From: a virus
IMG/VR virus record: IMGVR_UViG_3300049740_000832
Direction: 5' to 3' (one strand)
Length of the DNA stretch: 64,000 bases
In this document: positions 1 through 64,000 of the stretch, piece by piece
Layout: each line of letters starts with the position of its first letter
Position numbering within the stretch: the stretch's first letter is position 1
Made by a program: the position numbers and the translations under genes
The notes under the pieces: generated by a model
The model's database searches: none
Told to the model about the DNA's origin: nothing
Seen by the model: the letters and a program-made list of their open reading frames with translations, nothing else

Positions 1-2
1 AA

Positions 3-185
3 GTCGCAAAGTGGATTGAAGACAATCTGGACTTTGACCAACTCATCCTTGAGTTCTATACGCCTGGCATTCCTGACTCTGGTTGGGTTCATGTGTCGTA
101 TAAGGTGGAAGGTAATCGTAAATCAGTATTGACCGCAATGAGAGAAGATGGCAAGACAGTCTATAAGACTGGACTAATTGAATGA
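3..185 (+). CDS. C-terminal end of peptidase M15A-type endolysin (5'-truncated by window)
   Basis: Manual translation of frame 3: VAKWIEDNLDFDQLILEFYTPGIPDSGWVHVSY...; FDQLI.E and WVHVS motifs are typical of phage M15A peptidases; TGA overlaps next ATG. Confidence 0.75.
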   Translation, partial: VAKWIEDNLDFDQLILEFYTPGIPDSGWVHVSYKVEGNRKSVLTAMREDGKTVYKTGLIE

Positions 186-1027
186 AAAATATCATCTATC
201 AATATATGATAATTGATGAAGATACTAACAAACGGGGTAAAGTTCCTCAGTATCCTCAAGGCACTCGCGCAGAACTATATCAAAAAACCGCAGACCTCTC
301 TGCGGAATCATTTCGCACCTATGCAAATAAGATAGGCGCAATACACCATTATACGAATAATAAGGTGTTTACTAAAGGTAAATCTGGGACTACTGTTCCT
401 TTGTTTGAAGTTCTACGATTAGTTTACGACCCTCTCTATGATGACTTTGATAAGTTGTTGTTTGTCGATACGGATATTATTGCAAATACTGAAGAGAACA
501 TCTTTGACATAGAAGACTGTGATGTTTATGGTGTGTTTGAGTCTGATATTCGGACAACCAAAGGGGGTGGATATAATAGTTGGGATTATAGTCAAAAAAA
601 ATATCAAGAAGTTGCAACAAGATTTAATAGAACGGGTGTCCCTATCGTTGAGAACCGATGGGGTAAAGAACCATCAAGTATAACCTGTTTCAATACTGGT
701 GTCATGGTTTGGTCAAGAGATGCACGACTCAAAGCACGAGAGTGTTTTGATGACTGGTATGAATACATGATGGCAGGAGAGGGTAAGGATGCGTTTTGGG
801 TAAACAATGACCAGTTCTTCATCTCTGGTCAATTGACCAAACACGGATTTGACATCAAGGGTATTGACCAGACTTGGAATGATACACCCACCCATTGGGA
901 AGATGACCGTGGATATGATATGAATTTTCTGCACTACACGGGTGGCGGTAATAAAGTTATCATGCTTGATGATTATACAAATAATAAATTCAAATACTTA
1001 AAAAAATTCAAATATGTAAAGGCATAA
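182..1027 (+). CDS. GT8-like glycosyltransferase
   Basis: LFVDTD (DxD), FNTGVM, NDQ, WN and FLHY motifs. Confidence 0.75.
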   Translation: MKNIIYQYMIIDEDTNKRGKVPQYPQGTRAELYQKTADLSAESFRTYANKIGAIHHYTNNKVFTKGKSGTTVPLFEVLRLVYDPLYDDFDKLLFVDTDIIANTEENIFDIEDCDVYGVFESDIRTTKGGGYNSWDYSQKKYQEVATRFNRTGVPIVENRWGKEPSSITCFNTGVMVWSRDARLKARECFDDWYEYMMAGEGKDAFWVNNDQFFISGQLTKHGFDIKGIDQTWNDTPTHWEDDRGYDMNFLHYTGGGNKVIMLDDYTNNKFKYLKKFKYVKA

Positions 1028-1084
1028 AAAGGGCAAATTCAAATACTTGAAACCGTAAAGATTGAAGACCGCACTTACGCAATC

Positions 1085-1258
1085 GTGCAGATACTCAACT
1101 TTAATTTTATGAATACTTACGAGATTATCTGTTCGGATGAATATTATAGTGATGTTGTCGCAGGCCCGTATCTTTCTATAGAGGAAGCGGTCAAAGACTT
1201 ACTGTCTGTTGCCGAGATGCATGAAAAAATACATGCACGACCCACAAAAAACGCTTGA
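1085..1258 (+). CDS. small hypothetical protein (start uncertain: GTG 1085 or ATG 1109)
   Basis: Open frame filling the gap before the promoter at 1255; not in the ORF track. Confidence 0.35.
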   Translation: MQILNFNFMNTYEIICSDEYYSDVVAGPYLSIEEAVKDLLSVAEMHEKIHARPTKNA

Positions 1259-1283
1259 CAAACTGTGCCCTTTCTTGTATTAT
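1255..1283 (+). promoter_or_regulatory. sigma70-type early promoter
   Basis: TTGACA-17nt-TATTAT, A-tract upstream, AAGGA RBS downstream. Confidence 0.75.
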
Positions 1284-1306
1284 AATAGTATAAGAAAGGA
1301 AAATAT

Positions 1307-1882
1307 ATGAAAAAATATCACAAAGTAGTTCTTACCGACATTGATGGTGTTGTCCTTAACTGGGGATATGCCTTTGATATCTGGATGCAAGAAAAGGGTT
1401 ATGTTGTTAAAGACCCCGATTCCTATGATATAGGTAAGGTCTATGGACTTGAACCTTCTGAATCAAAAGAAATGGTTCGGTTGTTCAACGAAAGTGCTGC
1501 GATTGGTTTTCTACCACCTCTCCGCGATGCAATGCACTATATCAAGAAACTCCATGAAGAACATGGGTATGTCTTTCACGCAATCACAAGTTTGAGTAAA
1601 GACTTTAACGCACAGAAACTTCGGACACAGAACCTTCAGAAGTTGTTTGGTGAAACTGTGTTTGAGAAGTTTATCTATCTTGATACTGGGGCTGACAAAG
1701 ACCAAGAGTTAAGTCAGTATGAAGGTAAAGATTATGTCTGGGTTGAAGACAAGATTGAGAATGCCCAGTGTGGTGCAAGTTTTGGTCTTGACTCTATTCT
1801 CATGGAACACAGTTTCAACATGGATAATACAGAGTTTCCCCTGATGAAAAACTGGAAAGATATATACGAATATTTAACTTGA
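1307..1882 (+). CDS. HAD-family phosphatase / 5'-nucleotidase (T4 gp30.2-like)
   Basis: DIDGV motif I, ITS motif II, WVEDK..N motif IV. Confidence 0.75.
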   Translation: MKKYHKVVLTDIDGVVLNWGYAFDIWMQEKGYVVKDPDSYDIGKVYGLEPSESKEMVRLFNESAAIGFLPPLRDAMHYIKKLHEEHGYVFHAITSLSKDFNAQKLRTQNLQKLFGETVFEKFIYLDTGADKDQELSQYEGKDYVWVEDKIENAQCGASFGLDSILMEHSFNMDNTEFPLMKNWKDIYEYLT

Positions 1883-3396
1883 TATATACTCCTATGAGAT
1901 ATGTTGGTTATTCAGAATACTTTCACGATGCGGCATTGGCTATCGTCAATCCCGATGGTAAAGTCGCATATGCGTCACAATCAGAACGATATAGTAAAAT
2001 AAAAAACGATGAATTGATATTCCCTGAGATGTGGAATTTTGTCAATGATGATGACCACGTTACCTTTTATGAAGATATAAATTTGCGTAAAAAAATGATG
2101 GGCGGTTATCGCACATTTGGTGCCCCTAAATTTAGGAATCAAAAAGAAGAACAAACAGCGCCAATTAGTAATTCATACCTGTATGATGATTTTAATCTAC
2201 ATCATGAAAGTCATTGTGCTCTCGCATTTTTCACTCGGCCGTGGCAATCAAAAGAAGACACAGTTTGTGTTTCAGTAGATGGTTCGGGTGAACTTGAATC
2301 GGTTGCAATTCATGACCACAATCTAAAACCCATAAAAAAAGTTATGTGGCCACAATCTCTTGGAATGTTATATGGGACTGTGACTGGAGCAATAGGTTTG
2401 AAATCTCTTAGAGATGAATATATCGTCATGGGACTTTCTTCGTATGGTGAGGTTGACAAAAAACTTTACGACATATTATATAACGGTTATTATTGGTTTG
2501 AAAGTGAACAGGGATTATACGAGAAAATGATTGTAGATTTTGAACAAACTTCAATCGCAGAAAGTTCCCTAAGCGCTAAATTTGTTGTATATGAAACAAG
2601 AATAAAAAATAGGTGCAAGGAGATATCTATGGAGGATGCCGCTGCAACTGTTCAAAATTTCTTTGAGGTCGAAGTTCTTAAAATTATGAAGGAAGCAAGA
2701 AAGTATGGGTCTAAACTTGTCTATGGTGGTGGTTGTGCCCAAAATGTTATTGCAAACTCTATGATACGCGAACTCTTTGATGACATGCATATTGCAATCG
2801 CACCTAATGATGCAGGCAATGCTCTAGGGTGTGCAGCATACACATGGCATAAAAACACGGGGGGAACACATCTAGACTGGTCTCCATATTTGGGTCATAA
2901 TATTGACCGTGATATCAATCCAAAAGAAGTTGCAAAGTATCTCGTTGAAAATCGAGTCTGTGGTATTGCAAATGGTCGAGCAGAGTATGGCCCTCGTGCA
3001 TTGGGTAATCGGTCTCTGATTGCAGATGTTCGTTATGATGTCAAGGATACCGTTAATGAAATAAAAAAGAGACACAAGTTCAGACCTTTTGGCCCTGCAA
3101 TTCTGTCAGAATTTCAAGACCACTATTTTGATGGTCATAAAAATGAATATATGCAGTATGCTGCAATTGCAAAACATCCTTATGACTCTGTAACACATAT
3201 AGATAATACTGCAAGGGTGCAAGTAGTAAAACCTGATTGCAAATCTGTTCTTAGACAGATATTAGAAGAATATTTTGAACTTACACAAGTCCCAATGTTA
3301 CTAAATACTTCTTTGAACATAAGAAATCAACCTATGGTAAATACCATTGAGGACGCTATAGAATGGGAAAAAAAATATAACGTAAGAGTATTCTAA
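1879..3396 (+). CDS. carbamoyltransferase (NodU/CmcH family)
   Basis: FHDAA, SERYS..KND, HHESH, VDGSGE, EY.VMGL..YG, GGCAQN, EYGPRALGNRS, FRPF.P, LLNTSLN. Confidence 0.92.
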   Translation: MIYTPMRYVGYSEYFHDAALAIVNPDGKVAYASQSERYSKIKNDELIFPEMWNFVNDDDHVTFYEDINLRKKMMGGYRTFGAPKFRNQKEEQTAPISNSYLYDDFNLHHESHCALAFFTRPWQSKEDTVCVSVDGSGELESVAIHDHNLKPIKKVMWPQSLGMLYGTVTGAIGLKSLRDEYIVMGLSSYGEVDKKLYDILYNGYYWFESEQGLYEKMIVDFEQTSIAESSLSAKFVVYETRIKNRCKEISMEDAAATVQNFFEVEVLKIMKEARKYGSKLVYGGGCAQNVIANSMIRELFDDMHIAIAPNDAGNALGCAAYTWHKNTGGTHLDWSPYLGHNIDRDINPKEVAKYLVENRVCGIANGRAEYGPRALGNRSLIADVRYDVKDTVNEIKKRHKFRPFGPAILSEFQDHYFDGHKNEYMQYAAIAKHPYDSVTHIDNTARVQVVKPDCKSVLRQILEEYFELTQVPMLLNTSLNIRNQPMVNTIEDAIEWEKKYNVRVF

Positions 3397-3725
3397 TGGC
3401 AAAAAAACAAAAACAATTACAAGAACAATCAATTTATGATAAGTATGATTTAGATGGGGATGGAACAGTGACAGATGAAGAACTCGCTCGAGCCGAAGAG
3501 ATGCGTAGATTTGATAATGAAGATGCGAAGGCAGACGCACAACGTAAGATGGCGTGGTTTGCTCTGTGGGGTATGTTGTTATATCCACCTAGTATTGGTG
3601 TAGCAAGTATATTTGGATTAGATATTGCAGCATCTTTGATTGCAGATATCGCATCTGTTTATTTCGTATCGGTTGCAGCAATCGTTGCAGCATTCTTCGG
3701 GGCATCTGCACTGAACAAAAAGTAA
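3396..3725 (+). CDS. EF-hand-loop membrane protein with 2 predicted TM helices (possible holin)
   Basis: DLDGDGTVTDEE canonical EF loop; two hydrophobic C-terminal segments. Confidence 0.6.
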   Translation: MAKKQKQLQEQSIYDKYDLDGDGTVTDEELARAEEMRRFDNEDAKADAQRKMAWFALWGMLLYPPSIGVASIFGLDIAASLIADIASVYFVSVAAIVAAFFGASALNKK

Positions 3726-4564
3726 TGAAAATAAGATGGCGTGGAACTTGGGGTGTTGGTGACTTCATGCAAGCACTCAACGCCTCTCATAATTATTGTT
3801 TCAAAAATAAGACAACAGTAAATCTTGAGATGCACTGGCGACATGATGAAGACTACCTTCATCATCCTAAAGACCCAGAAACAATCATTCAAAGAATGGA
3901 TTGGCTACACACACAATATCATCGTCAGGATGATGTGACAGTCACGCATGTTTTTAATTCTCAACTATTTCCGTATAATAACCTCGATACATCAGCCAAT
4001 AAAACCCGATGTTATTTTGATGACAAGCCTGTTGCATCTCCAAAAAATGACTGGATATTCAAACCAGAGTCATTTGTTCCCAAAAGAAAAAAGATAGTTA
4101 TCTGGACACCTACATACAATAGTCAAGCACCAAGAACTTGGAAAAACTTCTTGACAAGTGATGATTGGTATGATATAATTAAGCTACTTTCTTGGGAGGG
4201 TTGGATACTAGTAGAATTAACTTATCGAACTCCTATTAGTGTTGCATTCAAACAAATATCAGAGGCAGATTTTATTGTATGTTATGATGGTATGTGGCAC
4301 TTGATTGCAAGAAATTTTGGTAAACCTATGTTCATACCATCTTGGGAAGGTATCACTGAATACAACACACCACAGGCAATAAGAAGACCTATTTTAGATT
4401 TATCTAAATATAAAGACAATCCCTCTGGGGCGACAGCTGTTGGTCGCAAGGATGTTAAGAAATTTTTTGGTGATGGTAATAAAAAGTTTGAACCTAATCT
4501 TACTAAAATGAAAACAAAAGCAAAAGTTTATTTGAAAAATCTAAAAAAATATCATGAAGATTGA
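3725..4564 (+). CDS. hypothetical protein, possible GT-B-fold glycosyltransferase
   Basis: GVGD N-terminus and I..ADF.V.YDG.WHLIA..FGKP resemble GT9-like proteins; context. Confidence 0.45.
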   Translation: MKIRWRGTWGVGDFMQALNASHNYCFKNKTTVNLEMHWRHDEDYLHHPKDPETIIQRMDWLHTQYHRQDDVTVTHVFNSQLFPYNNLDTSANKTRCYFDDKPVASPKNDWIFKPESFVPKRKKIVIWTPTYNSQAPRTWKNFLTSDDWYDIIKLLSWEGWILVELTYRTPISVAFKQISEADFIVCYDGMWHLIARNFGKPMFIPSWEGITEYNTPQAIRRPILDLSKYKDNPSGATAVGRKDVKKFFGDGNKKFEPNLTKMKTKAKVYLKNLKKYHED

Positions 4565-5513
4565 TAGAGCAGTAATTGAAGTCTATGGTGGATGTAACTA
4601 CTCATGTAGTATGTGTCCTCAAGATATGCGAACAGGTGGTCGGGATAAACGATTCAAGGGTAAGATGACTCTTGAAGAGTTTGAACAGAACGTAGCAGAT
4701 TGTGCTCAACATGGTCTACGAGTCGTAAACCTTGATGGTAGTGGTGAGGCAACCGCAGTCAATAACCTACCCGATTATATCAGGATTGTCAAGAAATATA
4801 ATGCACAGGCTGTTATCTTTTCTAATGGGTTCAAGATGCATGGTCAATACATGAAGGACTGTGTTGATGCGGGTCTTGACTTCTATCGGTTCTCATTCAT
4901 TGGGTCAAACCATGATAAATACGATGAGTGGATGTATAATAAAGTCGGTGGGACATACGAAAAAATTATTCAGAACATCCGCGAAATGAAGGCGTATGTA
5001 GAAGAGACCGAATCAAAATGTGTAGTTGCGACATATCATCTGATTACTGACAATGACAATCTACAGAATGAACTAGACGAATACAAAGCATTGGTCGAAG
5101 ACCTAGGCGTCAGAACAGAGATTTGGAAACTACATAACTGGAGTGGTGTGTATGACCCGTCTTATAAACGCGAAGGTGAGGTAAAGACCTGTGGGCGACC
5201 TTTTAGTCCAGACGTTGTTATTCGTGTTGGTGGCCTTGATGGTAAAAGAGGTGCTGTCGCTCCTTGTTGCCAAGTCTTGGGTAGAGACGAGGAAGCAGTT
5301 CTCGGTCACACATCTGAAAACACAATTGAAGAAATCTGGTTCGGTGATGCGTATAGTCAACTCCGTGATGACCATACTACTGGAAATTATCCTGATTACT
5401 GCCGTGGGTGCGACTTTCTTCTTGATGACCCCGAAGTTCTAATTTATACAAATCACAATCGCGACCTCCACCACATGTATGGCACGGAGTTTGACCTCAA
5501 TGATTTCCGATAA
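4554..5513 (+). CDS. radical SAM protein with SPASM/twitch domain
   Basis: CNYSCSMC (CxxxCxxC); C-terminal CGRPF...PCC...G...IW...C..C. Confidence 0.9.
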   Translation: MKIDRAVIEVYGGCNYSCSMCPQDMRTGGRDKRFKGKMTLEEFEQNVADCAQHGLRVVNLDGSGEATAVNNLPDYIRIVKKYNAQAVIFSNGFKMHGQYMKDCVDAGLDFYRFSFIGSNHDKYDEWMYNKVGGTYEKIIQNIREMKAYVEETESKCVVATYHLITDNDNLQNELDEYKALVEDLGVRTEIWKLHNWSGVYDPSYKREGEVKTCGRPFSPDVVIRVGGLDGKRGAVAPCCQVLGRDEEAVLGHTSENTIEEIWFGDAYSQLRDDHTTGNYPDYCRGCDFLLDDPEVLIYTNHNRDLHHMYGTEFDLNDFR

Positions 5514-6099
5514 CATTTGGATGATACAGATACCTGATAACGAGGTATCACAATATTATGTGAATAGGGTTTTACCTTCGTGGAATAATCATAAGGTAAA
5601 TATGTTTGATGCATATACACCAGACCATATGCCTGACCATCTGAACTTCGGAAAGTTTTGGAACTTTCGAGACTTCAGTCAATCAGAGAAGGCGGGGTTC
5701 TATAGTCATTTAGAACTGTGGAAAAAATGTTTTGAAGAGGATGAACCTATCGCAATCATTGAACACGATGTGATGTGCATCAAAGATGATATGCCTATCA
5801 TAGATAATTTCTTTGCCTTCTGCGATTTTGACTCTGAACAGAGTCATGAAAACTATGCCACAAGATTTAGAGGTCATCCCTATTGGGGGACGGGAGAGAT
5901 GTTCTGTCCAGTCACTCATGCATATTACATGACACCTGATGTGGCAGAGACGATGTATTATAATCTTATAGATACAAAACTGAATAAATTTGTTGATGAT
6001 TACATGTGGGAATTCATGGGTAAGGATACAAACAAAATTGTAAATTACACAAATCCTCTGTATGACAAAGAAGTTGGAGCAACGATGATTCATGAATAG
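5500..6099 (+). CDS. GT25-like glycosyltransferase
   Basis: FDA.TP, SH..LW, I.EHD, HAYY.TP..A. Confidence 0.7.
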   Translation: MISDNIWMIQIPDNEVSQYYVNRVLPSWNNHKVNMFDAYTPDHMPDHLNFGKFWNFRDFSQSEKAGFYSHLELWKKCFEEDEPIAIIEHDVMCIKDDMPIIDNFFAFCDFDSEQSHENYATRFRGHPYWGTGEMFCPVTHAYYMTPDVAETMYYNLIDTKLNKFVDDYMWEFMGKDTNKIVNYTNPLYDKEVGATMIHE

Positions 6100-6880
6100 A
6101 ATGATTTTCCAAGTGGCGGTAGGTAAACCGTCCAAACTATATGAACACTGCATTGAAAGTGTTGCACAATACTGTGAGAAATATAATATTAAACATGTCG
6201 TATTGACTCAACCCAAACTGCGTATCAAACCTGACATCTTTACCAGTGGACGAAGTGAGGAATCCTATATGAAGTATGGGGGATATCTGCCTATCTATGA
6301 GAAGGAGAATGCGTTTGAGTATCTGGATGACTATGACCAGATTGCAATCGTAGATGCAGACATCTATATCCGACCAGACGCACCAAATATCTTTGAAGAC
6401 TTTGGAACAGAACATGCGTTTGGTGCGGTATGTGAACGCGAGATGAATATTCAGGATTGGTATAAAAACAAGATTATCAACTACTCGCGTATGCAATACA
6501 ATCCGCTTCATCGGAATACCCTTGATTTCAAACCAAACAATCTGGGGTTTGAGTTCTTTAACATGGGTCTCATTCTGTTGAACAGTAAACTCTTCAAACC
6601 ATACCTCAAAGGCCAAGACCCACATAGTTTTATCAATCGTATGGAGTTTAAGGACTTTGTTGATGGTGTGGGTGCATGGAAGTGGTCTACCGACCAGACA
6701 CTACTGAACTACTTTCTCAAGAGATATAACATTCCAACTAAACATATGAACGGTAAATGGAATGGTCTGTATAGTGCAGTCGATAATCTGAAGGATTGTC
6801 ACTTCATTCATTTCTTCCTAAAAGACAAACTTCCCAATGCTGGTGAGAATGTTGGAGAGTTGATGAAACAAATCGTATAA
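6092..6880 (+). CDS. GT8-like glycosyltransferase
   Basis: VDADI, FNMG, DQTLLN, KWN, FIHFF. Confidence 0.78.
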   Translation: MNRMIFQVAVGKPSKLYEHCIESVAQYCEKYNIKHVVLTQPKLRIKPDIFTSGRSEESYMKYGGYLPIYEKENAFEYLDDYDQIAIVDADIYIRPDAPNIFEDFGTEHAFGAVCEREMNIQDWYKNKIINYSRMQYNPLHRNTLDFKPNNLGFEFFNMGLILLNSKLFKPYLKGQDPHSFINRMEFKDFVDGVGAWKWSTDQTLLNYFLKRYNIPTKHMNGKWNGLYSAVDNLKDCHFIHFFLKDKLPNAGENVGELMKQIV

Positions 6881-6883
6881 ATA
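6876..6883 (+). promoter_or_regulatory. T4-type late promoter
   Basis: TATAAATA 35 nt upstream of ORF 6918, followed by AAGGA RBS. Confidence 0.7.
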
Positions 6884-6917
6884 ATGTTATTGTCAATAGA
6901 GTGAATAAGGAACTAAC

Positions 6918-7616
6918 ATGTTAAACCCACAAGAGTTTGTGAAGAAAATTCGCAACGAAAATCAAGCATTGTTCGAAGCATCCAAGATGAACGTCAAGGC
7001 ATACTTCGAAGGCGACCTTTCTAAAGAGGAAATGGTTGACCACTTCATTGGTCGCATGGTCAATGAACGTATGAACATGTCTGAAATCTCCGCACAAATC
7101 GCAAGTGCAGACGATGATGCAGACCCAAGAGAATTAGAATTACTTTCAAAACAAGCAGCAGATGAAGCAAAACACTATCGTATGGTCAAGGAAGTTATTG
7201 AACATATCACTGGTGAAGAAGTAGATGCTGCAAGTGCGATTGCAAAAGAACGCGAAATGGATACTGCCAAAGGTGCATCTCTGTTAGAAAAGTATGACGC
7301 AGAGAATGACGAGGCAGTCCTCGCCGCATATCAGTTGGTTGCGGAAGGTCGTGCAGAAGCGGTATGGAATCAGATGGCAGATACTATCGAAGATAGTTTC
7401 ATTTCTGGTCGTTATCGCGAGATTGCAAAGGACGAAGGTTTCCACAGTGGTATCGGTGCATACAAGTTACGCAAAGTTGCAACCGATGAGAAAACACAGA
7501 GTCGTGTTCTTCGTATTATCGAAGCAATGCGTAAAGACCTGTTTGAAATCTCGTGTGCAAATACAGTCGAAGCAAAAGGTTCACGCGAACTTGTGAACAC
7601 AGTCTACGGTTGGTAA
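6918..7616 (+). CDS. ferritin-like diiron protein
   Basis: NE...DEAKH...AEG.A...DEGFH paired ExxH motifs, helical. Confidence 0.8.
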   Translation: MLNPQEFVKKIRNENQALFEASKMNVKAYFEGDLSKEEMVDHFIGRMVNERMNMSEISAQIASADDDADPRELELLSKQAADEAKHYRMVKEVIEHITGEEVDAASAIAKEREMDTAKGASLLEKYDAENDEAVLAAYQLVAEGRAEAVWNQMADTIEDSFISGRYREIAKDEGFHSGIGAYKLRKVATDEKTQSRVLRIIEAMRKDLFEISCANTVEAKGSRELVNTVYGW

Positions 7617-8168
7617 ATGAACGTAGGACTCACACAACGAGTCCTCACGCACAACGGACAAGTTCATGACTCTTTAGACCACAACTGGTATCGGTTGTTG
7701 AAGGGTCATGAACTTATCCCCATCCCAAATCGTGAAGACTTAGATTATGAATCCCTTGCGGAGTCTCTCGACCTTCTCATCGTCACAGGTGGGGATAACG
7801 AAGAGATTCGTATTATCACAGAAGTATCTCTCATAACCGAAATGTCAAGACTGGGTAAACCCATTCTTGGTATCTGTCATGGTGCGTTTCTCCTAACAGA
7901 GATGCTTGGCGGTAGCACGAAGGAAATCGAAGGTCACTATGATACCGAACATCTTGTATATGGAGATGCACCTACCCACATCCGTGTGAACAGTTTTCAT
8001 AATATTTCTATTGACAAACAGCCCCCAAATGGTGTATACTTATATATTGATGGGAATGGTAACATTGAGTCTTGGATGAAAGACAACATATGTGCAATTG
8101 TCTGGCATCCTGAAAGAATGACCAGACCCTTTATACCTGATGAGATACGGAAGGTGACAGGATTATGA
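7617..8168 (+). CDS. class I glutamine amidotransferase-like hydrolase (peptidase C26 / gamma-glutamyl hydrolase type)
   Basis: TGG, PILGICHG (Cys nucleophile), VNSFH, WHPER. Confidence 0.85.
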   Translation: MNVGLTQRVLTHNGQVHDSLDHNWYRLLKGHELIPIPNREDLDYESLAESLDLLIVTGGDNEEIRIITEVSLITEMSRLGKPILGICHGAFLLTEMLGGSTKEIEGHYDTEHLVYGDAPTHIRVNSFHNISIDKQPPNGVYLYIDGNGNIESWMKDNICAIVWHPERMTRPFIPDEIRKVTGL

Positions 8169-8845
8169 TGAAACAGATTGATAATGGAGAGACTTATCAG
8201 GTTACCGATATTTGGAATTATGATATCCAAGTTATAAGGGGTGTCAATACGACTTATATCAATAACAATAACTCGATAGGAACAAGTTATATTATGGGTA
8301 AAGACTGTAGTGTCCATATGAAGAACGGTTGGTCAGTTGAGACTAACAGTTTCGCAGGGCAGACAGACAATGAGTTCACGGTTGAGACACATAATGATAC
8401 CTCTGTGTTTGCTCACATCAAGTTCTATGGTCTGCATCTCAACGATGACCGCATGTTCATACCACATGATAATCCAAAAGGCAACCTATCTTACATGGAC
8501 GGCGGAACGAACACCACCGCAGTCAATCCTGGCCGTCTTGGACTTCCCGTCATCAACTATGTCCACTTCCCCGCAGGGATGAAACAGACTCTCCACACTC
8601 ATCCAAGTCAACGCATCGGATTAGTCCTGTCTGGTAAAGGTGAGATTGAACTTGATAATGATGTAATGTTCCCTATCAAGGCGGGGGATTGTTGGGTCAT
8701 GGAGAGAAATGTTTTACATAATTTTATGTGTAATAAGGGTGAGGATGTTACATTATTTGTATTCAGTCCTGACTCTGGAACAGGGCCAACAGATGAAATC
8801 AACCCATTGAAAGTGAGAACCTATGTCGGACAACAACGATTATAA
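8165..8845 (+). CDS. cupin-domain protein
   Basis: QTLHTHPS.R.G.V..G.G...GD......V.H.F. Confidence 0.75.
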   Translation: MMKQIDNGETYQVTDIWNYDIQVIRGVNTTYINNNNSIGTSYIMGKDCSVHMKNGWSVETNSFAGQTDNEFTVETHNDTSVFAHIKFYGLHLNDDRMFIPHDNPKGNLSYMDGGTNTTAVNPGRLGLPVINYVHFPAGMKQTLHTHPSQRIGLVLSGKGEIELDNDVMFPIKAGDCWVMERNVLHNFMCNKGEDVTLFVFSPDSGTGPTDEINPLKVRTYVGQQRL

Positions 8846-9461
8846 AAAACTATTAATCATAACAGGCCCACAGGGGTCTGGCAATCATCTATTCAGTAAA
8901 GTGTTTAGTTATCATCCATATGTGAGTGGATGGGATTTTGGTGACAAGTATTGGATACCAAGTGACGAAGAACCCTTTGCAGAATGTTGGGTAGACCCAT
9001 CAAAGACGAAGAGTATGTTGAAAAGTTCTGCGGTTGTTGCAAACGTCAGTGTGCCTTTTGTGTATGACGGAGTGAAACAAGTTCCAAAGATACAAGAAGT
9101 CATGAAGGAGGCACAAAACGTAGGGTATGATGTTAAGGTCTGTATTGTAGTTCGAGACCGTAATATAAATATGGAACAACAGTTTAGGGTTAGAAACGAA
9201 TTCACATTGCCACAAGCACTAGGATATTATTACAAACTAGATGCCGACTTACAGTTCCTTTCTCATGAGTCGTTATATTTGTATGGTGGTGCGTATCTGA
9301 AGTGGTTGTCAAAGGTTCTTGACTTTCCGATTGCATATAATGATGAACGAATTGAGAAAGATATTGCAAAAGACCAAAATGCAAAATATGTGGAGCCTGT
9401 TGACTCTCACTGGTTGGATGAACAAGTATGGCAAGGGATAAGACCAAAGAATGAACGGTAA
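8823..9461 (+). CDS. P-loop sulfotransferase-like protein
   Basis: ITGPQGSGNHL N-terminal loop, IVVRD. Confidence 0.55.
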   Translation: MSDNNDYKKLLIITGPQGSGNHLFSKVFSYHPYVSGWDFGDKYWIPSDEEPFAECWVDPSKTKSMLKSSAVVANVSVPFVYDGVKQVPKIQEVMKEAQNVGYDVKVCIVVRDRNINMEQQFRVRNEFTLPQALGYYYKLDADLQFLSHESLYLYGGAYLKWLSKVLDFPIAYNDERIEKDIAKDQNAKYVEPVDSHWLDEQVWQGIRPKNER

Positions 9462-9987
9462 ATACATCTTTGTCACTGGTGCGCCTGGTTCACGATGGAG
9501 TGGTTATGTTGAAGACCACCTATACATTCGTGACGATATAGACAAGAGTGATAGGTCACCTGAACGAGAGTATTGGCATGGTCGTGATGGTTGTAGAGAC
9601 TTAGTGCATAGAGGTGCATACTTTGACCCTGGCATGGAGTTTCGAAATGATGAGAAATATTGGGATAAACCATTTAGTGGTGAAGGTATTCGCATAATCA
9701 AGTCTCATACATTTGCTTATCATATATATTGGTTGATGAGATGGAACTGTCCTATTCATCTGGTATATAGAACTAATCAAGAATGTTTTGATTGGTGGCA
9801 CGAATGTGGTGGTTGGAATATCAAGTATCCCGACTATAAATGGTATCGAGACGATGACAATATGATAGAACAGATACAAATGCAGAACCTTCTTATCAAA
9901 GAATTTGTTGAAGAAGAAGGTCTTGAAAAACATAATGACGGAAAAAGAGATTATTACATATGGACGCCAAAGACAGAGAATGGTTAA
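9451..9987 (+). CDS. P-loop sulfotransferase-like protein
   Basis: FVTGAPGSRWS, IIKSH, LVYR. Confidence 0.55.
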   Translation: MNGKYIFVTGAPGSRWSGYVEDHLYIRDDIDKSDRSPEREYWHGRDGCRDLVHRGAYFDPGMEFRNDEKYWDKPFSGEGIRIIKSHTFAYHIYWLMRWNCPIHLVYRTNQECFDWWHECGGWNIKYPDYKWYRDDDNMIEQIQMQNLLIKEFVEEEGLEKHNDGKRDYYIWTPKTENG

Positions 9988-10529
9988 AAGATTACTTTAC
10001 TTACCATTGGCCCAGTTCACGCACTGCGGGATTGGATGATTATTATTGGACAGGATGGAGATTGATAGATGAAATACAAGAAGGAGAAACCGTCTTGGAT
10101 GTCGGTTGCGGGGTTAATCCGTTTAAGAGACATATTAAAGGATTACATGGCATCGATATTACAGACATTGGGAGTGACGAACAAGTCGCAATCGAGGACT
10201 ATAGACCAGAAACTAAATTTGATGTTGCTTTTTGCCTCGGCTCTATTAATTTTGGCGGCTGGTCTGAAGTAGTAGAACAAATCAATTCACTGACACGAAG
10301 GTGTCTAAAAGATGAATGTCGAATTTATTGGAGATGTAATCCAGGCCATCGTGACCATGAGAATGAATTAGTCAACCAAGTTCCCTTCTTTAATTGGAAT
10401 ATAAATCATCATATCATGTTGACACAAAATACAGGTTTCAAAGTTACAGAATTTATGCCTGATAATAATAGGATGTATGTGAAATGGGAAAGAAAATCTT
10501 CGTCCATATCCCCAAAAACGGGGGGATGA
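9960..10529 (+). CDS. class I SAM-dependent methyltransferase
   Basis: VLDVGCG, GID, FDVAFCLGS. Confidence 0.75.
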   Translation: MDAKDREWLKDYFTYHWPSSRTAGLDDYYWTGWRLIDEIQEGETVLDVGCGVNPFKRHIKGLHGIDITDIGSDEQVAIEDYRPETKFDVAFCLGSINFGGWSEVVEQINSLTRRCLKDECRIYWRCNPGHRDHENELVNQVPFFNWNINHHIMLTQNTGFKVTEFMPDNNRMYVKWERKSSSISPKTGG

Positions 10530-11173
10530 CAATCAGGAGAAATCCTGAACTGCGACCAAAAGTATTACTCGCAACACCAGAAAATCATATTAATCGTCAG
10601 TATACAGAAGACCTTTTTCGCGTTATGCAAGAAAACCGCGAACATCACGGTTTTGAACATGCAAGGTGGAGAGACTGGAATCAACAGGTTCGAGAAAATC
10701 ATCGTGCATTTGCAATTGTTCGTAACCCGTGGAGTCGAGTTGTATCGCGATTTGAATTTGCAAAAAAGGTAATCTATAAAGAAGATGGTTCTGACCATTT
10801 TGGTAGAACAGATTATATTGACTGTTCCTCGTTTGAAGCATTCCTTGAAACTCGACACGAATGGGGTGGTAGAAAGTTCTTCTGGCATCGTGCAATCCGT
10901 GGGTGGTATCCCGCATTGGATTATGTGACTGATGAAAAAGGTAAACTTAGGTGTGACATTCTTAGGTTTGAACACTATGATGATGACGTAAAATCATATC
11001 TGGGTGTCCTATTCAATCCCGAACCTCGCAATGTGACTGGATATAAACAGTCTACATATACTGATTACTATAACGATAAAACAATTCAGATTGTTGCTGA
11101 CTGGTATAAAAAAGATATTGACTATTGGGGATTCGACTTTGATAGTGCTGCACAAAGGAACTATTGGAGATGA
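10484..11173 (+). CDS. sulfotransferase family 2 (carbohydrate sulfotransferase-like)
   Basis: FVHIPKNGG.T, VRNPW.R.VS, RFE, Y..D...F. Confidence 0.85.
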   Translation: MGKKIFVHIPKNGGMTIRRNPELRPKVLLATPENHINRQYTEDLFRVMQENREHHGFEHARWRDWNQQVRENHRAFAIVRNPWSRVVSRFEFAKKVIYKEDGSDHFGRTDYIDCSSFEAFLETRHEWGGRKFFWHRAIRGWYPALDYVTDEKGKLRCDILRFEHYDDDVKSYLGVLFNPEPRNVTGYKQSTYTDYYNDKTIQIVADWYKKDIDYWGFDFDSAAQRNYWR

Positions 11174-11766
11174 TGGGAAGCCCAATAAACAAAGACTCCG
11201 TAAATATTATGGGGTTGATAGAACCAAACTCGATAGGCGCAGAAGTGGGCGTCTGGTTTGGAAACTCCTCACAGAAATTCTTGGGTCGAGGAGTGAGAGA
11301 ACTTCATCTCGTAGATGCATGGAGTATTGAACCATATAAAGAATCTACAGAACATGGCACATATGAAAACTATCTAGAAAGATATTCCAAGATGTGTGGG
11401 GGTAATACCGAAAAAGATTTCCAAAAATACTATGATAGTGTTTATAGAACAGTGAAGTCAACAATAGGAACAGACCCTCGTGTTACCATTTATCGAATGA
11501 ACTCTAATGAGTGGTTTGATAGTTTTGATAAGAAACTTGATTGGATTTATGTTGACGGTGACCATTCCTACGAGGGGTGTCTTCGTGACTTGAACAATGC
11601 ACTAAAGGTTGTCAGAGTTGGCGGTCTTATTCTTGGAGATGATTATAAATGGCCAGATACAAAATTTGGTAAGACTGGTGTCACTCGAGCGGTAGACAAG
11701 TTTTGTTATAGTAATGGTTTATTGAAAGAACAACACGGACAAGTTCAGTTTAGTATAAAGGTATAA
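11164..11766 (+). CDS. class I SAM-dependent methyltransferase (Methyltransf_24-like)
   Basis: GAEVGV..G.S, VDAW, YVDGDHSYEG...D, GGLI.GDDY. Confidence 0.85.
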   Translation: MEMMGSPINKDSVNIMGLIEPNSIGAEVGVWFGNSSQKFLGRGVRELHLVDAWSIEPYKESTEHGTYENYLERYSKMCGGNTEKDFQKYYDSVYRTVKSTIGTDPRVTIYRMNSNEWFDSFDKKLDWIYVDGDHSYEGCLRDLNNALKVVRVGGLILGDDYKWPDTKFGKTGVTRAVDKFCYSNGLLKEQHGQVQFSIKV

Positions 11767-11767
11767 T

Positions 11768-12295
11768 ATGCATCCCTCATCAATCGCAAATATGAAAAGG
11801 TGTAGAGAACACCTAAATGAAGTTATCGGAAAAGACATCACAGTTTTGGATGTTGGTGGTCGTGCATTGAAAGCAGATAAGGATAGGTCATATCGTCCAA
11901 TCTGGGAAGATGTTGCAGAGAAATATCTAATTGCAGACCTTGTGGCAGGATTGAATGTTGACTTACCAATGCCTGGCCCTTATACAATTCCCCTTGAGGA
12001 CGAGTCTGTCGATTTGGTTGTGAGTGGTCAAACCCTTGAACATGTCAAGAATCCCTTTCGAAGTGTTACTGAGATGACACGAGTTTTGAAAACGGGTTCA
12101 CATATTATTTTAATTGCACCATCTACTGGCCCTCGACATGATAGTATTGACTGTTGGAGATTTATGGATGACAGTTTCAAGGCAATCGCCGAGGAATGTG
12201 GTCTAAAAGTTGTGTTAGATTATATCGATTTTGGCCCGTGGGAAGAACGGTCTGCAAGATGGAAAGACCATGTTTTCATCGGTAAGAAGAAATGA
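11768..12295 (+). CDS. class I SAM-dependent methyltransferase (Methyltransf_11-like)
   Basis: VLDVGG, DLVVSGQTLEHV.NP, RVLK.G, DCWRF. Confidence 0.85.
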   Translation: MHPSSIANMKRCREHLNEVIGKDITVLDVGGRALKADKDRSYRPIWEDVAEKYLIADLVAGLNVDLPMPGPYTIPLEDESVDLVVSGQTLEHVKNPFRSVTEMTRVLKTGSHIILIAPSTGPRHDSIDCWRFMDDSFKAIAEECGLKVVLDYIDFGPWEERSARWKDHVFIGKKK

Positions 12296-13617
12296 TAAAA
12301 CTTATATTGTTTGACCTAGATGGAGTTCTGGTCAATACAAAAAATATACATTTTGATGCATTGAATGAGGCGTTGGGTGAACGTGCAGTCACCCGTGACG
12401 AACACTTGTCCTTGTATGATGGTATGACTACCATGAACAAATTACGTTTCATGGGGTTCTCTGAGTCTGAATCCAAGAAAATATTTTATGACAAACAACT
12501 CTATACTTATCGAAGACTAGACTCACTTGAAAAAAACAATAATATCATTGATTTATTTTTAGAATTAAAGAAAGAAGGATATGAAATTGGAATTTGTTCT
12601 AACGCAATTAAAAAGACTGTGGTTAAATGTCTATCCAGAGTTGGTATTACTCACCTATGTGATTTTTTTCTCTGTTCTGGTGATGTAACTAATCCAAAAC
12701 CACACCCCGAAATATATTGGAAAGCGATGTCAACTATGGGTGTTCTTCCTGAAGAGACTTTGATTGTTGAGGACTCTCATGTTGGTCTGTTGGCAGCGCA
12801 TCGGTCTAGTGCAAATGTGATTAGGGTGAACAGTCCTGATGATGTAAATCTTGGTTTAATAGAAAGAATCAAAGGTCAAACTCCAACTCCTCGATGGAAA
12901 GATGAGAAACTAAACGTAGTCATACCAATGGCAGGCGCGGGTAGTCGTTTTTCAAATGCGGGATATACTTTTCCTAAACCACTGATTGATGTCAATGGGA
13001 AACCAATGATTCAAAGAGTTGTAGAGAATATCGCGATTGAAGCAAACTATATTTTCATTGTCCAAAAATCACATCGAGAGAAATACAATCTGGATTCGAT
13101 GTTGAACATGATTGCACCAAACTGCAAGATTGTGGAGATTGAAGGTATGACAGAAGGTGCTGCTTGCACAACTCTACTCGCAAAAGAATATATCAATAAT
13201 GACTCACCACTGTTTATTGCAAACTCTGACCAATATGTAAAATGGGATTCATCACACTTCATGTATAAAATGAAGGAACATGATGTTGATGGTGGTATTG
13301 TTACTTTCAAAGCAACACATCCCAAGTGGTCATATGCACAGACAGATGGTCTAGGTAATGTCGTGAAGGTTGCGGAGAAAGACCCAATCAGTGACAATGC
13401 GACTGTTGGGTTTTACTACTGGAAACGTGGTAGAGATTATGTGTCTTTCTGTGAAGACATGATTGCGCTTGACCAGAGAGTAAATGGTGAGTTTTATGTC
13501 TGTCCTGTATATAATAATGCGATACGCGAAGGAAAAGGTATTAAGATATATGAGGTTGAAGAGATGTGGGGACTAGGAACTCCTGAAGACCTTGAACAAT
13601 ACTTGAGAGAGAATTGA
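12292..13617 (+). CDS. fusion: HAD phosphatase + sugar-nucleotidyltransferase-like (GT-A) domain
   Basis: N-half FDLDGVL, KPHPEIY, VEDS..G; C-half PMAGAGSRF...PKPLI, ANSDQ, EK..IS, GLGTPEDL. Confidence 0.88.
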   Translation: MIKLILFDLDGVLVNTKNIHFDALNEALGERAVTRDEHLSLYDGMTTMNKLRFMGFSESESKKIFYDKQLYTYRRLDSLEKNNNIIDLFLELKKEGYEIGICSNAIKKTVVKCLSRVGITHLCDFFLCSGDVTNPKPHPEIYWKAMSTMGVLPEETLIVEDSHVGLLAAHRSSANVIRVNSPDDVNLGLIERIKGQTPTPRWKDEKLNVVIPMAGAGSRFSNAGYTFPKPLIDVNGKPMIQRVVENIAIEANYIFIVQKSHREKYNLDSMLNMIAPNCKIVEIEGMTEGAACTTLLAKEYINNDSPLFIANSDQYVKWDSSHFMYKMKEHDVDGGIVTFKATHPKWSYAQTDGLGNVVKVAEKDPISDNATVGFYYWKRGRDYVSFCEDMIALDQRVNGEFYVCPVYNNAIREGKGIKIYEVEEMWGLGTPEDLEQYLREN

Positions 13618-14351
13618 TGAGAGTCGCATTATGTGTATCTGGTAAGTGGACGGGTGAAGACTATACGAATTTTTTGAGAGAAAGAATTCCACATGATGAG
13701 TTTTATACTGCAACCTATACTGGTATCGAAATGCCGTTTGAACCAGATTTTCGTATGGATGAACCAGAAAATACTTATCATTCACTATTTGATACACAAC
13801 CATATCCAGACAGTGAGTCTGAAGGTCGAAGAGATATTCTTGGAAGAGATGAACATAAAATTTTGTCAGAATATAGAAAATATAAAAAAGCTTCTGAACA
13901 TTGGCATAAACAAATATTATTACACGCATGGATATGTGAACAAATAGAAACAGATATCATTATTAGAGCGAGATTTGAAACGATTGTATCAAATCAGATA
14001 GATTGGCAAGAGTGGATTGACAAATGTTATGATGAAGAAATACCTATTGGTTTCAATACAAGAACTGAAGGTGATGCAAATCAATACCATCATGATTTGA
14101 TGAGAGCAACCGAAGTTGGTTTTTATATCAACGATGCACTAATAATTCATCCGAAGAAAGTTTTAGAATGGGATTATGTGAATCATCTATATAAGGAGAA
14201 GAAACTAAGAGGAGCAGAAGAGGGATGGTATCAAGTCCTATCTGAGTCTCAGGGTCATTATCATATGTGTTATCATGGTGGAGCATATTCTATAAAAGAT
14301 GAGGCAATAGTGAAAGATGCTGATGAAAGTATTTATAATTACTCTTCTTGA
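13614..14351 (+). CDS. hypothetical protein of glycan clusters (possible glycosyltransferase)
   Basis: MRVALCVSG start and DIIIRARF motif seen in polysaccharide-cluster proteins. Confidence 0.45.
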   Translation: MMRVALCVSGKWTGEDYTNFLRERIPHDEFYTATYTGIEMPFEPDFRMDEPENTYHSLFDTQPYPDSESEGRRDILGRDEHKILSEYRKYKKASEHWHKQILLHAWICEQIETDIIIRARFETIVSNQIDWQEWIDKCYDEEIPIGFNTRTEGDANQYHHDLMRATEVGFYINDALIIHPKKVLEWDYVNHLYKEKKLRGAEEGWYQVLSESQGHYHMCYHGGAYSIKDEAIVKDADESIYNYSS

Positions 14352-15021
14352 TGACCGCAATTCTCGTGATGCATGTAATCGCGTCATTAAGTCTATTGAT
14401 GACACAGGTTCAGACCTTGAACCAATAATCTTTCGTGCGACTACACCTGAGTCACTCGAAGAAGATATGTGGTTGAAACTCGATTGGACGTTCCCAACCA
14501 ATGCAAGTCAAGACCGTATGGACATGGCGACAGGACTATATCTTCAACATTATCAGACCGCAAACTTACAGAATCGTATTGCCTGTATGGTAAGTCACAT
14601 GCGTTTATGGCAGAGGTCAATCGACCTTGAAGAACCAATTATGGTTCTGGAACACGATGCACTCTTCATTCGCAAGTTTAGATTTTCGGACTTGACAGAT
14701 GGGTTCAAAGGTGGTATAGTAGGACTCAATGACCCTCGTGGTGCAACTCGAAAGGCGAGTCTGTTTCATTCAAAGGTCAGTTCGCGTATGGGATTACAAC
14801 CAGTTCCAGACCTTGAGGACAACTATCCTCACGGACTCGCTGGAAATTCCGCATATATAATTACACCAAAGGGTGCAAAGAAAGTATTGAAGAAGGTAGG
14901 GGAAATAGGAATGTGGCCCAATGACGCACTTATGAACAAACAGTTCTTTCCGTGGATGCAAGTAGTCTATCCTTACTATACAACTATTCAGAAGGGGTTG
15001 GTCTCAACCACAACGTCATGA
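14317..15021 (+). CDS. GT25-like glycosyltransferase
   Basis: F.ATTP, C..SH..LW, VLEHD, AYIITP.GA. Confidence 0.75.
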   Translation: MLMKVFIITLLDDRNSRDACNRVIKSIDDTGSDLEPIIFRATTPESLEEDMWLKLDWTFPTNASQDRMDMATGLYLQHYQTANLQNRIACMVSHMRLWQRSIDLEEPIMVLEHDALFIRKFRFSDLTDGFKGGIVGLNDPRGATRKASLFHSKVSSRMGLQPVPDLEDNYPHGLAGNSAYIITPKGAKKVLKKVGEIGMWPNDALMNKQFFPWMQVVYPYYTTIQKGLVSTTTS

Positions 15022-15665
15022 AAGCAAAAGTAATTACAATAATGCATAACTCTTCGAGTATCGATGTCGCAGAACGTTGTATCGCGTCAGGTAAAAAACA
15101 CGGCGTGACCGTAAAATGGTTTCGGGCTATTACACCGAATGATGAACCACTTGAACTACTAGAACGTGAGGGTATTCCACCTAGTGCATTTGACGAGAGA
15201 TACTCTCGCAATCTGAATTGTATCTCTGCATTCCTATCACACTATTCATTATGGAAAGAGTGTGCATCAGGTGAAGAGACCTATGCAATCTTTGAACACG
15301 ATGCGGTCATCACTGCACCTCTCCCAACTCAACCGTTTCATTATGTAATGAATATTGGTCATCCCTCTTATGGTAACTGGAATACACCAACATTGATAGG
15401 AGTTAATCAGTTAACCACTAAACGATACTTCCCAGGCGCACATGCATACATGGTCACGCCCGCAGGCGCGAAGAAACTTGTAGAGGCCGCGCCTCAACTT
15501 GCACGACCAACAGACATATATCTAAATCTAGATAACTTCCCGTGGTTACAAGAATACTATCCGTTCTGTGCAGAGGCGCAAGATAGTTTTACCACAATTC
15601 AAGTAGAAGAAGGTTGTCTTGCAAAACACAACTGGAAGAAAGGATACAATATAATCGATGCGTGA
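15018..15665 (+). CDS. GT25-like glycosyltransferase
   Basis: F.AITP, FLSHY.LW, IFEHD, GAHAY.VTP.GA; start moved to the ATG overlapping the previous stop. Confidence 0.75.
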   Translation: MKAKVITIMHNSSSIDVAERCIASGKKHGVTVKWFRAITPNDEPLELLEREGIPPSAFDERYSRNLNCISAFLSHYSLWKECASGEETYAIFEHDAVITAPLPTQPFHYVMNIGHPSYGNWNTPTLIGVNQLTTKRYFPGAHAYMVTPAGAKKLVEAAPQLARPTDIYLNLDNFPWLQEYYPFCAEAQDSFTTIQVEEGCLAKHNWKKGYNIIDA

Positions 15666-16326
15666 GATATTTGTAACAGGTTGTGACGAGAAGACCGAAT
15701 GGCAACTCCCGTGGTTCATACAGAAATTCCGTGAACATAATCCAGAGGCGCAACTTGTAATTGCTGACTTTGGTATGAGTGATTATATGTGGCAACAAGT
15801 CTATGATGACTTTGATGACCACTTTGAAGTGTTGAGTGAAGCAAAGGGGTGGTTCAAAAAACCCCGTGCATTACTTGATGCGTCTCGTTTAGATGATGTG
15901 TCGAAGGTATGTTGGATTGACACTGATTGTGAAATCAAGGGTAACATTGAACACATCTTTGACCTGTCACAACCACATCGTCTTGGTATGGTTGAAGACC
16001 GTCCGTGGACTAGACGTAGAAATGAACTGGGTGAATGGTATAACTCTGGTGTTGTTTTGATTGAAGGCACACCAAACATTGTGAAGATGTGGGCAGACGA
16101 ATGTCTTCGGAATCCTGTGCAGGGTGACCAAGAAGTATTGTATCTAATGATGGAGGGCGACCCTCTTCAAAAACTTACATATATCCATCCGTTGCCCCAC
16201 ACATATAATACTTTACGATTAGACTACATAGATGGTATAAATGTAAGAAACCCAAAGATTGTCCATCATACGGGCAAAAAAGGTAATGACGCAATTAGGA
16301 GACAGATAAATGAATTATTTACTTGA
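15658..16326 (+). CDS. GT-A glycosyltransferase (GT8/GT77-like)
   Basis: WFKKP, WIDTD, YNSGV, GDQE.L, YN.LR, IVHHTG. Confidence 0.7.
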   Translation: MREIFVTGCDEKTEWQLPWFIQKFREHNPEAQLVIADFGMSDYMWQQVYDDFDDHFEVLSEAKGWFKKPRALLDASRLDDVSKVCWIDTDCEIKGNIEHIFDLSQPHRLGMVEDRPWTRRRNELGEWYNSGVVLIEGTPNIVKMWADECLRNPVQGDQEVLYLMMEGDPLQKLTYIHPLPHTYNTLRLDYIDGINVRNPKIVHHTGKKGNDAIRRQINELFT

Positions 16327-16531
16327 AGCATTAGTAACAAAACTTGAAGGTGAAATTGCAATCGCAAGAGCAAACATCAGAGTTTATATGGAAAATTCCG
16401 TTGGTATCGGAGAACATCCCGAAGTGGTGCAAGCAATTGAAACACAAATTGAAAATATCGCAACCGCAGAAGAAAAGATTGGTGTAATCAAAGACCACTT
16501 TGGAACGGGCAGTGATTTAAGGCACAAATAG
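16310..16531 (+). CDS. small conserved phage hypothetical protein
   Basis: Coupled ORF; VGIGEHP motif familiar from marine T4-like phages. Confidence 0.6.
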   Translation: MNYLLEALVTKLEGEIAIARANIRVYMENSVGIGEHPEVVQAIETQIENIATAEEKIGVIKDHFGTGSDLRHK

Positions 16532-16533
16532 TA

Positions 16534-16944
16534 ATGTATGAATATAGATGTAATGTCGTCAAAATTATCGATGGTGATACGGTTGACGTTGATATTGATT
16601 TAGGGTTTGGTGTATGGATGCGTAAACAACGCATTCGGATGTATGGTATTGATACACCTGAGTCACGCACACGCGATAAAGAAGAGAAAAAATATGGTCT
16701 TGCCGCAAAAGCATTTCTGACTGGTCTATTGGATGACCCAAATGGCATTGTCTTGAAAACACATAAAGATGGTAAGGGTAAGTTTGGTCGTATTTTAGGT
16801 GAGTTGTGGAGAACCACTGACTTCGCAGACCAATCAATCAATGAGTATATGTGTGAAAAACATCATGCGGTTCGTTATTTCGGACAATCAAAAGACTTGA
16901 TTGAAGAACAACATGTATTGAATAGAGAACTTGTCAAACTATGA
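16534..16944 (+). CDS. thermonuclease (SNase-like)
   Basis: IDGDTVD, IR..GIDTPE, GKFGRIL. Confidence 0.88.
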   Translation: MYEYRCNVVKIIDGDTVDVDIDLGFGVWMRKQRIRMYGIDTPESRTRDKEEKKYGLAAKAFLTGLLDDPNGIVLKTHKDGKGKFGRILGELWRTTDFADQSINEYMCEKHHAVRYFGQSKDLIEEQHVLNRELVKL

Positions 16945-17531
16945 TAATAGTTCCTGACCGTTTGGTCTTTGTTCATGTTCCTAAAACAGCAGGAACAACA
17001 ATATCAGAGTTTATTCGTCATCGTTTCGATGAAAGTATTATTGATGTTGCAAATCAATATAAGAGTGATAAAGTATATGGCGGTCATTTACCAAGAGAAC
17101 AAATGAATGTAGACTTTTCTAAATACATGTCTTCATTGCCTATCTTTTCTATATGTCGGCATCCCTATGATAGACTTGTAAGTGGATTTCTTCATTGGAT
17201 TCGAGACAGGGGTTATGGTCAGGGTGATTACCCTCAAGGATTTAACTTTGAATCTTGGCTCAAAGGTAAAAATCATGTATGGAAACTACCATTAACAACA
17301 TGGATTAGGGAAAATGATATCATTCTTCGATATGAAAATCTATCAAATGATATTATCAAGATGGAAGAAGTGTTAGGAACTAAGATAAAATTACTTAAAA
17401 AGAATGTCGGTATTCATGAACTCTTGGGTTACAATTATCCGACCAGAAATGATATAATCCGTCCTGATATAAAAGAGTATATACAAGAGACCTATAAAGA
17501 AGACTTTGAAAGATTTGGATATGAGAGTTAA
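16941..17531 (+). CDS. sulfotransferase family 2
   Basis: FVHVPKTAGTT, RHPYDRLVS, RYENL, Y.EDF..FGY. Confidence 0.85.
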   Translation: MIIVPDRLVFVHVPKTAGTTISEFIRHRFDESIIDVANQYKSDKVYGGHLPREQMNVDFSKYMSSLPIFSICRHPYDRLVSGFLHWIRDRGYGQGDYPQGFNFESWLKGKNHVWKLPLTTWIRENDIILRYENLSNDIIKMEEVLGTKIKLLKKNVGIHELLGYNYPTRNDIIRPDIKEYIQETYKEDFERFGYES

Positions 17532-18159
17532 TGTTTTAGGTAATGGTGACCATGCGGGATTATTTGAACGTGGTTTGCCGGGCAAATTACTAATATGTAA
17601 CATGCCTCCATTTGAAATCCCTCGCAAGGAAGTGTGGGCAACCTGTATGGTTGACTTCAAAATGATGAAGGCACTTCAAGAGGGTAAGATTCAACTGGAC
17701 ATGTATGACTGGATTCTTGGAACTCGTCCTCGTGTTTGGATGGAAGCATCTGGGTCATTCTACCTAAAGTATTCTCATCTCATCAAAGGTTTTTATCAAC
17801 ACATTCCAGAATATGCTGCACTGCCAGGCCAAAGTCTTGGACAAGCGGCAACCAATTTTAACTGCGGTCACTTTGCGGTGCATTATGCATGTAACAAGAT
17901 GAAAGCGACTGAAGTTCACATCTATGGGTTTGACAGTATCTTTGATATGAATCTAGAGAGTTTTACTGACCTCATTCTGGAAAGTGACCGAAGCACTCAA
18001 AACACAGTAAGGTTGGCGGATAACTGGAGACCTATCTGGACGGAGATGTTCAAAGAATTTTCCGAAGTAGAGTTCAACCTTTATCATTCTCATAACAACA
18101 TTAAAATACCTGTCTCTGATAATGTAAAAATACACGTTGTTACCAAAAAAAAGTCTTGA
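17521..18159 (+). CDS. hypothetical, sialyltransferase/Maf-like fold candidate
   Basis: VLGNG, ICN, NCGH.A, I.GFD motif pattern. Confidence 0.45.
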   Translation: MRVNVLGNGDHAGLFERGLPGKLLICNMPPFEIPRKEVWATCMVDFKMMKALQEGKIQLDMYDWILGTRPRVWMEASGSFYLKYSHLIKGFYQHIPEYAALPGQSLGQAATNFNCGHFAVHYACNKMKATEVHIYGFDSIFDMNLESFTDLILESDRSTQNTVRLADNWRPIWTEMFKEFSEVEFNLYHSHNNIKIPVSDNVKIHVVTKKKS

Positions 18160-18184
18160 CTTTAGACCGTAACTGTGATATGAT
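18156..18184 (+). promoter_or_regulatory. sigma70-type promoter for tRNA
   Basis: TTGACT-17nt-TATGAT ending about 15 nt before the tRNA. Confidence 0.6.
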
Positions 18185-18199
18185 GTAAATCACAATCAA

Positions 18200-18276
18200 G
18201 GACGCATAGCTCAACTGGATAGAGCAACAGCCTTCTAAGCTGTAGGTTCGGGGTTCAAGTCCCTGTGCGTTCACCA
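18200..18276 (+). tRNA. tRNA-Arg(TCT)
   Basis: Acceptor GGACGCA/TGCGTTC, D-arm AGCTCAACTGGATAGAGC, anticodon stem ACAGC-CTTCTAA-GCTGT, TTCAAGT T-loop, encoded CCA. Confidence 0.95.
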
Positions 18277-18278
18277 AC

Positions 18279-18503
18279 ATGGAGCAAAAAATGACTGTGA
18301 CTGTATCTCAAATTCTTCAGGATTTGTATCCTGAACTTCCTGAAGACGATAACACATATCGTCTCTTCAAACTTGACCCAAGTTTTAACTTCGGTAAGTT
18401 GACTGAACGTGATTTGACAAATCACAAAAACCTAAATAGTTTTACAGAGGGCGACAAACTGGTTGTCGTTCAGAATTCAGAAATCATTTATATAGAGGAG
18501 TAA
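18279..18503 (+). CDS. hypothetical protein
   Basis: ORF in a tightly packed run. Confidence 0.5.
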   Translation: MEQKMTVTVSQILQDLYPELPEDDNTYRLFKLDPSFNFGKLTERDLTNHKNLNSFTEGDKLVVVQNSEIIYIEE

Positions 18504-18507
18504 TATT

Positions 18508-18699
18508 ATGGATAAAGTATTATATGCAAAAGAACAAGTGTTGAATTTCTTCAGCACGACTACATCGAACATCGTTGGTATTGGTCTTGGCGGAGCGTTA
18601 ACCGCTCTCAGTCTTATAGATTTCAGTATTGTTGGACTGGTCGCGGGCGTATTTCTTATGGTTGCAGAAGGTATCCAATATTGGGAACGTGCTAACTAA
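18508..18699 (+). CDS. small membrane protein
   Basis: GAGGAG RBS; two hydrophobic stretches. Confidence 0.6.
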   Translation: MDKVLYAKEQVLNFFSTTTSNIVGIGLGGALTALSLIDFSIVGLVAGVFLMVAEGIQYWERAN

Positions 18700-18872
18700 T
18701 GACCGAAGAGTATCGTCCCCGTGCGGTCTTTGCTCCAGATGACTATGCAATCATTCGTAAATCATTACAAGTGTATATGCATAATTATGGTAACAGTCTA
18801 ACTGATGAGGAGGCTCGTAAGATTTCGAGTCTCTTTCATCGACTAGGAAGGGTTGATTATGACACAACGTGA
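18699..18872 (+). CDS. hypothetical protein (57 aa, MTEEYRPRAVF...)
   Basis: Manual translation; TAATG coupling to previous gene. Confidence 0.55.
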   Translation: MTEEYRPRAVFAPDDYAIIRKSLQVYMHNYGNSLTDEEARKISSLFHRLGRVDYDTT

Positions 18873-18979
18873 ATCATATGACCGATACATGTATCGTAAA
18901 TATCAGGAGAGTGTGAGGAGAAATCCTACTCTTGAGGAACGTGTTCGACAACTTGAAGAGAAAGTCAAAGAGTTAGAAA

Positions 18980-19657
18980 CTAACGTTTCTTCTTCTCACG
19001 CTCCTGTTTAATCCACTTCTTTGCAAGTGCATTGTCGGGTTCTTTATCAAGAAACTTCTTTACATCACGATATGCCCGAACAGTTTCTTTTTCGGTATTT
19101 TTTATTTCGGTGTTGTCAACTATAATAAACTTCTTCTTACCAAATATCTGTTGTAACGCACCAATATTCTTTTGAACCGTTGTCCAGTATTTGGTAACCT
19201 CTTTGTCACCCAGAGTTCTATCTCTATCTTTATCTCTATCAATCGCCACTTCGAGAGTGGTGTTTACAAGAATCATCATGGTATCATATCCGAGGTCTTG
19301 TAATGTTTTTGCCTGTTTTTTAATCTTATCAGGGTCTTTGCCAGTTCCATCAATAACCAAACCTAAACGACCTGAGATATACATCGATTGTCTTTTGGCA
19401 GTCAATCTCTTGGAACGGTCACGGATTGTTTGGCCTTCATCAGAGAAGATTTCATCTGATGTCATTTTCTTACCCGCCTTTTTCATTGCGGTTTCAAATG
19501 CATCGTCAGAGTTTACAACTTTCATACCCAATGCAGGGAGACCAGTCTTACCTACGATGAATGACTTTCCAGAGCCAGGCCCACCCGCAAGGAATACTGC
19601 CTTAAAGATTGCGGGGTCATCTACACCCTCATTCATGAATGTCTTAAATTTAATCAT
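18980..19657 (-). CDS. P-loop kinase (zeta-toxin/AAA_33-like)
   Basis: AGGPGSGKS Walker A, VNSDD, VIDGTG, R...R.R lid motif. Confidence 0.8.
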   Translation of the reverse strand: MIKFKTFMNEGVDDPAIFKAVFLAGGPGSGKSFIVGKTGLPALGMKVVNSDDAFETAMKKAGKKMTSDEIFSDEGQTIRDRSKRLTAKRQSMYISGRLGLVIDGTGKDPDKIKKQAKTLQDLGYDTMMILVNTTLEVAIDRDKDRDRTLGDKEVTKYWTTVQKNIGALQQIFGKKKFIIVDNTEIKNTEKETVRAYRDVKKFLDKEPDNALAKKWIKQEREKKKR

Positions 19658-20514
19658 TAGTAAATTTTTACACTATTTCTTATTATCTCAGCAGACTTTG
19701 GTAAACGATGATTAACAAAATCTGTATCACCGAAACCGTCTTTTCTATAACTGTAATTATTTATAAAGTTAGACATTGCAATATTATCTTTTTCATCACC
19801 CGTAAGTCTAGTTGTTTGTGACAGAGTTTCTAAATAATCATCACGTTTGAAAGCCTCAATATCACTCTCCCCTCTATGGTATATGTCCATCAACTCAAAG
19901 TCTGATGTGCAATATGATGCAAAGTCATCTTTGATATCTGATGCAGAGAATGATTCTCCTTCATTGATATCAATACCAATTAGAACTACTGCATCAAACT
20001 TAACTCCTTCAGGCACAGTTATCTCGTATGTCTCATCCCCCATTTCATACATTTTATTTGATGTTAGGACTTTACTGGAATCATACATTTCCAATAAATA
20101 CTTTGCAAAGTTATCACCTTCAGGAAATGCGGTATAAATGTTCGTTGTATCAGAAAGACTAAATGCAGTGTTTACTACACCTATCATATTCCCAGATATG
20201 TTGTCTTCGACAAGTCCATTCTCTTTCTGAACACGAGGATACTTATCATTTGTAAAGTTTGGTATGATAAGAACATTATCATATCCCTGATATGTAACTA
20301 AATTGTATGCAACTATAATATATTGAACTAACTGTCCCCACTTATCATAAGATAATTGACCACCAACTTCCGATGGTTGCCAACCGTGTGTTGGGTCTTG
20401 TGCGTATTCTATAATGTTTGCCGTAAAACGATTTACGGCGAGAGGAAATAATAATTCAAGTTTGAATTCATCATTATTTCTACTTCTGATAATATAGGTA
20501 TCTGTGTTACTCAT
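19657..20514 (-). CDS. hypothetical protein (paralog of 20511-21389)
   Basis: Shared FDAVVL.G...DI...F..YCT..F.L.DIY block. Confidence 0.65.
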   Translation of the reverse strand: MSNTDTYIIRSRNNDEFKLELLFPLAVNRFTANIIEYAQDPTHGWQPSEVGGQLSYDKWGQLVQYIIVAYNLVTYQGYDNVLIIPNFTNDKYPRVQKENGLVEDNISGNMIGVVNTAFSLSDTTNIYTAFPEGDNFAKYLLEMYDSSKVLTSNKMYEMGDETYEITVPEGVKFDAVVLIGIDINEGESFSASDIKDDFASYCTSDFELMDIYHRGESDIEAFKRDDYLETLSQTTRLTGDEKDNIAMSNFINNYSYRKDGFGDTDFVNHRLPKSAEIIRNSVKIY

Positions 20515-21389
20515 GATTTATAAACTCTGAAATAATCATTTACATTCTTTATATTTTTGCCCAGTCTTTCATACATCAATTGATATTTTGTCCGAACAAC
20601 ATCAACATAACGTATGTCAAATTGTTTTGTGTCATATAAAGATTTACTGTCATATACCTTTTTAGGTGTGTTGACAACGTTAATAAACTTATTTACTATT
20701 GTATCTATATTGGCAGATTTACCCGTAATTTTCCTAAAATCGCCCCGATAAATGTCAATCAAATCAAAATTGTCAGTGCAATATGGTTGAAACTTTTTTC
20801 TAATATCTTCTGCTTTATGTTTTCCACGCAACATAGATTCGCAACCTAGAAGAACAACAGCATCAAAAACAACACCTTTACCTGTTTTAGTTCCCTCAAA
20901 TTCTTCTCCATTTTCAAATCGAGTTTTCATAAATTTTCTTGGTTTGAAATCATTATCTAATCTAAAATAATCATCAACCGTTACATAAGGAATATTAAAT
21001 TCATCATAAAGTTTGGTATAATAGTTACTAACATCATCTGCTTGAGTTACATACATCTCAGGTAAAGACTCATTCATTGCATGAACAATGGGTAACATAT
21101 GGTCACCCGCACTTTTTATTGGTCGGTATAATGTGTCTCTCATTCTGTCGGGGTAATTATGTTTACTAAATGAAGTTACAACAAGAATAGTTTGATACGC
21201 AGATAAACACAATAATCCATCAATGACTGTGGCATCACTCATCATGGAAATGATATCGTCTCTGACCAAACCACGGTCATTGAATTTAGACTCTGTTTCT
21301 AAAATTCTGTTAACAAAATTTCTTTTAGTTTCTAAGTTGATAATGTTATTAGTATCATAACTTTTGGGTTGTGACCTGTATAGAATCAT
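20511..21389 (-). CDS. hypothetical protein (paralog of 19657-20514)
   Basis: Shared motif block; coupled stops and starts. Confidence 0.65.
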   Translation of the reverse strand: MILYRSQPKSYDTNNIINLETKRNFVNRILETESKFNDRGLVRDDIISMMSDATVIDGLLCLSAYQTILVVTSFSKHNYPDRMRDTLYRPIKSAGDHMLPIVHAMNESLPEMYVTQADDVSNYYTKLYDEFNIPYVTVDDYFRLDNDFKPRKFMKTRFENGEEFEGTKTGKGVVFDAVVLLGCESMLRGKHKAEDIRKKFQPYCTDNFDLIDIYRGDFRKITGKSANIDTIVNKFINVVNTPKKVYDSKSLYDTKQFDIRYVDVVRTKYQLMYERLGKNIKNVNDYFRVYKS

Positions 21390-21658
21390 TACTTGTCGCC
21401 TTGATAGATTGCCTGAATGTGGTCTTCGAACTGTTCGATTTTCTCTGTTCGATTAGGCCAAAGAATGTATTCTTTCTCTGGGTTCATTTTGAGATTATTT
21501 AACAGAGGTTGAACTGCGTTATAAAGTTTGTCAAGTTTATCTTGGGTCTCTTCTACACTAGAAGATACTGATGCGACCTGTGCGGTGGCAGTCTGGACTG
21601 CTTCCAGTTCGTTCTCATCTACAAGGGTAAACCCAAAATCAAATAAATCGTCTGCCAT
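21389..21658 (-). CDS. conserved T4-like phage hypothetical protein
   Basis: FDFGF...PLL.NL..NPEKEYI.WPNR; GGAG RBS and late promoter. Confidence 0.65.
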   Translation of the reverse strand: MADDLFDFGFTLVDENELEAVQTATAQVASVSSSVEETQDKLDKLYNAVQPLLNNLKMNPEKEYILWPNRTEKIEQFEDHIQAIYQGDK

Positions 21659-21679
21659 GTTGGTCTCCTATATTTCTTC

Positions 21680-21687
21680 TATTTATA
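21680..21687 (-). promoter_or_regulatory. T4-type late promoter
   Basis: TATTTATA on + strand = TATAAATA on - strand, just upstream of ORF 21658. Confidence 0.75.
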
Positions 21688-21700
21688 AGAAAAAAACGTT

Positions 21701-21762
21701 AAAAAAGTGCTTGACATTACATGTTTTGTATGTTACTGTTAATTATAGTTGAGAGAAAGGAA
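21701..21762 (+). promoter_or_regulatory. early promoter cassette copy
   Basis: AAAAAAGTGC-TTGACA...TATAGTTGA..GAAAGGAA. Confidence 0.7.
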
Positions 21763-21765
21763 CTC

Positions 21766-22017
21766 ATGATGATTACAGTTTTTGCAGAAAATGGTGGATT
21801 GACACTTAATGGTGACAATGGATGTCTCGCACAGAACATTAAAACCGCGAAGACTCTCTCATATTACCTTGAGAAGTTCAATATTGCAGACCAAGATGTT
21901 TACTTTTCTTCTAGTATGGATTTTGCTGCTGACGAAGGTTCAGGGTTTGAAACCGATGATGGTGCCAAAATTCTCTGGGAAGAAGGTGTTGTTCGGTATA
22001 ATCGGATATCACGGTAA
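21766..22017 (+). CDS. small early protein
   Basis: Start reassigned to ATG after AAGGA RBS. Confidence 0.6.
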   Translation: MMITVFAENGGLTLNGDNGCLAQNIKTAKTLSYYLEKFNIADQDVYFSSSMDFAADEGSGFETDDGAKILWEEGVVRYNRISR

Positions 22018-22080
22018 AAAAAGTGCTTGACAAATTGTGTTCTTGTTGTTATATTAAGATATAGTTGATTGAAAGGAAAG
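22016..22080 (+). promoter_or_regulatory. early promoter cassette copy
   Basis: AAAAAAAGTGC-TTGACA-17nt-TATATT...TATAGTTGA..GAAAGGAA. Confidence 0.75.
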
Positions 22081-22083
22081 ATT

Positions 22084-22242
22084 ATGGAAGGCGAATTTGA
22101 TTACGGAGAGTGTGATTTCTGTGGTGAAGAGAATGATATCAGTGGTCACTGTGTCGATAGTTTCTGTGAGTATTATGCGGGAACGCCTGAACACGATGCT
22201 TTGATTGAAGAATTTGGAGAGGATGCGGTCACTGGCCGGTAA
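22084..22242 (+). CDS. 52-aa acidic Cys-rich microprotein
   Basis: Manual translation MEGEFDYGECDFCGEENDISGHCVDSFCEYY...; strong RBS; not in ORF track. Confidence 0.65.
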   Translation: MEGEFDYGECDFCGEENDISGHCVDSFCEYYAGTPEHDALIEEFGEDAVTGR

Positions 22243-22249
22243 TGATATA

Positions 22250-22492
22250 ATGTTTAAGATTTCTGATTACTATAAAATGGATATGTCTTGGGATGATGCG
22301 GTTGCGCTCATTACGGGTTGTGGTTGTGGCGACCTTCTTAAAGGTCTGGAAAACATGAACATAATTTGGGAAGATGTCTTGGATGATTATATGACTGAAG
22401 ACGATTTCTATGACCAATACATTTATGAAGTAAACGCTTTCAATATTGTGTATGAAGGTATGAGTAAGTTATTTATTAAGGAAGCCGCTTAA
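22250..22492 (+). CDS. small acidic early protein
   Basis: ORF, start reassigned to ATG 22250. Confidence 0.55.
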   Translation: MFKISDYYKMDMSWDDAVALITGCGCGDLLKGLENMNIIWEDVLDDYMTEDDFYDQYIYEVNAFNIVYEGMSKLFIKEAA

Positions 22493-22686
22493 TGTGTGGT
22501 TGGATTGATGATGCAGTAATGGAGAGTAAAATGCATAACGAAACTATGGCAGAATTTTTGGGTCAGACCAAAGACGGTCTTTGGGAAGTCAAGGTCTATC
22601 CGTTTGGACAAGAAACTTATGTCGAGGGGTTCATACACTTGCGTGACGCAGAACTGTTCCTCTATCAATTTCGGGAGTTGAACTGA
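22492..22686 (+). CDS. small early protein
   Basis: Coupled ORF. Confidence 0.5.
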   Translation: MCGWIDDAVMESKMHNETMAEFLGQTKDGLWEVKVYPFGQETYVEGFIHLRDAELFLYQFRELN

Positions 22687-22853
22687 TGACTTTTGAAGAA
22701 TTTTGTCGCGAGATGTATCGCAAGAATGTTGATGAACGTCTCGCTTGGAAACAGGAAACAATGACATGTGAAGAGTATGTTGATAAAAATAAGAGTTTCT
22801 TGGAAGAAAAATTTAATATTGTTACAGCATCTTTTTTGCTTGACAATTCTTGA
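22686..22853 (+). CDS. small early protein (MTFEEFCREMY...)
   Basis: Manual translation; TGATG coupling. Confidence 0.55.
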   Translation: MTFEEFCREMYRKNVDERLAWKQETMTCEEYVDKNKSFLEEKFNIVTASFLLDNS

Positions 22854-22892
22854 TTGATTTGTTATTATAATAGTATAGTTGAAAAGGAGAGG
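22838..22892 (+). promoter_or_regulatory. early promoter cassette copy
   Basis: GC-TTGACA-17nt-TATTAT-AATAGTATAGTTGAAAAGGAG. Confidence 0.75.
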
Positions 22893-22898
22893 AAACCA

Positions 22899-23129
22899 AT
22901 GCTTAATTATACAGAACTATTTGAAAACACTTTTTTATATAAAACATTTGAACCAAATGCTGATATAGACAATCCGTATGCAGAGAAAGAGGTTCGTATT
23001 GTTGATATCCTTGATGGGCCTGGCGCTGACCGCCGTGACTACTGCACAGTCGAAGGTATACAAGACTGGGAAGTCGATATGCCCCTTGAGAACTTTTTGA
23101 AAAACGCTCGGATTAAAGAGGCTGCATAA
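22899..23129 (+). CDS. small early protein
   Basis: Start at ATG after GAGGA RBS. Confidence 0.6.
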   Translation: MLNYTELFENTFLYKTFEPNADIDNPYAEKEVRIVDILDGPGADRRDYCTVEGIQDWEVDMPLENFLKNARIKEAA

Positions 23130-23377
23130 TGTCACTACTGACGTTTGCTACTGATGAACGTATCGATGTTCTCCGTGAGAAGTTTAACACTCTCACGGAA
23201 GGCATGGATAACTGGAAAGACCCGATTGATACAGTCATTCCTGTAAACGAACTGAATGACATGCGTGATGCATGTGCGTGGTTCACTGGTTCTGTTCTCG
23301 ATGTCGTAGAACAGATTGAGAACGAACCGAAGTTTCGCGTCTATGCAGAGGGTTACTACAATGCAGTCGGAGCGTAA
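23129..23377 (+). CDS. small conserved phage protein
   Basis: NWKDPI...A..WFTG...Y..GYY pattern. Confidence 0.6.
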   Translation: MSLLTFATDERIDVLREKFNTLTEGMDNWKDPIDTVIPVNELNDMRDACAWFTGSVLDVVEQIENEPKFRVYAEGYYNAVGA

Positions 23378-23624
23378 TGTAAATCATGAGTCGATAAGGA
23401 AAAGTAATCAGTATCAGAAGACATATACTTTTGATAATGGATATGGTGCGTCTGTGATTTGTAATCCTAGTTCGTATGGTAACACTGATGGACTTTTCGA
23501 AGTTGCAGTGCTTGACATTAATGGTGAACTGTGTTATGATACACCTATTACTGATGATGTGATTGGTCATTTGACCTTTCAAGAAGTTGTTGATACATTG
23601 AAAGAGATTGAGAGTTTAACATGA
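23361..23624 (+). CDS. conserved phage hypothetical protein (start uncertain)
   Basis: F.NGYGASV...YG...GLFEVAVL...Y.TPIT.DVIG.L motif. Confidence 0.6.
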   Translation: MQSERNVNHESIRKSNQYQKTYTFDNGYGASVICNPSSYGNTDGLFEVAVLDINGELCYDTPITDDVIGHLTFQEVVDTLKEIESLT

Positions 23625-24160
23625 ATATTTTCCATCTGGACAATGACCCTATCAAGGCAGCACAGGCAATGTGCGACAAGCATATCGTCAAGATGATTGT
23701 CGAGTATGCACAACTGATGTCAACCGCACACCGTGTGCTTGATGGCGCCTTGTATATCGACAGGACTGCGAATGGTCGCAAAATCAAACGTTGGGCGCAT
23801 CCTGATTATCATGGTTTTCTCTACAAAGCATCTCATGTCAATCACCCGTCAAACATTTGGGTGCGTGAGTCTGACGAGAACTACTTCTGGTTGTATCGTC
23901 ACTTCCGTGAGTGCTGCAAAGAGTATACCCGTAGGTATGGAAAATATCACTTGACAGATACTCGTTTATCTGATATACTACTCAACATACCTAAGAAAAT
24001 CCCCAAAGCGGGATTGACGAAATTCGCACAAGCAATGCCTGACTATTGCAAACGCGAAGACCCTGTAGATGCATATCGTATCTACTATCTAAATGAGAAA
24101 CGTTCATTTGCTAAATGGACAAATCGTGATGAACCTGATTGGTGGAAGGAGTGTGCATAA
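23621..24160 (+). CDS. pyrimidine-dimer DNA glycosylase-like (DenV/Pyr_excise family)
   Basis: NIF.LD.DP..AA...CDKH.VKM..E.AQ..STAH, H.NHP...W, EYT.RYGK.H, QAMP, AYR.YY. Confidence 0.8.
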   Translation: MNIFHLDNDPIKAAQAMCDKHIVKMIVEYAQLMSTAHRVLDGALYIDRTANGRKIKRWAHPDYHGFLYKASHVNHPSNIWVRESDENYFWLYRHFRECCKEYTRRYGKYHLTDTRLSDILLNIPKKIPKAGLTKFAQAMPDYCKREDPVDAYRIYYLNEKRSFAKWTNRDEPDWWKECA

Positions 24161-24321
24161 TGATTGACCGCCGTAAAAAGAAAGTTGCTGAAGACCTGTT
24201 CGAAGGTGACTATGATAACCGTGACGTTCTGTATTGGAATGACACAAAAGATTATTTCGATGAGATTGGTGTTACCGATACTTATCAAGAAACAGTAGGA
24301 TATGATAATGACTGGAATTGA
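24160..24321 (+). CDS. small hypothetical protein
   Basis: TAATG-coupled ORF. Confidence 0.5.
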   Translation: MIDRRKKKVAEDLFEGDYDNRDVLYWNDTKDYFDEIGVTDTYQETVGYDNDWN

Positions 24322-24577
24322 TTATAGTTATGACAGTGTGGTAGGCACACTGCGGGAAAATATTGTTCGTCTGTCTTTCATCAAAGTGAAAGATGGTCAG
24401 GTTCGCAACATGCGAGCAACTCTGGATAGTAAATTTATCCCCGAAGAAAAAATGCCCAAGACTGATGCAAACGTAAAGACCGAAAAGAACCAGATTGCGG
24501 TTCGGGTCTATGATTTAGATATTGAGGATTGGCGTTCTTTTCGTGTAGATTCTTTGCAAACATTCGACACTATATAG
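24302..24577 (+). CDS. SH3-like WYL_2 (DUF2693-type) protein
   Basis: F.K..G..R.M.ATL...YD.....WRSFR. Confidence 0.7.
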   Translation: MIMTGIDYSYDSVVGTLRENIVRLSFIKVKDGQVRNMRATLDSKFIPEEKMPKTDANVKTEKNQIAVRVYDLDIEDWRSFRVDSLQTFDTI

Positions 24578-24580
24578 TGT

Positions 24581-25036
24581 ATGGCAAAAAGAAAACTCAC
24601 TGCGGAACAAAAGAAGGCGGCGAGCGAGCGTCTTGCGAAAGCAAGAGCTGTTCGTGGTCATGATGGTCGGATGGGTGTTCACGAAAGTATTCGTGATTAT
24701 TCCGAAGACCATTATATTCATTGGAAGAAAGTAAAACAATGGATTAAATCCTGTGAGTTGGAACTTAAAGGTCTACGTCATCTCAAGAAATCTACAGCGT
24801 GGAGAGAGAGGGCGGAATACAAAGACCTTGAGGTCTATATCTACAACATGAAGAAATATCTTACTACTGGTGTCTGGATGGATTTTCGTTATGGTGAAGA
24901 CCGTGAGGGTGTAATCAAATATCGTTGTCTTGCAAAGGCATATGATAAAGAAGGTGAAGTGAAACGCACAGTCGGTGTCTGGTATGATGATGTCGGTATG
25001 TGGACACAGGAGTTAGAAGAAGAATTTGAAAGTTGA
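24581..25036 (+). CDS. conserved T4-like phage hypothetical protein
   Basis: ERLAKAR..., Y...M..YL..G.W.D..YG. Confidence 0.6.
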   Translation: MAKRKLTAEQKKAASERLAKARAVRGHDGRMGVHESIRDYSEDHYIHWKKVKQWIKSCELELKGLRHLKKSTAWRERAEYKDLEVYIYNMKKYLTTGVWMDFRYGEDREGVIKYRCLAKAYDKEGEVKRTVGVWYDDVGMWTQELEEEFES

Positions 25037-25295
25037 TTTAATTATCGGTGGAACGGATTCCAGTGAAGAGGAATCCAACTTCATGAGTAAAAAGAAATTT
25101 ACTCGTATGGTTGAGGACACCGTGAAAAAGAAGTCCTTGACATATATGGATGCGGTTGTCCACCTATGTGACGACAATCAATTAGAGATTGAAGATGTTA
25201 AGAAATATATCGCGACATCTATCAAAGAGAAAATTGAGATGGAAGCAATGAATCTTAATTATCTCGATAAACGGGAAACCTTACCCAATGATTAA
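25026..25295 (+). CDS. gp33: late transcription coactivator gp33
   Basis: F...VE..V......YMDA....C....E.E....I...IKEKIE.EA..LN.L. Confidence 0.85.
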   Translation: MKVDLIIGGTDSSEEESNFMSKKKFTRMVEDTVKKKSLTYMDAVVHLCDDNQLEIEDVKKYIATSIKEKIEMEAMNLNYLDKRETLPND

Positions 25296-25296
25296 T

Positions 25297-25339
25297 TATA
25301 AATAAAGGTATTGACAAACTTATTATATTATGATACAAT
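25297..25339 (+). promoter_or_regulatory. tandem late (TATAAATA 25297) and sigma70 (TTGACA 25311, TACAAT 25334) promoters for gp32
   Basis: Both consensus motifs visible; 17-nt spacer; A/T-rich leader. Confidence 0.75.
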
Positions 25340-25375
25340 TAATACACACAATACGCAAATATACGGAGAATACAT

Positions 25376-26302
25376 ATGTCTTTTGCAAATCTAAAATCTA
25401 ATCGAACAGACGTTTCCAAACTCGCACAAGCAGCAGCGGAAATCTCTGGTCAAAAACAAACCACCAACAAATATGAAGATACACGTTTCTGGAAACCTAC
25501 TGTTGATGAAGCAGGGAATGGTTTTGCACAGGTTCGTTTCCTTCCTGCCGCTGAAGGTCAAGAACTTCCGTGGGTTCGTTACTTCGACCACTTCTTCAAA
25601 GGCCCGACTGGTCAATGGTATGTTGAGAAGTCCTTGACTACTCTGGGTAACAATGACCCTGTGAGTGAACACAACTCGCGCCTTTGGAACTCTGGTATTG
25701 ATGAGGACAAAGAGATTGCTCGTAAACAGAAACGCCGTTTGCATTATGTCGCAAACATTCTGGTTGTGAGTGACCCGTCCAATCCGACCAATGAGGGTAA
25801 AGTATTCCTCTATGACTTCGGTAAGAAAATCTTTGACAAGATTATGGATGTGATGCAACCACAGTTCCCAGGCGAAGAACCAGTCAACCCGTTTGACTTC
25901 TGGACTGGCGCAGACTTCCAGTTGAAGATTCGTAACGTTGCGGGTTATCGTAACTACGACAAGTCGGAGTTCAAATCACCTTCTGCATTGTTTGAATCAG
26001 ATGAGACCAAACTTGAAGCGACCTACAACCAACTACATGATGTCAGTGAGTTCGCTGACCCCAAGACTTACAAGTCTTATGAAGAGTTGAAGAGTCGTTT
26101 GGAAGTTGTTCTGGGTCAGTCAACCGGCGCTGGTTCGACTGTAAAGAATGAGTCTCTCGCACAAACCGCAGAGGCAGTATCACCAAAAGTAGTAGAACCG
26201 CAAGTGATTGCGTCTGCGCCTGAACCTGTAGTCACGGAGACTGTAGACGGTGATGAGGATGATACACTATCATACTTCGCGAAACTTGCTGCAGAAGACT
26301 AG
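25376..26302 (+). CDS. gp32: single-stranded DNA-binding protein gp32
   Basis: D.RFWKP..D..GNG...RFLP, GKKIFDKI, F.LK...V.GY.NYD.S.F, acidic C-tail. Confidence 0.95.
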   Translation: MSFANLKSNRTDVSKLAQAAAEISGQKQTTNKYEDTRFWKPTVDEAGNGFAQVRFLPAAEGQELPWVRYFDHFFKGPTGQWYVEKSLTTLGNNDPVSEHNSRLWNSGIDEDKEIARKQKRRLHYVANILVVSDPSNPTNEGKVFLYDFGKKIFDKIMDVMQPQFPGEEPVNPFDFWTGADFQLKIRNVAGYRNYDKSEFKSPSALFESDETKLEATYNQLHDVSEFADPKTYKSYEELKSRLEVVLGQSTGAGSTVKNESLAQTAEAVSPKVVEPQVIASAPEPVVTETVDGDEDDTLSYFAKLAAED

Positions 26303-26327
26303 GATTCATTCTCCTATGGATGATGGG

Positions 26328-26357
26328 AAGGGGAGACTTCGGTCTCCCTTTTTTATT
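26328..26357 (+). terminator. intrinsic terminator with C(UUCG)G tetraloop between convergent genes
   Basis: GGGAGAC-TTCG-GTCTCCC followed by T-run. Confidence 0.9.
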
Positions 26358-27984
26358 AGAAAGATGCCGCTTCTCTGTCTAGGTCATCAGTTGCGGGAGT
26401 CGGGTCAGTAAAGACTGCGGTATTACTACTCATATTAGTAGTTGTCGGTGCGTTTACAGTGTTTACTGCCATTGCAGCCTTTTTAGCATCATTTGCCTCT
26501 TTATTCGCCCGCATTCTTTCAATGTTCGCTTGTCTTATTCTTGCCTGTTCTTGTGTCGCGACAACCCTCTCAACATTTTGTGGCGCAGCGATTGGAGGTT
26601 CAGGTTCTTCTTCGCCTGTCTCCCCTTGTTCAGTAGGTAATGTTGTTTCAGCACTACCTTCACCCGTTTTCAATACTTTACTAAATGTTTTCTGGAATGC
26701 TTCGATTGGACTATCGCCGCCTGGCAGAACAGCGCCCAATGCTGCAGCACCACCCGCCAAAACTGCTGGCCCAAATAATAGAAGTCGTTTCACATAAACC
26801 ATCATTGACTTAAACATCTGTGACAGACCAGCACTAAACCCATCCTCAAATCCACTGAATAGATTTTTAAGAACATCATTAAATACACGGGCAACACCCA
26901 TGAATGTATCTTTAATCATATCAGCAAAACTGAAACCAGATAATGCCGCTTGGACATTCTCAAATCCAAGTTTACCCGCAATAAATCCAATCGCAGATTT
27001 TACTAGGTCAAGAGGCATACCAATCAGTCCAGATAGAACACCGCCGATTGCACCAAGAATACCACCTAAAACCCCTTCTTGTTGATACCCTGAAATTGCA
27101 CCCTTGATACCATCGATAATACTCATTATTAAAGTAAGAGGTGCAAAGATTACTCGACCCAGTGTCTTGAATACTGTAAATATCGGAGACAATGCGCCAC
27201 GCAATGCACTAAAAGTTTTTCCAATAGTCTGGAAAACTTGAGTGGTAGAATTGACACCACTCTTAATAGTATTACCAATCCCTTTCAGTGCAGAACCAAC
27301 TTCTTTGAAACTATCAGCGAATACACTTGTAATTGGTTTGAAGAGATTACCAAATTTAAGTATTGACTTGACAAAGTTTGATGTAGTGGTTACTGGTTTA
27401 CCATCAATACCTAGTCCAAATAATCGAAACATACCACCTTGAATAGTCTTGAAAAACCCCGTGGCACTAACAAACGGACTTCTTACCGCTCTCAAGAATC
27501 TTGCGAACTTCGATGCAGATGGGTCTAACTTTCCATTTGGTAACAGACCTATGAGTCTAAACACACCACCTCTAATTTGTCGTGTAAGGTTTGTTATCGC
27601 CTTACCAATTCTATTACCAGTCAAATTATCAAAGGTTCTACCAAGTGCAGCAAGGTATTTACCTAGACCTACCGCGATACCTGTTGCAAGACCAGAGATT
27701 GCTGCAGTAACAATACCCAGAAAACCTAGAAGACCAAACCCCAATGCATCTTTCGCACCGGCGGCCGCATCACTAAAGTTCTCTTTAGTGGGTTTGGGGC
27801 CAGATACCTTCTCTCGTGCTTCTTCGAGTTTGTCGAGTTTACTAGATTTTTGTGCCTGAAAAAATTGTCCAAAAGATTTATTCAGAGTGGCGAGTTGCTC
27901 AATCTGTTTTTTATCTCTCTTTTCACTTTCTGCGCCTTCTTCCTGAACCGCTTCGGTGAGGTGTGCTATGGTTACTTCTGCCAT
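26356..27984 (-). CDS. tape measure / baseplate hub protein (gp29-like)
   Basis: 542 aa amphipathic Gly/Ala/Phe-rich helices; position downstream of gp26/gp51; N.VNAPTT C-terminus. Confidence 0.7.
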   Translation of the reverse strand: MAEVTIAHLTEAVQEEGAESEKRDKKQIEQLATLNKSFGQFFQAQKSSKLDKLEEAREKVSGPKPTKENFSDAAAGAKDALGFGLLGFLGIVTAAISGLATGIAVGLGKYLAALGRTFDNLTGNRIGKAITNLTRQIRGGVFRLIGLLPNGKLDPSASKFARFLRAVRSPFVSATGFFKTIQGGMFRLFGLGIDGKPVTTTSNFVKSILKFGNLFKPITSVFADSFKEVGSALKGIGNTIKSGVNSTTQVFQTIGKTFSALRGALSPIFTVFKTLGRVIFAPLTLIMSIIDGIKGAISGYQQEGVLGGILGAIGGVLSGLIGMPLDLVKSAIGFIAGKLGFENVQAALSGFSFADMIKDTFMGVARVFNDVLKNLFSGFEDGFSAGLSQMFKSMMVYVKRLLLFGPAVLAGGAAALGAVLPGGDSPIEAFQKTFSKVLKTGEGSAETTLPTEQGETGEEEPEPPIAAPQNVERVVATQEQARIRQANIERMRANKEANDAKKAAMAVNTVNAPTTTNMSSNTAVFTDPTPATDDLDREAASF

Positions 27985-27986
27985 TT

Positions 27987-28184
27987 TTAGAACCCGTTAT
28001 TATTTTCTTTCATTTTTTCTTCTTGTTCTTTTAACCACTCTTCCAGTAATACTAGATAAATCTCCCTCTCCCACGGCATCATATGTTCAATATCATGTAA
28101 TGAATAATTAAAATGTTGCATCAGCGCGAAGTTGGTCTTGAAATGATTGACCAAATTATCATGCGAGAGGCATACTAAAAAAAA
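27987..28184 (-). CDS. gp51: gp51-like tail/hub assembly chaperone segment, likely reached by -1 frameshift
   Basis: Manual translation FFLVCLSHDNLVNHFKTNFALMQHFNYSLHDIEHMMPWEREIYLVLL...; absent from ORF track. Confidence 0.8.
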   Translation of the reverse strand, partial: FFLVCLSHDNLVNHFKTNFALMQHFNYSLHDIEHMMPWEREIYLVLLEEWLKEQEEKMKENNNGF

Positions 28185-28882
28185 TCTTGAAGACCCTCCA
28201 GTGTTACTTTATTCTGATGACCACACTCACAGGTGAACTCAACCTCTTTTCTCATGACGGGAACAGTCTGAAGAAATTTGCCAATCTTTTCGAACTGAGT
28301 GTTGGTCATGGATTCAATAAAATCATTCAATTCTTTTTTACTTACTTCATTGGCCAAATGTTTTTCATCATCGGTCAGAATTGCTACAACACAATCTTCT
28401 AACATTTGAAATCCAAACTCTGCCTCACTGATACCCTCTTTGAAGTTTTTTACAAAACCATCATAGGTTGGATATCTCATCTCAACATAGATATCATCTG
28501 TCAACTGAATCACGGGGTCTACATCGGTCTTCTCAATCTTGACCGTAGTTAAATCAACCAAAACTTCGGTAGACTTATCACAGTCTATTGCATCACACTT
28601 CATTATCAGTGTAGATGTCTCACCAACAGACTTACTACGAATTTGAGTGAACATATACTCAACATCAAATGTTGTTAGTTCTGTTGATTTAATATCATCA
28701 TTCACACATGCGATAACAGTATCCATCATCGCTCTCATTGCCTGTTTTTGGTCTTGCGACTCAAAAGCAGAGAGAAGAACTTTCTCCTCTTTGACCAAGT
28801 ATGGTCTAAATGTGACAATCTTATCAGTTGATGGAATCACCATCTCGTATTTTAGATTGTCGTTTAGTTTAGGTAACGCCAT
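28175..28882 (-). CDS. gp26: baseplate hub assembly protein gp26-like
   Basis: LPK...Y...PS......RP.LVKEEK.LL, FD.EY.F..IR.KSVGE, M.YP, C.CG..N...LEGL.DFF. Confidence 0.85.
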   Translation of the reverse strand: MALPKLNDNLKYEMVIPSTDKIVTFRPYLVKEEKVLLSAFESQDQKQAMRAMMDTVIACVNDDIKSTELTTFDVEYMFTQIRSKSVGETSTLIMKCDAIDCDKSTEVLVDLTTVKIEKTDVDPVIQLTDDIYVEMRYPTYDGFVKNFKEGISEAEFGFQMLEDCVVAILTDDEKHLANEVSKKELNDFIESMTNTQFEKIGKFLQTVPVMRKEVEFTCECGHQNKVTLEGLQDFF

Positions 28883-28896
28883 TATTTACTCCACAA

Positions 28897-29598
28897 TTAT
28901 AAGAATTTCCTAATCAATTCACCAGCAAGACCTTCGATAAATCCACCGCCGCCGGCATCTCCGCCTTCACTTCTCCAGTTCTTATAAGATAACTGAACGT
29001 CTAGTTGAAGGTTCTGGCCATCATCACTCAACTCAATTGCATTCAATGTAGTTGGGTATGCTTTATCTAGTATACAAGTATAAGCAATCTTATCACCTGT
29101 AAGTAGATTTAAGTCAATCTCGCCTTGCGCCAAATCAAGAGGCCCAATACGAGGTAAACGATTCGCGATAGAACTTGGTAGTTTACCTGAATCAAAAATC
29201 TTTTTCTTTTTCAATGGAAATGCGACACCCTTTTTTATCTGTTGAATCACGACAGGGTGTGTATAGTCATTGTAGTATCCTACTTCTAGTGTCTCTTGAT
29301 TTACTGCAAGATTTTGCCATGCCTCAAAGTATGTTCTGACTTTATAGTCATTCATGACATGAAAGGATAGAGATATATCATCCACTGCATATCCATATGC
29401 AACTTTGGTTGTCTGTAAACCAATCTGTTTCTCTGTAGAGAGGACTTGTCTGCCAGGCATTGATGCGGCTCTACACAACAAATTCATCTCTCTTGCTTCA
29501 CCAGAGATAGGCGGAAGGAAAATCTTATAAAGATTTCCCATTGCAAAACCACCAGCTTTACCTACCTGTGATTTGAAATCATCGATACGAGTTGTCAT
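28897..29598 (-). CDS. gp54: baseplate-tail tube initiator gp54-like
   Basis: GG.A..N.Y, C...MPG, YF..W, GYY.DY, AYP..L...L, tube-fold motifs; position next to gp2. Confidence 0.7.
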   Translation of the reverse strand: MTTRIDDFKSQVGKAGGFAMGNLYKIFLPPISGEAREMNLLCRAASMPGRQVLSTEKQIGLQTTKVAYGYAVDDISLSFHVMNDYKVRTYFEAWQNLAVNQETLEVGYYNDYTHPVVIQQIKKGVAFPLKKKKIFDSGKLPSSIANRLPRIGPLDLAQGEIDLNLLTGDKIAYTCILDKAYPTTLNAIELSDDGQNLQLDVQLSYKNWRSEGGDAGGGGFIEGLAGELIRKFL

Positions 29599-30191
29599 TA
29601 ACCTTTACCTATCATCTGTCTTGAATCGTAGAATACTTTTTGTGAGTTTGACTTACGGAAGTCTGCGGTTGGAAGAAAGGTTGCAATCTCCCATTCGGGT
29701 GCAGGGACTTCTGCAAATTTACTCGAAACGTGTTTATTCAAGTAGTGTTTGAAACATGGTTTATAATATCTCAGCTTTGAAATACTTTGTAATTTACTAT
29801 ATGTTATTGCGAACTTTGCATCATCAGATGTCTTACTAGTCGCGGTTTCCATTAATGAGTCTAACATCTTTGCACGAAGAATTGGTGGGAGATAATGAAG
29901 GTTCAATCCATAGAATCCACCTTCCGCAGGCCCGACTACGACAACCAATGGAAATACATCATAATATGGTAGTTTGTCTTTGGTCTTCGGGTCATAGAAG
30001 AACATCTGCATCGAACCGACCACGCCACGTTGCGCTCTTCGTTTGAGCGGTTCTTCTTTCATCAACTCATTACGGTTGATTGAACGAAGATTCGATGCTT
30101 TCTTCCGAAACCAATCACGACTTTCTTTGGTGCGTGGCGTCACCCCAGCGCGGAATGCCTGTAGTTCCAGTCTGTTGAAGATATTACTCAT
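29598..30191 (-). CDS. gp2: DNA end protector gp2
   Basis: FFYDPK.K..LPYYD.FPL, GF.GLNLHYLPP..R, PC.K.YL, W..A..LP. Confidence 0.92.
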   Translation of the reverse strand: MSNIFNRLELQAFRAGVTPRTKESRDWFRKKASNLRSINRNELMKEEPLKRRAQRGVVGSMQMFFYDPKTKDKLPYYDVFPLVVVVGPAEGGFYGLNLHYLPPILRAKMLDSLMETATSKTSDDAKFAITYSKLQSISKLRYYKPCFKHYLNKHVSSKFAEVPAPEWEIATFLPTADFRKSNSQKVFYDSRQMIGKG

Positions 30192-30196
30192 GTTTC

Positions 30197-30204
30197 TATT
30201 TATA
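30197..30204 (-). promoter_or_regulatory. T4-type late promoter
   Basis: TATAAATA on - strand immediately upstream of gp2. Confidence 0.7.
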
Positions 30205-30205
30205 C

Positions 30206-30682
30206 TTATTTTTTACGTTTTTGGAAAGGTTTTAATGGTTTTGTTGATTTGGGAATAAGACTCTTCAATGGTTCGTTCTTCTCCGTCCATATCTGGAAGT
30301 GCCAACCTCTATCTTTTGCGAACTCATTTGCTGCTTGCCATTTGTTCATGTTCTTGACATAAGTAAAACTTTCACTCAAAAACCTTTTTGTTCTCCTTGA
30401 ACCTGTAGGGGGTTGAGTCTGTGCATCTGGTTTTATCTCAATCAGATAGGTCTTTCCATTGTCCATCTTGAGTTTTAGGTCTACAAAGTAACGATGCCAC
30501 CTCTTATCGACTTCATATAAGTATTGTATTACAACTTCTTCGGATGACCATTCAACCACACTAGGATTATCATCACACCACTTGAATGCATGTTTCTCCC
30601 ATAGGGAACGGTAGACCACATTGGTGTGGTCACCTTTATATTTCGTTGGGTTTTTTACCCGATATCTACCAGAATATGCCAT
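30206..30682 (-). CDS. gp4: head completion nuclease gp4
   Basis: MAYSG...NP.KY.GD...V.YRS.WE, W.SEE, HRYF.D, EIKP..QT, N..KW.AA. Confidence 0.92.
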   Translation of the reverse strand: MAYSGRYRVKNPTKYKGDHTNVVYRSLWEKHAFKWCDDNPSVVEWSSEEVVIQYLYEVDKRWHRYFVDLKLKMDNGKTYLIEIKPDAQTQPPTGSRRTKRFLSESFTYVKNMNKWQAANEFAKDRGWHFQIWTEKNEPLKSLIPKSTKPLKPFQKRKK

Positions 30683-30694
30683 ATAAATAAAAAA

Positions 30695-31273
30695 ATGATT
30701 AGAGGAATATCTCAAACAGTTCTAGACAAGTATGGTGCGTATACAGATTCTCATAAGTTATATATGCCTTATATAGGAGAAGGTTTTACCCAAGAGAGAA
30801 ACTTATCAGATGATACTAAAGTATGGCGACACAAGGCAGACAGAATACTACAATTATATGGAAGTAGTATATTCGATAGGGGTGGTGAAGAACTGATAAT
30901 TGTTGAGGGTGAAATTGAAGTTCTCGTTGTTGCAGAAGCGTTTCTTAGAACAACCAATATGATTCCACCAATTGTAGGAACAACATGTCATAGTAATTTT
31001 CCTATTATGATGTTAGAAGAATCACTAGATTATATTAAATCATTTGATAAAATCATTACTGCGTTTGATAATGACTTTACTGGATATAGGCAGACAAATT
31101 GGATTTTGGAAACTGTGGGTGATAAATCATTTACCTTTGATATAAAAAACTGTAATGATAATTATGAATTAATAGAGGAAATCGGATATGACCGATACGT
31201 TCATGAATTTCGCAATCGAACAAAAAGAACTGGCCAAAAACAAAAGATATCAGGTTGGCGCATATCTCACTAA
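30695..31273 (+). CDS. stand-alone TOPRIM-domain protein (primase-like fragment)
   Basis: IIVEGEIE and AFDND.TG motifs; no Zn-finger or helicase domain seen. Confidence 0.65.
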   Translation: MIRGISQTVLDKYGAYTDSHKLYMPYIGEGFTQERNLSDDTKVWRHKADRILQLYGSSIFDRGGEELIIVEGEIEVLVVAEAFLRTTNMIPPIVGTTCHSNFPIMMLEESLDYIKSFDKIITAFDNDFTGYRQTNWILETVGDKSFTFDIKNCNDNYELIEEIGYDRYVHEFRNRTKRTGQKQKISGWRISH

Positions 31274-31550
31274 TGGTGTCTCTTCACACAATACACACCT
31301 AACTGAAAGAGAACATCCTGATACGACACAACACGCAGAAGCTAGAATAATATCCGAATCAGCCAGATTAGGTATTGCGACACAGGGACATAAGATTTAT
31401 ATAACCCTTTCTCCGTGTGTGTCTTGTGCGAAATTGATAATTCAGTCAGGAATAACTCATGTCTATTATCAAGAGTTAGATAAGAAACAAGAATTTGCGT
31501 TAGAATTGTTGGAGTCTGCGGGTATATATTACGAAAAATCTTATAAATAG
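31188..31550 (+). CDS. cytidine/dCMP deaminase-family protein
   Basis: VGA, HAE, TLSPCVSCAKLIIQSGI..V.Y. Confidence 0.85.
   Translation: MTDTFMNFAIEQKELAKNKRYQVGAYLTNGVSSHNTHLTEREHPDTTQHAEARIISESARLGIATQGHKIYITLSPCVSCAKLIIQSGITHVYYQELDKKQEFALELLESAGIYYEKSYK
31542..31549 (+). promoter_or_regulatory. T4-type late promoter (second copy at 30682-30689)
   Basis: TATAAATA upstream of gp48. Confidence 0.75.
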
Positions 31551-31585
31551 AAACAGTTATAACCTATTTATCGGAATCGTAGACA

Positions 31586-32539
31586 ATGACTCAAGGCGTA
31601 GATGAAGCAAGAAAAAGAGTAGATTTAGAGTATCCTCTAAACAATCCAGATGACTATAAGGGTAGACTTGTATTCACTGTTCTTGAAGAACCACAAACAG
31701 ACCTCGGAAACTTAGCAGATACCGTCACGGAACTAGGTGAAGGTGCTTTGTCATTCTTGAGTCTATCAAAGGAAGAACAACAGAAAGCAGCGGATGAGGC
31801 ATCTGGTAAACTGAAAAACTTTCCAATCACAGGGCCAGCACAACCACAATTAACAAATAGACAAGTATCAATTTATCTTCCTGTAGGACTTGCATTCCGT
31901 GATAATGTTGCGTATGATAACATGGACTTGGGCGGAATGGGTGCAGCTGCAGAGAGAGGTTTACAGAGCGGAACGGGTGCAATATCCGAAATGATTGATG
32001 CGGGTATGAAAACCTTATCTTCTGGTCTTACTGGTTCGGGTGGTTCGGATATGGCAAAACTAGGTGCAGTAAAACTTGCATCAAAGGGGCCAGACGAACT
32101 AGCTGGTGCATTTAAGTCTGCGGGTCGAGTTACCACAAATCCAAACACTCGTGTTCTATTCAAACAAGTGGGTCTGCGTGACTTTTCATTCACATTCAAA
32201 TTCATTCCTACATCTGCAAAAGAAGCAGAGGAATGTAAAGAAATCGTAAAGTTCTTCCGAACTGAACTCTATCCTGAAGATATTACTCTTGATGTTGGCG
32301 CATCAAAAATATCAGTTGGATATAAGTTCCCTAACAGATTTCAGATTGATGTTTTGTATGACGGTGACTTTGTTGCTAATAAAATCAAACCAGTCTATCT
32401 GCGTGATGTCACAACAAACTATAACACAACAGCGATGTCATTTCACGAGGATGGTAACTTTACCGATATTGAAATGACACTATCATTCCAAGAGTCAAGA
32501 ACATTGAGTAGAACTGATGTAGAAGAAGGTGGATTCTAA
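31586..32539 (+). CDS. gp48: baseplate tail tube cap gp48
   Basis: L.YP, IYLP, NP....LF.....R.FSF.FKF.P.S..E......I...FR, L.FQE. Confidence 0.85.
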   Translation: MTQGVDEARKRVDLEYPLNNPDDYKGRLVFTVLEEPQTDLGNLADTVTELGEGALSFLSLSKEEQQKAADEASGKLKNFPITGPAQPQLTNRQVSIYLPVGLAFRDNVAYDNMDLGGMGAAAERGLQSGTGAISEMIDAGMKTLSSGLTGSGGSDMAKLGAVKLASKGPDELAGAFKSAGRVTTNPNTRVLFKQVGLRDFSFTFKFIPTSAKEAEECKEIVKFFRTELYPEDITLDVGASKISVGYKFPNRFQIDVLYDGDFVANKIKPVYLRDVTTNYNTTAMSFHEDGNFTDIEMTLSFQESRTLSRTDVEEGGF

Positions 32540-33297
32540 TGACTACCAAATATTTCGAAAACTTTCAATACATAGGTTACAAATTCGGTAACGGCGAAGA
32601 CCCCGTTCTTTTCAAAAATCTATCTCAATATGTGGATATGATTGATGACCTAAAGAACAACACTTCTTTCTATAACAAGTATACAATTCAGGCAGGAGAA
32701 CGTCCTGATACACTCTCATACAAATTATATGGAACTACTGATTATTACTGGACATTCTATCTTATGAATGATGATATTCGTGTATCAGGTTGGCCAAAAC
32801 CTTCCTACGAGATGTTAGATATTGCCAAAGTAAAATATCCGTATCGTATAGTTACAACCAATAGTAATATATCAAATAATTTTCCTGTAGGTCAGACCGT
32901 GACAGGTAATACAAGTGGCACAGTCGGAACAATCATTCGTAAAATTCCTGAAATGGGACAGTTGATTATCGATACGGGTGTAGAACCAAATACTACAAAT
33001 TTCAACCAAACAGAACGTGTATCATATACTGATAATCAGGGACAGACTGAAGAAATATTTTTGGTGAGAGAATCCGAACAGTATAATGGAATTCATCACT
33101 ATGAAGACGCGAATGGTGTTCATCAAGACCTGACACTTTATGATTTCAATAATCCTAACCCTAGTTTGTTACCAGTTACATATAGAGAAAGACTTGACAG
33201 ACGTAATGATGTCCTGAAAGAAATAATTGTTATCAGGCCTGATGCTGTTGTTAAAGTTGTATCTGAATTCAATACGTTTATGAAGACTAGAATATAA
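32539..33297 (+). CDS. gp53: baseplate wedge subunit gp53
   Basis: YF..F..I.Y, Y.I..GERPD.LS..LYG...YYW, HHYED. Confidence 0.85.
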   Translation: MTTKYFENFQYIGYKFGNGEDPVLFKNLSQYVDMIDDLKNNTSFYNKYTIQAGERPDTLSYKLYGTTDYYWTFYLMNDDIRVSGWPKPSYEMLDIAKVKYPYRIVTTNSNISNNFPVGQTVTGNTSGTVGTIIRKIPEMGQLIIDTGVEPNTTNFNQTERVSYTDNQGQTEEIFLVRESEQYNGIHHYEDANGVHQDLTLYDFNNPNPSLLPVTYRERLDRRNDVLKEIIVIRPDAVVKVVSEFNTFMKTRI

Positions 33298-34632
33298 ATG
33301 GCACAAAATCAGTCTCAACAATACAAGATAACCGAAGCGTCTGTTAAAGCAGATAGACTTGGCAATATTTATGATGTGACATCGAGTATTGCAGAGTTTA
33401 ATATTTTTGAAAGTCTTGATAAACCTTATCTTACTGGTCAGGTTGCAATTCTCGATGATAAAGGTCTGTTTGATACAATAAACTTTCAGGGGACAGAAAG
33501 ATTTACTATTCGTATTGCTTCAATTGAGAATGACCTAGATTCAGTCTTTGAACGAACCTTCATCATGACTAGTCTTGAGAAAAGTGTAAAAAGTAATAAT
33601 AACGCTAAATCAAGTTTGAATGTCTTTACTTTGATTGAGGAACATGCATATCTCGCAAGAGCGAAAAAGATTAGTCGTTCATTTAACGGTAGGATTGATG
33701 ATATACTTGTTAAACTTATCGGCAAGGAAATGCGTAAAAATATTGATACTTCATATATGCAGGGGTCGATTCTTTCACAACAAAGTATCAAAGGTATCAT
33801 TCCTAATCTAACGATACTTGAAGCATTGAGATGGTTGACTTCAAGAGCAACCACGGATACAGGTTCACCGTTCTTTACATATGCATCGATGCATGATGAG
33901 AATATTCGTCTTGGTAATCTGGAGGTTATGTTACAACAGTCACCGTGGAACGACAAAATACCATATACATTCAATCCATCGAATGTGAGTCTTGCAGATA
34001 GTCAAAGTGAATTTGAAAAAACTTTTATTATCAAAAACGTAAAATCTGCAAAGATGTCCAACACACTCAAACTAGTTGAACAGGGTTTGGTGAGTTCTCA
34101 ATATTCAAATACAAATATAAATACAGCACAGATATTCAATCAACCTTATAGTATTCGTAAGACATTAGAGAGAATGGAAAATCGAAATGTGATTGGTAAG
34201 AACCAAAATGTATTTGATGAAGATTTCTTTTTATCGGAACAACAATCCGACTTATATGAATCCAGAAGGTTTCATACTATAACGTCTTCGGGAACATATG
34301 GCAATACACAAAGTTATAATGATGAATTTCAAGAATCTCGGTTTAGAAAAAAGATTGAGTCCATATCGTTAAAAGGACATCTGTATAAAAATATGTTGAA
34401 TGTTGTCATTGAGGGTGCAGGGTTTATTGTTGCGAAGGCAACCGTTGGTGATGTTGTTCGTATGAATGTCATAAATGATAATGCAGAGATACAAAAAAAT
34501 ATTGATGAGACAATTGCATTAGATAAAAGATTATCTGGTAAGTTCATCATTTATGACACTAGACACACTTTTCAAGGAACTCAACACACCGTGAGTATGA
34601 ACGTTTGTAAACTAGAAAGGGATAACGCATGA
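33298..34632 (+). CDS. baseplate hub protein (gp27-like)
   Basis: IFES...P..TG...I.D, IPN, F..Y, GD.V, SGK.II...H; position between gp53 and gp5. Confidence 0.65.
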   Translation: MAQNQSQQYKITEASVKADRLGNIYDVTSSIAEFNIFESLDKPYLTGQVAILDDKGLFDTINFQGTERFTIRIASIENDLDSVFERTFIMTSLEKSVKSNNNAKSSLNVFTLIEEHAYLARAKKISRSFNGRIDDILVKLIGKEMRKNIDTSYMQGSILSQQSIKGIIPNLTILEALRWLTSRATTDTGSPFFTYASMHDENIRLGNLEVMLQQSPWNDKIPYTFNPSNVSLADSQSEFEKTFIIKNVKSAKMSNTLKLVEQGLVSSQYSNTNINTAQIFNQPYSIRKTLERMENRNVIGKNQNVFDEDFFLSEQQSDLYESRRFHTITSSGTYGNTQSYNDEFQESRFRKKIESISLKGHLYKNMLNVVIEGAGFIVAKATVGDVVRMNVINDNAEIQKNIDETIALDKRLSGKFIIYDTRHTFQGTQHTVSMNVCKLERDNA

Positions 34633-35495
34633 CACCTACGCCAATCCCATCTGAATACTATGGTGATAATAGTCGTTGGTTTATTGCAACGGTTATTAGT
34701 AATCAACCGCCTGTTGGTTATGAAGGTCGTATCAAGATTCGTGTGCATGGTCTTCATAGTCACTCTCAGGTGGATATACCTGAAAGTGACCTACCGTGGG
34801 CCCAGTGTGTTCTGCCAACCACAGAGGGTGGAGTTTCTGGTTTAGGACGTATTCCTAGACTTCAACCCAGTGCGCTGGTATTTGGATTCTTTGTTGATGG
34901 TGTTAACTCGCAGACACCTATCATATTAGGTTCTTTACCACACATCGAAATGGCATCAGAGATACAACTAGGACAACCAGACGAAGATGTGGGAATACAA
35001 AACCCTAGAAGTTTTTTTGGTAAGGTTGTTGATTTTGTGAGACCAGATAAAGATATTCAAGATGATAACTTTGGTGACCCACAGAGGCATGTGGTAATCA
35101 ATAGAGAAAGATTCGCATTAAGTTTCTTCTTGAACGTTGGATATACATTAAATCAAGCGATAGGTATGACGGCAACATTACAAAAGATTTCTAATATGAG
35201 AACAAATCAGATTCCAAAAGGAGGGAATGGTATTAACTCATGGGAAGAAAAACGATGGGCTCAAATGAAAGCATTCTCAAATAACTATTTGAGATTCAGT
35301 GAACAGTTGAAATTTGTTATATACGAATTAAGAACTACAGAAAGTCAAGCAAACATTAGACTGTTGGATACTCAAAACATAGAAGGAATAAATGGTTCTG
35401 TAGAAATATTTGCTCGTTTTTATTCAAAAAAAGTTAATGCAAAATTTATCAAACAGATTGAACTTGCTGCTCGAAGATTGAAGGATAGGATTTAA
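34629..35495 (+). CDS. gp5 N-terminal OB-fold plus tail-lysozyme-like domain
   Basis: WF...V...GR.K.R..G.H......DLPWA....P...GG.SG, V.GFF.DG...Q.P..LG; C-part QA.G, W...R, EQL.F...EL. Confidence 0.8.
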   Translation: MTPTPIPSEYYGDNSRWFIATVISNQPPVGYEGRIKIRVHGLHSHSQVDIPESDLPWAQCVLPTTEGGVSGLGRIPRLQPSALVFGFFVDGVNSQTPIILGSLPHIEMASEIQLGQPDEDVGIQNPRSFFGKVVDFVRPDKDIQDDNFGDPQRHVVINRERFALSFFLNVGYTLNQAIGMTATLQKISNMRTNQIPKGGNGINSWEEKRWAQMKAFSNNYLRFSEQLKFVIYELRTTESQANIRLLDTQNIEGINGSVEIFARFYSKKVNAKFIKQIELAARRLKDRI

Positions 35496-35497
35496 TC

Positions 35498-37765
35498 ATG
35501 TCATTAGATAAGTCTGATATTAACACTGCGCTCAAGAACGAGGCAAAGACGAATAAATCTTCTAGTTCAAAGTATAAAGTGGTTACAACAAGGGGTGTTG
35601 ACGCAGAAGGATTTTCATATACTTTGACTCAAAGGGTAGAGGTTACGGAAGATACAAGTCCGTCAAGTCTTTCAGCGAAAGCAACTAAAGCACAAGAGGA
35701 TACTCTTGTCAAGAATGCAACCAAACTTGGTCGTAAAGATGGTGAAGTTTTGGGTGGTGTCAAGAGTCTAGGTAAAGATACAATTACAGCAAGTGAAACA
35801 ACACTCAACACTTCAGTAGGTAAACTGACTGATAGTGTTGGTAAACTGACGGGAACTAAAACACCCAAGTCTGCATTAGGTTCAATGACTGGTTTGCCTG
35901 CACAGACAGCGGGAGATACTGCATCATCGGCAATAGAGGTGGTTGGTGCAACTGGCCCCCAAAGTATTGCATCATCAGTCGAAGTTGCAAAGAGTAAGAA
36001 GAATGCGGCGGCACTTGATGTTCAATCATTTGCAAGCACTATAGCAGACTCAACTGAACAAGCAAATATGAATATTCCAAGTGTTGACTTTGGTTCACTC
36101 AAAGACACTGTAAAAGATGTTACTCCTGTGGGTAATATTTCAGGTAAACTGTCTGATATAAAAGATAATGTATCTAATTCGACAGGAATATCTGCTTTAA
36201 CTGCAAAGGCACCTCAATCTAAAAGTATTCTTAGTAATTTTAAGAGTGTTGGTAATGTTATAAAATCAGGACTCAGTAATGTCACCTCTGCGGTCAGTGA
36301 TTTTGGTAGTGCTGTGACAAGTTTTGTTGGTAAAACAAATAAAAAATTTGATAATGGACTTCAAAGTGGATTTCTTCAAAATTTTGGTGAGACAATCGGC
36401 GGTAATGCAAAAGCATCTGTTGCTAATGTTGTGCCAGGTGGTATATCTTTCAGCGGAAATGAATATAAACAGACATTCAAAGAACTAACCGCAGAAAGTC
36501 CAAAAGAAAAAACATCTGCGGTAAAGAGAGTTGTTTCTAAATCATCCAATGTAACTCCTCGTATGAAACAGATATCTGCTTCGACATCCGCTAGCACAAC
36601 TATTGAATTACAAAATAAAGTCGAAGAAGAAGCAAGAAAACAGGGTGTTCCTGAAAAAGAAATAAGTGATTATAACAATGAAGTTGCAACAGTCGAAACA
36701 GGTCTTGATAAGATAGACACGACAATCGCTGGCACATTTGTTGTTGATGCGGATATGTTTGGTGATGCGCCGACAATTAGTGATAATAACCAGAAATGGT
36801 CAGGACGGTCAAGTTCTGATGATGTTTTTACCTACATCTCTTCTGTAGAAGAACTAGACACAGAGATGTCAAATATTAATCGGGTGATTACGGAAGTAAT
36901 CGTTCACGCAACTGAAACCTTTACAAACAAAAACATTGGTTCTATCGAAATCAATAATATACACAAAGAACTGGGTCATGATGGTATTGGATTTCATTAT
37001 GTGATAAGACGAGATGGTAGATTACAACGTGGTCGCCCTGTGGACAGACAGGGTGAACATGCACCTACAAATGGTCATGACAAGAACTCAATCGGTATTG
37101 TGATGGTTGGTGGTATCGATTCACCCGTGAATTCGGAAGATGCTCGAAGAAGTGCCGGTTCTTTTACTCGAGCACAATATACCACACTCGAACAATTCTT
37201 AGGTGCTTTTTATCGACAGTTCCCAGGCGGTCAGGTATTTGGTCATAGTGATGTTGATGTAAATGAACTTGACCCTTACTTTGATGTAATTTCTTTTGTT
37301 GAAGCAATCTTCCGTAAGAAAAATATCGTGGGTGATACACTAAATAGTCAATCAATAGAACCTAATTTTGTTGTGAAGTCGATAGACCTAGAATCTATAG
37401 GTAGAACGATTGTGTTTAATGATGTGACATCTTTGTTAGAAAGTGGTGACGAGTCTATCAGTGGTTCTGCGGTTAGAACTACAGAAGTAATTGAACCTAA
37501 CGGAGACCCAGCACCACAGGATAAAGCGATACTACAAGACACTTCTAGACCCGCTCCACCAGCGAAGGGGTCAGACGGTCAAGATATTCCCCGCACAGAC
37601 CCAGATGGAACTCGACACTATTTTGAGTGGGACGAAGAAGATGGTGCGTGGTTAGAAGCTGAAGACTTGACTGATTACGAACCTGAACCTGATGAACCTT
37701 CAACTGAAGTAAGAACATTTGGCGACGTTTTAGCAAGCGATGATATAAGTTTGGATGATATCTAA
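35498..37765 (+). CDS. baseplate-associated protein with N-acetylmuramoyl-L-alanine amidase (Amidase_2, T7-lysozyme-like) domain
   Basis: VIVHAT, GIGFHYVIRRDG...GRP....G.H, SIGI..VGG, Q...L, V.GH.D; long Ser/Thr/Lys-rich N-part and acidic tail. Confidence 0.8.
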   Translation: MSLDKSDINTALKNEAKTNKSSSSKYKVVTTRGVDAEGFSYTLTQRVEVTEDTSPSSLSAKATKAQEDTLVKNATKLGRKDGEVLGGVKSLGKDTITASETTLNTSVGKLTDSVGKLTGTKTPKSALGSMTGLPAQTAGDTASSAIEVVGATGPQSIASSVEVAKSKKNAAALDVQSFASTIADSTEQANMNIPSVDFGSLKDTVKDVTPVGNISGKLSDIKDNVSNSTGISALTAKAPQSKSILSNFKSVGNVIKSGLSNVTSAVSDFGSAVTSFVGKTNKKFDNGLQSGFLQNFGETIGGNAKASVANVVPGGISFSGNEYKQTFKELTAESPKEKTSAVKRVVSKSSNVTPRMKQISASTSASTTIELQNKVEEEARKQGVPEKEISDYNNEVATVETGLDKIDTTIAGTFVVDADMFGDAPTISDNNQKWSGRSSSDDVFTYISSVEELDTEMSNINRVITEVIVHATETFTNKNIGSIEINNIHKELGHDGIGFHYVIRRDGRLQRGRPVDRQGEHAPTNGHDKNSIGIVMVGGIDSPVNSEDARRSAGSFTRAQYTTLEQFLGAFYRQFPGGQVFGHSDVDVNELDPYFDVISFVEAIFRKKNIVGDTLNSQSIEPNFVVKSIDLESIGRTIVFNDVTSLLESGDESISGSAVRTTEVIEPNGDPAPQDKAILQDTSRPAPPAKGSDGQDIPRTDPDGTRHYFEWDEEDGAWLEAEDLTDYEPEPDEPSTEVRTFGDVLASDDISLDDI

Positions 37766-39234
37766 TGACAACTAAATTAGACAACATATCACAGAGAGAA
37801 GCGAAACTTGGCGAGGGTCAAGAAGAGACTGTCGGTGTTCCTGAAAATGGAATGCAAGACCCGTCAGGTCAGTTTCCTAAAGTAGATTACCATTACGGGC
37901 CAAGTCTCAATAAGGCATCGGTTGGAACGCAAGTGAATAAACTTGCGACAGGTGGTGGTGACATTGGTGTATCATTAAACATTGTTCCCCAGAGACCGTC
38001 ACAGTATCCATTCAATGATGTGAACGAGACATCATCGGGTCATATTGTTGAGTATGATGATACGCCAGGCGGTGAACGTATTTTAATCAAACACCGCAAG
38101 GGTTCTGGTGTTGAGATGCGGGCAGATGGAACTGTTGTTATCACATCAACAAACAACAAAGTGGAAGTTACGGGCGGTGACCAAACAGTTATCGTTGAGG
38201 GTGAGGGTAATCTCATCTACAATGGTAATCTAAATCTCAAGGTAACGGGTGACTTCAATGTCGATGTAGGTGGTAACTATAATGTCAATGTTGCGGGTAA
38301 TATGGTAGAAGATATTCAAGAGAATCATAGAACTACTGTTGTTCGAAACTCAACATATACCACCAAACAAACCAGAACGACCAAGACAGTCGGAACACAT
38401 ACTGACATTATGTTAGCAGACAACAATCAGATTGTCAAGGGAAATCAGTCAAATCTCGTTGAGGGTAACATCGACATTGCTGGCGAGGATAAAATCTTTG
38501 TGTCTGGTAAGGAACAGTTTGCAGTGACTTCGAAGGTTTCCAATATCACAGGGGCGAAACAAATCACTGTCTTTGGTAATAAGGGACTCATCGGTGGTAA
38601 AGAGGTTGACTACACAGGTAAATCTTATCATGGTAGTAAGGGTGAGGTTGAAGGCGTTGCTTCAGGTGATAGTGGTTCAAACGCAATCTTCTGGGGAACA
38701 TTCAAGGGTGTCGCAACCGAAGCGATTCGTTCTGTCAATGCTGATAAAGCGGCATTTGCTGAAGTATCAGACCTTACACACTCACAATCATATGGAGAAG
38801 CGGCAACATCAGGAAGCACAGTTGGTGATACTGCAACATTACACTCATTATCACAAGAAGATATTTCTGGCCAGAATGCACCTATTACTCCAGACCTTGT
38901 GGTTGACCATTCACTCAATGGGTCGTATGCAATACGAACAGTTGTCATTGATGCAGAGGATAAACTCAAAACAAGTCTATTACTTGAAAAGAAATATGAA
39001 GGATACTTCTATAAAATACCGACCATTGCAGAAGTTCGTTCTGCACTAAAGAGTTCGTATGTGGGTGATGCAGTAGGCAGTATTCTGGTTGCGGATGGTT
39101 TGTTGAACCCTGAATACAAAATACCAACACCGCCTGCAATTGGTAGAACTGTGAAAAAGTCTGCATCATCAAGATTTGGTTATCAACCTATCGGGAATGC
39201 GCTTGAAAACAGAGGAAAGAGATTTAGACCATGA
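37765..39234 (+). CDS. gp5 C-terminal part (beta-helix spike)
   Basis: YP.N.V.ET.SGH..EYDDTPG.ERI...H..G...E...DG followed by V.G(N/D) repeats. Confidence 0.85.
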   Translation: MTTKLDNISQREAKLGEGQEETVGVPENGMQDPSGQFPKVDYHYGPSLNKASVGTQVNKLATGGGDIGVSLNIVPQRPSQYPFNDVNETSSGHIVEYDDTPGGERILIKHRKGSGVEMRADGTVVITSTNNKVEVTGGDQTVIVEGEGNLIYNGNLNLKVTGDFNVDVGGNYNVNVAGNMVEDIQENHRTTVVRNSTYTTKQTRTTKTVGTHTDIMLADNNQIVKGNQSNLVEGNIDIAGEDKIFVSGKEQFAVTSKVSNITGAKQITVFGNKGLIGGKEVDYTGKSYHGSKGEVEGVASGDSGSNAIFWGTFKGVATEAIRSVNADKAAFAEVSDLTHSQSYGEAATSGSTVGDTATLHSLSQEDISGQNAPITPDLVVDHSLNGSYAIRTVVIDAEDKLKTSLLLEKKYEGYFYKIPTIAEVRSALKSSYVGDAVGSILVADGLLNPEYKIPTPPAIGRTVKKSASSRFGYQPIGNALENRGKRFRP

Positions 39235-39830
39235 TTATATTAGCAGACCCAGTATACAACCCAGAGAATCAAGTATCAATCAGTTCTGCCACTAAGTTAG
39301 GGCCAGGCATCACGATTGCAAAGTTCTTGGGTGCATATGGTGACCGAACACCTTTTAATCACATCGAGTTTGAGTTTAATCGTAGGCGTATCGCTCGTAA
39401 TCTGTATCTTCATGCAGAAGCAATGAGAGTAATCAACGATAGTCCATTGTTCAATGATATCCGTCTGATTGTTTCGGAAGGATTGTTACAACCCAAAGAT
39501 ATATGGGCATCTCTGATTGGTGATGAAGTGATTGAAGATAAACGATTTGGTCGCTTAGTTTATTATCAAGTCATAGACAAAGATGGTAAGATTGACTTTG
39601 AGAAAACCTTTGATATCGCTGAATATTGGAAAGACTATATTAGTTTTGACAGACTATATCTAGATTATGATTCGTATGACCCTAGTGGTAAATTGACTGG
39701 TCAGATTGGATTACGATTCAACGATGTCCCTGAGAGTTTTGATGTGACCTTTTCAAATGATATTCAGACATGGTATAATGGGACACTTATGAGTAAAAAT
39801 GAATTGATAGAAATAAGAGAAACTGACTAA
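39231..39830 (+). CDS. hypothetical baseplate-module protein
   Basis: Coupled ORF between gp5-C and gp25. Confidence 0.55.
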   Translation: MIILADPVYNPENQVSISSATKLGPGITIAKFLGAYGDRTPFNHIEFEFNRRRIARNLYLHAEAMRVINDSPLFNDIRLIVSEGLLQPKDIWASLIGDEVIEDKRFGRLVYYQVIDKDGKIDFEKTFDIAEYWKDYISFDRLYLDYDSYDPSGKLTGQIGLRFNDVPESFDVTFSNDIQTWYNGTLMSKNELIEIRETD

Positions 39831-39837
39831 AAACACA

Positions 39838-39845
39838 TATAAATA
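39838..39845 (+). promoter_or_regulatory. T4-type late promoter
   Basis: TATAAATA before gp25. Confidence 0.7.
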
Positions 39846-39850
39846 GAATT

Positions 39851-40297
39851 ATGGCAAGAAGAGCATTCGCACAGGAAGATAATAATATCAACACTGCTTC
39901 GGTAACGACTAGTAGAACGAAGCAGTATACAGATATTGACCTATCATTTACGGCAAAACCGTCCTCTGGAGAAATATTCAAGAAGACGGACGCAGCTGCT
40001 GTGAAGCAGTCAGTCAAAACGTTGGTGATGTGTAATAAATTGGAAAAACCATTTCGTCCTGATTTTGGAGGAGATGTCCGAGCACAACTCTTTGAACTGG
40101 CATATAAAGGTAAGGATGCACTCTTACGCGATAGAATTATTAATACTATTCAATTTTACGAACCTCGAGCAGAAGTTCTTGATTTGATAATAGATTTGCA
40201 GAGTGATTATAATAGTTTAAGTGTAACACTAAAATTCAAAGTGGTGAATACTGAAGAACAAGTAGAATTCACTTCAACACTATCAAGGTTAAGATAA
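39851..40297 (+). CDS. gp25: baseplate wedge subunit gp25
   Basis: Y.DIDL.F, AVKQSV..L, EKPF.P.FG......LFE, I...EPR. Confidence 0.92.
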   Translation: MARRAFAQEDNNINTASVTTSRTKQYTDIDLSFTAKPSSGEIFKKTDAAAVKQSVKTLVMCNKLEKPFRPDFGGDVRAQLFELAYKGKDALLRDRIINTIQFYEPRAEVLDLIIDLQSDYNSLSVTLKFKVVNTEEQVEFTSTLSRLR

Positions 40298-40298
40298 A

Positions 40299-42125
40299 AT
40301 GGGAACAACAATCAAATCAACCTCACTAGACTTTGATGCAATCAAAAATAATCTAAAAACCTTTCTTGAACAAGGGGGGGAGTTTGATGATTACAATTTT
40401 GAAGCATCTGGATTATCAAGCATCCTTGATGTGCTTGCATATAATACTCATTACAATGGTCTCATCGCAAACTTTGCTTTGAATGAATCATTTCTTGGGA
40501 CGGCACAACTTCGTGGGTCAGTTATTTCTCTCGCAGAGGGTATTGGATATATTCCTGATTCAAAAACTACATCCAAAGCAGTAGTAAATCTTTCTATGAA
40601 TCTGTCAGGATTGGCAACCAGACCAAACAAAATTAGTATCAATGATGGATTTAAGTTCAATGCAACCGTTGATGAAGTTGAATATGTATTTCAAACATTG
40701 GAAGATATCTCTGCAACTGATGATGGTAACGGTCTTTATCTCTTTACAAACGTTGACGGTTCACAAAATATCACAATCCATGAAGGTATTGCTAGAACAA
40801 AGACTTTCCTTGCGTTGGATGCAACCGAAAATGCAAACTATATTATACCAGATGAGTCATTAGACTTAGACACAGTTGTTGTTCGTGTATATGAAACTTC
40901 TACTTCATCTAATTTTCAAACATATACTAATATAGTTGATGCTGTAAATATAAATGAAAACTCGACACTCTTCATATTAAAAGAAGCGCCTAATGGTCTC
41001 TTTGAACTTTCTTTTGGTAATGGTAAAACATTGGGTCGTGCGCCAGCGGCTGGTAATAAAGTTACAGTTGACTATCTTGCAGTATCAGGTAGTGATGCTG
41101 ATACGTCTTCAACATTTGCTCCGCAAAGTAAAGTTACGGTAGAAGGTCAACAATTTAATATAAATGTGACAACGGTCACAAAGGCAGTTGGTGGCGGTAG
41201 TAAAGAATCAATTGAGTCAATCCGTAAGAATGCACCATTCCAATACGCATCACAAAATCGCATGGTAACCGCAGTAGATTATTCTACGTTGGCCTTGAGA
41301 AATTTCTCTACACTCATCAAAGATATTAAATCTTTTGGTGGTGAAGACGCACTAGAACCAGAATTCGGAACGGTCTTTATGTCGGTTCTATTCAATGATG
41401 ATGTAGATGCGACAACAATACAATCAACAAAGGATGCAATTCAAGACCTTGCGAAACAATTGTCGGTTGCATCATTTAGTTTGAAGTTTGATGACCCCGT
41501 AAAGACATTCATTGAGACGAGGATATTCTTCCAGTTCAATCCGAACTTGACTACACTATCTCGTAATACAATTCAAGATAATGTCAATACAGTTATTGGA
41601 AACTATTTTGCGGCAAATACTGGCAAATTCAGTCAATCGTTTAGACGTTCAAATCTCTTAACATTAGTGGATGATATAAGTCCGGCTATTCTCTCTTCTC
41701 GCTCAGATGTTTTTTTCCAGAGAAGGTTCACTCCTACTTTGAATACTTTACAAGACCATAAATTAAGATATGCAGCAATCATCGCTGACCCTGATGACAA
41801 AGAACATATAATCACATCTTCTGCGTTTACGCTCAATAATAAAACCTGTATCTTACGCAATAAACTAGATTCATCAAAACTTGAAGTATTTAACACTATT
41901 GATAGAGAGGTTCTAGTTGACAATATTGGAAATTACAGTGATGACACTATAAGTATTGTCGGTCTCAAAGTTGATGATTTTGTTGGTGCAAATCAATTTA
42001 TCAAAGTAAGTGCAAAACCCGCAAACCAAAGTGCGATTACTCCATTCAGACAAGATATTATTGAATTTGATACTGATGAATCATTCTCTCGTATTGTAGA
42101 TGTTGAGCCTGGAGTTACAAACTAA
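40299..42125 (+). CDS. gp6: baseplate wedge subunit gp6
   Basis: LDFD.IK..L, F.DY.FE.SGLS..LDVLAYNTHY, NESFL.TA..R.SV, FG.G..G, ES..SI...AP..Y..QNR.VT..DY. Confidence 0.95.
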   Translation: MGTTIKSTSLDFDAIKNNLKTFLEQGGEFDDYNFEASGLSSILDVLAYNTHYNGLIANFALNESFLGTAQLRGSVISLAEGIGYIPDSKTTSKAVVNLSMNLSGLATRPNKISINDGFKFNATVDEVEYVFQTLEDISATDDGNGLYLFTNVDGSQNITIHEGIARTKTFLALDATENANYIIPDESLDLDTVVVRVYETSTSSNFQTYTNIVDAVNINENSTLFILKEAPNGLFELSFGNGKTLGRAPAAGNKVTVDYLAVSGSDADTSSTFAPQSKVTVEGQQFNINVTTVTKAVGGGSKESIESIRKNAPFQYASQNRMVTAVDYSTLALRNFSTLIKDIKSFGGEDALEPEFGTVFMSVLFNDDVDATTIQSTKDAIQDLAKQLSVASFSLKFDDPVKTFIETRIFFQFNPNLTTLSRNTIQDNVNTVIGNYFAANTGKFSQSFRRSNLLTLVDDISPAILSSRSDVFFQRRFTPTLNTLQDHKLRYAAIIADPDDKEHIITSSAFTLNNKTCILRNKLDSSKLEVFNTIDREVLVDNIGNYSDDTISIVGLKVDDFVGANQFIKVSAKPANQSAITPFRQDIIEFDTDESFSRIVDVEPGVTN

Positions 42126-43123
42126 TGGGTAAACAAAACGATACTTTAAGAGATTTAGGTAGAAGAGAGCTTGTTTTTTCTGATAACAAGATTACTCAAG
42201 TTCTACCTGAATTCTTCAAGACAGAGTATCCAAAACTCATTACACTTCTTGAACAGTATTATAATTTTGAAGATGATGATAACGCACCTTCTCGTCTTGC
42301 AGATGACCTGTTTTACTCTCGTGATATTACACAGACTGATTTAGACCTTCTTTCATATATTGAAGATGAACTCCTATTGGGTCAATCATACTTTGAAGGG
42401 TTTACTGATAAACGTGCTGCTGCAAAATATTCTAACACTCTGTATCGTTCAAAGGGAACAAAATATTCTATTCAACAGTTCTTCCGAACTTTCTTTGGTG
42501 TTGACCCAGATATTATTTACACAAAAGAGAACGTATTCAAGGTAGGAGAAACTGACTCTCAAATTGGATTGGAATCACAGAAGTTCTTGACAGATAATAA
42601 ATTGTTTCAGACATTTGCGATTCAGGTAAAGTCTGACATCTCATTTAACGAGTGGAGAGAACCATATAAATTATTCGTTCACCCTGCGGGTATGTTCATT
42701 GGTTCGGAGGTGCAGATTGTATCGAGTGTTACTGATGAATTGACTGCTCCTCTTGTTGTGCCTTCTGAAGCACCACCTATTGTGGTCGAGGCAACAGGAT
42801 TATTTGGCGATACAGGAGTAACAGATTTGACCTCTATTGTGGATGACCTAAATACAGATTCAGCAGGCGTATTCAGTCGCATCAATGCAGAATTGACAAA
42901 TATGGAAGGGTTTGATTTACAAACTATCCAAACTATCAATAATCAATATTCATCGTTGCGTGAAGCGCAAATTGCATCTTCACCAACATTTGACGATTCA
43001 GATGAAGTTGGAACAAACGGTATGGACTTGTCAAACAACTTGTTCTTCGAGACTTTAGACCAAGACAAACACCAACATTTCAGTGCTGACTCTGACCAAT
43101 ACTTAAAAAGTTTCACTCTTTAA
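42125..43123 (+). CDS. baseplate wedge protein (gp7-like, short form)
   Basis: LPE.....YP.....LE.YY, Y.SKGT..S...FFR.FF, HPAGM. Confidence 0.7.
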   Translation: MGKQNDTLRDLGRRELVFSDNKITQVLPEFFKTEYPKLITLLEQYYNFEDDDNAPSRLADDLFYSRDITQTDLDLLSYIEDELLLGQSYFEGFTDKRAAAKYSNTLYRSKGTKYSIQQFFRTFFGVDPDIIYTKENVFKVGETDSQIGLESQKFLTDNKLFQTFAIQVKSDISFNEWREPYKLFVHPAGMFIGSEVQIVSSVTDELTAPLVVPSEAPPIVVEATGLFGDTGVTDLTSIVDDLNTDSAGVFSRINAELTNMEGFDLQTIQTINNQYSSLREAQIASSPTFDDSDEVGTNGMDLSNNLFFETLDQDKHQHFSADSDQYLKSFTL

Positions 43124-43134
43124 CCGATAAACCT

Positions 43135-43142
43135 TATAAATA
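43135..43142 (+). promoter_or_regulatory. T4-type late promoter
   Basis: TATAAATA before ORF 43165. Confidence 0.7.
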
Positions 43143-43164
43143 GTTAAAACAAACGGACTATAAA

Positions 43165-44196
43165 ATGGCAAGACAAACATTAAACAGAGGCACTACAGCA
43201 AATGACGGAACGGGTGATACCCTCCGCACCGCTGCCCAAAAGATTAATGAGAACTTTACTGAACTCTACCAGAGTATCGGTGGTGATTCTGCAGCTGCAA
43301 TCGTAAGTCTATCAAATGTGGGTGTGGTCTTTGAAGGTCAGGTTGCAGACAGTAACGAAACATATATGGTTGCGGTAGAACCTACCGCTGATAATTATGT
43401 GTATGTTCCTAATGATGGCGGGACACTTATTCTTGACTCTTGCGCTCAGACTTTGACTAACAAAACTATTTTAAGTCCTTCGTTGACTACTCCTTCTATT
43501 AAAGATAATGACTCTAGTCATAGTTACAATGTTGTGGTTGGTAATTTATCTGCAAATCGTAATATCACTATTCCGTCACTGTCAACAAACGACACATTCG
43601 TGTTTGCAGATGCAACTCAGACTCTTAGTAATAAAACAATTAATGGGTTAAATGTTAACAATCCAGTAGTTGGTGGTATAGATGGCGGTTCAAAATTCTT
43701 TGATAGTTCAGATAACGAGTATTTACAATTCAACAAAACTTCAAGTGCAGTCAATTTCATAACACTGACAAACTCTGCAACTACTACTGGCCCAACTATC
43801 GATGTCGATGGTGATGATACTAATGTTAGTCTCAATTTAAGTGCAAAGGGAACTGGTGGTATCACGTTTACAAATAAGATTGTATTTGAAAAAGGAACTG
43901 ATGTAGCATCCACCACTGCGGTCAACTTAAATCAACCCCTAACAGTGTTTAACTCTGGTAGTTTTATCAACCCTACTCTTGGTGATGGAACGATTCAGGC
44001 AGAGTCTAAATACTTCAGTAATATTGGGGCGGGTGAAGTTCATCTCACGCCAGCGGGCGGCGCATCAAACATTCAGGGTGTAGATTCTGCTGCTGGGTTT
44101 ATTAAGTTTACTATAGGACAGGGGTGTCAACTAATATGGAATACAACAGCAAGTAAATGGTTTATTGTTGGAAACAACGGGACAACAACAGCGTAA
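43165..44196 (+). CDS. baseplate wedge/tail-fibre connector (gp9/gp10-like N-terminus)
   Basis: G..ANDGTGD.LR....KIN.NF.ELY; QTL.NKT repeats. Confidence 0.75.
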   Translation: MARQTLNRGTTANDGTGDTLRTAAQKINENFTELYQSIGGDSAAAIVSLSNVGVVFEGQVADSNETYMVAVEPTADNYVYVPNDGGTLILDSCAQTLTNKTILSPSLTTPSIKDNDSSHSYNVVVGNLSANRNITIPSLSTNDTFVFADATQTLSNKTINGLNVNNPVVGGIDGGSKFFDSSDNEYLQFNKTSSAVNFITLTNSATTTGPTIDVDGDDTNVSLNLSAKGTGGITFTNKIVFEKGTDVASTTAVNLNQPLTVFNSGSFINPTLGDGTIQAESKYFSNIGAGEVHLTPAGGASNIQGVDSAAGFIKFTIGQGCQLIWNTTASKWFIVGNNGTTTA

Positions 44197-44211
44197 GCGT
44201 AGGATAATAAA

Positions 44212-45570
44212 ATGGCGATTGTAACAAACAGAATTAAAAAACAAGTTATAACAGATTTGTTGACAGATTTTGCTGATTCTTCTAGTAGATATTATGCAGC
44301 TATTGGTCGTTCAGAAGATTGGAATGACTCTGATGTTGCGCCCACTGCTCTTAACAATCTGGTAGAAGATAGAAACTTCCGTCTTGGACTCCAATCGGTA
44401 AAAAATATTATTGATACTTCCTTTGTTGTTCCTCGTTTCAACTGGTCATCTGGTGCAATTTATTCTCCATATGATGATATCCAAGTAGGATATCCTACTC
44501 AAACATACTACGTTATGAATGACAATAACCAAGTTTATCTGTGTATTCAACAATCAAAAGATGTCTCTGGTAATGCACAGGTTTCTACAGTTCAACCGAC
44601 AGGTGGCACAGATGGAACGCCATTCGATACCGCTGATGGTTACATTTGGAAGTTCCTATATTCTATTGGTGCATTGGATGCTAACAAATTTATTTCTGCC
44701 AACTTCCTTCCCGTCAAATTAATTGGAACAACTGACTCAGATTCTCCTTCTGCTGACATTGAACAAAAGACAGTTCAAAATAACGCAATAGTTGGTCAGA
44801 TTATTGGATATGCAATTGACTCTGGTGGCGCTGGATACTCTGGTAACCCAACCATCGAAGTGAATGGAAATGGCACAAAAGCAAAAGCAGGCGCAACAGA
44901 GAATGGTGGTCAGGTAACTAAGGTAGAACTAATTGATAGTTCTGGTAATTATACATTTGGTTCAGGTTATGACTATGCAACAGTATCCGTTACGGGCGGT
45001 GGTTCACCAACCAAACCCGCAAAAATACGACCAATTCTAGCAACACCTCTTGGACTTGGTGGTGACGCTCGAGATGACCTTCGCTCCACCGCAGTCATGT
45101 TTAACAGTAAACCTAGTGGAACTGAAACTGGAGACTTCATTGTCGGTAACGATTTCCGTCAAGTAGGTCTTATCAGAAATATTCAAGATAGTTCTGGGTC
45201 TACCTTATTTACTGGGTCAACAGGTATTGCGTTAAAACAATTAAGACTTTCAAGTGTGAACACAGGATTTACCGCAGACAATACTATTCAGGGTTCAACA
45301 TCTAATGTCAAGGCACTTATTGATAAAGTCGATTCTGCGAATATTTGGTATCACCAAACAGCGGAGACAGGATTTGGTAACTTTGATTCAGGTGAAAACA
45401 TCACTGAAACCGATGGTAATGGTGCAGGCGTATTGAATGCTTCTTTTGCTCCATACATAAATCCTGAAGTAGATATTCTAACGGGTGATGTTCTATATAT
45501 TGATAATCGCGCATCAGTTACTCGCGCAACTGACCAAACAGAAGATATAAAAATCGTAATTCAAATTTAA
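44212..45570 (+). CDS. gp8: baseplate wedge subunit gp8
   Basis: Y..IGR...W, VPR..W..G..Y, YYV......VY.C, DGY.WKFLY, DFRQ.GL, G...YIDNR....R...Q.EDIKIVI. Confidence 0.88.
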   Translation: MAIVTNRIKKQVITDLLTDFADSSSRYYAAIGRSEDWNDSDVAPTALNNLVEDRNFRLGLQSVKNIIDTSFVVPRFNWSSGAIYSPYDDIQVGYPTQTYYVMNDNNQVYLCIQQSKDVSGNAQVSTVQPTGGTDGTPFDTADGYIWKFLYSIGALDANKFISANFLPVKLIGTTDSDSPSADIEQKTVQNNAIVGQIIGYAIDSGGAGYSGNPTIEVNGNGTKAKAGATENGGQVTKVELIDSSGNYTFGSGYDYATVSVTGGGSPTKPAKIRPILATPLGLGGDARDDLRSTAVMFNSKPSGTETGDFIVGNDFRQVGLIRNIQDSSGSTLFTGSTGIALKQLRLSSVNTGFTADNTIQGSTSNVKALIDKVDSANIWYHQTAETGFGNFDSGENITETDGNGAGVLNASFAPYINPEVDILTGDVLYIDNRASVTRATDQTEDIKIVIQI

Positions 45571-45580
45571 GGTAATACCG

Positions 45581-48500
45581 ATGCCAAGAACGTTTACAGA
45601 AAATGTATTTTCATCCACATACAAGGATGATTTTAAGGATAGTGATAACTATCACCGTATCCTGTTTAATAGTGGTCGGGCGCTACAAGCGAGAGAACTT
45701 ACTCAATCACAAACAATTATTCAGGAAGAGATTGGTAGATTTGGTCGCAACATCTTTAAGGATGGTGCATCGGTAAATCCTGGCGGCCCTACAATTAATA
45801 CGAACTATGAGTTTGTAAAACTAAACACAAACACTAATGCATTACCAGCTGGCGCAAATGCGCTTGAAGCAAATGGTGGTTTGATTGGTGTAGAATTTAC
45901 TGGTGCCAATTCTAATGTTGTCGCACGAGTTCTTGAGGTTGTCGAGGCAGAGGGTTCTGACCCTGCAACACTTTATGTTCAGTATGTTAATACTTCTGGT
46001 GGTGAAGTTGGAGAAAACCCAGTTCGTTATAAGTCAGGTGAAACTATATCAGGCGGCGGTGAGACTCTAACTGTTCAGTCAACCAACACCGCATCAAACC
46101 CCGCTATTGGTCGCGGTTGTCAAATTTCTAATTCATCTGGTGACTTTTTTGTTCGTGGTCATTTTGTATTTGCAAAAGAACAAAGTTTAATTCTATCGAA
46201 ATACTCGCGACTACCTTCAAAAGTTATTGGTTTCAAAGTAACAGAAGATATTGTTACAACCAGTGATACAAATGAGTTGTTTGATAATCAAGGTGCTACA
46301 CCAAACTTATCTTCGCCGGGCGCAGACCGATATCGTATTCAACTTACTTTAACAACAAAAGACCAAGTTGCAAGTGATGAAAACTTTGTTTACTATTGTG
46401 ATGTAGTCGATGGTAATATCGTTGACCAAGTAAGCGGAACAGATGATTACAATAAAATTACCGAAGTATTAGCGCAAAGAACGGCCGAAGAATCGGGTAA
46501 TTATATCGTGTCCCCATTTACTATTGATTTTGCTGACGATGCGACAAACAATACAAACTTCATTGCAAGTGTATCTTCGGGTGTTGCATATCTTAATGGA
46601 TATCGCGTTGGTTCTGAAAAACCTACGAAGTTAACTATACCAAAACCTCGGGCAGAAGTTGAACGCACAAATGAGGTTGTTGGTGTTAACTATGGTCAGT
46701 ATTTTATATGTGATGTATTGGAAGGTAATCTCAATATAAACCAATTCCAAACTGTTGGACTTAAAGATGCAACAGGGTTTGGCGGCAACGGGCTCGGCAC
46801 TGCAAGAGTTAGATATGTAGAAGAAGATGGGTCAAACTTCAAGATATACCTTTTTGATATTAACTTATTATTAGGTAAAGTTTTGCGTGATGTTAAATCA
46901 TTCGGAACAGGCACAGCTGATTTTGCACAACCACTTTTGGAAAATGGTAAGGCAGTAATCAAGGAATCGAATAAAGTAAATCTTGTATTCCCTACACCAG
47001 ACCCTCGTCCTAAAAGTATTACTGATGTAGACTTTGAAGTTCAACGTGTGTTCACTGGAACTTCTGACGATGGAACAATTGTTCATTCAAGTAGTATACC
47101 AACTAATAATGCTAGTGGAACTGTTCAACTTACATTGTCTGCTACAGGTGAGACATTTGCTAATACGGGTCAATTCATTGCGACTGTTGACTCTAGTGGT
47201 GATGTCGTTTCGTCTCTAACCATTGGTGCTGCGGGAACTCAAAGCGTTAACGTTAGTGGTTTACCAATTGGTTCAGCTGTTACAGTTTATGCAAAAGTTA
47301 ATAAAGCACAACCATCAGTTCGGACAAAGACGTTGGTTGAAACCACAAAAACTTTTACTGGTATATCCGAAGATAGTAACGGAAGTAAATATATCGACCT
47401 TCATGAAAATGATATCTTTGAAATTGTTTCAATTAAAGATACAGATTCAAATGGCGCAGACCAATCAAGTAAATACTATCTTGATAATGGTCAGAGAGCA
47501 GGGTTTTATAATAATGGTCGTTTGATTCTTAATGGTGGTGCAACTGCACCCGGCGGTTCTGATAATACCTTCATAAGATTCAAACACTTTACCCACGGTG
47601 CAGGCGACTTCTTCTCCGTGAACTCTTACACTGGTCAAGTTGATTATGAAGATATCCCATCCTTCGCAACAGGCCCACGGGAATCCGTAAACTTGCGTGA
47701 TGTGATTGACTTCCGTTCTTCGGTTGACTCTGATGGATTGTTTGTTGGTGGTGATGCTGCTGTCAATGAAATGCCTACCAATGGTGATATTTTTCAAGGG
47801 GATGTAACATATTATATGCCTCGTGCAGATAAGGTTGTGATTACCAAAGATGGAGAACTGAAAAATATTCAGGGTGAGAATGGATTTGGTTCACAAGTTC
47901 CAGATACTCCCGAAAACACTCTAGGTCTTTTTGAGTTAGAATTGAATGCATATGGTCTGCATGATTCGGATGTTGCAACAAATGTTCTTAGAGCAAAAAG
48001 ATTCACAATGGCCGATATTGGCAAACTAGAAAAACGTGTCGATAAACTTGAAGAAGTTACCTCGTTGTCATTACTTGAAGTCGGCACTGATGCTCTGTTG
48101 GTCTTAGACTCTGCGGGTAATCCAAGAACTAAGTCTGGTTTCTTTGTTGATAACTTCGCTGACAGAACTTTCTCAGACGTTCAAAGTCCAGAGTATCGTG
48201 CGGGTATTGACCCATCAACAGAAACTTTATCACCTCAAAAGACTGAGAAAAATGTTACACTACGATATGACTCTGCTGCATCATCGAATACTATTCTGAA
48301 GGGTGATACTGTATATCTGAAATATCAAGATGTAGAAGCAATTACACAAACACAGGTATCAGGAACAGAGAATGTAAACCCATTTGCTGTTATTACAGGT
48401 GAAGGCGAACTTACACTTTCTCCTGCTTCTGATGAATGGATTGACACAGAATATCGTCCCGCAAATGTAATTAACAAAACTGCAACAGAAACTTTGGCAG

Positions 48501-50812
48501 CAGTTAATGAGGGTAATCTTGCGGTAGGAACTGCTGCAAGCAGAGGTCTCATTGCATTTTGGTGGGGTCGTGCATTCTGGATACCACTTCTTGGATTCGG
48601 TCTCATTCCTAATGCTGGTATTTGGAATGGATGGAACGGAGTTGCTAACTGGAATAGAAACGGTGTAGTTCAAGGTTCTGTTGTAAGAAGAGGTCGAAAT
48701 ATTGTTAGAAGTTTCTCACAACGTATCGTTGTGGGCGAAAGGACTGTAAGGAAAGAAATTGGTGACCGCACAGTTTCGCTAACATTCTTACCTTTCATTC
48801 GTGCTCGTAAAATATTCTTCCACGCAGAAGGTCTCCGTCCAAATACGCAATACTTTGCATTCTTTGATGGAACACCTGTTGCAGACTATGTTCGCACTGA
48901 AACATCATTCGAAAGATTTGCATCTTCAACTAATGGTGGTTGGAAATATGGTGACCGACATAAGTTAGCAGCAGAACACCCTGAAGGTAAATCAACTCTC
49001 ACATCTGACTTGAATGGTGCTATTCGAGGTTCTTTCTTCATCCCAGCTCGTGAGGATTTGAGATTTAAGGCAGGCGAAAGAGAATTCAAACTTCTTGATA
49101 TTAGTGTAAATAATGATGCAAATGCATTATCAATTGCATCTGCAATTTATACTGCACAAGGAACATTGGATACAAGACAGAAGACTATTACATCTACTCG
49201 TATCACAACGGTAAGAACTCGTAGATGGACAGAAACTCAACGTGTTCGTGGACGCGACCCTCTCGCACAATCCTTCCGTGTGACAGAACCAGATGGTATA
49301 TTCGTAACCAAAGTTCAAACTTATTTTAAGAGTAAGGATGATGTTATCCCTATTCGTTTGGAAATCCGTCCAATGGTAAACGGTCAACCATCTGCAACAG
49401 ACATCATTGCAAATGCGGTGAAGTTTCTGACGCCAAGTTCAGAAGTGAGTCTCCCTGCATCACAGACACAGGCAGCGGTTGTTGCTGCACCTACAACGTT
49501 CACATTCGATGAACCAGTCTTCTTGAATCCAGATACGGAATATGCAATTGTTCTGTTGGCAGAGTCAACAAAATATGAAGCGTATGTTGGAGAGACCTAT
49601 GCATTTGAATTAGGTTCAACTGAAAATCGTATCTCTCGTCAACCTTCTATGGGTTCATTGTTCAAATCACAAAACGGAACGACATGGGAGCCTGACCAGA
49701 CTAAAGACCTTGCATTCAAAATCTTTAAGGCAGATTTCTCTACTGCTGGTGGTTTTGCTGTATTTGAAAATGTCGATATGCCTAAACAACTTCTTAAAGA
49801 AAATCCATTCCATGTTGAGAACGGTGATGCAACTGTTACTGCAATGATTGATGGACATGGTTTCCAAGTTGGTGACGATATTCATATCGAAGGTATTGAT
49901 AGTGCAGATACAGTTAATGGTATCACTGGTGCAAATATTGTTGCCACAAGAGCTATTACTCACGCCGATGGTTATGGTATTAAATTTGAAGCAGGCGCTA
50001 ATGCAACCTCATCAGGTCGTTTCGGTGGCACCAATGTTGCCGTTGACCAACAGATACAGTTTGATGAAGTTATTCCGATGTTCACTACACTGACCCCAGA
50101 CAATACAAATCTGACATATAGTGCAAAGTTTACCACAGGTAAATCATGGGCGGGTTCAGAAACACGTTTCCAAAAAGATACAAGTTTTAATAGTGACATC
50201 GCAATACTTGACACCAATCTATTTGATAGTCCAAGACTTATTGCTACTCCACAAAATGAAACTACGGAATTGGGTGCAGGGGTTCGTTCTACTACATTCA
50301 AAGTTGATATGACAACAAATCGTGCTGATGTTTCACCAATCATCGATGCACAAAGAGCATCATTGATTTGTGTCGGAAACCAGATTGACAGACAAGCAAA
50401 TAGCGTTTCATCAGGATTCAATGTTCCATTATCATTTACCGCAGAAACCGAAGCGTTTGGTGGGTCATCTCTTGCGAAACATACCACTTCGGTTCAGACT
50501 CTTGCAGAAAGTGCTGTTGGTCTAAAAGTTCTACTCGCTGCATTAAGACCTTCGGCTTCTGACTTTGACTTATATTACAGGGTCGCAAGAGATGGAACAG
50601 ACATCTTCCAAGAGGATTTTATACTTCAAGGTAGAGAAACTGCGGTTGCTCCAGATGGAGAAAACTTCCGTGAGTATCGATATTTGATTGGTAAACAGGG
50701 TGGGGATATCGCTCCGTTCACTCAATATCAATTAAAAATTGTTATGACTTCAACAAACTCGTCTCTAGTCCCAATCTTTAAGGACTTGAGAGTGATTGCA
50801 ATGGCTGTCTAA
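45581..50812 (+). CDS. large virion structural protein (VrlC/DUF4815-like)
   Basis: Y.DDF......Y.RILF..GRALQARELTQ.Q, PGADRY, RT..ESGNY, TM.DIG.LE.R, K.GFFVD.F, DPLAQSF, GSLFKSQN..TW. Confidence 0.85.
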   Translation: MPRTFTENVFSSTYKDDFKDSDNYHRILFNSGRALQARELTQSQTIIQEEIGRFGRNIFKDGASVNPGGPTINTNYEFVKLNTNTNALPAGANALEANGGLIGVEFTGANSNVVARVLEVVEAEGSDPATLYVQYVNTSGGEVGENPVRYKSGETISGGGETLTVQSTNTASNPAIGRGCQISNSSGDFFVRGHFVFAKEQSLILSKYSRLPSKVIGFKVTEDIVTTSDTNELFDNQGATPNLSSPGADRYRIQLTLTTKDQVASDENFVYYCDVVDGNIVDQVSGTDDYNKITEVLAQRTAEESGNYIVSPFTIDFADDATNNTNFIASVSSGVAYLNGYRVGSEKPTKLTIPKPRAEVERTNEVVGVNYGQYFICDVLEGNLNINQFQTVGLKDATGFGGNGLGTARVRYVEEDGSNFKIYLFDINLLLGKVLRDVKSFGTGTADFAQPLLENGKAVIKESNKVNLVFPTPDPRPKSITDVDFEVQRVFTGTSDDGTIVHSSSIPTNNASGTVQLTLSATGETFANTGQFIATVDSSGDVVSSLTIGAAGTQSVNVSGLPIGSAVTVYAKVNKAQPSVRTKTLVETTKTFTGISEDSNGSKYIDLHENDIFEIVSIKDTDSNGADQSSKYYLDNGQRAGFYNNGRLILNGGATAPGGSDNTFIRFKHFTHGAGDFFSVNSYTGQVDYEDIPSFATGPRESVNLRDVIDFRSSVDSDGLFVGGDAAVNEMPTNGDIFQGDVTYYMPRADKVVITKDGELKNIQGENGFGSQVPDTPENTLGLFELELNAYGLHDSDVATNVLRAKRFTMADIGKLEKRVDKLEEVTSLSLLEVGTDALLVLDSAGNPRTKSGFFVDNFADRTFSDVQSPEYRAGIDPSTETLSPQKTEKNVTLRYDSAASSNTILKGDTVYLKYQDVEAITQTQVSGTENVNPFAVITGEGELTLSPASDEWIDTEYRPANVINKTATETLAAVNEGNLAVGTAASRGLIAFWWGRAFWIPLLGFGLIPNAGIWNGWNGVANWNRNGVVQGSVVRRGRNIVRSFSQRIVVGERTVRKEIGDRTVSLTFLPFIRARKIFFHAEGLRPNTQYFAFFDGTPVADYVRTETSFERFASSTNGGWKYGDRHKLAAEHPEGKSTLTSDLNGAIRGSFFIPAREDLRFKAGEREFKLLDISVNNDANALSIASAIYTAQGTLDTRQKTITSTRITTVRTRRWTETQRVRGRDPLAQSFRVTEPDGIFVTKVQTYFKSKDDVIPIRLEIRPMVNGQPSATDIIANAVKFLTPSSEVSLPASQTQAAVVAAPTTFTFDEPVFLNPDTEYAIVLLAESTKYEAYVGETYAFELGSTENRISRQPSMGSLFKSQNGTTWEPDQTKDLAFKIFKADFSTAGGFAVFENVDMPKQLLKENPFHVENGDATVTAMIDGHGFQVGDDIHIEGIDSADTVNGITGANIVATRAITHADGYGIKFEAGANATSSGRFGGTNVAVDQQIQFDEVIPMFTTLTPDNTNLTYSAKFTTGKSWAGSETRFQKDTSFNSDIAILDTNLFDSPRLIATPQNETTELGAGVRSTTFKVDMTTNRADVSPIIDAQRASLICVGNQIDRQANSVSSGFNVPLSFTAETEAFGGSSLAKHTTSVQTLAESAVGLKVLLAALRPSASDFDLYYRVARDGTDIFQEDFILQGRETAVAPDGENFREYRYLIGKQGGDIAPFTQYQLKIVMTSTNSSLVPIFKDLRVIAMAV

Positions 50813-51021
50813 TGAGTAACAAATATGTAATGGTTGATGGCTCTCCTAGTTATGCTCGTGATATGGAAACTGGCGGTATTATTAATATAAATAAAGAAGA
50901 GATTGAAGCGGCGAGAGAAGCAAAAAGAAAAAGAAAAAATAAGGAACAGGAGTTCCAAGACTTAAAGAATGAAGTTGGTGAAATAAAAGAACTCCTCAAT
51001 AAACTGGTAGAGAAACTGTAA
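50812..51021 (+). CDS. small coiled-coil virion-module protein
   Basis: RD..TG.IIN...E...LK.E..EIK.LL; coupled to neighbours. Confidence 0.65.
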   Translation: MSNKYVMVDGSPSYARDMETGGIININKEEIEAAREAKRKRKNKEQEFQDLKNEVGEIKELLNKLVEKL

Positions 51022-52070
51022 TGGCAACAAATCCACCGACAATTACTAATATTACCGATACCTTCACCACATTGGTGACGAACTTAAATACCATGTCATT
51101 GGATTTAGGTGCAACTGGACGGTTAAACACCAATCAGGATTCAAGCACTGTTGCTGCTATCAATGAGTTGGAACTTGCGATTCGAGGAACATCGAATAAC
51201 CTAGTATCCGCAGACTTGTCTACGGGCGGTCTTACTGCAAATAATTTGACTGCAGCGATTGTCGAACTCGATAGTGATGTCGGTGCGAGACCTCATACGA
51301 CATTGACAACGACTGCAAAAACTCTTACAGGTGCAGTCAATGAAATTGATGCGTTACAGGGTAATGTCTCACTCACGACCACAGCAACAACTATCACTGG
51401 TGCGGTTGCAGAACATGACGCAGAACTCGGAACAATCACTGCGGGTGCAATGGGAACTACTGCTTCTACGGTAAGTGGTGCGATTGCAGAACTGGAAGTG
51501 GAGATTGACACACTTAACACAAAGGTCGAACCCGCTCAAGCATTAACGACTACCGCAACCACATTATCAGATGCGGTAAATGAACTTGATGCAGAGATTG
51601 GTAGTGCAACACTCACAACTACAGCACAGACACTTTCTGGTGCTATCAACGAACACGATACAGAGATTGGTGCAGCATCACTTAATACTTCTGCGACTAC
51701 TCTTCGTGGCGCAATCAACGAACTACACACAGAGTTGGGTGCAATACCAGATTCCGATGGCCAAAAGAATTTGGTCGCAAGTAAAGTCGGTGAATCATTA
51801 CGACTACTAGATAGTTCTTTAGGTGATTTGTCTACATTGACTTCCACCATAACAGACCATTCAACCATTGTCAAGGCAATTAATTCAAACAAAGCACAGA
51901 TTGACACATTGGACTCTGATGGTGTTGTAGTCAATCAAACTTTAGGTTTATTATCTAGTTTAGATTCTGCATTTGTTGGTTCAGAACGAAACAACTTCGT
52001 GAACGCACTCAACGCATTAAGAGCGGATATACCACTAATCTATGATGAGAACGGCACACAACTTAACTAA
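51021..52070 (+). CDS. fibre/fibritin-like protein with T.A.T..GA(I/V).E repeats
   Basis: Many copies of TTTAxTLxGAVNE-like segmented coiled-coil repeats. Confidence 0.65.
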   Translation: MATNPPTITNITDTFTTLVTNLNTMSLDLGATGRLNTNQDSSTVAAINELELAIRGTSNNLVSADLSTGGLTANNLTAAIVELDSDVGARPHTTLTTTAKTLTGAVNEIDALQGNVSLTTTATTITGAVAEHDAELGTITAGAMGTTASTVSGAIAELEVEIDTLNTKVEPAQALTTTATTLSDAVNELDAEIGSATLTTTAQTLSGAINEHDTEIGAASLNTSATTLRGAINELHTELGAIPDSDGQKNLVASKVGESLRLLDSSLGDLSTLTSTITDHSTIVKAINSNKAQIDTLDSDGVVVNQTLGLLSSLDSAFVGSERNNFVNALNALRADIPLIYDENGTQLN

Positions 52071-52088
52071 TACTTGGAGTGATACATA

Positions 52089-55000
52089 ATGACAAGTTAT
52101 GTTCCGTTAAAATTAAAAGACAGCGCGAACTTTGAAGAATTCGATACGACAAGTAGTATTGCATCAAATGATGAAAACTATTTGGCATATCAGGTAGGTC
52201 TTGCACTTTCCGAAGCAGATAGTAGTGAACCAGCTTCACTATCTCTCTTAGCTGATTTAAGCACAGATTCCGCATATTTTATTGGTGATTTAATAAACAC
52301 TGAATATGATTCAGCCATTGGAACTGGCGGAAGTGGTTCATTTTTAACTTTTAGTCAAACTGTTCAGTCAGTGTTTCAAAGAGACGGAACAGTATCTTTT
52401 ACTGACAGTGACTACCGTATTCCTATCTACACAAAAAATTATTCAGGCGCTGACCAATTGGATGACACAACAGCGAATTTGTCTCAAGTCAATCTCTTGC
52501 GAAATCGCACAAAATTTGATTATGTTGAAATTGTTTCGGTTAGTAATGGTGATGACTTAACAATAAAAATACCCTCTGAAAGAAATGTAATATTCGATAG
52601 GTTTGTTGGAACTTCAATCAATCAACATGATAGTGATGTAAATGGATATGCAACACATGCTGGCACTGTAGAGTTTGGTAACGCTCTTCATGAACCACCA
52701 AAAATGACGGTGGAGGCTGCTGTTGGTGTAACAACTGGTAGGTATGAAGATTCTGATAATGCATATGTGATTAACTTTAGAAATGCAACTATTGGTGGAA
52801 CGGCATATGCTTCGGCAGAAGCAAAATCAGAATATGAAATTGGCGACAATGGAATATATGTAAATGCTTTAACTCAAAATAATTTTCAAACAATAATCAA
52901 TGAGATGGATAGTTCTGCTAGAAGCAGTCTTGTTGATAGATTGAATAGACGTATTTTTACATCTGACTATCCAGGCTCGTATAGACTTAGTTCAGTCTCT
53001 CCTGACAGTGCCGACTGGTCACTTGATTTGTCTAATGTAATGACTGATACGAGAGATAGTGCTGGTAACTATTCCTTACAATATAATATCTATAAAAGAA
53101 CCTCAATGGCGGCTCCCAATACGGTTCTCCCATTCGCAATCAAACGGTCTAATGGTGATAGTGGAGACTATCAGGGTCTTCAAAGAATGACACCTAGACA
53201 GGTGAAGTATTCTTTGGGTCAGGAAGCAAAGAAAAGAATCGCGTCTTCTTCTACAAATATTGGTAATTACAGAATCCTGAGTTCTGCGACAGGCACACCA
53301 TCAGATATAGGTTTATCAGGAACATGGACGGCAAAGGGAACTGCAACAGATACTCGTCAAGCGGTTGTTGATGCTAACTATACAAGAACTCGTTCAAGTT
53401 CATTTTCTCGATTAAGAACTTCTACGTTTGCGGGTAACTATACAAGAACTCGTTCAAGTGCATTTTCAGAAGATTATACAACAACTAGAGAATCAACATA
53501 TAGTGCAAACTATACCAGAACACGAGCAAGTAATTACTCACTCGGTTTTGTGGGTGACTTTATTGCTAACTATACAACAGAACGTGACCAGAATTTTACA
53601 AGGAATCGAATTGCCCCTGGCGCATTAAGTTATACAAGAACTCGTTCAAGCACCTTTACTGGTAATTTTAGTAGAATACTACAATATACAACAAACTATA
53701 CTGGTGATTTTGTAGGCCCAGTGACATCAGGTTTATCAGTTATTGGCACGGCCGACATCCAGATAACCTCACAAGCGTTATTTAATGGCGCTGTTTCAGC
53801 TCTCGTAACTGTTCCGTCTGGAACAAAGTCTGTTATATTGTGTGCTAATGTTAAAACGAATGGTAATAGACGGTCATTGTTTTCCGCTGTTACGTTTGGT
53901 GGCACCGCAATGAACGAAGCGATATCTCAAAATAACACGCCCGCTGAATATACTTTTGATACAGGAATTTATAATGTAAACTATACTTCTACAGGAGTCA
54001 AGACTGTTTTTTTCTTCCTGAGTAATAATCCACAAGTCTATGGTATGGGTGCAAGGGTTATTTTTCTCAATAAGGCGTTTAGTAGTTATTCGCCAAGTGA
54101 TGCTGATGGCGTCTCCACAACAGGTTCAAGTGGCAGAGGCGATATCACTAACCACAACAAATATGCCAATGGCATAACTGTAGCAAGTGCCACATGTCGA
54201 GCGCCGAATAGTGGTGCTTATGTTGCTCAGGTTGGCGATTTGGCGTATCTATACTCACCTTATATCGATACTACTGGTTGGAATCAGGGTTTTATTCAAC
54301 ATCCAAGTGGCAATAACAGTGGGTCTATCACTGGTTATGAATTGCCAACTGGTGTTGGGCCAGCTGGGACAATTTCATTTCGTTATATGCAAAATGATTT
54401 TGGTGAAAGTGCGGCGGTAGCCTCTTGGGCACCATCAAAGTTTGAACAAGATTATGATGTTACTTATACTGGTAACTTTACGAGAGTTGGTCAATATACG
54501 TCAAATTTTTCTAGAAATTTCACAGGTAATTATACTAGAGATGCAGTTTATACTGGTAACTATACGGGAGACTTTTTAGGCGATTTCACAAGAAACCGTC
54601 AGGCCACAAGACCAGACGACTTTACTCGTGACTTTACAGGTGACTATAGTAATGACTATACCAGAACAAGAGTATCAACATATACTCGTAACGCCACTGG
54701 TGTATTTACGGGTGGATATACTGGTTACTATACTGGTGATTTTACTAGTAATTTCACTAGAATTAGCACAGCAACTACAGGAGCAACTCAACGAGTTCTT
54801 ATTGGGCCGGCAAGTAGTAATACCAATTATTGGTGGTCGAGCAGTAACCAAACCAATCGTGTATCTTTTGGAAGTTTTGAATCTTGGTTTGCTGCTACCA
54901 ATCTAATTGCTTCCAGTGGTAGTTCTGCCATAAGCGTTGAAAACTACAATACAAATGGGACATACTTACATGGATATTATGGTCATCCAGCGAGCGCGAG

Positions 55001-55838
55001 CGTCTCAAGAACAAATAAATCACCTAGTTATACAGAGACTATCAGGACAGCGACTACCGCACAACTAACTTGGATACGAGGTCATCAGCCGGGTCTTGCG
55101 GCCACAAACGGACAGGATTGGATTGGCGCATCGTCTGGCATTAGTTATCCTTATTCGAATAGTGATTACATTCAGGCCGGCCCGAATGGAACGCAATGCC
55201 CATATGGCGCAACATTCACGAAAAACCTAACTCGTGCTTATGCTCTGAATAACTCATCACAACCAACATTTGCTAATGGAATATACCCTGTAGGTTTTGA
55301 TGATGATTATGGCACGGGTGGAATATTTTGTTTTTATGCGAACAATAATAATGTTTATCTAGTTGGTTCGAATTGGTTAGATTCACAAAGCACAAGTAGT
55401 AATCGAGGGATTACAGTCTGTGATTTTTCAACGGCGGTTTCTACAAATTATACTGGTAACTATTCAACTGATTTCTTACAGAACTTCACCCGTCTAATTG
55501 AAACTAATTTTACAGGCGACTTTGCTGGTAACTATTCTAGGAACTTCACGGGGAACTATACTAGGGATTTCACTAGAACACGCACATCAACATACTTGGG
55601 TGCTGAAACATTTAGTCGTGATTTCACAGGTAACTATGAGGGTAACTATACTAGGAACTTTACTCGAACATTTGAAGGTAACTACACAAGAGACTTTACT
55701 GGAAACTACGAAGGTAATTATCAACAAAACTATATTGGTAACTATGTAGGTGAGTTTTTAGGTAACTATGCTGGTGATAGTATTGGTTCAGGGTCTAGTA
55801 ACATTGAGACATATACACTCTATGTAAGAACTGCATAA
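52089..55838 (+). CDS. putative branched fibre/adhesin with tetrapeptide repeat arms and two globular inserts
   Basis: Shares N-terminal (PLKL..., ENYLAYQ.G, YPG.Y.L, QG.Q.M, W.AKGTATD.R) and C-terminal (IETYTLYV.TA) segments with the next gene. Confidence 0.7.
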   Translation: MTSYVPLKLKDSANFEEFDTTSSIASNDENYLAYQVGLALSEADSSEPASLSLLADLSTDSAYFIGDLINTEYDSAIGTGGSGSFLTFSQTVQSVFQRDGTVSFTDSDYRIPIYTKNYSGADQLDDTTANLSQVNLLRNRTKFDYVEIVSVSNGDDLTIKIPSERNVIFDRFVGTSINQHDSDVNGYATHAGTVEFGNALHEPPKMTVEAAVGVTTGRYEDSDNAYVINFRNATIGGTAYASAEAKSEYEIGDNGIYVNALTQNNFQTIINEMDSSARSSLVDRLNRRIFTSDYPGSYRLSSVSPDSADWSLDLSNVMTDTRDSAGNYSLQYNIYKRTSMAAPNTVLPFAIKRSNGDSGDYQGLQRMTPRQVKYSLGQEAKKRIASSSTNIGNYRILSSATGTPSDIGLSGTWTAKGTATDTRQAVVDANYTRTRSSSFSRLRTSTFAGNYTRTRSSAFSEDYTTTRESTYSANYTRTRASNYSLGFVGDFIANYTTERDQNFTRNRIAPGALSYTRTRSSTFTGNFSRILQYTTNYTGDFVGPVTSGLSVIGTADIQITSQALFNGAVSALVTVPSGTKSVILCANVKTNGNRRSLFSAVTFGGTAMNEAISQNNTPAEYTFDTGIYNVNYTSTGVKTVFFFLSNNPQVYGMGARVIFLNKAFSSYSPSDADGVSTTGSSGRGDITNHNKYANGITVASATCRAPNSGAYVAQVGDLAYLYSPYIDTTGWNQGFIQHPSGNNSGSITGYELPTGVGPAGTISFRYMQNDFGESAAVASWAPSKFEQDYDVTYTGNFTRVGQYTSNFSRNFTGNYTRDAVYTGNYTGDFLGDFTRNRQATRPDDFTRDFTGDYSNDYTRTRVSTYTRNATGVFTGGYTGYYTGDFTSNFTRISTATTGATQRVLIGPASSNTNYWWSSSNQTNRVSFGSFESWFAATNLIASSGSSAISVENYNTNGTYLHGYYGHPASASVSRTNKSPSYTETIRTATTAQLTWIRGHQPGLAATNGQDWIGASSGISYPYSNSDYIQAGPNGTQCPYGATFTKNLTRAYALNNSSQPTFANGIYPVGFDDDYGTGGIFCFYANNNNVYLVGSNWLDSQSTSSNRGITVCDFSTAVSTNYTGNYSTDFLQNFTRLIETNFTGDFAGNYSRNFTGNYTRDFTRTRTSTYLGAETFSRDFTGNYEGNYTRNFTRTFEGNYTRDFTGNYEGNYQQNYIGNYVGEFLGNYAGDSIGSGSSNIETYTLYVRTA

Positions 55839-55849
55839 ATAGGGTTATC

Positions 55850-57580
55850 ATGGGAACTACACCACTAAAACTTGACGGAACTGACGGCAACCTTAAACAG
55901 ATGACAACATCTGAAGAGAACTATCTCGCATATCAGGCGGGATTGCATCTTGCATCTTTGGATTCTGGTCAAACCTATGTGATAGGTAATGTCTCTCATT
56001 CTGGAACAAATCGTTCAATCGGTTCTATAGTTGATACCAAGTTTGATGACGGAGTTGGAACACATGGATTTGCTAATGGAACTGTTCCTGTTACTCAAAC
56101 AAGTTATGCCTTCAATCAACACGCAGATTCGATAACATATTCAGACTCAGCGGATTTCAGAATTCCTACTGAATTTGTTGATAATAGTGGTTCTGCTGAA
56201 ATTCATGAACTTACAACAAGTGAACAAAACACACTAGGTGATAGAATAGCATCTGCACTTTTTACCAATGAATATCCTGGCTGTTACAAGTTAGGGTCAT
56301 CAACGCCAGGCAGTGATTGGTCAGTTCACAAATCAGGTATCTTTGAGGATACAATTGAAACTGGTGTATCAGGAACTTCATATAATCTATATGTAAAAGA
56401 CTCTATCTCATCTCCACCGTCTGCTGTCCGACCAGTTAGTGTCAAACGTTCAAGTGGTGCAACAGGAACGTTTCAGGGTATTCAGGAGATGTCTGATGCA
56501 GAGGTGAGGTATACTTTTGGTGCTCTTTGTCAAAGTCGGATGGCATCTGCTTCAAGTGCTATTGGTAATTATCTAATCAGGTCATCTGCTCAAGGTGCGC
56601 CATCAGGTGGAACATGGGTTGCAAAAGGAACTGCAACTGACAGTCGTAGGGATACAACTGATACAGATTATACTAGAACATCTGTAACTGAATTTACAAG
56701 AACTAGGTCAAGTGCCTTTCAGGGTAATTACTCTAGGGTCTTTTCTGCTGACTATACAAGGAATTCAACTGAAAACTTCACACAAGTTTTTACGGGAAAT
56801 TTCGTAGGCGACTTCACTGGTAACTATGCTACAAGTTATACGAGGACTTCTACCCGTGAAACTGATACGGATTTTACCAGAAGTTCTAGTGGTGACTTTA
56901 TTGGTAACTATGCTACAGATTTCACAAGAAACTCTACCAGAAATTCAACTAGAGATTCAAATAGAACATCAACTCGAACTAGAGTTCTTACCTATGCCGG
57001 CAACTTTGCAGGCAACTTTGCTGGTAACTTTGTTGGTAACTTTGTTGGTGACTATACTCGCGGTAGACTCTATTATTCTGACGGAACATTTTATGGCACT
57101 GCGGGTAACTATGTAGGTAACTACGCCAGAACATCAACTCGAACATCAACTCGAACATCAACTCGAACTAGAGTTACTAACTATGTCGGCGACTTTGCAG
57201 GCAACTTTGCTGGTGATTTTACAGGCGACTTTACAGGCGACTTTGCTGGTAACTATGTTGGTGACTTTACCAGAACTCGGGCGGTTGATTTTACAGGTAA
57301 CTTTATTGGCGATTTCACAGGTAACTATGAGGGTAACTATGCTACGGATTTCACAAGAAACTCTACCGCTGACCGAACTGAGGATTTCACTGGAGACTTT
57401 GTAGGTGACTTCACAGGTAACTATGAAGGTAATTACTCTAGGAATTTTTCAGCTGACTATAGTCGAGACTTCATAGGTAACTATGGAGAAAGTTTTTTAG
57501 GTAACTATGTCGGAACAACAATCGCAGCATCGACTTCTACAATTGAAACATACACCCTATATGTTAAAACCGCATTGTAA
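55850..57580 (+). CDS. putative hairpin fibre with xGN(F/Y) and TRxS tetrapeptide repeats
   Basis: Paralog of 52089-55838; 34+34 tetrapeptide units around an 11-aa tip. Confidence 0.7.
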   Translation: MGTTPLKLDGTDGNLKQMTTSEENYLAYQAGLHLASLDSGQTYVIGNVSHSGTNRSIGSIVDTKFDDGVGTHGFANGTVPVTQTSYAFNQHADSITYSDSADFRIPTEFVDNSGSAEIHELTTSEQNTLGDRIASALFTNEYPGCYKLGSSTPGSDWSVHKSGIFEDTIETGVSGTSYNLYVKDSISSPPSAVRPVSVKRSSGATGTFQGIQEMSDAEVRYTFGALCQSRMASASSAIGNYLIRSSAQGAPSGGTWVAKGTATDSRRDTTDTDYTRTSVTEFTRTRSSAFQGNYSRVFSADYTRNSTENFTQVFTGNFVGDFTGNYATSYTRTSTRETDTDFTRSSSGDFIGNYATDFTRNSTRNSTRDSNRTSTRTRVLTYAGNFAGNFAGNFVGNFVGDYTRGRLYYSDGTFYGTAGNYVGNYARTSTRTSTRTSTRTRVTNYVGDFAGNFAGDFTGDFTGDFAGNYVGDFTRTRAVDFTGNFIGDFTGNYEGNYATDFTRNSTADRTEDFTGDFVGDFTGNYEGNYSRNFSADYSRDFIGNYGESFLGNYVGTTIAASTSTIETYTLYVKTAL

Positions 57581-57616
57581 AAAATGAATATATAAAATTG
57601 AAATTAACTATGGAGA

Positions 57617-58075
57617 ATGATAGTGCAGAGAATATGGTTAAATAATGCATTTTGGGAAACACCCAAAAGACAAATGTTGAATGCAATTAGTGAGGTGACC
57701 GAAGAACCTAATAAGGTGAAACGGGAAGTTCACAAATTAAATAAATATAATGATGACGGAACACCAAACGAACTTTTTAATGAAGCGATTGAATTTTTAG
57801 GTGAAGAGTCTATCAATGCAGCAACTAACAAACGTCTTGAAAAGAAACAAGCAGAAGCTGAAATTGAAAAAGAAAAAAAGTTAGAGCAAGAACGTTCTAA
57901 GAAACTCGAAAAACTGTTTGAGTATAAACTAGAGACATTTGAGATTGATGAAATAAAGAATTCAAAAAACCGTTTATTAAAATCAAAGTTGAGACGTTCT
58001 AAATCGATTCCTGAAGTGAACCTGTATGCTATGATGATTGTTAAGGAATCTTTAGAAGATGAACACATCAAGTAA
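57617..58075 (+). CDS. hypothetical protein (possible fibre assembly/modification accessory)
   Basis: GGAG RBS; charged coiled-coil; KL..FE..EIK.S......K..LR. Confidence 0.55.
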   Translation: MIVQRIWLNNAFWETPKRQMLNAISEVTEEPNKVKREVHKLNKYNDDGTPNELFNEAIEFLGEESINAATNKRLEKKQAEAEIEKEKKLEQERSKKLEKLFEYKLETFEIDEIKNSKNRLLKSKLRRSKSIPEVNLYAMMIVKESLEDEHIK

Positions 58076-58805
58076 GGGTTTTGTAATTGTCGCGTCAAAG
58101 AATTCAAACTTCTATATCTATGCGACTAACCTAGCAGAATCAATCAAAGACTTTTATCCTGAATCGCAAATCACTCTGGTAACAGAAGAACGTTTTATTG
58201 ATGGACGGGCTGATGTTGCAGATAACATCATATATTGTGACAATCACTATCGTGCCAAACTCTGGGGTATGGCACAAACTCCATATGACATAACAATGTA
58301 TGTTGATGCAGATATGGATTGCGAACACGAAGACATCATGACCGTGTGGGATAATCTAAAAGACTATGATATGGTCTTTCACGAGTTGACAAAAGAAAGA
58401 GAGAAATTTTACGCAATACGAGAGTTTTCATATAATGGTAATATGGAGAAATATACCTTATGCGGTGGTGTCTGTTTGTATCGCAGTTCTAATCCTCTGG
58501 TTCGGGAGTTCATGGAAGACTGGTTTGAATTATTTAACAAACAATATAATGGTCTGTGGACTCCTAATGGATTTAATGATGAACAGTGGAGACAAGACCT
58601 TGCTAAATTTGACCAGACAACACTTTGGTGGTTGGTTAACAAGGTAGATAAATATAAGGACTTAAAGATTGGTTTCTTTCATGATGATATTCGATGGAAC
58701 TATTTTACCCAATATGGTTATGAAGGTCTAAAATCCATTGAAGGTAAACCACCAGTTTTACGTCACTACTCTGGTTCTTTGAAAAAGGATACACTCATAG
58801 TATGA
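58059..58805 (+). CDS. GT-A glycosyltransferase embedded in fibre module
   Basis: RAKL....TPYD.T.Y.DAD, GGV.LY, DQ..LW, RWN, HYS. Confidence 0.75.
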   Translation: MNTSSKGFVIVASKNSNFYIYATNLAESIKDFYPESQITLVTEERFIDGRADVADNIIYCDNHYRAKLWGMAQTPYDITMYVDADMDCEHEDIMTVWDNLKDYDMVFHELTKEREKFYAIREFSYNGNMEKYTLCGGVCLYRSSNPLVREFMEDWFELFNKQYNGLWTPNGFNDEQWRQDLAKFDQTTLWWLVNKVDKYKDLKIGFFHDDIRWNYFTQYGYEGLKSIEGKPPVLRHYSGSLKKDTLIV

Positions 58806-59470
58806 AAAATGTCCCCATAAAAAATCAAGAGATTCTTGAGGCCTTAAATAACTTTCTATGGTTTTATAATAATCGGGGAATTATTGAAAGAAATTATGTA
58901 TTACATGGAACTGAGAGACAAAGAAAGGAGTATGTGAGTTCTGAGTATCGTGACAAGGTTATCGCAATGAATGAAAACCATGATGGTTTCCCAGAAACAA
59001 TACACTCTTACGCTCTCAAGGCTGACCGTATCGTTCATGTCAACAATAACAGTGTTGAGGTGGCGGAGGCAATATCAAAATATAGTGATTATAATCAACA
59101 ACTAGCACATATGTTATGCACAAAAAATAATGCACTAACTCAAATGTATCCGCCTGGCGGATTTATTGCTTGGCATAATAATGCAAATGCATCTGCATAT
59201 AATATTATTTTCTCTTGGTCAGAGACGGGAGAAGGATGTTTTAGGTATGTTGATGGTCATACAGGTGACGAAGTTGTCATGCAAGATGTAAAAGGATGGC
59301 AGTGTAAAGCAGGATACTTTGGTGCATATGGTGAACCGTGGTATAATCGTGTATATCATGCAGCGGAAACTGACTGTTGGCGACTAACGGTATCATACAT
59401 GTTTGATAGAAGTCAAATGTCTATGGGACTGCAAGACGAAATTGTAGAAGAAATAATGTCTGAAATATAG
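58802..59470 (+). CDS. 2OG-Fe(II) oxygenase-like protein
   Basis: YPPGGFI.WH.N, G.F.Y, YHAA...C.R.T.S double-stranded beta-helix pattern. Confidence 0.65.
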   Translation: MKNVPIKNQEILEALNNFLWFYNNRGIIERNYVLHGTERQRKEYVSSEYRDKVIAMNENHDGFPETIHSYALKADRIVHVNNNSVEVAEAISKYSDYNQQLAHMLCTKNNALTQMYPPGGFIAWHNNANASAYNIIFSWSETGEGCFRYVDGHTGDEVVMQDVKGWQCKAGYFGAYGEPWYNRVYHAAETDCWRLTVSYMFDRSQMSMGLQDEIVEEIMSEI

Positions 59471-59491
59471 TTTCCTTAACGTCAAAATCCT

Positions 59492-59499
59492 TATAAATA
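59492..59499 (+). promoter_or_regulatory. T4-type late promoter
   Basis: TATAAATA before ORF 59530. Confidence 0.7.
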
Positions 59500-59529
59500 A
59501 AGACAAAGAAGAAGTAATGGGTTTTGAAA

Positions 59530-59898
59530 ATGGCATTAATTTCATATGAAGATATTGTAATAAATCAAGGCACCGATGTCGCTATTGAGATTCATCTCAT
59601 CAATGACAGTGGTTCTGCATATGATTTAACATCACGAACAGCTACAGCAAAAATGAAACGTAGATATGGTGACTCGGCAAATGACCCTGATACGGTTACA
59701 TTTAATGCCGTGGTTACCACACCGCCAGAAGATGGTATTGTTACATTATCTCTTACAAACGCCGAAACTGATGCTCTGAAAACAAGAGGTCGGTATGTTT
59801 ATGATGTAGAAGTATCTTACGCTGATAGTGATAACAATCAAATAATTCAAAGAGTTCTCGAAGGACAAATCGAAGTCTCACCTTCGGTCACAAAATAA
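59530..59898 (+). CDS. small virion structural/fibre adaptor protein
   Basis: I.QG.D, DLT, G...LSLT...T..L..GRYVYDVE, R..EG...V.P.VT. Confidence 0.7.
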   Translation: MALISYEDIVINQGTDVAIEIHLINDSGSAYDLTSRTATAKMKRRYGDSANDPDTVTFNAVVTTPPEDGIVTLSLTNAETDALKTRGRYVYDVEVSYADSDNNQIIQRVLEGQIEVSPSVTK

Positions 59899-59910
59899 TA
59901 AGAGGAAACC

Positions 59911-62900
59911 ATGACTGAAAAGATTATTGTCAAGAAGGTGGTAGTAGGAACTCCTGTAAAACGAGTGACTGCTGGTTCTTTCTCTCTCACCAACTTGGGT
60001 GGTGTGGATGTTACTGCCACCGAATCTGATGGTTCTATCCTTGCATATAACCCCACAACAGGGAACTATGAAATAACGAATCTTCGTAATGATGATAATG
60101 TCACTGTCACATTTGATAGTGCTGAAAATACATATTCCTTTGCTTTCACCAATACAACATTCACTGGTTCTCTGATACCAGATAGTAACGAGGTATATGA
60201 CCTCGGCAGTGAAAATAAAAAGTTTCGTAGTCTTTTCCTGTCAGGCAACACCATCACTCTAGGGTCAATTGACCTAAAAGATAGTAGTGGTGCATTGGTG
60301 GTCGTGGATAGTGACGGAAACTCTATCAGTCTCAACATCTCTCTAGGAACTTCTCACACAGACGGTAATACGGATATTCTGACGTTTGATAGTGGGTCAG
60401 GTCAGTTTACATTTAGAGATTCAGATGTTGCAAGAACTGATGTTGCAGAAATATTTCATCAAGGCATTACAGTAGACAATGGCGCAACGATTGACTCCGC
60501 AACAATCACCAATCTCGCAAATACACAACTGACGGGTTCTCAAGCGACCTTTGATAGTGCAGATATTGGAAACCTGAAGATTACGGGTAACCTCAATGTA
60601 ACGGGGACAACCACTACTCTGAATACAGAGACAATCGCACTCGCAGATAACACTATTGTTTTGAACTCAAATGCAACGGGTTCTGCAACCGAAGATGCTG
60701 GTATCGAGATTGAACGTGGTGATGATGCAAACAAAACATTCCTCTGGGATGAGACCAACGATTATTGGTCAATCGGGTCAGAGACTTTCAACACCACAGG
60801 TAAGATTCTCTTTGCAAACGTATACAGCACAGAGGGTGACCTTCCAAGTGCATCGACATATCATGGTATGTTTGCACACGTTCATGCAACGGGTCGTGGA
60901 TACTTTGCACACGGCGGTGCATGGCACAGACTGGTTGACTCCGATACGACAGGTGAACAACAAGTATATTCATTGTATTCCAACAATGCGAGAGTCACCA
61001 ACGCACAAATTGATTCTGCAACCATTACTAATCTAGCAAGCACTCAATTGACAGGTTCACAGGCAACCTTCGACAGTGCGAATATCACATCTCTAGGTGG
61101 TATTACTGGATTTGATGCAACATCAACTTCTACCTTGCGTGGATTGTTCTCCTCTGCGGGTGACCTAACATACAATAGTGGAACAGGTCAATTCTCCTTT
61201 GATGTAGAACAGGTTTATACTAAATCTAATTTTGACAGTGACTTGGGTGCAGCCCTTGATGGTGGCACGGGTATCACTTACGATAGTTCGACAGATACAA
61301 TTTCTATAACGAACACGGGTGTTACTGCGGGAACTTATGGTTCGGCGTCTTTGATTCCTGTCTTTACTGTGAATGCACAGGGTCAACTTGATAGTGCGGG
61401 AACAGTTTCAGTTGCGGGTGTGACATCATTTGCATTCGATTCCTCAAATGGTAACATCTCTATCGGAACTGCTGATGGTGCAACATTCCTCACAACGATT
61501 ACCCTTGACCCATACACAACGAGTAATCTTGTAGAGGGAACAAACCTTTACTATACAACCGCTCGTGCTGACTCTGATGCGAAGGCATCTCTCCTTGTCA
61601 ACGATACGGGTGGTGATGGTTCACTGTCTTACGATAGTGCGACTGGTGTATTCACCTACACAGGGCCATCGTCCAGTGAGGTTCGCGCACACTTTAGTGC
61701 TGGCGGAGATATGACGTATGACAGTTCAACGGGTCGTTTCTCGATTGATGTTGAACAAATCTACAGTCAAGCAAACTTTGATAGTGACTTCCTGACACGA
61801 TTACAGACACAGATTGACAGTGCAAGTTTTGACCAACTTACTGCGGAATTCATTCATACGGATTCTGCATCCTTCGATAGTGCAACGATTACGAACCTTG
61901 CGAACACCCAGTTTACTGGTTCACAGGCGACTATCGATAGTGCTGATATCACAACTATAAAATCGACTACCGCGACCATCACAAATGCGACAGTTGATAG
62001 TGCAACAATTACAAATCTTGCAAACACTCAATTAACTGGTTCACAGGCGACTATCGATAGTGCTGATATCACAACTATAAAATCAACCACTGCGACTATC
62101 ACAAACGCAACCGTAGATTCGGCCACAGTAACTAATTTAGCAAATACACAGTTCACTGGTTCTCAAGCAACTATTGACAGTGCAAATATTGGAACGTTAA
62201 AATTTACTACACTGACCAATACAACAAGTGACATTACTGAAGGAACGAATTTATATTATACAGATGCAAGAGCGAGAAATTCAATCGGTCTCTCCGATGT
62301 CGGAGGAGACGGTTCACTCGCATATGATTCTTCAACAGGTAGATTTACATATACTGGCCCAAGTGCTGCAGAAGTTCGAGCGCATCTGACCGCAAACAAA
62401 GGTTTATCGGTAACGAGTGGTGAGTTCAATATCGACTCTGCAAATGTCAAAGGTATGTTACAGGCGGGAACAGGTGTCACATACGATAGTTCCAATGGTC
62501 TTATCAGTATCGGACAAAATGTTTCAACAACAAGCGATGTGACCTTTGGTAAGATACATGGTGATTCCGCAGAATTGCATGTTATAGATTTTGATACAAC
62601 TATCTCTGGTCATGCACCGTATAAAGAAGGTAGATTATTCTACGATAATACGCATAAAACCCTCAACTACTATGATGATATCACAAATGTTGTTCATGAG
62701 ATTGGTCTGGAAGAACACCAACGTGTATTCAATAATACAGGCGCCACTATCAAGAAGGGTTCAGCACTCTACTTCTCTGGTAACTATACATCAGGAGCAA
62801 TCGATGTTCCAACTGTAGGTCTTGCAGATGCGACAGATGTAAACGCATATAACGCACAAGGTCTTGCAGCTGGAGATATTGCAAACCTCTCCTATGGTCA

Positions 62901-64000
62901 TTGTATTATCGCTGGTCAGTTGACCGAAGTAAATACCGCACATTTGAGTGATGGACAAAACTTCTTTGTATCAGTGACACAACCTGGCTCACATCAAAAC
63001 CAATCTCCGACATATCCAAACTTCCCAATGTGTCTGGGTTGGGTTGTTCTTTCGGGTGACTCTAGCAACGGTATCCTGTTGGTTAATCAACAAAACCACT
63101 CTGTGAACTCATTCCGTGTTCGCACATCTGCACATATCGGTTCGGACTTACAAGTCGATGGTAACCTGACCATTCTGGGTAGTCAGACTACTGTGGGTCA
63201 ATCAAATGTGACACAAGGTGCGCCTTTCTATCGTCTCAATGAAGGTGACGCGATTGGTGAAGCAGGAACGACATATACTGGAACGGGTCTTGACGATGCC
63301 TTCTTCTCTGGTCACTTTACAGGAACAACAGCACAGACCTACTATGTCCGTATTGACGGTGCGGGAACTGGTGCGGGTGGTGTAGATACCTTTGAGGTTG
63401 CATTGGGTAATGATAGTGTATTTGCCTCACCTATCCTTACAAAAGTTGCAATCACAGGTAATAAACAAGAAATTCATTCTACCGATAATATTTCGGTTGA
63501 GTTCGGTGCAACCACGGGTCACGACTCAGGTGACCTATGGCAAGGTGTTGCATCTCCTGTAAATGTTGATACTGGTTTCTTCACAAACAGAAACACAGGC
63601 ACATCAGGTGTCGGTTATACCCACATGGGTCTCTATTTTGATATCTCTGACGAGAAGTGGAAACTCCTTGATGAGTATGACTCAACACCAACAGGAACTA
63701 TTAATGCTGCGGATTCATCATTCAGTCTTGCAACATTGGTTGCAGAAACCTTTGAAGGTAATCTGACTGGTGCGGTGACAGGTAATGCCTCGACTGCAAC
63801 GGCACTCGCAAGTGGTCGTAACTTCTCCATATCTGGTGATGTGACTGCAAGTGCCGTATCGTTTGATGGAACGGGTGCGGTAACATTAAGTGCCGCAATC
63901 ACTGCTGATACGATTATCAATGCAGACATCAAATCAGATGCCGCAATTGCAGATACTAAACTTGCAACAATATCAACATCTGGTAAAGTAAGTAACTCTG
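59911..64000 (+). CDS. giant tail fibre protein (>1363 aa, 3'-truncated by window)
   Basis: Manual translation open from ATG 59911 (GAGGA RBS) to window end; [37 protein letters not shown] fibre motifs; missing from ORF track. Confidence 0.88.
61876..62190 (+). repeat. in-frame tandem 120-nt (40-aa) repeat in tail fibre
   Basis: [12 protein letters not shown](F/L)[27 protein letters not shown], about 2.6 copies; related units near 60490 and 61010. Confidence 0.85.

Follow-up and report, generated by a model that had tools for sequence, protein, structure and literature searches.

The window analysed here, a 64,000-nucleotide stretch of viral DNA (IMG/VR record IMGVR_UViG_3300049740_000832), belongs to a large clade of marine T4-like phages that is abundant and uncultured. 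Near its start, Pfam matches define a glycan-building island (182..18159, + strand) with three GT25 genes above the Pfam cut-off, three weak GT8-like ORFs and two sulfotransferases, along with methyltransferases, a carbamoyltransferase, a radical SAM/SPASM protein, a HAD plus nucleotidyltransferase, an amidotransferase and a cupin. Genes for nine outer virion proteins lie towards the other end, on the same strand. They comprise a baseplate wedge protein of 332 aa (42125..43123; Pfam PF23786, E 2.9e-11), a gp9/10-N-like connector of 343 aa (43165..44196; PF07880, E 5e-7), a gp8-like baseplate wedge protein of 452 aa (44212..45570; PF09215 and a weak match to T4 gp8, 1n7z), a VrlC-like/DUF4815 protein of 1743 aa (45581..50812; PF16075, E 1.7e-61), a fibre protein of 349 aa (51021..52070; phrog_25848, tail fibre), a large repeat-bearing fibre-module protein of 1249 aa (52089..55838), for which Pfam and PHROG searches gave no family match, its repeat-bearing paralogue of 576 aa (55850..57580), an LtfC-like fibre adaptor/assembly protein of 124 aa (59524..59898; phrog_1084 and phrog_3304) and a giant fibre (59911..63999; phrog_9729, tail fibre), of which the window end leaves the first 1363 of the 1756 aa of the full-length protein P0121. 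A conserved three-gene cassette is embedded in the fibre module.

The original prediction held that D-S dipeptides are enriched in these proteins, and a recount reproduced all of its per-protein counts exactly, including the 11 placed near the N-terminus of ORF 52089, which fall within the first 360 aa. The observation is genuine and exceeds the strength first given to it. Within the window the giant fibre carries 36 DS against 11.7 expected, the gp8-like protein 9 against 3.4, the gp9-like connector 6 against 1.95 and ORF 51021 6 against 1.9, and in per-protein shuffles these four gave p values of 0.0003 to 0.008 (0.003 for the gp8-like protein, 0.008 for both the connector and ORF 51021). 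In most cases the next residue is Ala, Asp or Ser (31 of 36, 6 of 9, 4 of 6 and 6 of 6, respectively), as it is in the wedge protein (3 of 4), ORF 52089 (10 of 13) and the adaptor (2 of 3, with 1.0 DS expected). The VrlC-like protein does have the predicted 10 DS, but since 8.9 are expected the dipeptide itself is not enriched there, although 7 of the 10 are D-S-[ADS]; ORF 55850, with 6 DS against 4.7 expected and just 1 D-S-[ADS], is likewise not enriched. The count is 2 in gp6 (4.5 expected) and 0 in both gp48 and the probable gp32 ORF, a name taken from the original prediction and a C48C1 neighbour annotation. Together the nine outer proteins contain 93 DS against 44.6 expected (O/E 2.09, z 7.2), compared with an O/E of 0.73 in the rest of the window.

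The signal is stronger still in the tripeptide. The residue after DS is Ala, Asp or Ser at 70 of the 93 sites against a background of 25% (p 3e-24), so that D-S-[ADS] occurs 70 times where 11.2 are expected (O/E 6.3); without the giant fibre the figures are 39 against 7.9, and the four baseplate-periphery proteins that are not fibres have 20 where 3.9 are expected (P 7e-9). In the inner baseplate there is 1 against 4.9 expected, and elsewhere in the window there are 5 against 12.1. D-S-A is the commonest form (32 of 70 sites, enriched 9.0-fold), followed in enrichment by D-S-D (6.2-fold) and D-S-S (4.1-fold). Glycine, which had been proposed as a fourth option after DS, is not enriched at that position; at +3 it is enriched twofold. 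None of the near variants (D-T, N-S, D-A/G, scrambled orders) is enriched, with O/E values of 0.53 for N-S-[ADS] and 0.32 for D-A-[ADS] and with S-S, T-S and D-G at or below 1, and since the scrambled orders range from 0.7 to 2.3 against 6.3 for D-S-[ADS], an artefact of local composition is excluded. Both serine codon families are used, as had been noted (43 AGY and 50 TCN, in 11 codon pairs), and in our reading the motif has accumulated through protein-level selection.

The general O-glycosylation sequon of Bacteroidota, D-(S/T)-(A/I/L/V/M/T), likewise spans three residues, requires Asp ahead of a hydroxyl residue and does not accept Glu (PMC12871550, PMC8550257), it is likewise enriched in its target class and not in others, and D-S-A fits both motifs. 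Glu is disfavoured in the window as well (E-S-[ADS] 0.52; Asp replaced by Glu in under 2% of cases). However, Thr does not serve as an alternative to Ser, given that D-T-[ADS] stands at 0.42, the D-T dipeptide at 0.73 and D-T-[ALVIMT] at 0.76, with a median DT O/E of 0.38 in fibre homologues. Nor is a hydrophobic or methyl-bearing residue preferred at +1, where Asp and Ser are favoured, Ala alone fits and D-S-[LIVMT] is depleted (5 against 13.9 expected, O/E 0.36). The motif is thus not the Bacteroidota sequon (compare PMC12871550) that the original prediction had invoked.

Much of the fibre is repetitive, and the enrichment might reflect descent together with a look-elsewhere effect, DS-bearing fibre modules having been duplicated and shuffled and DS having been chosen post hoc from 400 dipeptides. 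Indeed, about 16 of the 42 DS in the fibre belong to nearly identical repeats, 120 sampled fibre homologues share these repeats (pooled DS O/E 2.36), and other phages have strong dipeptide biases of their own (lineage-specific FE in the fibres of HTVC008M, z 9.8; GN, NY and TR in C48C1), which also weigh against a recognition motif. Even so, the full-length fibre with its internal repeats masked retains 26 DS against 11.4 expected, and the signal is also present in the gp8, wedge and VrlC-like proteins, which are not fibres, and in the capsid, sheath and neck of a complete relative. The site contexts are non-homologous and turn over, and no other dipeptide is individually enriched in as many proteins as DS (4 in the window, 5 in relative L103). 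We consider descent a very improbable explanation; the enrichment survives correction for both composition and repeats, whether by shuffles, masking of the fibre or scrambled orders. In the clearest repeat region, fibre residues 650-775 (61858..62235, + strand), autocorrelation gives a self-identity of 0.29 at period 5, 0.24 at 15, 0.38 at 20 and 0.27 at 25, against about 0.08 elsewhere. This is a 5-residue tandem period with four pentads per putative coil, as in a pentapeptide-repeat beta-solenoid, and in the ATIDS pentad D-S occupies two positions while the next pentad opens with the following Ala. A Pfam search of the fibre gave no family match; against the PDB the region weakly matches the designed pentapeptide solenoids 4yei and 5dra (E 0.4 to 0.65), and in a low-confidence AF2 monomer model (pLDDT about 50) strands recur with period 20.

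On predicted structures the DS sites map to loops, to the beginnings of turns and to the N-terminal ends of helices. In the AF2 model of the gp8-like protein (pLDDT 78.5), the motif sites fall in variable loops plus a clade-specific insertion, with Asp predicted as the last strand residue or N-cap and Ser as the first residue of the loop or helix, and the low-confidence fibre model has the same boundary placement. Three positions recur, namely the hairpin Y-D-S-x-T-G with the boundary between D and S, the helix N-cap and the putative solenoid corner.

This regularity is the basis of the main rival to a recognition motif, a purely structural one, in which Asp caps a strand end or helix start (Asx-turn, N-cap), Ser and the small residue start the turn, and the clade has fixed the arrangement with no modification involved. 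The hairpin carrying D-S can be aligned with that of GB1, as can the 20-residue repeat with pentapeptide solenoids. As with a capping residue, where Asp at an element boundary exchanges with Asn, Ser and Thr and not with Glu, the Asp of DS gives way to N (30%), S (22%), G (14%) and T (10%) but to E in under 2% of cases, compared with 19% for other Asp residues; the frequent Gly at +3 also fits, and roseophage CRP-207 has N-S-G or S-A-G in the homologous hairpin module. In contrast, capping as a general property should raise N-S, D-T, S-S, T-S and D-G, all of which are at or below 1, and would be expected in T4, Syn9, Melnitz, HTVC008M and phiM9, whose folds are the same but which lack the motif, as well as in inner baseplate loops, where the motif is scarce. 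Generic capping would be neither clade-specific nor confined to the virion surface, and would not exclude N-S, D-T or T-S, whereas here only this clade gained the sites, in variable loops. In our view a purely structural role is somewhat less likely than a recognition motif. The same surface restriction would suit an extracellular role in which the Asp carboxylate and Ser hydroxyl (D-S-D being DxD) bind seawater Ca2+ or Mg2+ and stiffen loops and fibres, and besides the enrichment of D-S-D there are some DxDxNG-type loops, such as DTDSNGAD in the VrlC-like protein. However, the commonest form, D-S-A, offers no third ligand, the marine phages Syn9, HTVC008M and Melnitz live in the same water without the motif, and Pfam searches gave no known Ca-binding family, which makes cation binding or hydration unlikely.

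The motif recurs in relatives as distant as 36% gp8 identity. In the four non-fibre baseplate-periphery proteins there are 16 D-S-[ADS] against 4.0 expected in G002, a complete genome, and 18 against 2.7 in L103, and outer-module O/E values are 3 to 6 in most lineages whose gp8 is 36-50% identical to that of the window. G002 has 55 against 12.4 expected in its outer module and 13 against 5.4 in its neck/sheath/capsid region, including 3 against 0.43 in the putative major capsid protein (PF07068 match) and 4 against 1.23 in a putative sheath protein whose name is not backed by a family match. All its remaining genes have 18 against 27.8; outside the virion the motif is only weakly avoided (0.58, where seven other phages give a baseline of about 0.84), which counts against a recognition motif. 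In the gp8 alignment across lineages, motif sites face T-S, T-A, N-S, E-S or a gap elsewhere, and judged from this alignment they are acquired rather than ancestral. Serines of DS are more conserved than other serines (0.75 against 0.59, p 0.01), and where homologues gain DS columns, these are DS[ASD] in 57% of cases in gp8 and 63% in the gp9-like protein as compared with 0 of 51 in gp6; by these alignments, sites turn over with the motif type kept.

All motif-rich records that offer sufficient sequence (G002 to G009) carry GT25 genes, and none was found in T4, Syn9, Melnitz, HTVC008M, phiM9, CRP-207 or C48C1. The first six of these, which have no GT25/GT8, also show no enrichment, as had been predicted for relatives without glycosyltransferases, and C48C1 has merely a weak third-residue bias. 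A motif that is 5-6 times above chance and confined to lineages with the sugar-building island may therefore tag the virion for sugar attachment. However, all motif-rich gp8s fall in one clade of the tree, and an AU test (p 0.153) does not support nesting of the motif-poor, GT25-less C48C1 inside it, so that a single evolutionary event may lie behind the association. As in the host-recognition cluster of pelagimyophages and cyanomyophages, VrlC stands in for gp7, and fibre and glycosyltransferase genes lie between VrlC and the neck (PMC7029224). The window's clade nevertheless belongs to neither group, since its best gp8 match in the phage database is 34% identical and the cultured pelagimyophage HTVC008M has no GT25/GT8 match and no motif.

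The cassette inside the fibre module opens with a Lys/Glu-rich protein of 152 aa (57617..58075, + strand) that has no DS, is 49% identical to a C48C1 homologue in the same position and has an orthologue in G002. The second gene (58059..58805, +; 248 aa) had been called a glycosyltransferase, and we agree that it encodes a GT-A-type nucleotide-sugar transferase, distantly related to GT8/Nucleotid_trans. The protein itself has no Pfam match, but among its homologues (157 clusters) 7 of 54 match PF01501 (best 1.8e-8) and 7 of 54 match PF03407, and in the 54-sequence alignment D83 of the DxD is invariant and D85 nearly so, both being invariant in 13 closer homologues; an Atlas lead is consistent with this. 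The third gene (58802..59470, +; 222 aa), with invariant WHNNANA and H186, adjoins the transferase gene upstream of the richest fibre. Its proposed identity as a 2OG oxygenase was not confirmed, as Pfam and PDB searches gave no match and an Atlas lead points to viral proteins resembling Asp/Asn beta-hydroxylase at a score of only 0.92. This lead would favour another kind of recognition, by Asp hydroxylation, phosphorylation, acylation or docking of a decoration protein or chaperone, for which the specificity and surface-restriction evidence is identical to that for O-glycosylation. However, the window yielded no identified kinase or acyltransferase, and the cassette does not track the motif, C48C1 having the cassette with a weak motif and G008 the motif with no cassette. 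Such alternatives are therefore improbable, and the tie of the motif to ORF 58059 does not hold either, which also weighs against glycosylation by the fibre-module enzyme.

In our preferred reading, D-S-[A/D/S] is a recognition motif specific to this clade and most likely serves as an O-glycosylation sequon; we regard this reading as quite plausible if somewhat short of probable. The motif sits in predicted exposed loops and at the beginnings of turns and helices, in the fibres, the adaptor and the gp8, gp9-like and wedge proteins, and in the complete relative also in capsid, sheath and neck; it would be the recognition site for a factor acting on the serine. The likeliest factor would be cytoplasmic O-glycosylation by the phage's own transferases, which are co-oriented with the late structural genes, with the glycan presumably built by the conserved GT25/GT8/sulfo/methyl/carbamoyl island. 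That the serine is modified at all, that the modification is a glycan and which enzyme starts it are what we infer. Specificity, persistence outside the fibre, surface restriction and acquired sites with turnover argue for this reading. The motif, its specificity, its surface restriction, its persistence and turnover across the clade and its co-occurrence with GT25 genes are established here. The original proposal that exposed proteins carry a sequon for the window's glycosyltransferases is upheld in part; none of its refuting conditions examined here came true, but the links to ORF 58059 and to the Bacteroidota sequon fall.

Tailed-phage virion proteins assemble in the cytoplasm, which differs from the Bacteroidota system, where a lipid-linked glycan is moved to exported proteins in the periplasm. 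To our knowledge, there is no cytoplasmic O-glycosyltransferase with a D-S-small sequon, a point against our reading. The beta-helix autotransporters AIDA-I and TibA are O-heptosylated in the cytoplasm by Aah/TibC, and serine-rich repeat adhesins are glycosylated by GtfA/B plus GT8 enzymes, which extend protein O-glycans. Both resemble the phage proteins in the many serines of repetitive beta-structured surface proteins and in cytoplasmic glycosylation before assembly, but they recognise a structural repeat or Ser-rich tracts, not D-S-small, and Pfam searches found no GT9/BAHT-like or GtfA/B-like enzyme in the window. In mycobacteriophages, the reported targets of virion glycosylation are capsid and tail-tube proteins of siphoviruses, and we know of no short sequon of this kind reported there. 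Phage-encoded virion glycosylation itself has precedent in these phages (Freeman et al. 2023, as cited in PMC12582341; PMC11256854), which resemble the window's phage in encoding glycosyltransferases (here three GT25, GT8-like ORFs and the GT-A ORF 58059) and in a glycan coat that is proposed for structural proteins of cytoplasmic origin. The modification was shown by experiment there, whereas in this T4-like myovirus it is predicted, and the island, with its sulfo-, carbamoyl- and methyltransferases, is far larger than the mycobacteriophage set. In Bacteroidota, enrichment of D-(S/T)-x marks the target proteins of an O-glycosylation system (PMC12871550), a precedent for our reading; against it, glycosyltransferases of this kind in marine myophages have been read as modifiers of the host O-chain (PMC7029224).

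The arrangement of the genes is consistent with a sequon acting on late proteins. The GT-A gene lies within the fibre operon, and the T4-type late-promoter motif TATAAATA occurs at 43135, just upstream of the gp9-like gene, at 50886, before ORF 51021, and at 59492, before the adaptor gene; one copy lies in the island, at 6876, before ORF 6918.

Tail and baseplate genes of T4-like type lie together on the + strand of the window; in this module, Pfam and PHROG scans recognise a wedge protein (42125), a gp9/10-N-like connector (43165), gp8 (44212), a DUF4815/VrlC-like protein (45581), several fibre proteins, an LtfC-like adaptor (59524) and a giant fibre that extends past the window end and measures 1756 aa at full length (P0121). 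A glycan-building island at 182-18159 holds three GT25 genes, weak GT8-like ORFs, two sulfotransferases, methyltransferases, a carbamoyltransferase, a radical SAM/SPASM enzyme, a HAD-nucleotidyltransferase fusion and others; no GT9/heptosyltransferase was found there up to E 1 among the ORFs scanned at that threshold. The overall layout resembles the 'host recognition cluster' of pelagimyophage and cyanomyophage (PMC7029224). The nearest phage in the public phage collection, C48C1, shares only 34% identity in gp8, and close homologues number in the thousands in marine metagenomes.

The original prediction held that Asp-Ser (DS) followed by A, S, D or G is enriched in the outer virion proteins, and on recount its DS counts were matched exactly in all proteins. 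Pooled over the nine outer proteins (ORFs at 42125, 43165, 44212, 45581, 51021, 52089, 55850, 59524 and 59911-63999), there are 93 DS dipeptides where 44.6 would be expected (z 7.2), and the related dipeptides DT (observed/expected ratio, O/E, 0.73), NS (0.57) and ES (0.55) are depleted; in the other 57 window ORFs the O/E of DS is 0.73. As for the third residue, A, D and S are indeed favoured (75% of sites versus a background of 25%), whereas the proposed G is not enriched. Because one of these three residues follows at so many DS sites, the true signal is a tripeptide: D-S-[ADS] reaches 70 against 11.2 expected in the outer proteins (DSA 9.0x, DSD 6.2x, DSS 4.1x), D-S-[LIVMT] drops to 0.36, and nine ORFs of the inner tail and baseplate (31586-42125, gp48 and gp6 among them) together have 1 D-S-[ADS] against 4.9. 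In a look-elsewhere scan of both the window and a relative with 44% identity (L103), DS was individually enriched in a larger number of proteins than any other dipeptide.

The selection acts on protein, as predicted, since 11 distinct codon pairs with Ser codons from both families rule out a DNA-level repeat or motif as the source. A local composition bias of loops is likewise rejected, the signal being order-specific with scrambled orders at O/E 0.7 to 2.3. Two DS-bearing repeat families are present in the giant fibre. In the first (window 61858-62235, fibre residues 650-775), a 20-residue unit made up of four pentads gives clear period-5/20 self-similarity; Pfam returned no match on this pentad-repeat segment, which has weak similarity to pentapeptide solenoids and, judged from sequence, looks like a pentapeptide-repeat-type solenoid within a phage tail fibre. 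The second, GGDGSLxY-DSxTG-xFTYTGPS, is a hairpin module that can be aligned with the GB1 hairpin; it recurs as part of TNLYYT(D/T)ARA...GGDGSLxYDSxTGxFTYTGPSxxEVRAHF at window 61591-61720 and 62300-62420 (fibre residues about 561-603 and 797-836). The same module is found with ~51% identity in the tail fibre of CRP-207 (L100:23014-24864, - strand), an unrelated 55-kb roseophage in which the hairpin reads Y-N-S-G-T-G or Y-S-A-G, and this sharing points to exchange of fibre modules between phage types. Repeats are nevertheless rejected as the sole source, given that the signal outlasts masking and also occurs in non-fibre proteins. With later repeat copies masked, the fibre retains 26 DS against 11.4; with the fibre excluded entirely, the remaining outer proteins have 39 D-S-[ADS] against 7.9; and in the four non-fibre baseplate-periphery proteins the count is 20 against 3.9 (P 7e-9), the O/E of near variants is ~1 and D-S-hydrophobic, expected 6.8 times, does not occur at all. 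Thus, the enrichment persists after correction for both composition and repeats.

The original prediction also proposed a comparison with T4-like phages without glycosyltransferase islands, and in these the DS enrichment is missing. The outer proteins of T4 (1.18), Syn9 (0.87), Melnitz (1.11), phiM9 (0.74) and HTVC008M (1.11) lie at baseline and show no third-residue preference after DS (19-27%), so that a generic trait of T4-like fibres can be dismissed; in seven other phages, with every ORF counted, D-S-[ADS] is at ~0.84. The motif pattern of the window is the same in a complete 149-kb relative whose gp8 is 73% identical (G002), with 55 D-S-[ADS] against 12.4 in the outer module, 13 against 5.4 in the neck/sheath/capsid region and 18 against 27.8 in all other genes. 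Its putative major capsid protein, an assignment backed by a PF07068 match, has 3 against 0.43, and a sheath protein, putative only, has 4 against 1.23. In this genome 15 ORFs have at least two sites, and 13 of them fall in the virion region, the exceptions being 53395-54795 (3 against 0.49) and 19746-20723 (2 against 0.30; loci L092 and L094). Avoidance in non-virion proteins is only marginal relative to the 0.84 baseline. In L103, whose gp8 is 44% identical, DS stands at 2.77 and in the fibres at 3.2 to 4.0, and in a wider sample with gp8 36-50% identical to that of the window, the outer-module D-S-[ADS] O/E is 3 to 6 in most lineages. Some sites are conserved and others turn over. Among the DS columns that are new in homologues, DS[ASD] accounts for 57% in gp8, 63% in the gp9-like protein and 83% in ORF 51021, versus 0/51 in gp6. 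In gp8, the sites occupy variable loops or an insertion particular to the clade; at these positions other lineages have T-S, T-A, N-S, E-S or nothing, indicating that the motif was acquired within this clade.

In a model of the gp8-like protein (pLDDT 78.5), DS forms the last strand residue and first loop residue of tight hairpins or stands just before helices. A fibre segment modelled poorly (pLDDT 52, AF2 monomer), and the secondary-structure pattern, which is all that was taken from it, is in line with the gp8-like protein: D ends a strand ahead of an S-x-T-G loop of four residues, D624 caps the N-terminus of a helix, and short strands recur with a period of 20. The D of DS is swapped mainly for N, S, G and T, with E in <2% of substitutions versus 19% for other Asp, and the Ser is more conserved than other Ser. 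Position and substitution pattern fit a capping residue and, equally, a sequon displayed on a turn. A purely structural capping motif is the main rival and, to us, only somewhat less likely than a recognition motif, the sites occupying classic capping positions; a generic turn preference, though, does not account for the lack of the motif in other lineages and in inner proteins, nor for near variants that are not enriched.

We tentatively favour the view that D-S-[A/D/S] is a recognition site directed at the serine, with O-glycosylation as its most likely purpose. The signal is specific to a tripeptide, was acquired in variable loops of proteins that are not homologous, is confined to the virion surface and depleted elsewhere, persists with turnover over a deep clade, and co-occurs with a glycan island that is itself conserved; taken together, these six properties are what a sequon would be expected to leave. 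With less assurance, we propose that the phage encodes a cytoplasmic system for protein O-glycosylation, for which the motif would serve as acceptor sequon and which would lay a tailored glycan over the whole outer virion. Such a glycan, sulfated, carbamoylated and methylated, would coat fibres, baseplate periphery, sheath, neck and capsid, and the system would belong to a widespread clade of T4-like marine phages, so far uncultured. We know of no cytoplasmic enzyme of this kind, which counts against the sequon reading. The Bacteroidota system is recognisable in genomes by motif enrichment in its target proteins (PMC12871550), a likeness to the enrichment of D-S-[ADS] in virion-surface proteins here. 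However, Thr and hydrophobic +1 residues are avoided in the phage and the topology is wrong, so identity with the Bacteroidota sequon is rejected. Of the virion-glycosylation sequon as first proposed, the motif enrichment and its surface restriction stand, and a co-occurrence with GT25 genes has been added; the Bacteroidota sequon does not apply, and the link to the glycosyltransferase ORF 58059 is weakened.

ORF 58059 is a GT-A-type transferase whose homologues match GT8 and Nucleotid_trans; its D83 is invariant and D85 nearly so in a 54-sequence alignment, and both are invariant in 13 closer homologues. It lies in a three-gene cassette (57617-59470) in the same orientation as the fibre genes and upstream of the adaptor and fibre, between a 152-aa Lys/Glu-rich protein and a 222-aa protein. 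The cassette is conserved as a unit, with gene order kept, in C48C1 (L188:150-2030) and L103. Its role as the source of the enzyme behind the motif is weakened by C48C1, where the cassette (58% identity) goes together with a weak motif (DS 1.08, DS[ASD] 43%), and by the 151-kb G008, which is motif-rich without the cassette. GT25 genes, in contrast, occur in all motif-rich records that cover enough sequence (G002 to G009), and none were found in C48C1, Syn9, Melnitz, phiM9, CRP-207, HTVC008M or T4; motif presence parallels the GT25 genes, not the cassette. A search for a close relative without glycosyltransferases yielded none, as all long relatives retain GT25 and the two relative fragments without a GT25 match are only 31% complete. 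In the gp8 tree, the motif-rich sequences and C48C1 all fall in one well-supported clade. A quick ML tree nests C48C1 within the motif-rich clade, which would equal a joint loss of GT25 and motif; however, a position just outside is not excluded by the AU test (p 0.153), and secondary loss in C48C1 is not established as an independent contrast. The GT25-motif association may therefore be a single event, and the phylogenetic support for the sequon reading may come to perhaps one event. The probability not taken up by recognition or capping is shared by cation binding, another modification or partner, and ancestry plus selection bias.

Many marine myophages carry large glycosyltransferase islands, which are usually guessed to alter the host surface. 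As a sequence signature, the motif suggests that the virion itself accepts the glycan; it singles out likely target serines residue by residue and so makes the question directly testable. If this is true, island genes currently annotated as 'host LPS modification' would be virion-coat genes. With confirmation, phages would gain their first example of protein glycosylation guided by a sequon, and the bacterial world its second known short sequon for O-glycosylation, with bearing on phage adsorption, grazing, particle stickiness at sea and the annotation of 'LPS' auxiliary genes. A merely structural capping motif would still be an unusually clean, clade-wide and surface-restricted shift in loop construction.

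The T4-type late-promoter motif TATAAATA occurs in 14 copies in the window versus 4.1 expected. Its + strand copies (6876, 25297, 30682, 31542, 39838, 43135, 50886 and 59492) mostly lie directly upstream of structural genes, including those for the gp9-like protein, ORF 51021 and the adaptor, and one copy is found inside the glycan island before ORF 6918. The 222-aa protein of the cassette (ORF 58802, 58802-59470) belongs to a family with 538 homologues, an invariant W-H-N-N-A-N-A motif and H186, and has a paralogue elsewhere in G002 (24382-25074). An Atlas feature search gave a weak lead to viral 'Asp/Asn beta-hydroxylase'-like clusters; neither Pfam nor PDB supports a 2OG oxygenase or Asp hydroxylase.

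The look-elsewhere scan also revealed strong dipeptide biases of their own in paralogous fibres of other phages, such as FE in HTVC008M. In the fibre genes gp59-gp64 of this pelagimyophage (L102/L101), D-S-F makes up 19/56 DS sites and FE is enriched 3.7x in four proteins, which shows that lineage-specific short motifs are common among paralogous fibres. Large ORFs upstream of the cassette in relatives of the window (L145 and L153), equivalent by position, are nearly DS-free (O/E 0 to 0.27). In ORFs 52089 and 55850 (window 52089-57580), NY (O/E 2.7), TR and GN are strongly enriched through short tandem repeats, and a 3347-aa giant protein of C48C1 (L003:29942-39985) has the same biases (GN z 13, NY z 12, TR z 9).

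What the first reader, a model, noticed from the sequence alone, without database searches (positions are those of the whole stretch)
53370..55769. Paralog encodes a Y-shaped three-way junction with two tip domains
Seen: ORF 52089 has three repeat arms (about 28 units 53370-53711, about 26 units 54444-54767, about 27 units 55440-55769) separated by two non-repetitive ~230-240 aa domains. The same pairing rule resolves them like an RNA three-way junction. Units 1-14 of arm 1 pair with the last ~14 of arm 3 (stem). The rest of arm 1 pairs with the first ~14 of arm 2 around domain A, where the irregular six-residue units SRILQY and TRVGQY fall opposite each other. The rest of arm 2 pairs with the first ~13 of arm 3 around domain B. 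Arm lengths add up as required; I found two Gly/Gly mismatches. Inference: a single polypeptide forming a branched fibre that displays two different putative receptor-binding domains, with the hairpin stalk acting as a modular display scaffold.
Basis: partly seen in the sequence, partly recalled or inferred. Interest (0 to 1): 0.88.

Follow-up and report, generated by a model that had tools for sequence, protein, structure and literature searches.

The report
Possibly branched fold-back phage fibre protein
A 1249-residue tail-fibre-region protein of a marine T4-like phage has three four-residue repeat arms around two globular inserts, and the arms most likely pair into a stem plus two hairpin branches that each carry a tip domain, an undescribed fibre scaffold, though no structure prediction confirms it.

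Summary
ORF 52089-55838 has three period-4 repeat arms (aa 428-545, 786-895, 1118-1227) around two non-repeat inserts of 244 and 224 aa.

- I learned a pairing code from 25 simple hairpin homologs at a fixed register: Tyr-Tyr, Gly-Arg and Phe-Ser/Arg favoured; Gly-Gly, Arg-Arg and Arg-Tyr avoided.
- Under that code the three-way model scores 30 bits against 3.8 ± 7.1 for in-frame shuffles (0 of 5000 reach it).
- Each helix alone is only z 1.9-2.4, and a global fold search cannot separate the topologies.
- In 16 two-insert homologs, the flanks of the same insert are complementary (mean z 2.2 and 1.7). The cross pairs needed by the main rival are not (0.1 and 0.3).
- Across the family, the start of the first arm covaries with the end of the last arm.

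AlphaFold2 left the arms and insert B unmodelled. Insert A is a jelly-roll like C1q/TNF and phage receptor-binding heads. Oligomeric state and real shape are unknown.

This scan has already reported the simple hairpin form of this family in at least eight other genomes. The two-insert branched reading was not among those notes.

The parts
52089..55838 (+). Whole gene, 1249 aa (P0001). It belongs to a large unannotated family of marine myophage fibre-region proteins.
   Evidence: ORF list and translation. No Pfam or PHROG hit. More than 200 metagenomic homologs. It lies directly downstream of the baseplate wedge genes and the DUF4815 giant protein.
52089..53366 (+). N-terminal domain (aa 1-426), conserved across the family. 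It is about 280 aa in most members and carries an extra insertion in this subfamily. Presumed attachment end.
   Evidence: Homologs share this part at 50-60% identity. The architecture list shows a constant head of about 280 or about 430 aa. Function is inferred, not tested.
53379..53537 (+). Arm 1, first half (aa 431-483): outgoing strand of the basal stem.
   Evidence: Its best partner among 66 even registers in all arms is aa 1175-1227 at c=1658 (11.4 bits, next 3.1). Shuffle z 2.4. It is homologous to the basal stem of simple hairpin members.
53547..53723 (+). Arm 1, second half (aa 487-545): outgoing strand of branch A, with the six-residue unit at 528-533 and the irregular Pro-Gly stretch at 507-514.
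   Evidence: Ladders at c=1330 and c=1328 have no clash. Shuffle z 2.2. Mean z 3.3 over 12 subfamily proteins.
53724..54440 (+). Insert A (aa 546-784): beta-sandwich tip domain. The first part is a jelly roll.
   Evidence: AlphaFold2 pLDDT 70-96 over model residues 150-400. VIA-align Z 7-9 to C1q, TNF family, BclA, Tuc2009 and PRD1 receptor-binding heads and to carbohydrate-binding modules. BFVD gives mycobacteriophage minor tail proteins. Homologous domains end stand-alone proteins of about 290 aa.
54441..54611 (+). Arm 2, first half (aa 785-841): returning strand of branch A, with two six-residue units (798-803 and 816-821).
   Evidence: The first six-residue unit faces that of arm 1. The second faces the irregular Pro-Gly stretch of arm 1.
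54606..54620 (+). TRPDD motif (aa 840-844) in the middle of arm 2: proposed junction point. It is conserved as TTPDD in the subfamily.
   Evidence: Found in 16 of the proteins held. It is the only Pro-containing non-periodic stretch of arm 2.
54621..54767 (+). Arm 2, second half (aa 845-893): outgoing strand of branch B.
   Evidence: Ladder at c=2014 has 8 aromatic pairs, 7 code pairs and 1 Gly/Gly clash. Shuffle z 1.9. It also fits aa 1175-1225 at c=2064 (z 2.4), so this assignment is not unique.
54768..55448 (+). Insert B (aa 894-1120): second tip domain, fold unknown, with three Cys.
   Evidence: Not modelled by AlphaFold2 (pLDDT 25-33; mean 31). Only four homologs found. No Pfam hit. No Atlas hit.
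55449..55595 (+). Arm 3, first half (aa 1121-1169): returning strand of branch B.
   Evidence: flanks of insert B in P0001: z 1.6.
55596..55613 (+). Irregular six-residue step (aa 1170-1175) in arm 3: proposed junction point. Conserved in the subfamily.
   Evidence: The in-register run from the base stops here, after 53 residues, in all members of the subfamily. The motif is listed.
55611..55769 (+). Arm 3, second half (aa 1175-1227): returning strand of the basal stem.
   Evidence: Family-wide covariation with the start of arm 1.
55770..55838 (+). Conserved 22-residue C-terminal tail ending in ETYTLYV-like residues, plus the stop codon. It is brought back next to the N-terminal domain by the stem.
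   Evidence: A constant 22-residue tail in nearly all homologs, whatever the number of arms. Docking on the N-terminal domain is inferred.
55850..57580 (+). Neighbouring paralog (576 aa, P0237): same head and tail, one plain hairpin without an insert. It served as reference for the pairing rule.
   Evidence: At c=827 it has 18 Gly-Arg, 11 Phe-Ser, 18 Asn-Thr and 0 Gly-Gly pairs over about 140 residues per arm, and registers shifted by 8 give 6-8 Gly-Gly. A fold search gives one continuous hairpin.

Best explanation
The gene encodes a virion fibre protein of a marine T4-like myophage, built on a fold-back beta-ribbon scaffold. SHOWN: the repeat unit has four residues. One face alternates a small or basic residue (Gly, Arg, Ser, Thr) with an aromatic residue or Arg. 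The other face is polar (Asn/Asp, Thr/Ser). In simple members of the family the two arms match in reverse order under a pairing code: Tyr opposite Tyr, Gly opposite Arg, Phe opposite Ser or Arg; almost never Gly-Gly, Arg-Arg or Arg-Tyr. INFERRED for this protein: the first 14 units of arm 1 pair with the last 14 units of arm 3 to form a basal stem of roughly 18 nm. This brings the conserved C-terminal tail back to the N-terminal attachment domain. The rest of arm 1 pairs with the first half of arm 2 around insert A. The second half of arm 2 pairs with the first half of arm 3 around insert B. The junction sits at the TRPDD motif of arm 2 and the irregular six-residue step of arm 3. The result is a stem carrying two hairpin branches of roughly 16-19 nm, each with a different globular domain at its far end. 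Insert A is a jelly-roll like known receptor-binding heads, so the likely role is host-surface binding with two specificities on one fibre. The hairpin-plus-domain unit would act as an exchangeable cassette. I cannot tell whether the branches splay apart (a true fork) or pack together, nor whether the ribbon stands alone or bundles in a trimer.
For: 1. Layout and pairing reproduced, with two Gly/Gly clashes and facing six-residue units.
2. The pairing code was learned with no register optimisation from the non-basal parts of 25 simple hairpin homologs: Tyr-Tyr 273 observed against 89 expected, Gly-Arg 227 against 90, Phe-Ser 91 against 46, Gly-Tyr 6 against 77, Arg-Tyr 15 against 111. Ladders of 150-250 residues have almost no clash.
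3. Family-wide mutual information between the first-arm start and the last-arm end peaks where the first Tyr faces the last Tyr (0.123, against about 0 +/- 0.015 at offsets more than about 6 residues from the peak). At that offset Gly-Arg is highest and Arg-Arg lowest.
4. In P0001, arm 1's first half has arm 3's last half as its unique best partner.
5. In-frame shuffles give stem z 2.4, branch A z 2.2, branch B z 1.9 and the whole model z 3.7, with 0 of 5000 reaching it.
6. In 16 two-insert homologs, the flanks of one insert are complementary (mean z 2.19 and 1.72), unlike the cross pairs (0.07, 0.34) and the controls (0.03, 0.82). Same-insert pairs win in 14 of 16 proteins. P0001 itself gives 2.4 and 1.6 against -0.9 and -0.1.
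7. In 12 subfamily proteins the branch A pair is the strongest (mean z 3.3, all positive).
8. Modularity: 107 anchored members carry 0/1/2/3/4 inserts in 16/52/27/11/1 cases. P0012 has a B-type insert before an A-type insert. P0005-7 carry an A-type domain in the second position. Inserts of other members hit FG-GAP and Laminin_G_3.
9. Insert A fold.
10. Gene position in the fibre block after the baseplate genes (PMC7029224 on the host-recognition cluster downstream of VrlC).
Against: No predicted or solved structure shows any of the three pairings. AlphaFold2 gave pLDDT near 30 and no strands for all arms.
Fold searches by dynamic programming give similar totals to four topologies under both a simple rule and the learned code. 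With low hairpin cost they prefer local fold-backs inside arms.
In P0001 the second half of arm 2 also fits the second half of arm 3 (c=2064, z 2.4), and arm 3 can fold on itself (z 1.3).
When the register is optimised in both native and shuffled sequences, P0001's own stem is not above shuffles (z 0.0).
The 88%-identical P0003 gives z near 0 in the flank test, which shows how noisy that test is.
Only 2 of 24 arm substitutions between P0001 and P0003 fall on paired positions (p 0.15).
Homologs are related, so the family tests are not 16 independent trials.
Mirrored register breaks may partly reflect a direct duplication between arm 1 and arm 2.
My attempt to show a bare side hairpin in the 83-residue-stem group was inconclusive.
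Confidence: 0.55

Rival explanations
1. The same strand pairing, but realised in an oligomer. Three chains bundle so that each 'helix' is a six-stranded needle, as in the T4 gp37 tip. Alternatively, complementary arms pair between chains rather than within one chain. The fibre would then not be a single-polypeptide fork, and the two branches might be forced to lie together.
For: Phage fibres are usually trimers (established knowledge). Insert A resembles heads that are trimeric in known structures, such as C1q, TNF family, BclA, PRD1 P5 and Tuc2009, and heads that follow collagen-like stalks in phage proteins. One ribbon face is aromatic and would gain from burial. Sequence complementarity cannot tell pairing within a chain from pairing between chains.
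Against: The aromatic face also carries many Arg and Gly arranged as cross-strand pairs, which suits a solvent-exposed single-layer ribbon as well. No His ladder or other trimer-core motif is present.
Confidence: 0.3
2. A different topology: branch A forms, but arm 2's second half pairs with arm 3's second half (i+j = 2064). Insert B and arm 3's first half are then looped out, and arm 1's first half is left free or paired elsewhere.
For: c=2064 gives 15.3 bits, z 2.4, with 10 aromatic pairs and 2 clashes. It is the top partner of arm 3's last half in P0001. Mean z is 1.8 over 12 subfamily proteins.
Against: It conflicts with the family-wide pairing of the first-arm start with the last-arm end. 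It leaves arm 1's first half without its unique best partner. It cannot coexist geometrically with branch A and a base-anchored tail. The fit may simply reflect that arm 2's second half and arm 1's first half are both Arg-rich strand types.
Confidence: 0.08
3. One long stem made of all of arm 1 with all of arm 3, with arm 2 folded on itself as a spike at TRPDD and both inserts sitting at the top of the stem.
For: All half-arms are 12-14 units long, so the length arithmetic also fits. TRPDD could be a turn.
Against: Arm 2 folded on itself gives 8-13 clashes at every in-phase register, because its two six-residue units are unmatched. Arm 1's second half against arm 3's first half gives z 1.0. 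The cross pairs this model needs have mean z 0.07 and 0.34 in 16 homologs.
Confidence: 0.04
4. The arms are not paired ribbons at all, but flexible or otherwise folded low-complexity linkers. The apparent complementarity would come from alternating Gly-rich and Arg-rich blocks.
For: AlphaFold2 predicts no secondary structure in the arms. Several alternative pairings score nearly as well in P0001.
Against: In simple members the mirror match runs 150-250 residues with almost no clash at a register fixed by the two ends. The code is strongly non-random against in-phase shifted registers. Covariation peaks at equal distance from the base.
Confidence: 0.08

Closest known systems
Needle and tip of the phage T4 long tail fibre protein gp37 (PDB 2XGF; Bartual et al. 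2010, recalled from my own knowledge; iron sites described in PMC6957217)
   Same: A fibre end in which the chain runs out to a distal receptor-binding head and comes back, so that outgoing and returning strands form a thin rod. It is also a host-recognition protein of a T4-like phage.
   Different: gp37 is a trimer held by seven iron ions on His-x-His motifs. It has one tip, no tetrapeptide repeat, no pairing code and no branch. The arms here contain no His and there is no sequence match to any solved structure.
Simple hairpin members of the same unnamed family, including the neighbouring paralog (55850-57580) and the proteins reported earlier by this scan in other genomes
   Same: The same N-terminal domain, the same 22-residue C-terminal tail, the same four-residue unit and the same pairing code.
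   Different: Those have two arms and at most one insert at the turn. This protein has three arms and two inserts, which needs a junction. I found no published description of the family, and it has no Pfam or PHROG model.
Branched receptor-binding complexes of phages such as CBA120, G7C and K1-5 (recalled from my own knowledge)
   Same: One phage particle displays two or more different receptor-binding modules on a branched appendage.
   Different: There the branches are separate proteins docked on one another. Here both binding modules and the branch point would lie in one polypeptide.
C1q/TNF-like jelly-roll heads (BclA C-terminal domain, lactococcal phage Tuc2009 receptor-binding head, PRD1 P5)
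   Same: The fold of the first half of insert A (Z 7-9, rmsd 3.1-3.6 over 95-110 residues) and its distal position on a fibre.
   Different: Sequence identity is 8-14%, and Z is in the range that common beta-sandwiches reach by arrangement alone. Those heads are C-terminal and trimeric. Here the domain is inserted in a hairpin and its oligomeric state is unknown.

Membership tests
Unnamed fold-back tetrapeptide fibre family (marine T4-like myophages) | Conserved N-terminal domain beginning P-L-K-L-K-D-S-like | tested here: met
   Homologs align over the N-terminal part at 50-85% identity. Sequences shown.
Unnamed fold-back tetrapeptide fibre family (marine T4-like myophages) | Constant 22-residue C-terminal tail with the ETYTLYV-like motif | tested here: met
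Unnamed fold-back tetrapeptide fibre family (marine T4-like myophages) | Arms of four-residue units with an aromatic residue or Arg at every fourth position | tested here: met
Unnamed fold-back tetrapeptide fibre family (marine T4-like myophages) | First-arm start complementary in reverse order to last-arm end, at the register where the first Tyr faces the last Tyr | tested here: met
   c=1658 gives 11.4 bits and is the unique best of 66 registers. z 2.4 against shuffles. Family covariation.
T4 gp37 needle type fibre tip | His-x-His repeats that bind iron along the rod | tested here: not met
   No His in any of the three arms.
T4 gp37 needle type fibre tip | Homotrimer with six-stranded rod | not testable with these tools
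   The one three-copy job, on insert A with short flanks, returned no verdict. It is recorded under Tried and rejected only.
T4 gp37 needle type fibre tip | Sequence or profile similarity to gp37 or to any solved fibre | tested here: not met
   No PDB sequence match below E 0.2. No Pfam or PHROG family.
C1q/TNF-like jelly-roll head (insert A) | Ten-strand (two five-stranded sheets) jelly-roll fold with significant structural match | tested here: inconclusive
   Z 7-9 over 95-110 residues to many jelly rolls, including carbohydrate-binding modules. Foldseek PDB E > 1e-3. BFVD E 3e-6 to a mycobacteriophage minor tail protein.
Collagen-like or polyglycine-II fibre segments (e.g. gp38 of S16-type phages) | Gly at every third residue | tested here: not met
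   The period is 4, not 3.

The most novel reading that the evidence does not exclude
A single protein chain folds like a branched RNA. Three strands carrying a residue-level pairing code form a true three-way junction of two-stranded beta ribbons. Hairpin-plus-domain cassettes can then be added, removed or reordered by recombination, giving fibres with one to four or more different binding heads. The 3347-residue member of phage C48C1 would be an extreme case.
Probability: 0.4. Interest if true: 0.9.

Novelty: new variant of a known kind. Interest (0 to 1): 0.68.

Why it matters
If the branched reading is right, abundant marine T4-like myophages (relatives of those that infect picocyanobacteria and SAR11) build host-recognition fibres on a scaffold with no described counterpart. 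It would be a long two-stranded ribbon whose register is set by a simple cross-strand code, and which can branch so that one gene displays several binding domains. That would explain how the hypervariable host-recognition region of these phages swaps specificities. It would also give a rule for reading fibre architecture straight from sequence in thousands of unannotated metagenomic proteins. Finally, it would offer protein designers a programmable, RNA-like way to build rods and junctions. Even if only the hairpin closure holds, the family deserves a profile model and a structure.

Tried and rejected
1. AlphaFold2 on aa 400-1249 with a 24-row alignment. Arms and insert B were unmodelled and only insert A was usable.
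2. AlphaFold2 on insert B alone with 5 rows. Mean pLDDT was 31, so there was no fold to search.
3. Complex prediction with three copies of insert A plus short flanks. It returned no verdict, which is no evidence either way.
4. Protein Atlas look-alikes for insert B. Nothing usable.
5. Gly-Arg counting alone. It is too weak to pick registers in P0001.
6. A 20x20 matrix trained on the conserved basal stem. It mostly memorised stem sequence, so I discarded it.
7. A 20x20 matrix from hairpins without separating the two faces. It was too noisy, and out-of-phase registers scored as well as in-phase ones.
8. Global fold searches with a seed rule and with the learned code. The three-way junction is the optimum only when fold-backs inside arms are made costly, and constrained topologies differ by only a few bits.
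9. Counting mirrored register breaks automatically in 25 hairpins. My detector found only 17 of 54 mirrored, although the ladders stay in phase, so I make no claim from that count.
10. A search for a bare side hairpin in the group with an 83-residue basal run. Inconclusive.
11. A second homolog search aimed at arm 2 to enlarge the TTPDD subfamily for coupling analysis. It found no new members, leaving about 16 sequences, too few.
12. Paired substitutions between P0001 and P0003. Two pairs, p 0.15.
13. The Synechococcus phage S-RIM2 'structural protein' hit. It is a low-complexity match to a different Val/Leu tetrapeptide protein, not a family member.
14. The window's own assembly is not held, and the nearest record has no match.


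Full report
WHAT IS THERE. ORF 52089-55838 (+) encodes 1249 residues. It lies in the structural block of a T4-like myophage. Upstream are gp6-like and other baseplate wedge genes and a 1743-residue DUF4815 protein. Downstream are a 576-residue paralog and a further giant fibre-like ORF. The nearest isolates by the baseplate wedge protein are distant: Phage C48C1 of the Kyanoviridae at 34% identity and Pelagibacter phage HTVC008M at 30%. In pelagimyophages and cyanomyophages the genes after the VrlC-type protein are the tail fibres of the hypervariable host-recognition cluster (PMC7029224).

THE REPEAT ARMS. The protein has no Pfam, PHROG or PDB sequence match. Each unit has four residues, with an aromatic residue or Arg at the third position. 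There are only four phase breaks in the three arms.

THE FAMILY AND ITS PAIRING CODE. More than 200 metagenomic proteins share the N-terminal domain and a constant 22-residue C-terminal tail. Between these ends they carry very different numbers and lengths of arms.
- The neighbouring paralog is the simplest case. When the first arm Tyr faces the last arm Tyr, it shows 18 Gly-Arg, 11 Phe-Ser and 18 Asn-Thr pairs and no Gly-Gly pair over about 140 residues per arm. Registers shifted by two units give 6-8 Gly-Gly pairs.
- Other simple members show the same ladder for 150-250 residues.
- I fixed the register from the two conserved ends, with no optimisation, and used only the non-basal parts of 25 such proteins. 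In-phase shifted registers served as background.
- The aromatic face then shows a clear code. Tyr-Tyr, Gly-Arg, Phe-Ser and Phe-Arg are enriched. Gly-Gly, Arg-Arg and Arg-Tyr are depleted. Aromatic-Gly pairs are almost absent.
- Over 90 anchored family members, mutual information between columns counted from the arm start and columns counted back from the arm end peaks sharply at equal distance from the base. Even offsets stand above odd ones, as expected for a two-stranded ribbon. At that offset Gly-Arg is highest and Arg-Arg lowest.

The fold-back ribbon is therefore well founded for the family. Earlier notes of this scan reached the same conclusion on other genomes. My code agrees with theirs on Gly-Arg and Phe-Ser but not on Tyr-Arg, which I find depleted.

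THE THREE-WAY READING IN THIS PROTEIN.
- Under the learned code, arm 1's first half has one outstanding partner among 66 registers in all arms. That partner is arm 3's last half at the family register (11.4 bits against 3.1).
- In this subfamily the in-register run from the base stops after 53 residues, at a conserved irregular step in the last arm. Arm 2 carries a conserved TTPDD-like motif at its middle. These two points are where a junction would lie.
- In-frame unit shuffles give z 2.4 for the stem, 2.2 for branch A, 1.9 for branch B and 3.7 for the whole model, with 0 of 5000 shuffles reaching it. The registers were chosen after inspection, so the single-helix values are optimistic.

RIVAL TOPOLOGIES. 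All six half-arms are 12-14 units long, so length arithmetic cannot choose between topologies.
- A long arm 1/arm 3 stem with arm 2 folded on itself fails. Arm 2's two six-residue units are unmatched and give 8-13 clashes. The other pair this model needs is at chance level (z 1.0).
- Arm 3 folded on itself is weak (z 1.3).
- Arm 2's second half against arm 3's second half is as good as the stem (z 2.4). However, it conflicts with the family-wide basal pairing and cannot coexist with branch A.
- Fold searches by dynamic programming do not separate these topologies.

TESTS ON HOMOLOGS. The best discriminating test used homologs. In 16 two-insert members with a long middle arm, I aligned the 44-48 residues on either side of each insert in reverse order, optimising the register in native and shuffled sequences alike.
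- Flanks of the same insert give mean z 2.19 and 1.72.
- The cross pairs needed by the long-stem rival give 0.07 and 0.34, and two control pairs give 0.03 and 0.82.
- The same-insert pairs win in 14 of 16 proteins. In P0001 the scores are 2.4 and 1.6 against -0.9 and -0.1.
- In 12 subfamily proteins the branch A pair is the strongest of eight pairs tested (mean z 3.3).

These proteins are related, the test is noisy (P0003 scores near zero), and branch B is clearly the weakest element.

THE INSERTS.
- AlphaFold2 modelled insert A with pLDDT 70-96. Its first half is a jelly roll, closest to C1q, TNF-family, BclA, Tuc2009 and PRD1 receptor-binding heads and to carbohydrate-binding modules (Z 7-9), and to mycobacteriophage minor tail proteins in BFVD. 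These values are in the range of common beta-sandwiches, so I claim the fold class and not membership.
- Homologs of insert A end small stand-alone proteins, and they occupy the second insert position in P0005-7.
- P0012 carries a B-type insert before an A-type insert.
- Other members carry FG-GAP or Laminin_G_3 domains.
- Of 107 anchored members, 16, 52, 27, 11 and 1 have 0, 1, 2, 3 and 4 inserts.
- Phage C48C1 encodes a 3347-residue member with about ten inserts.
- Insert B could not be modelled.

VERDICT. The fold-back scaffold and the return of the chain to its base are well supported. A separate hairpin around each insert, and hence a three-way junction, is the best-supported topology, at about 55% confidence. 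It rests on sequence statistics only. Shape, oligomeric state and binding function are inferred. I found no published description.

Noticed in passing
window 53370-55769 (the three arms): Almost every Gly-type unit, G-N-[YF]-[TS], is also an N-x-S/T sequon on the polar face. I counted about 25 by eye in the three arms. Fibre glycosylation is a possibility, but Asn/Thr may equally be purely structural.
   Followed up: no
L001:8659-18702 (Phage C48C1, OQ984149.1): A cultured Kyanoviridae phage encodes a 3347-residue member of the same family, annotated as a hypothetical protein. It has the same head and tail, one 622-residue arm and about ten inserts. It would be a good experimental handle.
   Followed up: partly
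L002:1-5104 (Synechococcus phage S-RIM2 structural protein): This protein has two runs of G-N-V-T / G-D-L-T tetrapeptides on either side of a short irregular stretch, and no ETYTLYV tail. It may be a Val/Leu analogue of the fold-back idea in another virion protein. It matched only through low complexity.
   Followed up: partly
window 59524-59898: A small ORF with a weak LtfC-like beta-sandwich match (PF23926, E 6.5e-4, below the curated cut-off). It sits just before the giant 3'-open fibre-like ORF 59911-63999, which has a 120-nt tandem repeat at 61876-62183.
   Followed up: no
P0009 aa 506-523 and 686-703 (homolog), equivalent to window about 53640-53690 and 54480-54550: In the subfamily, an 18-residue segment of arm 2 is a direct copy of a segment of arm 1, and both are bounded by register breaks. 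The branch A strands may have arisen by duplication of a segment that is complementary to its own reverse.
   Followed up: partly
window 51021-52070: A 349-residue ORF between the DUF4815 giant and this gene hits a PHROG tail fibre family (phrog_25848, E 1.7e-11). It may be the connector that carries the fibres.
   Followed up: no
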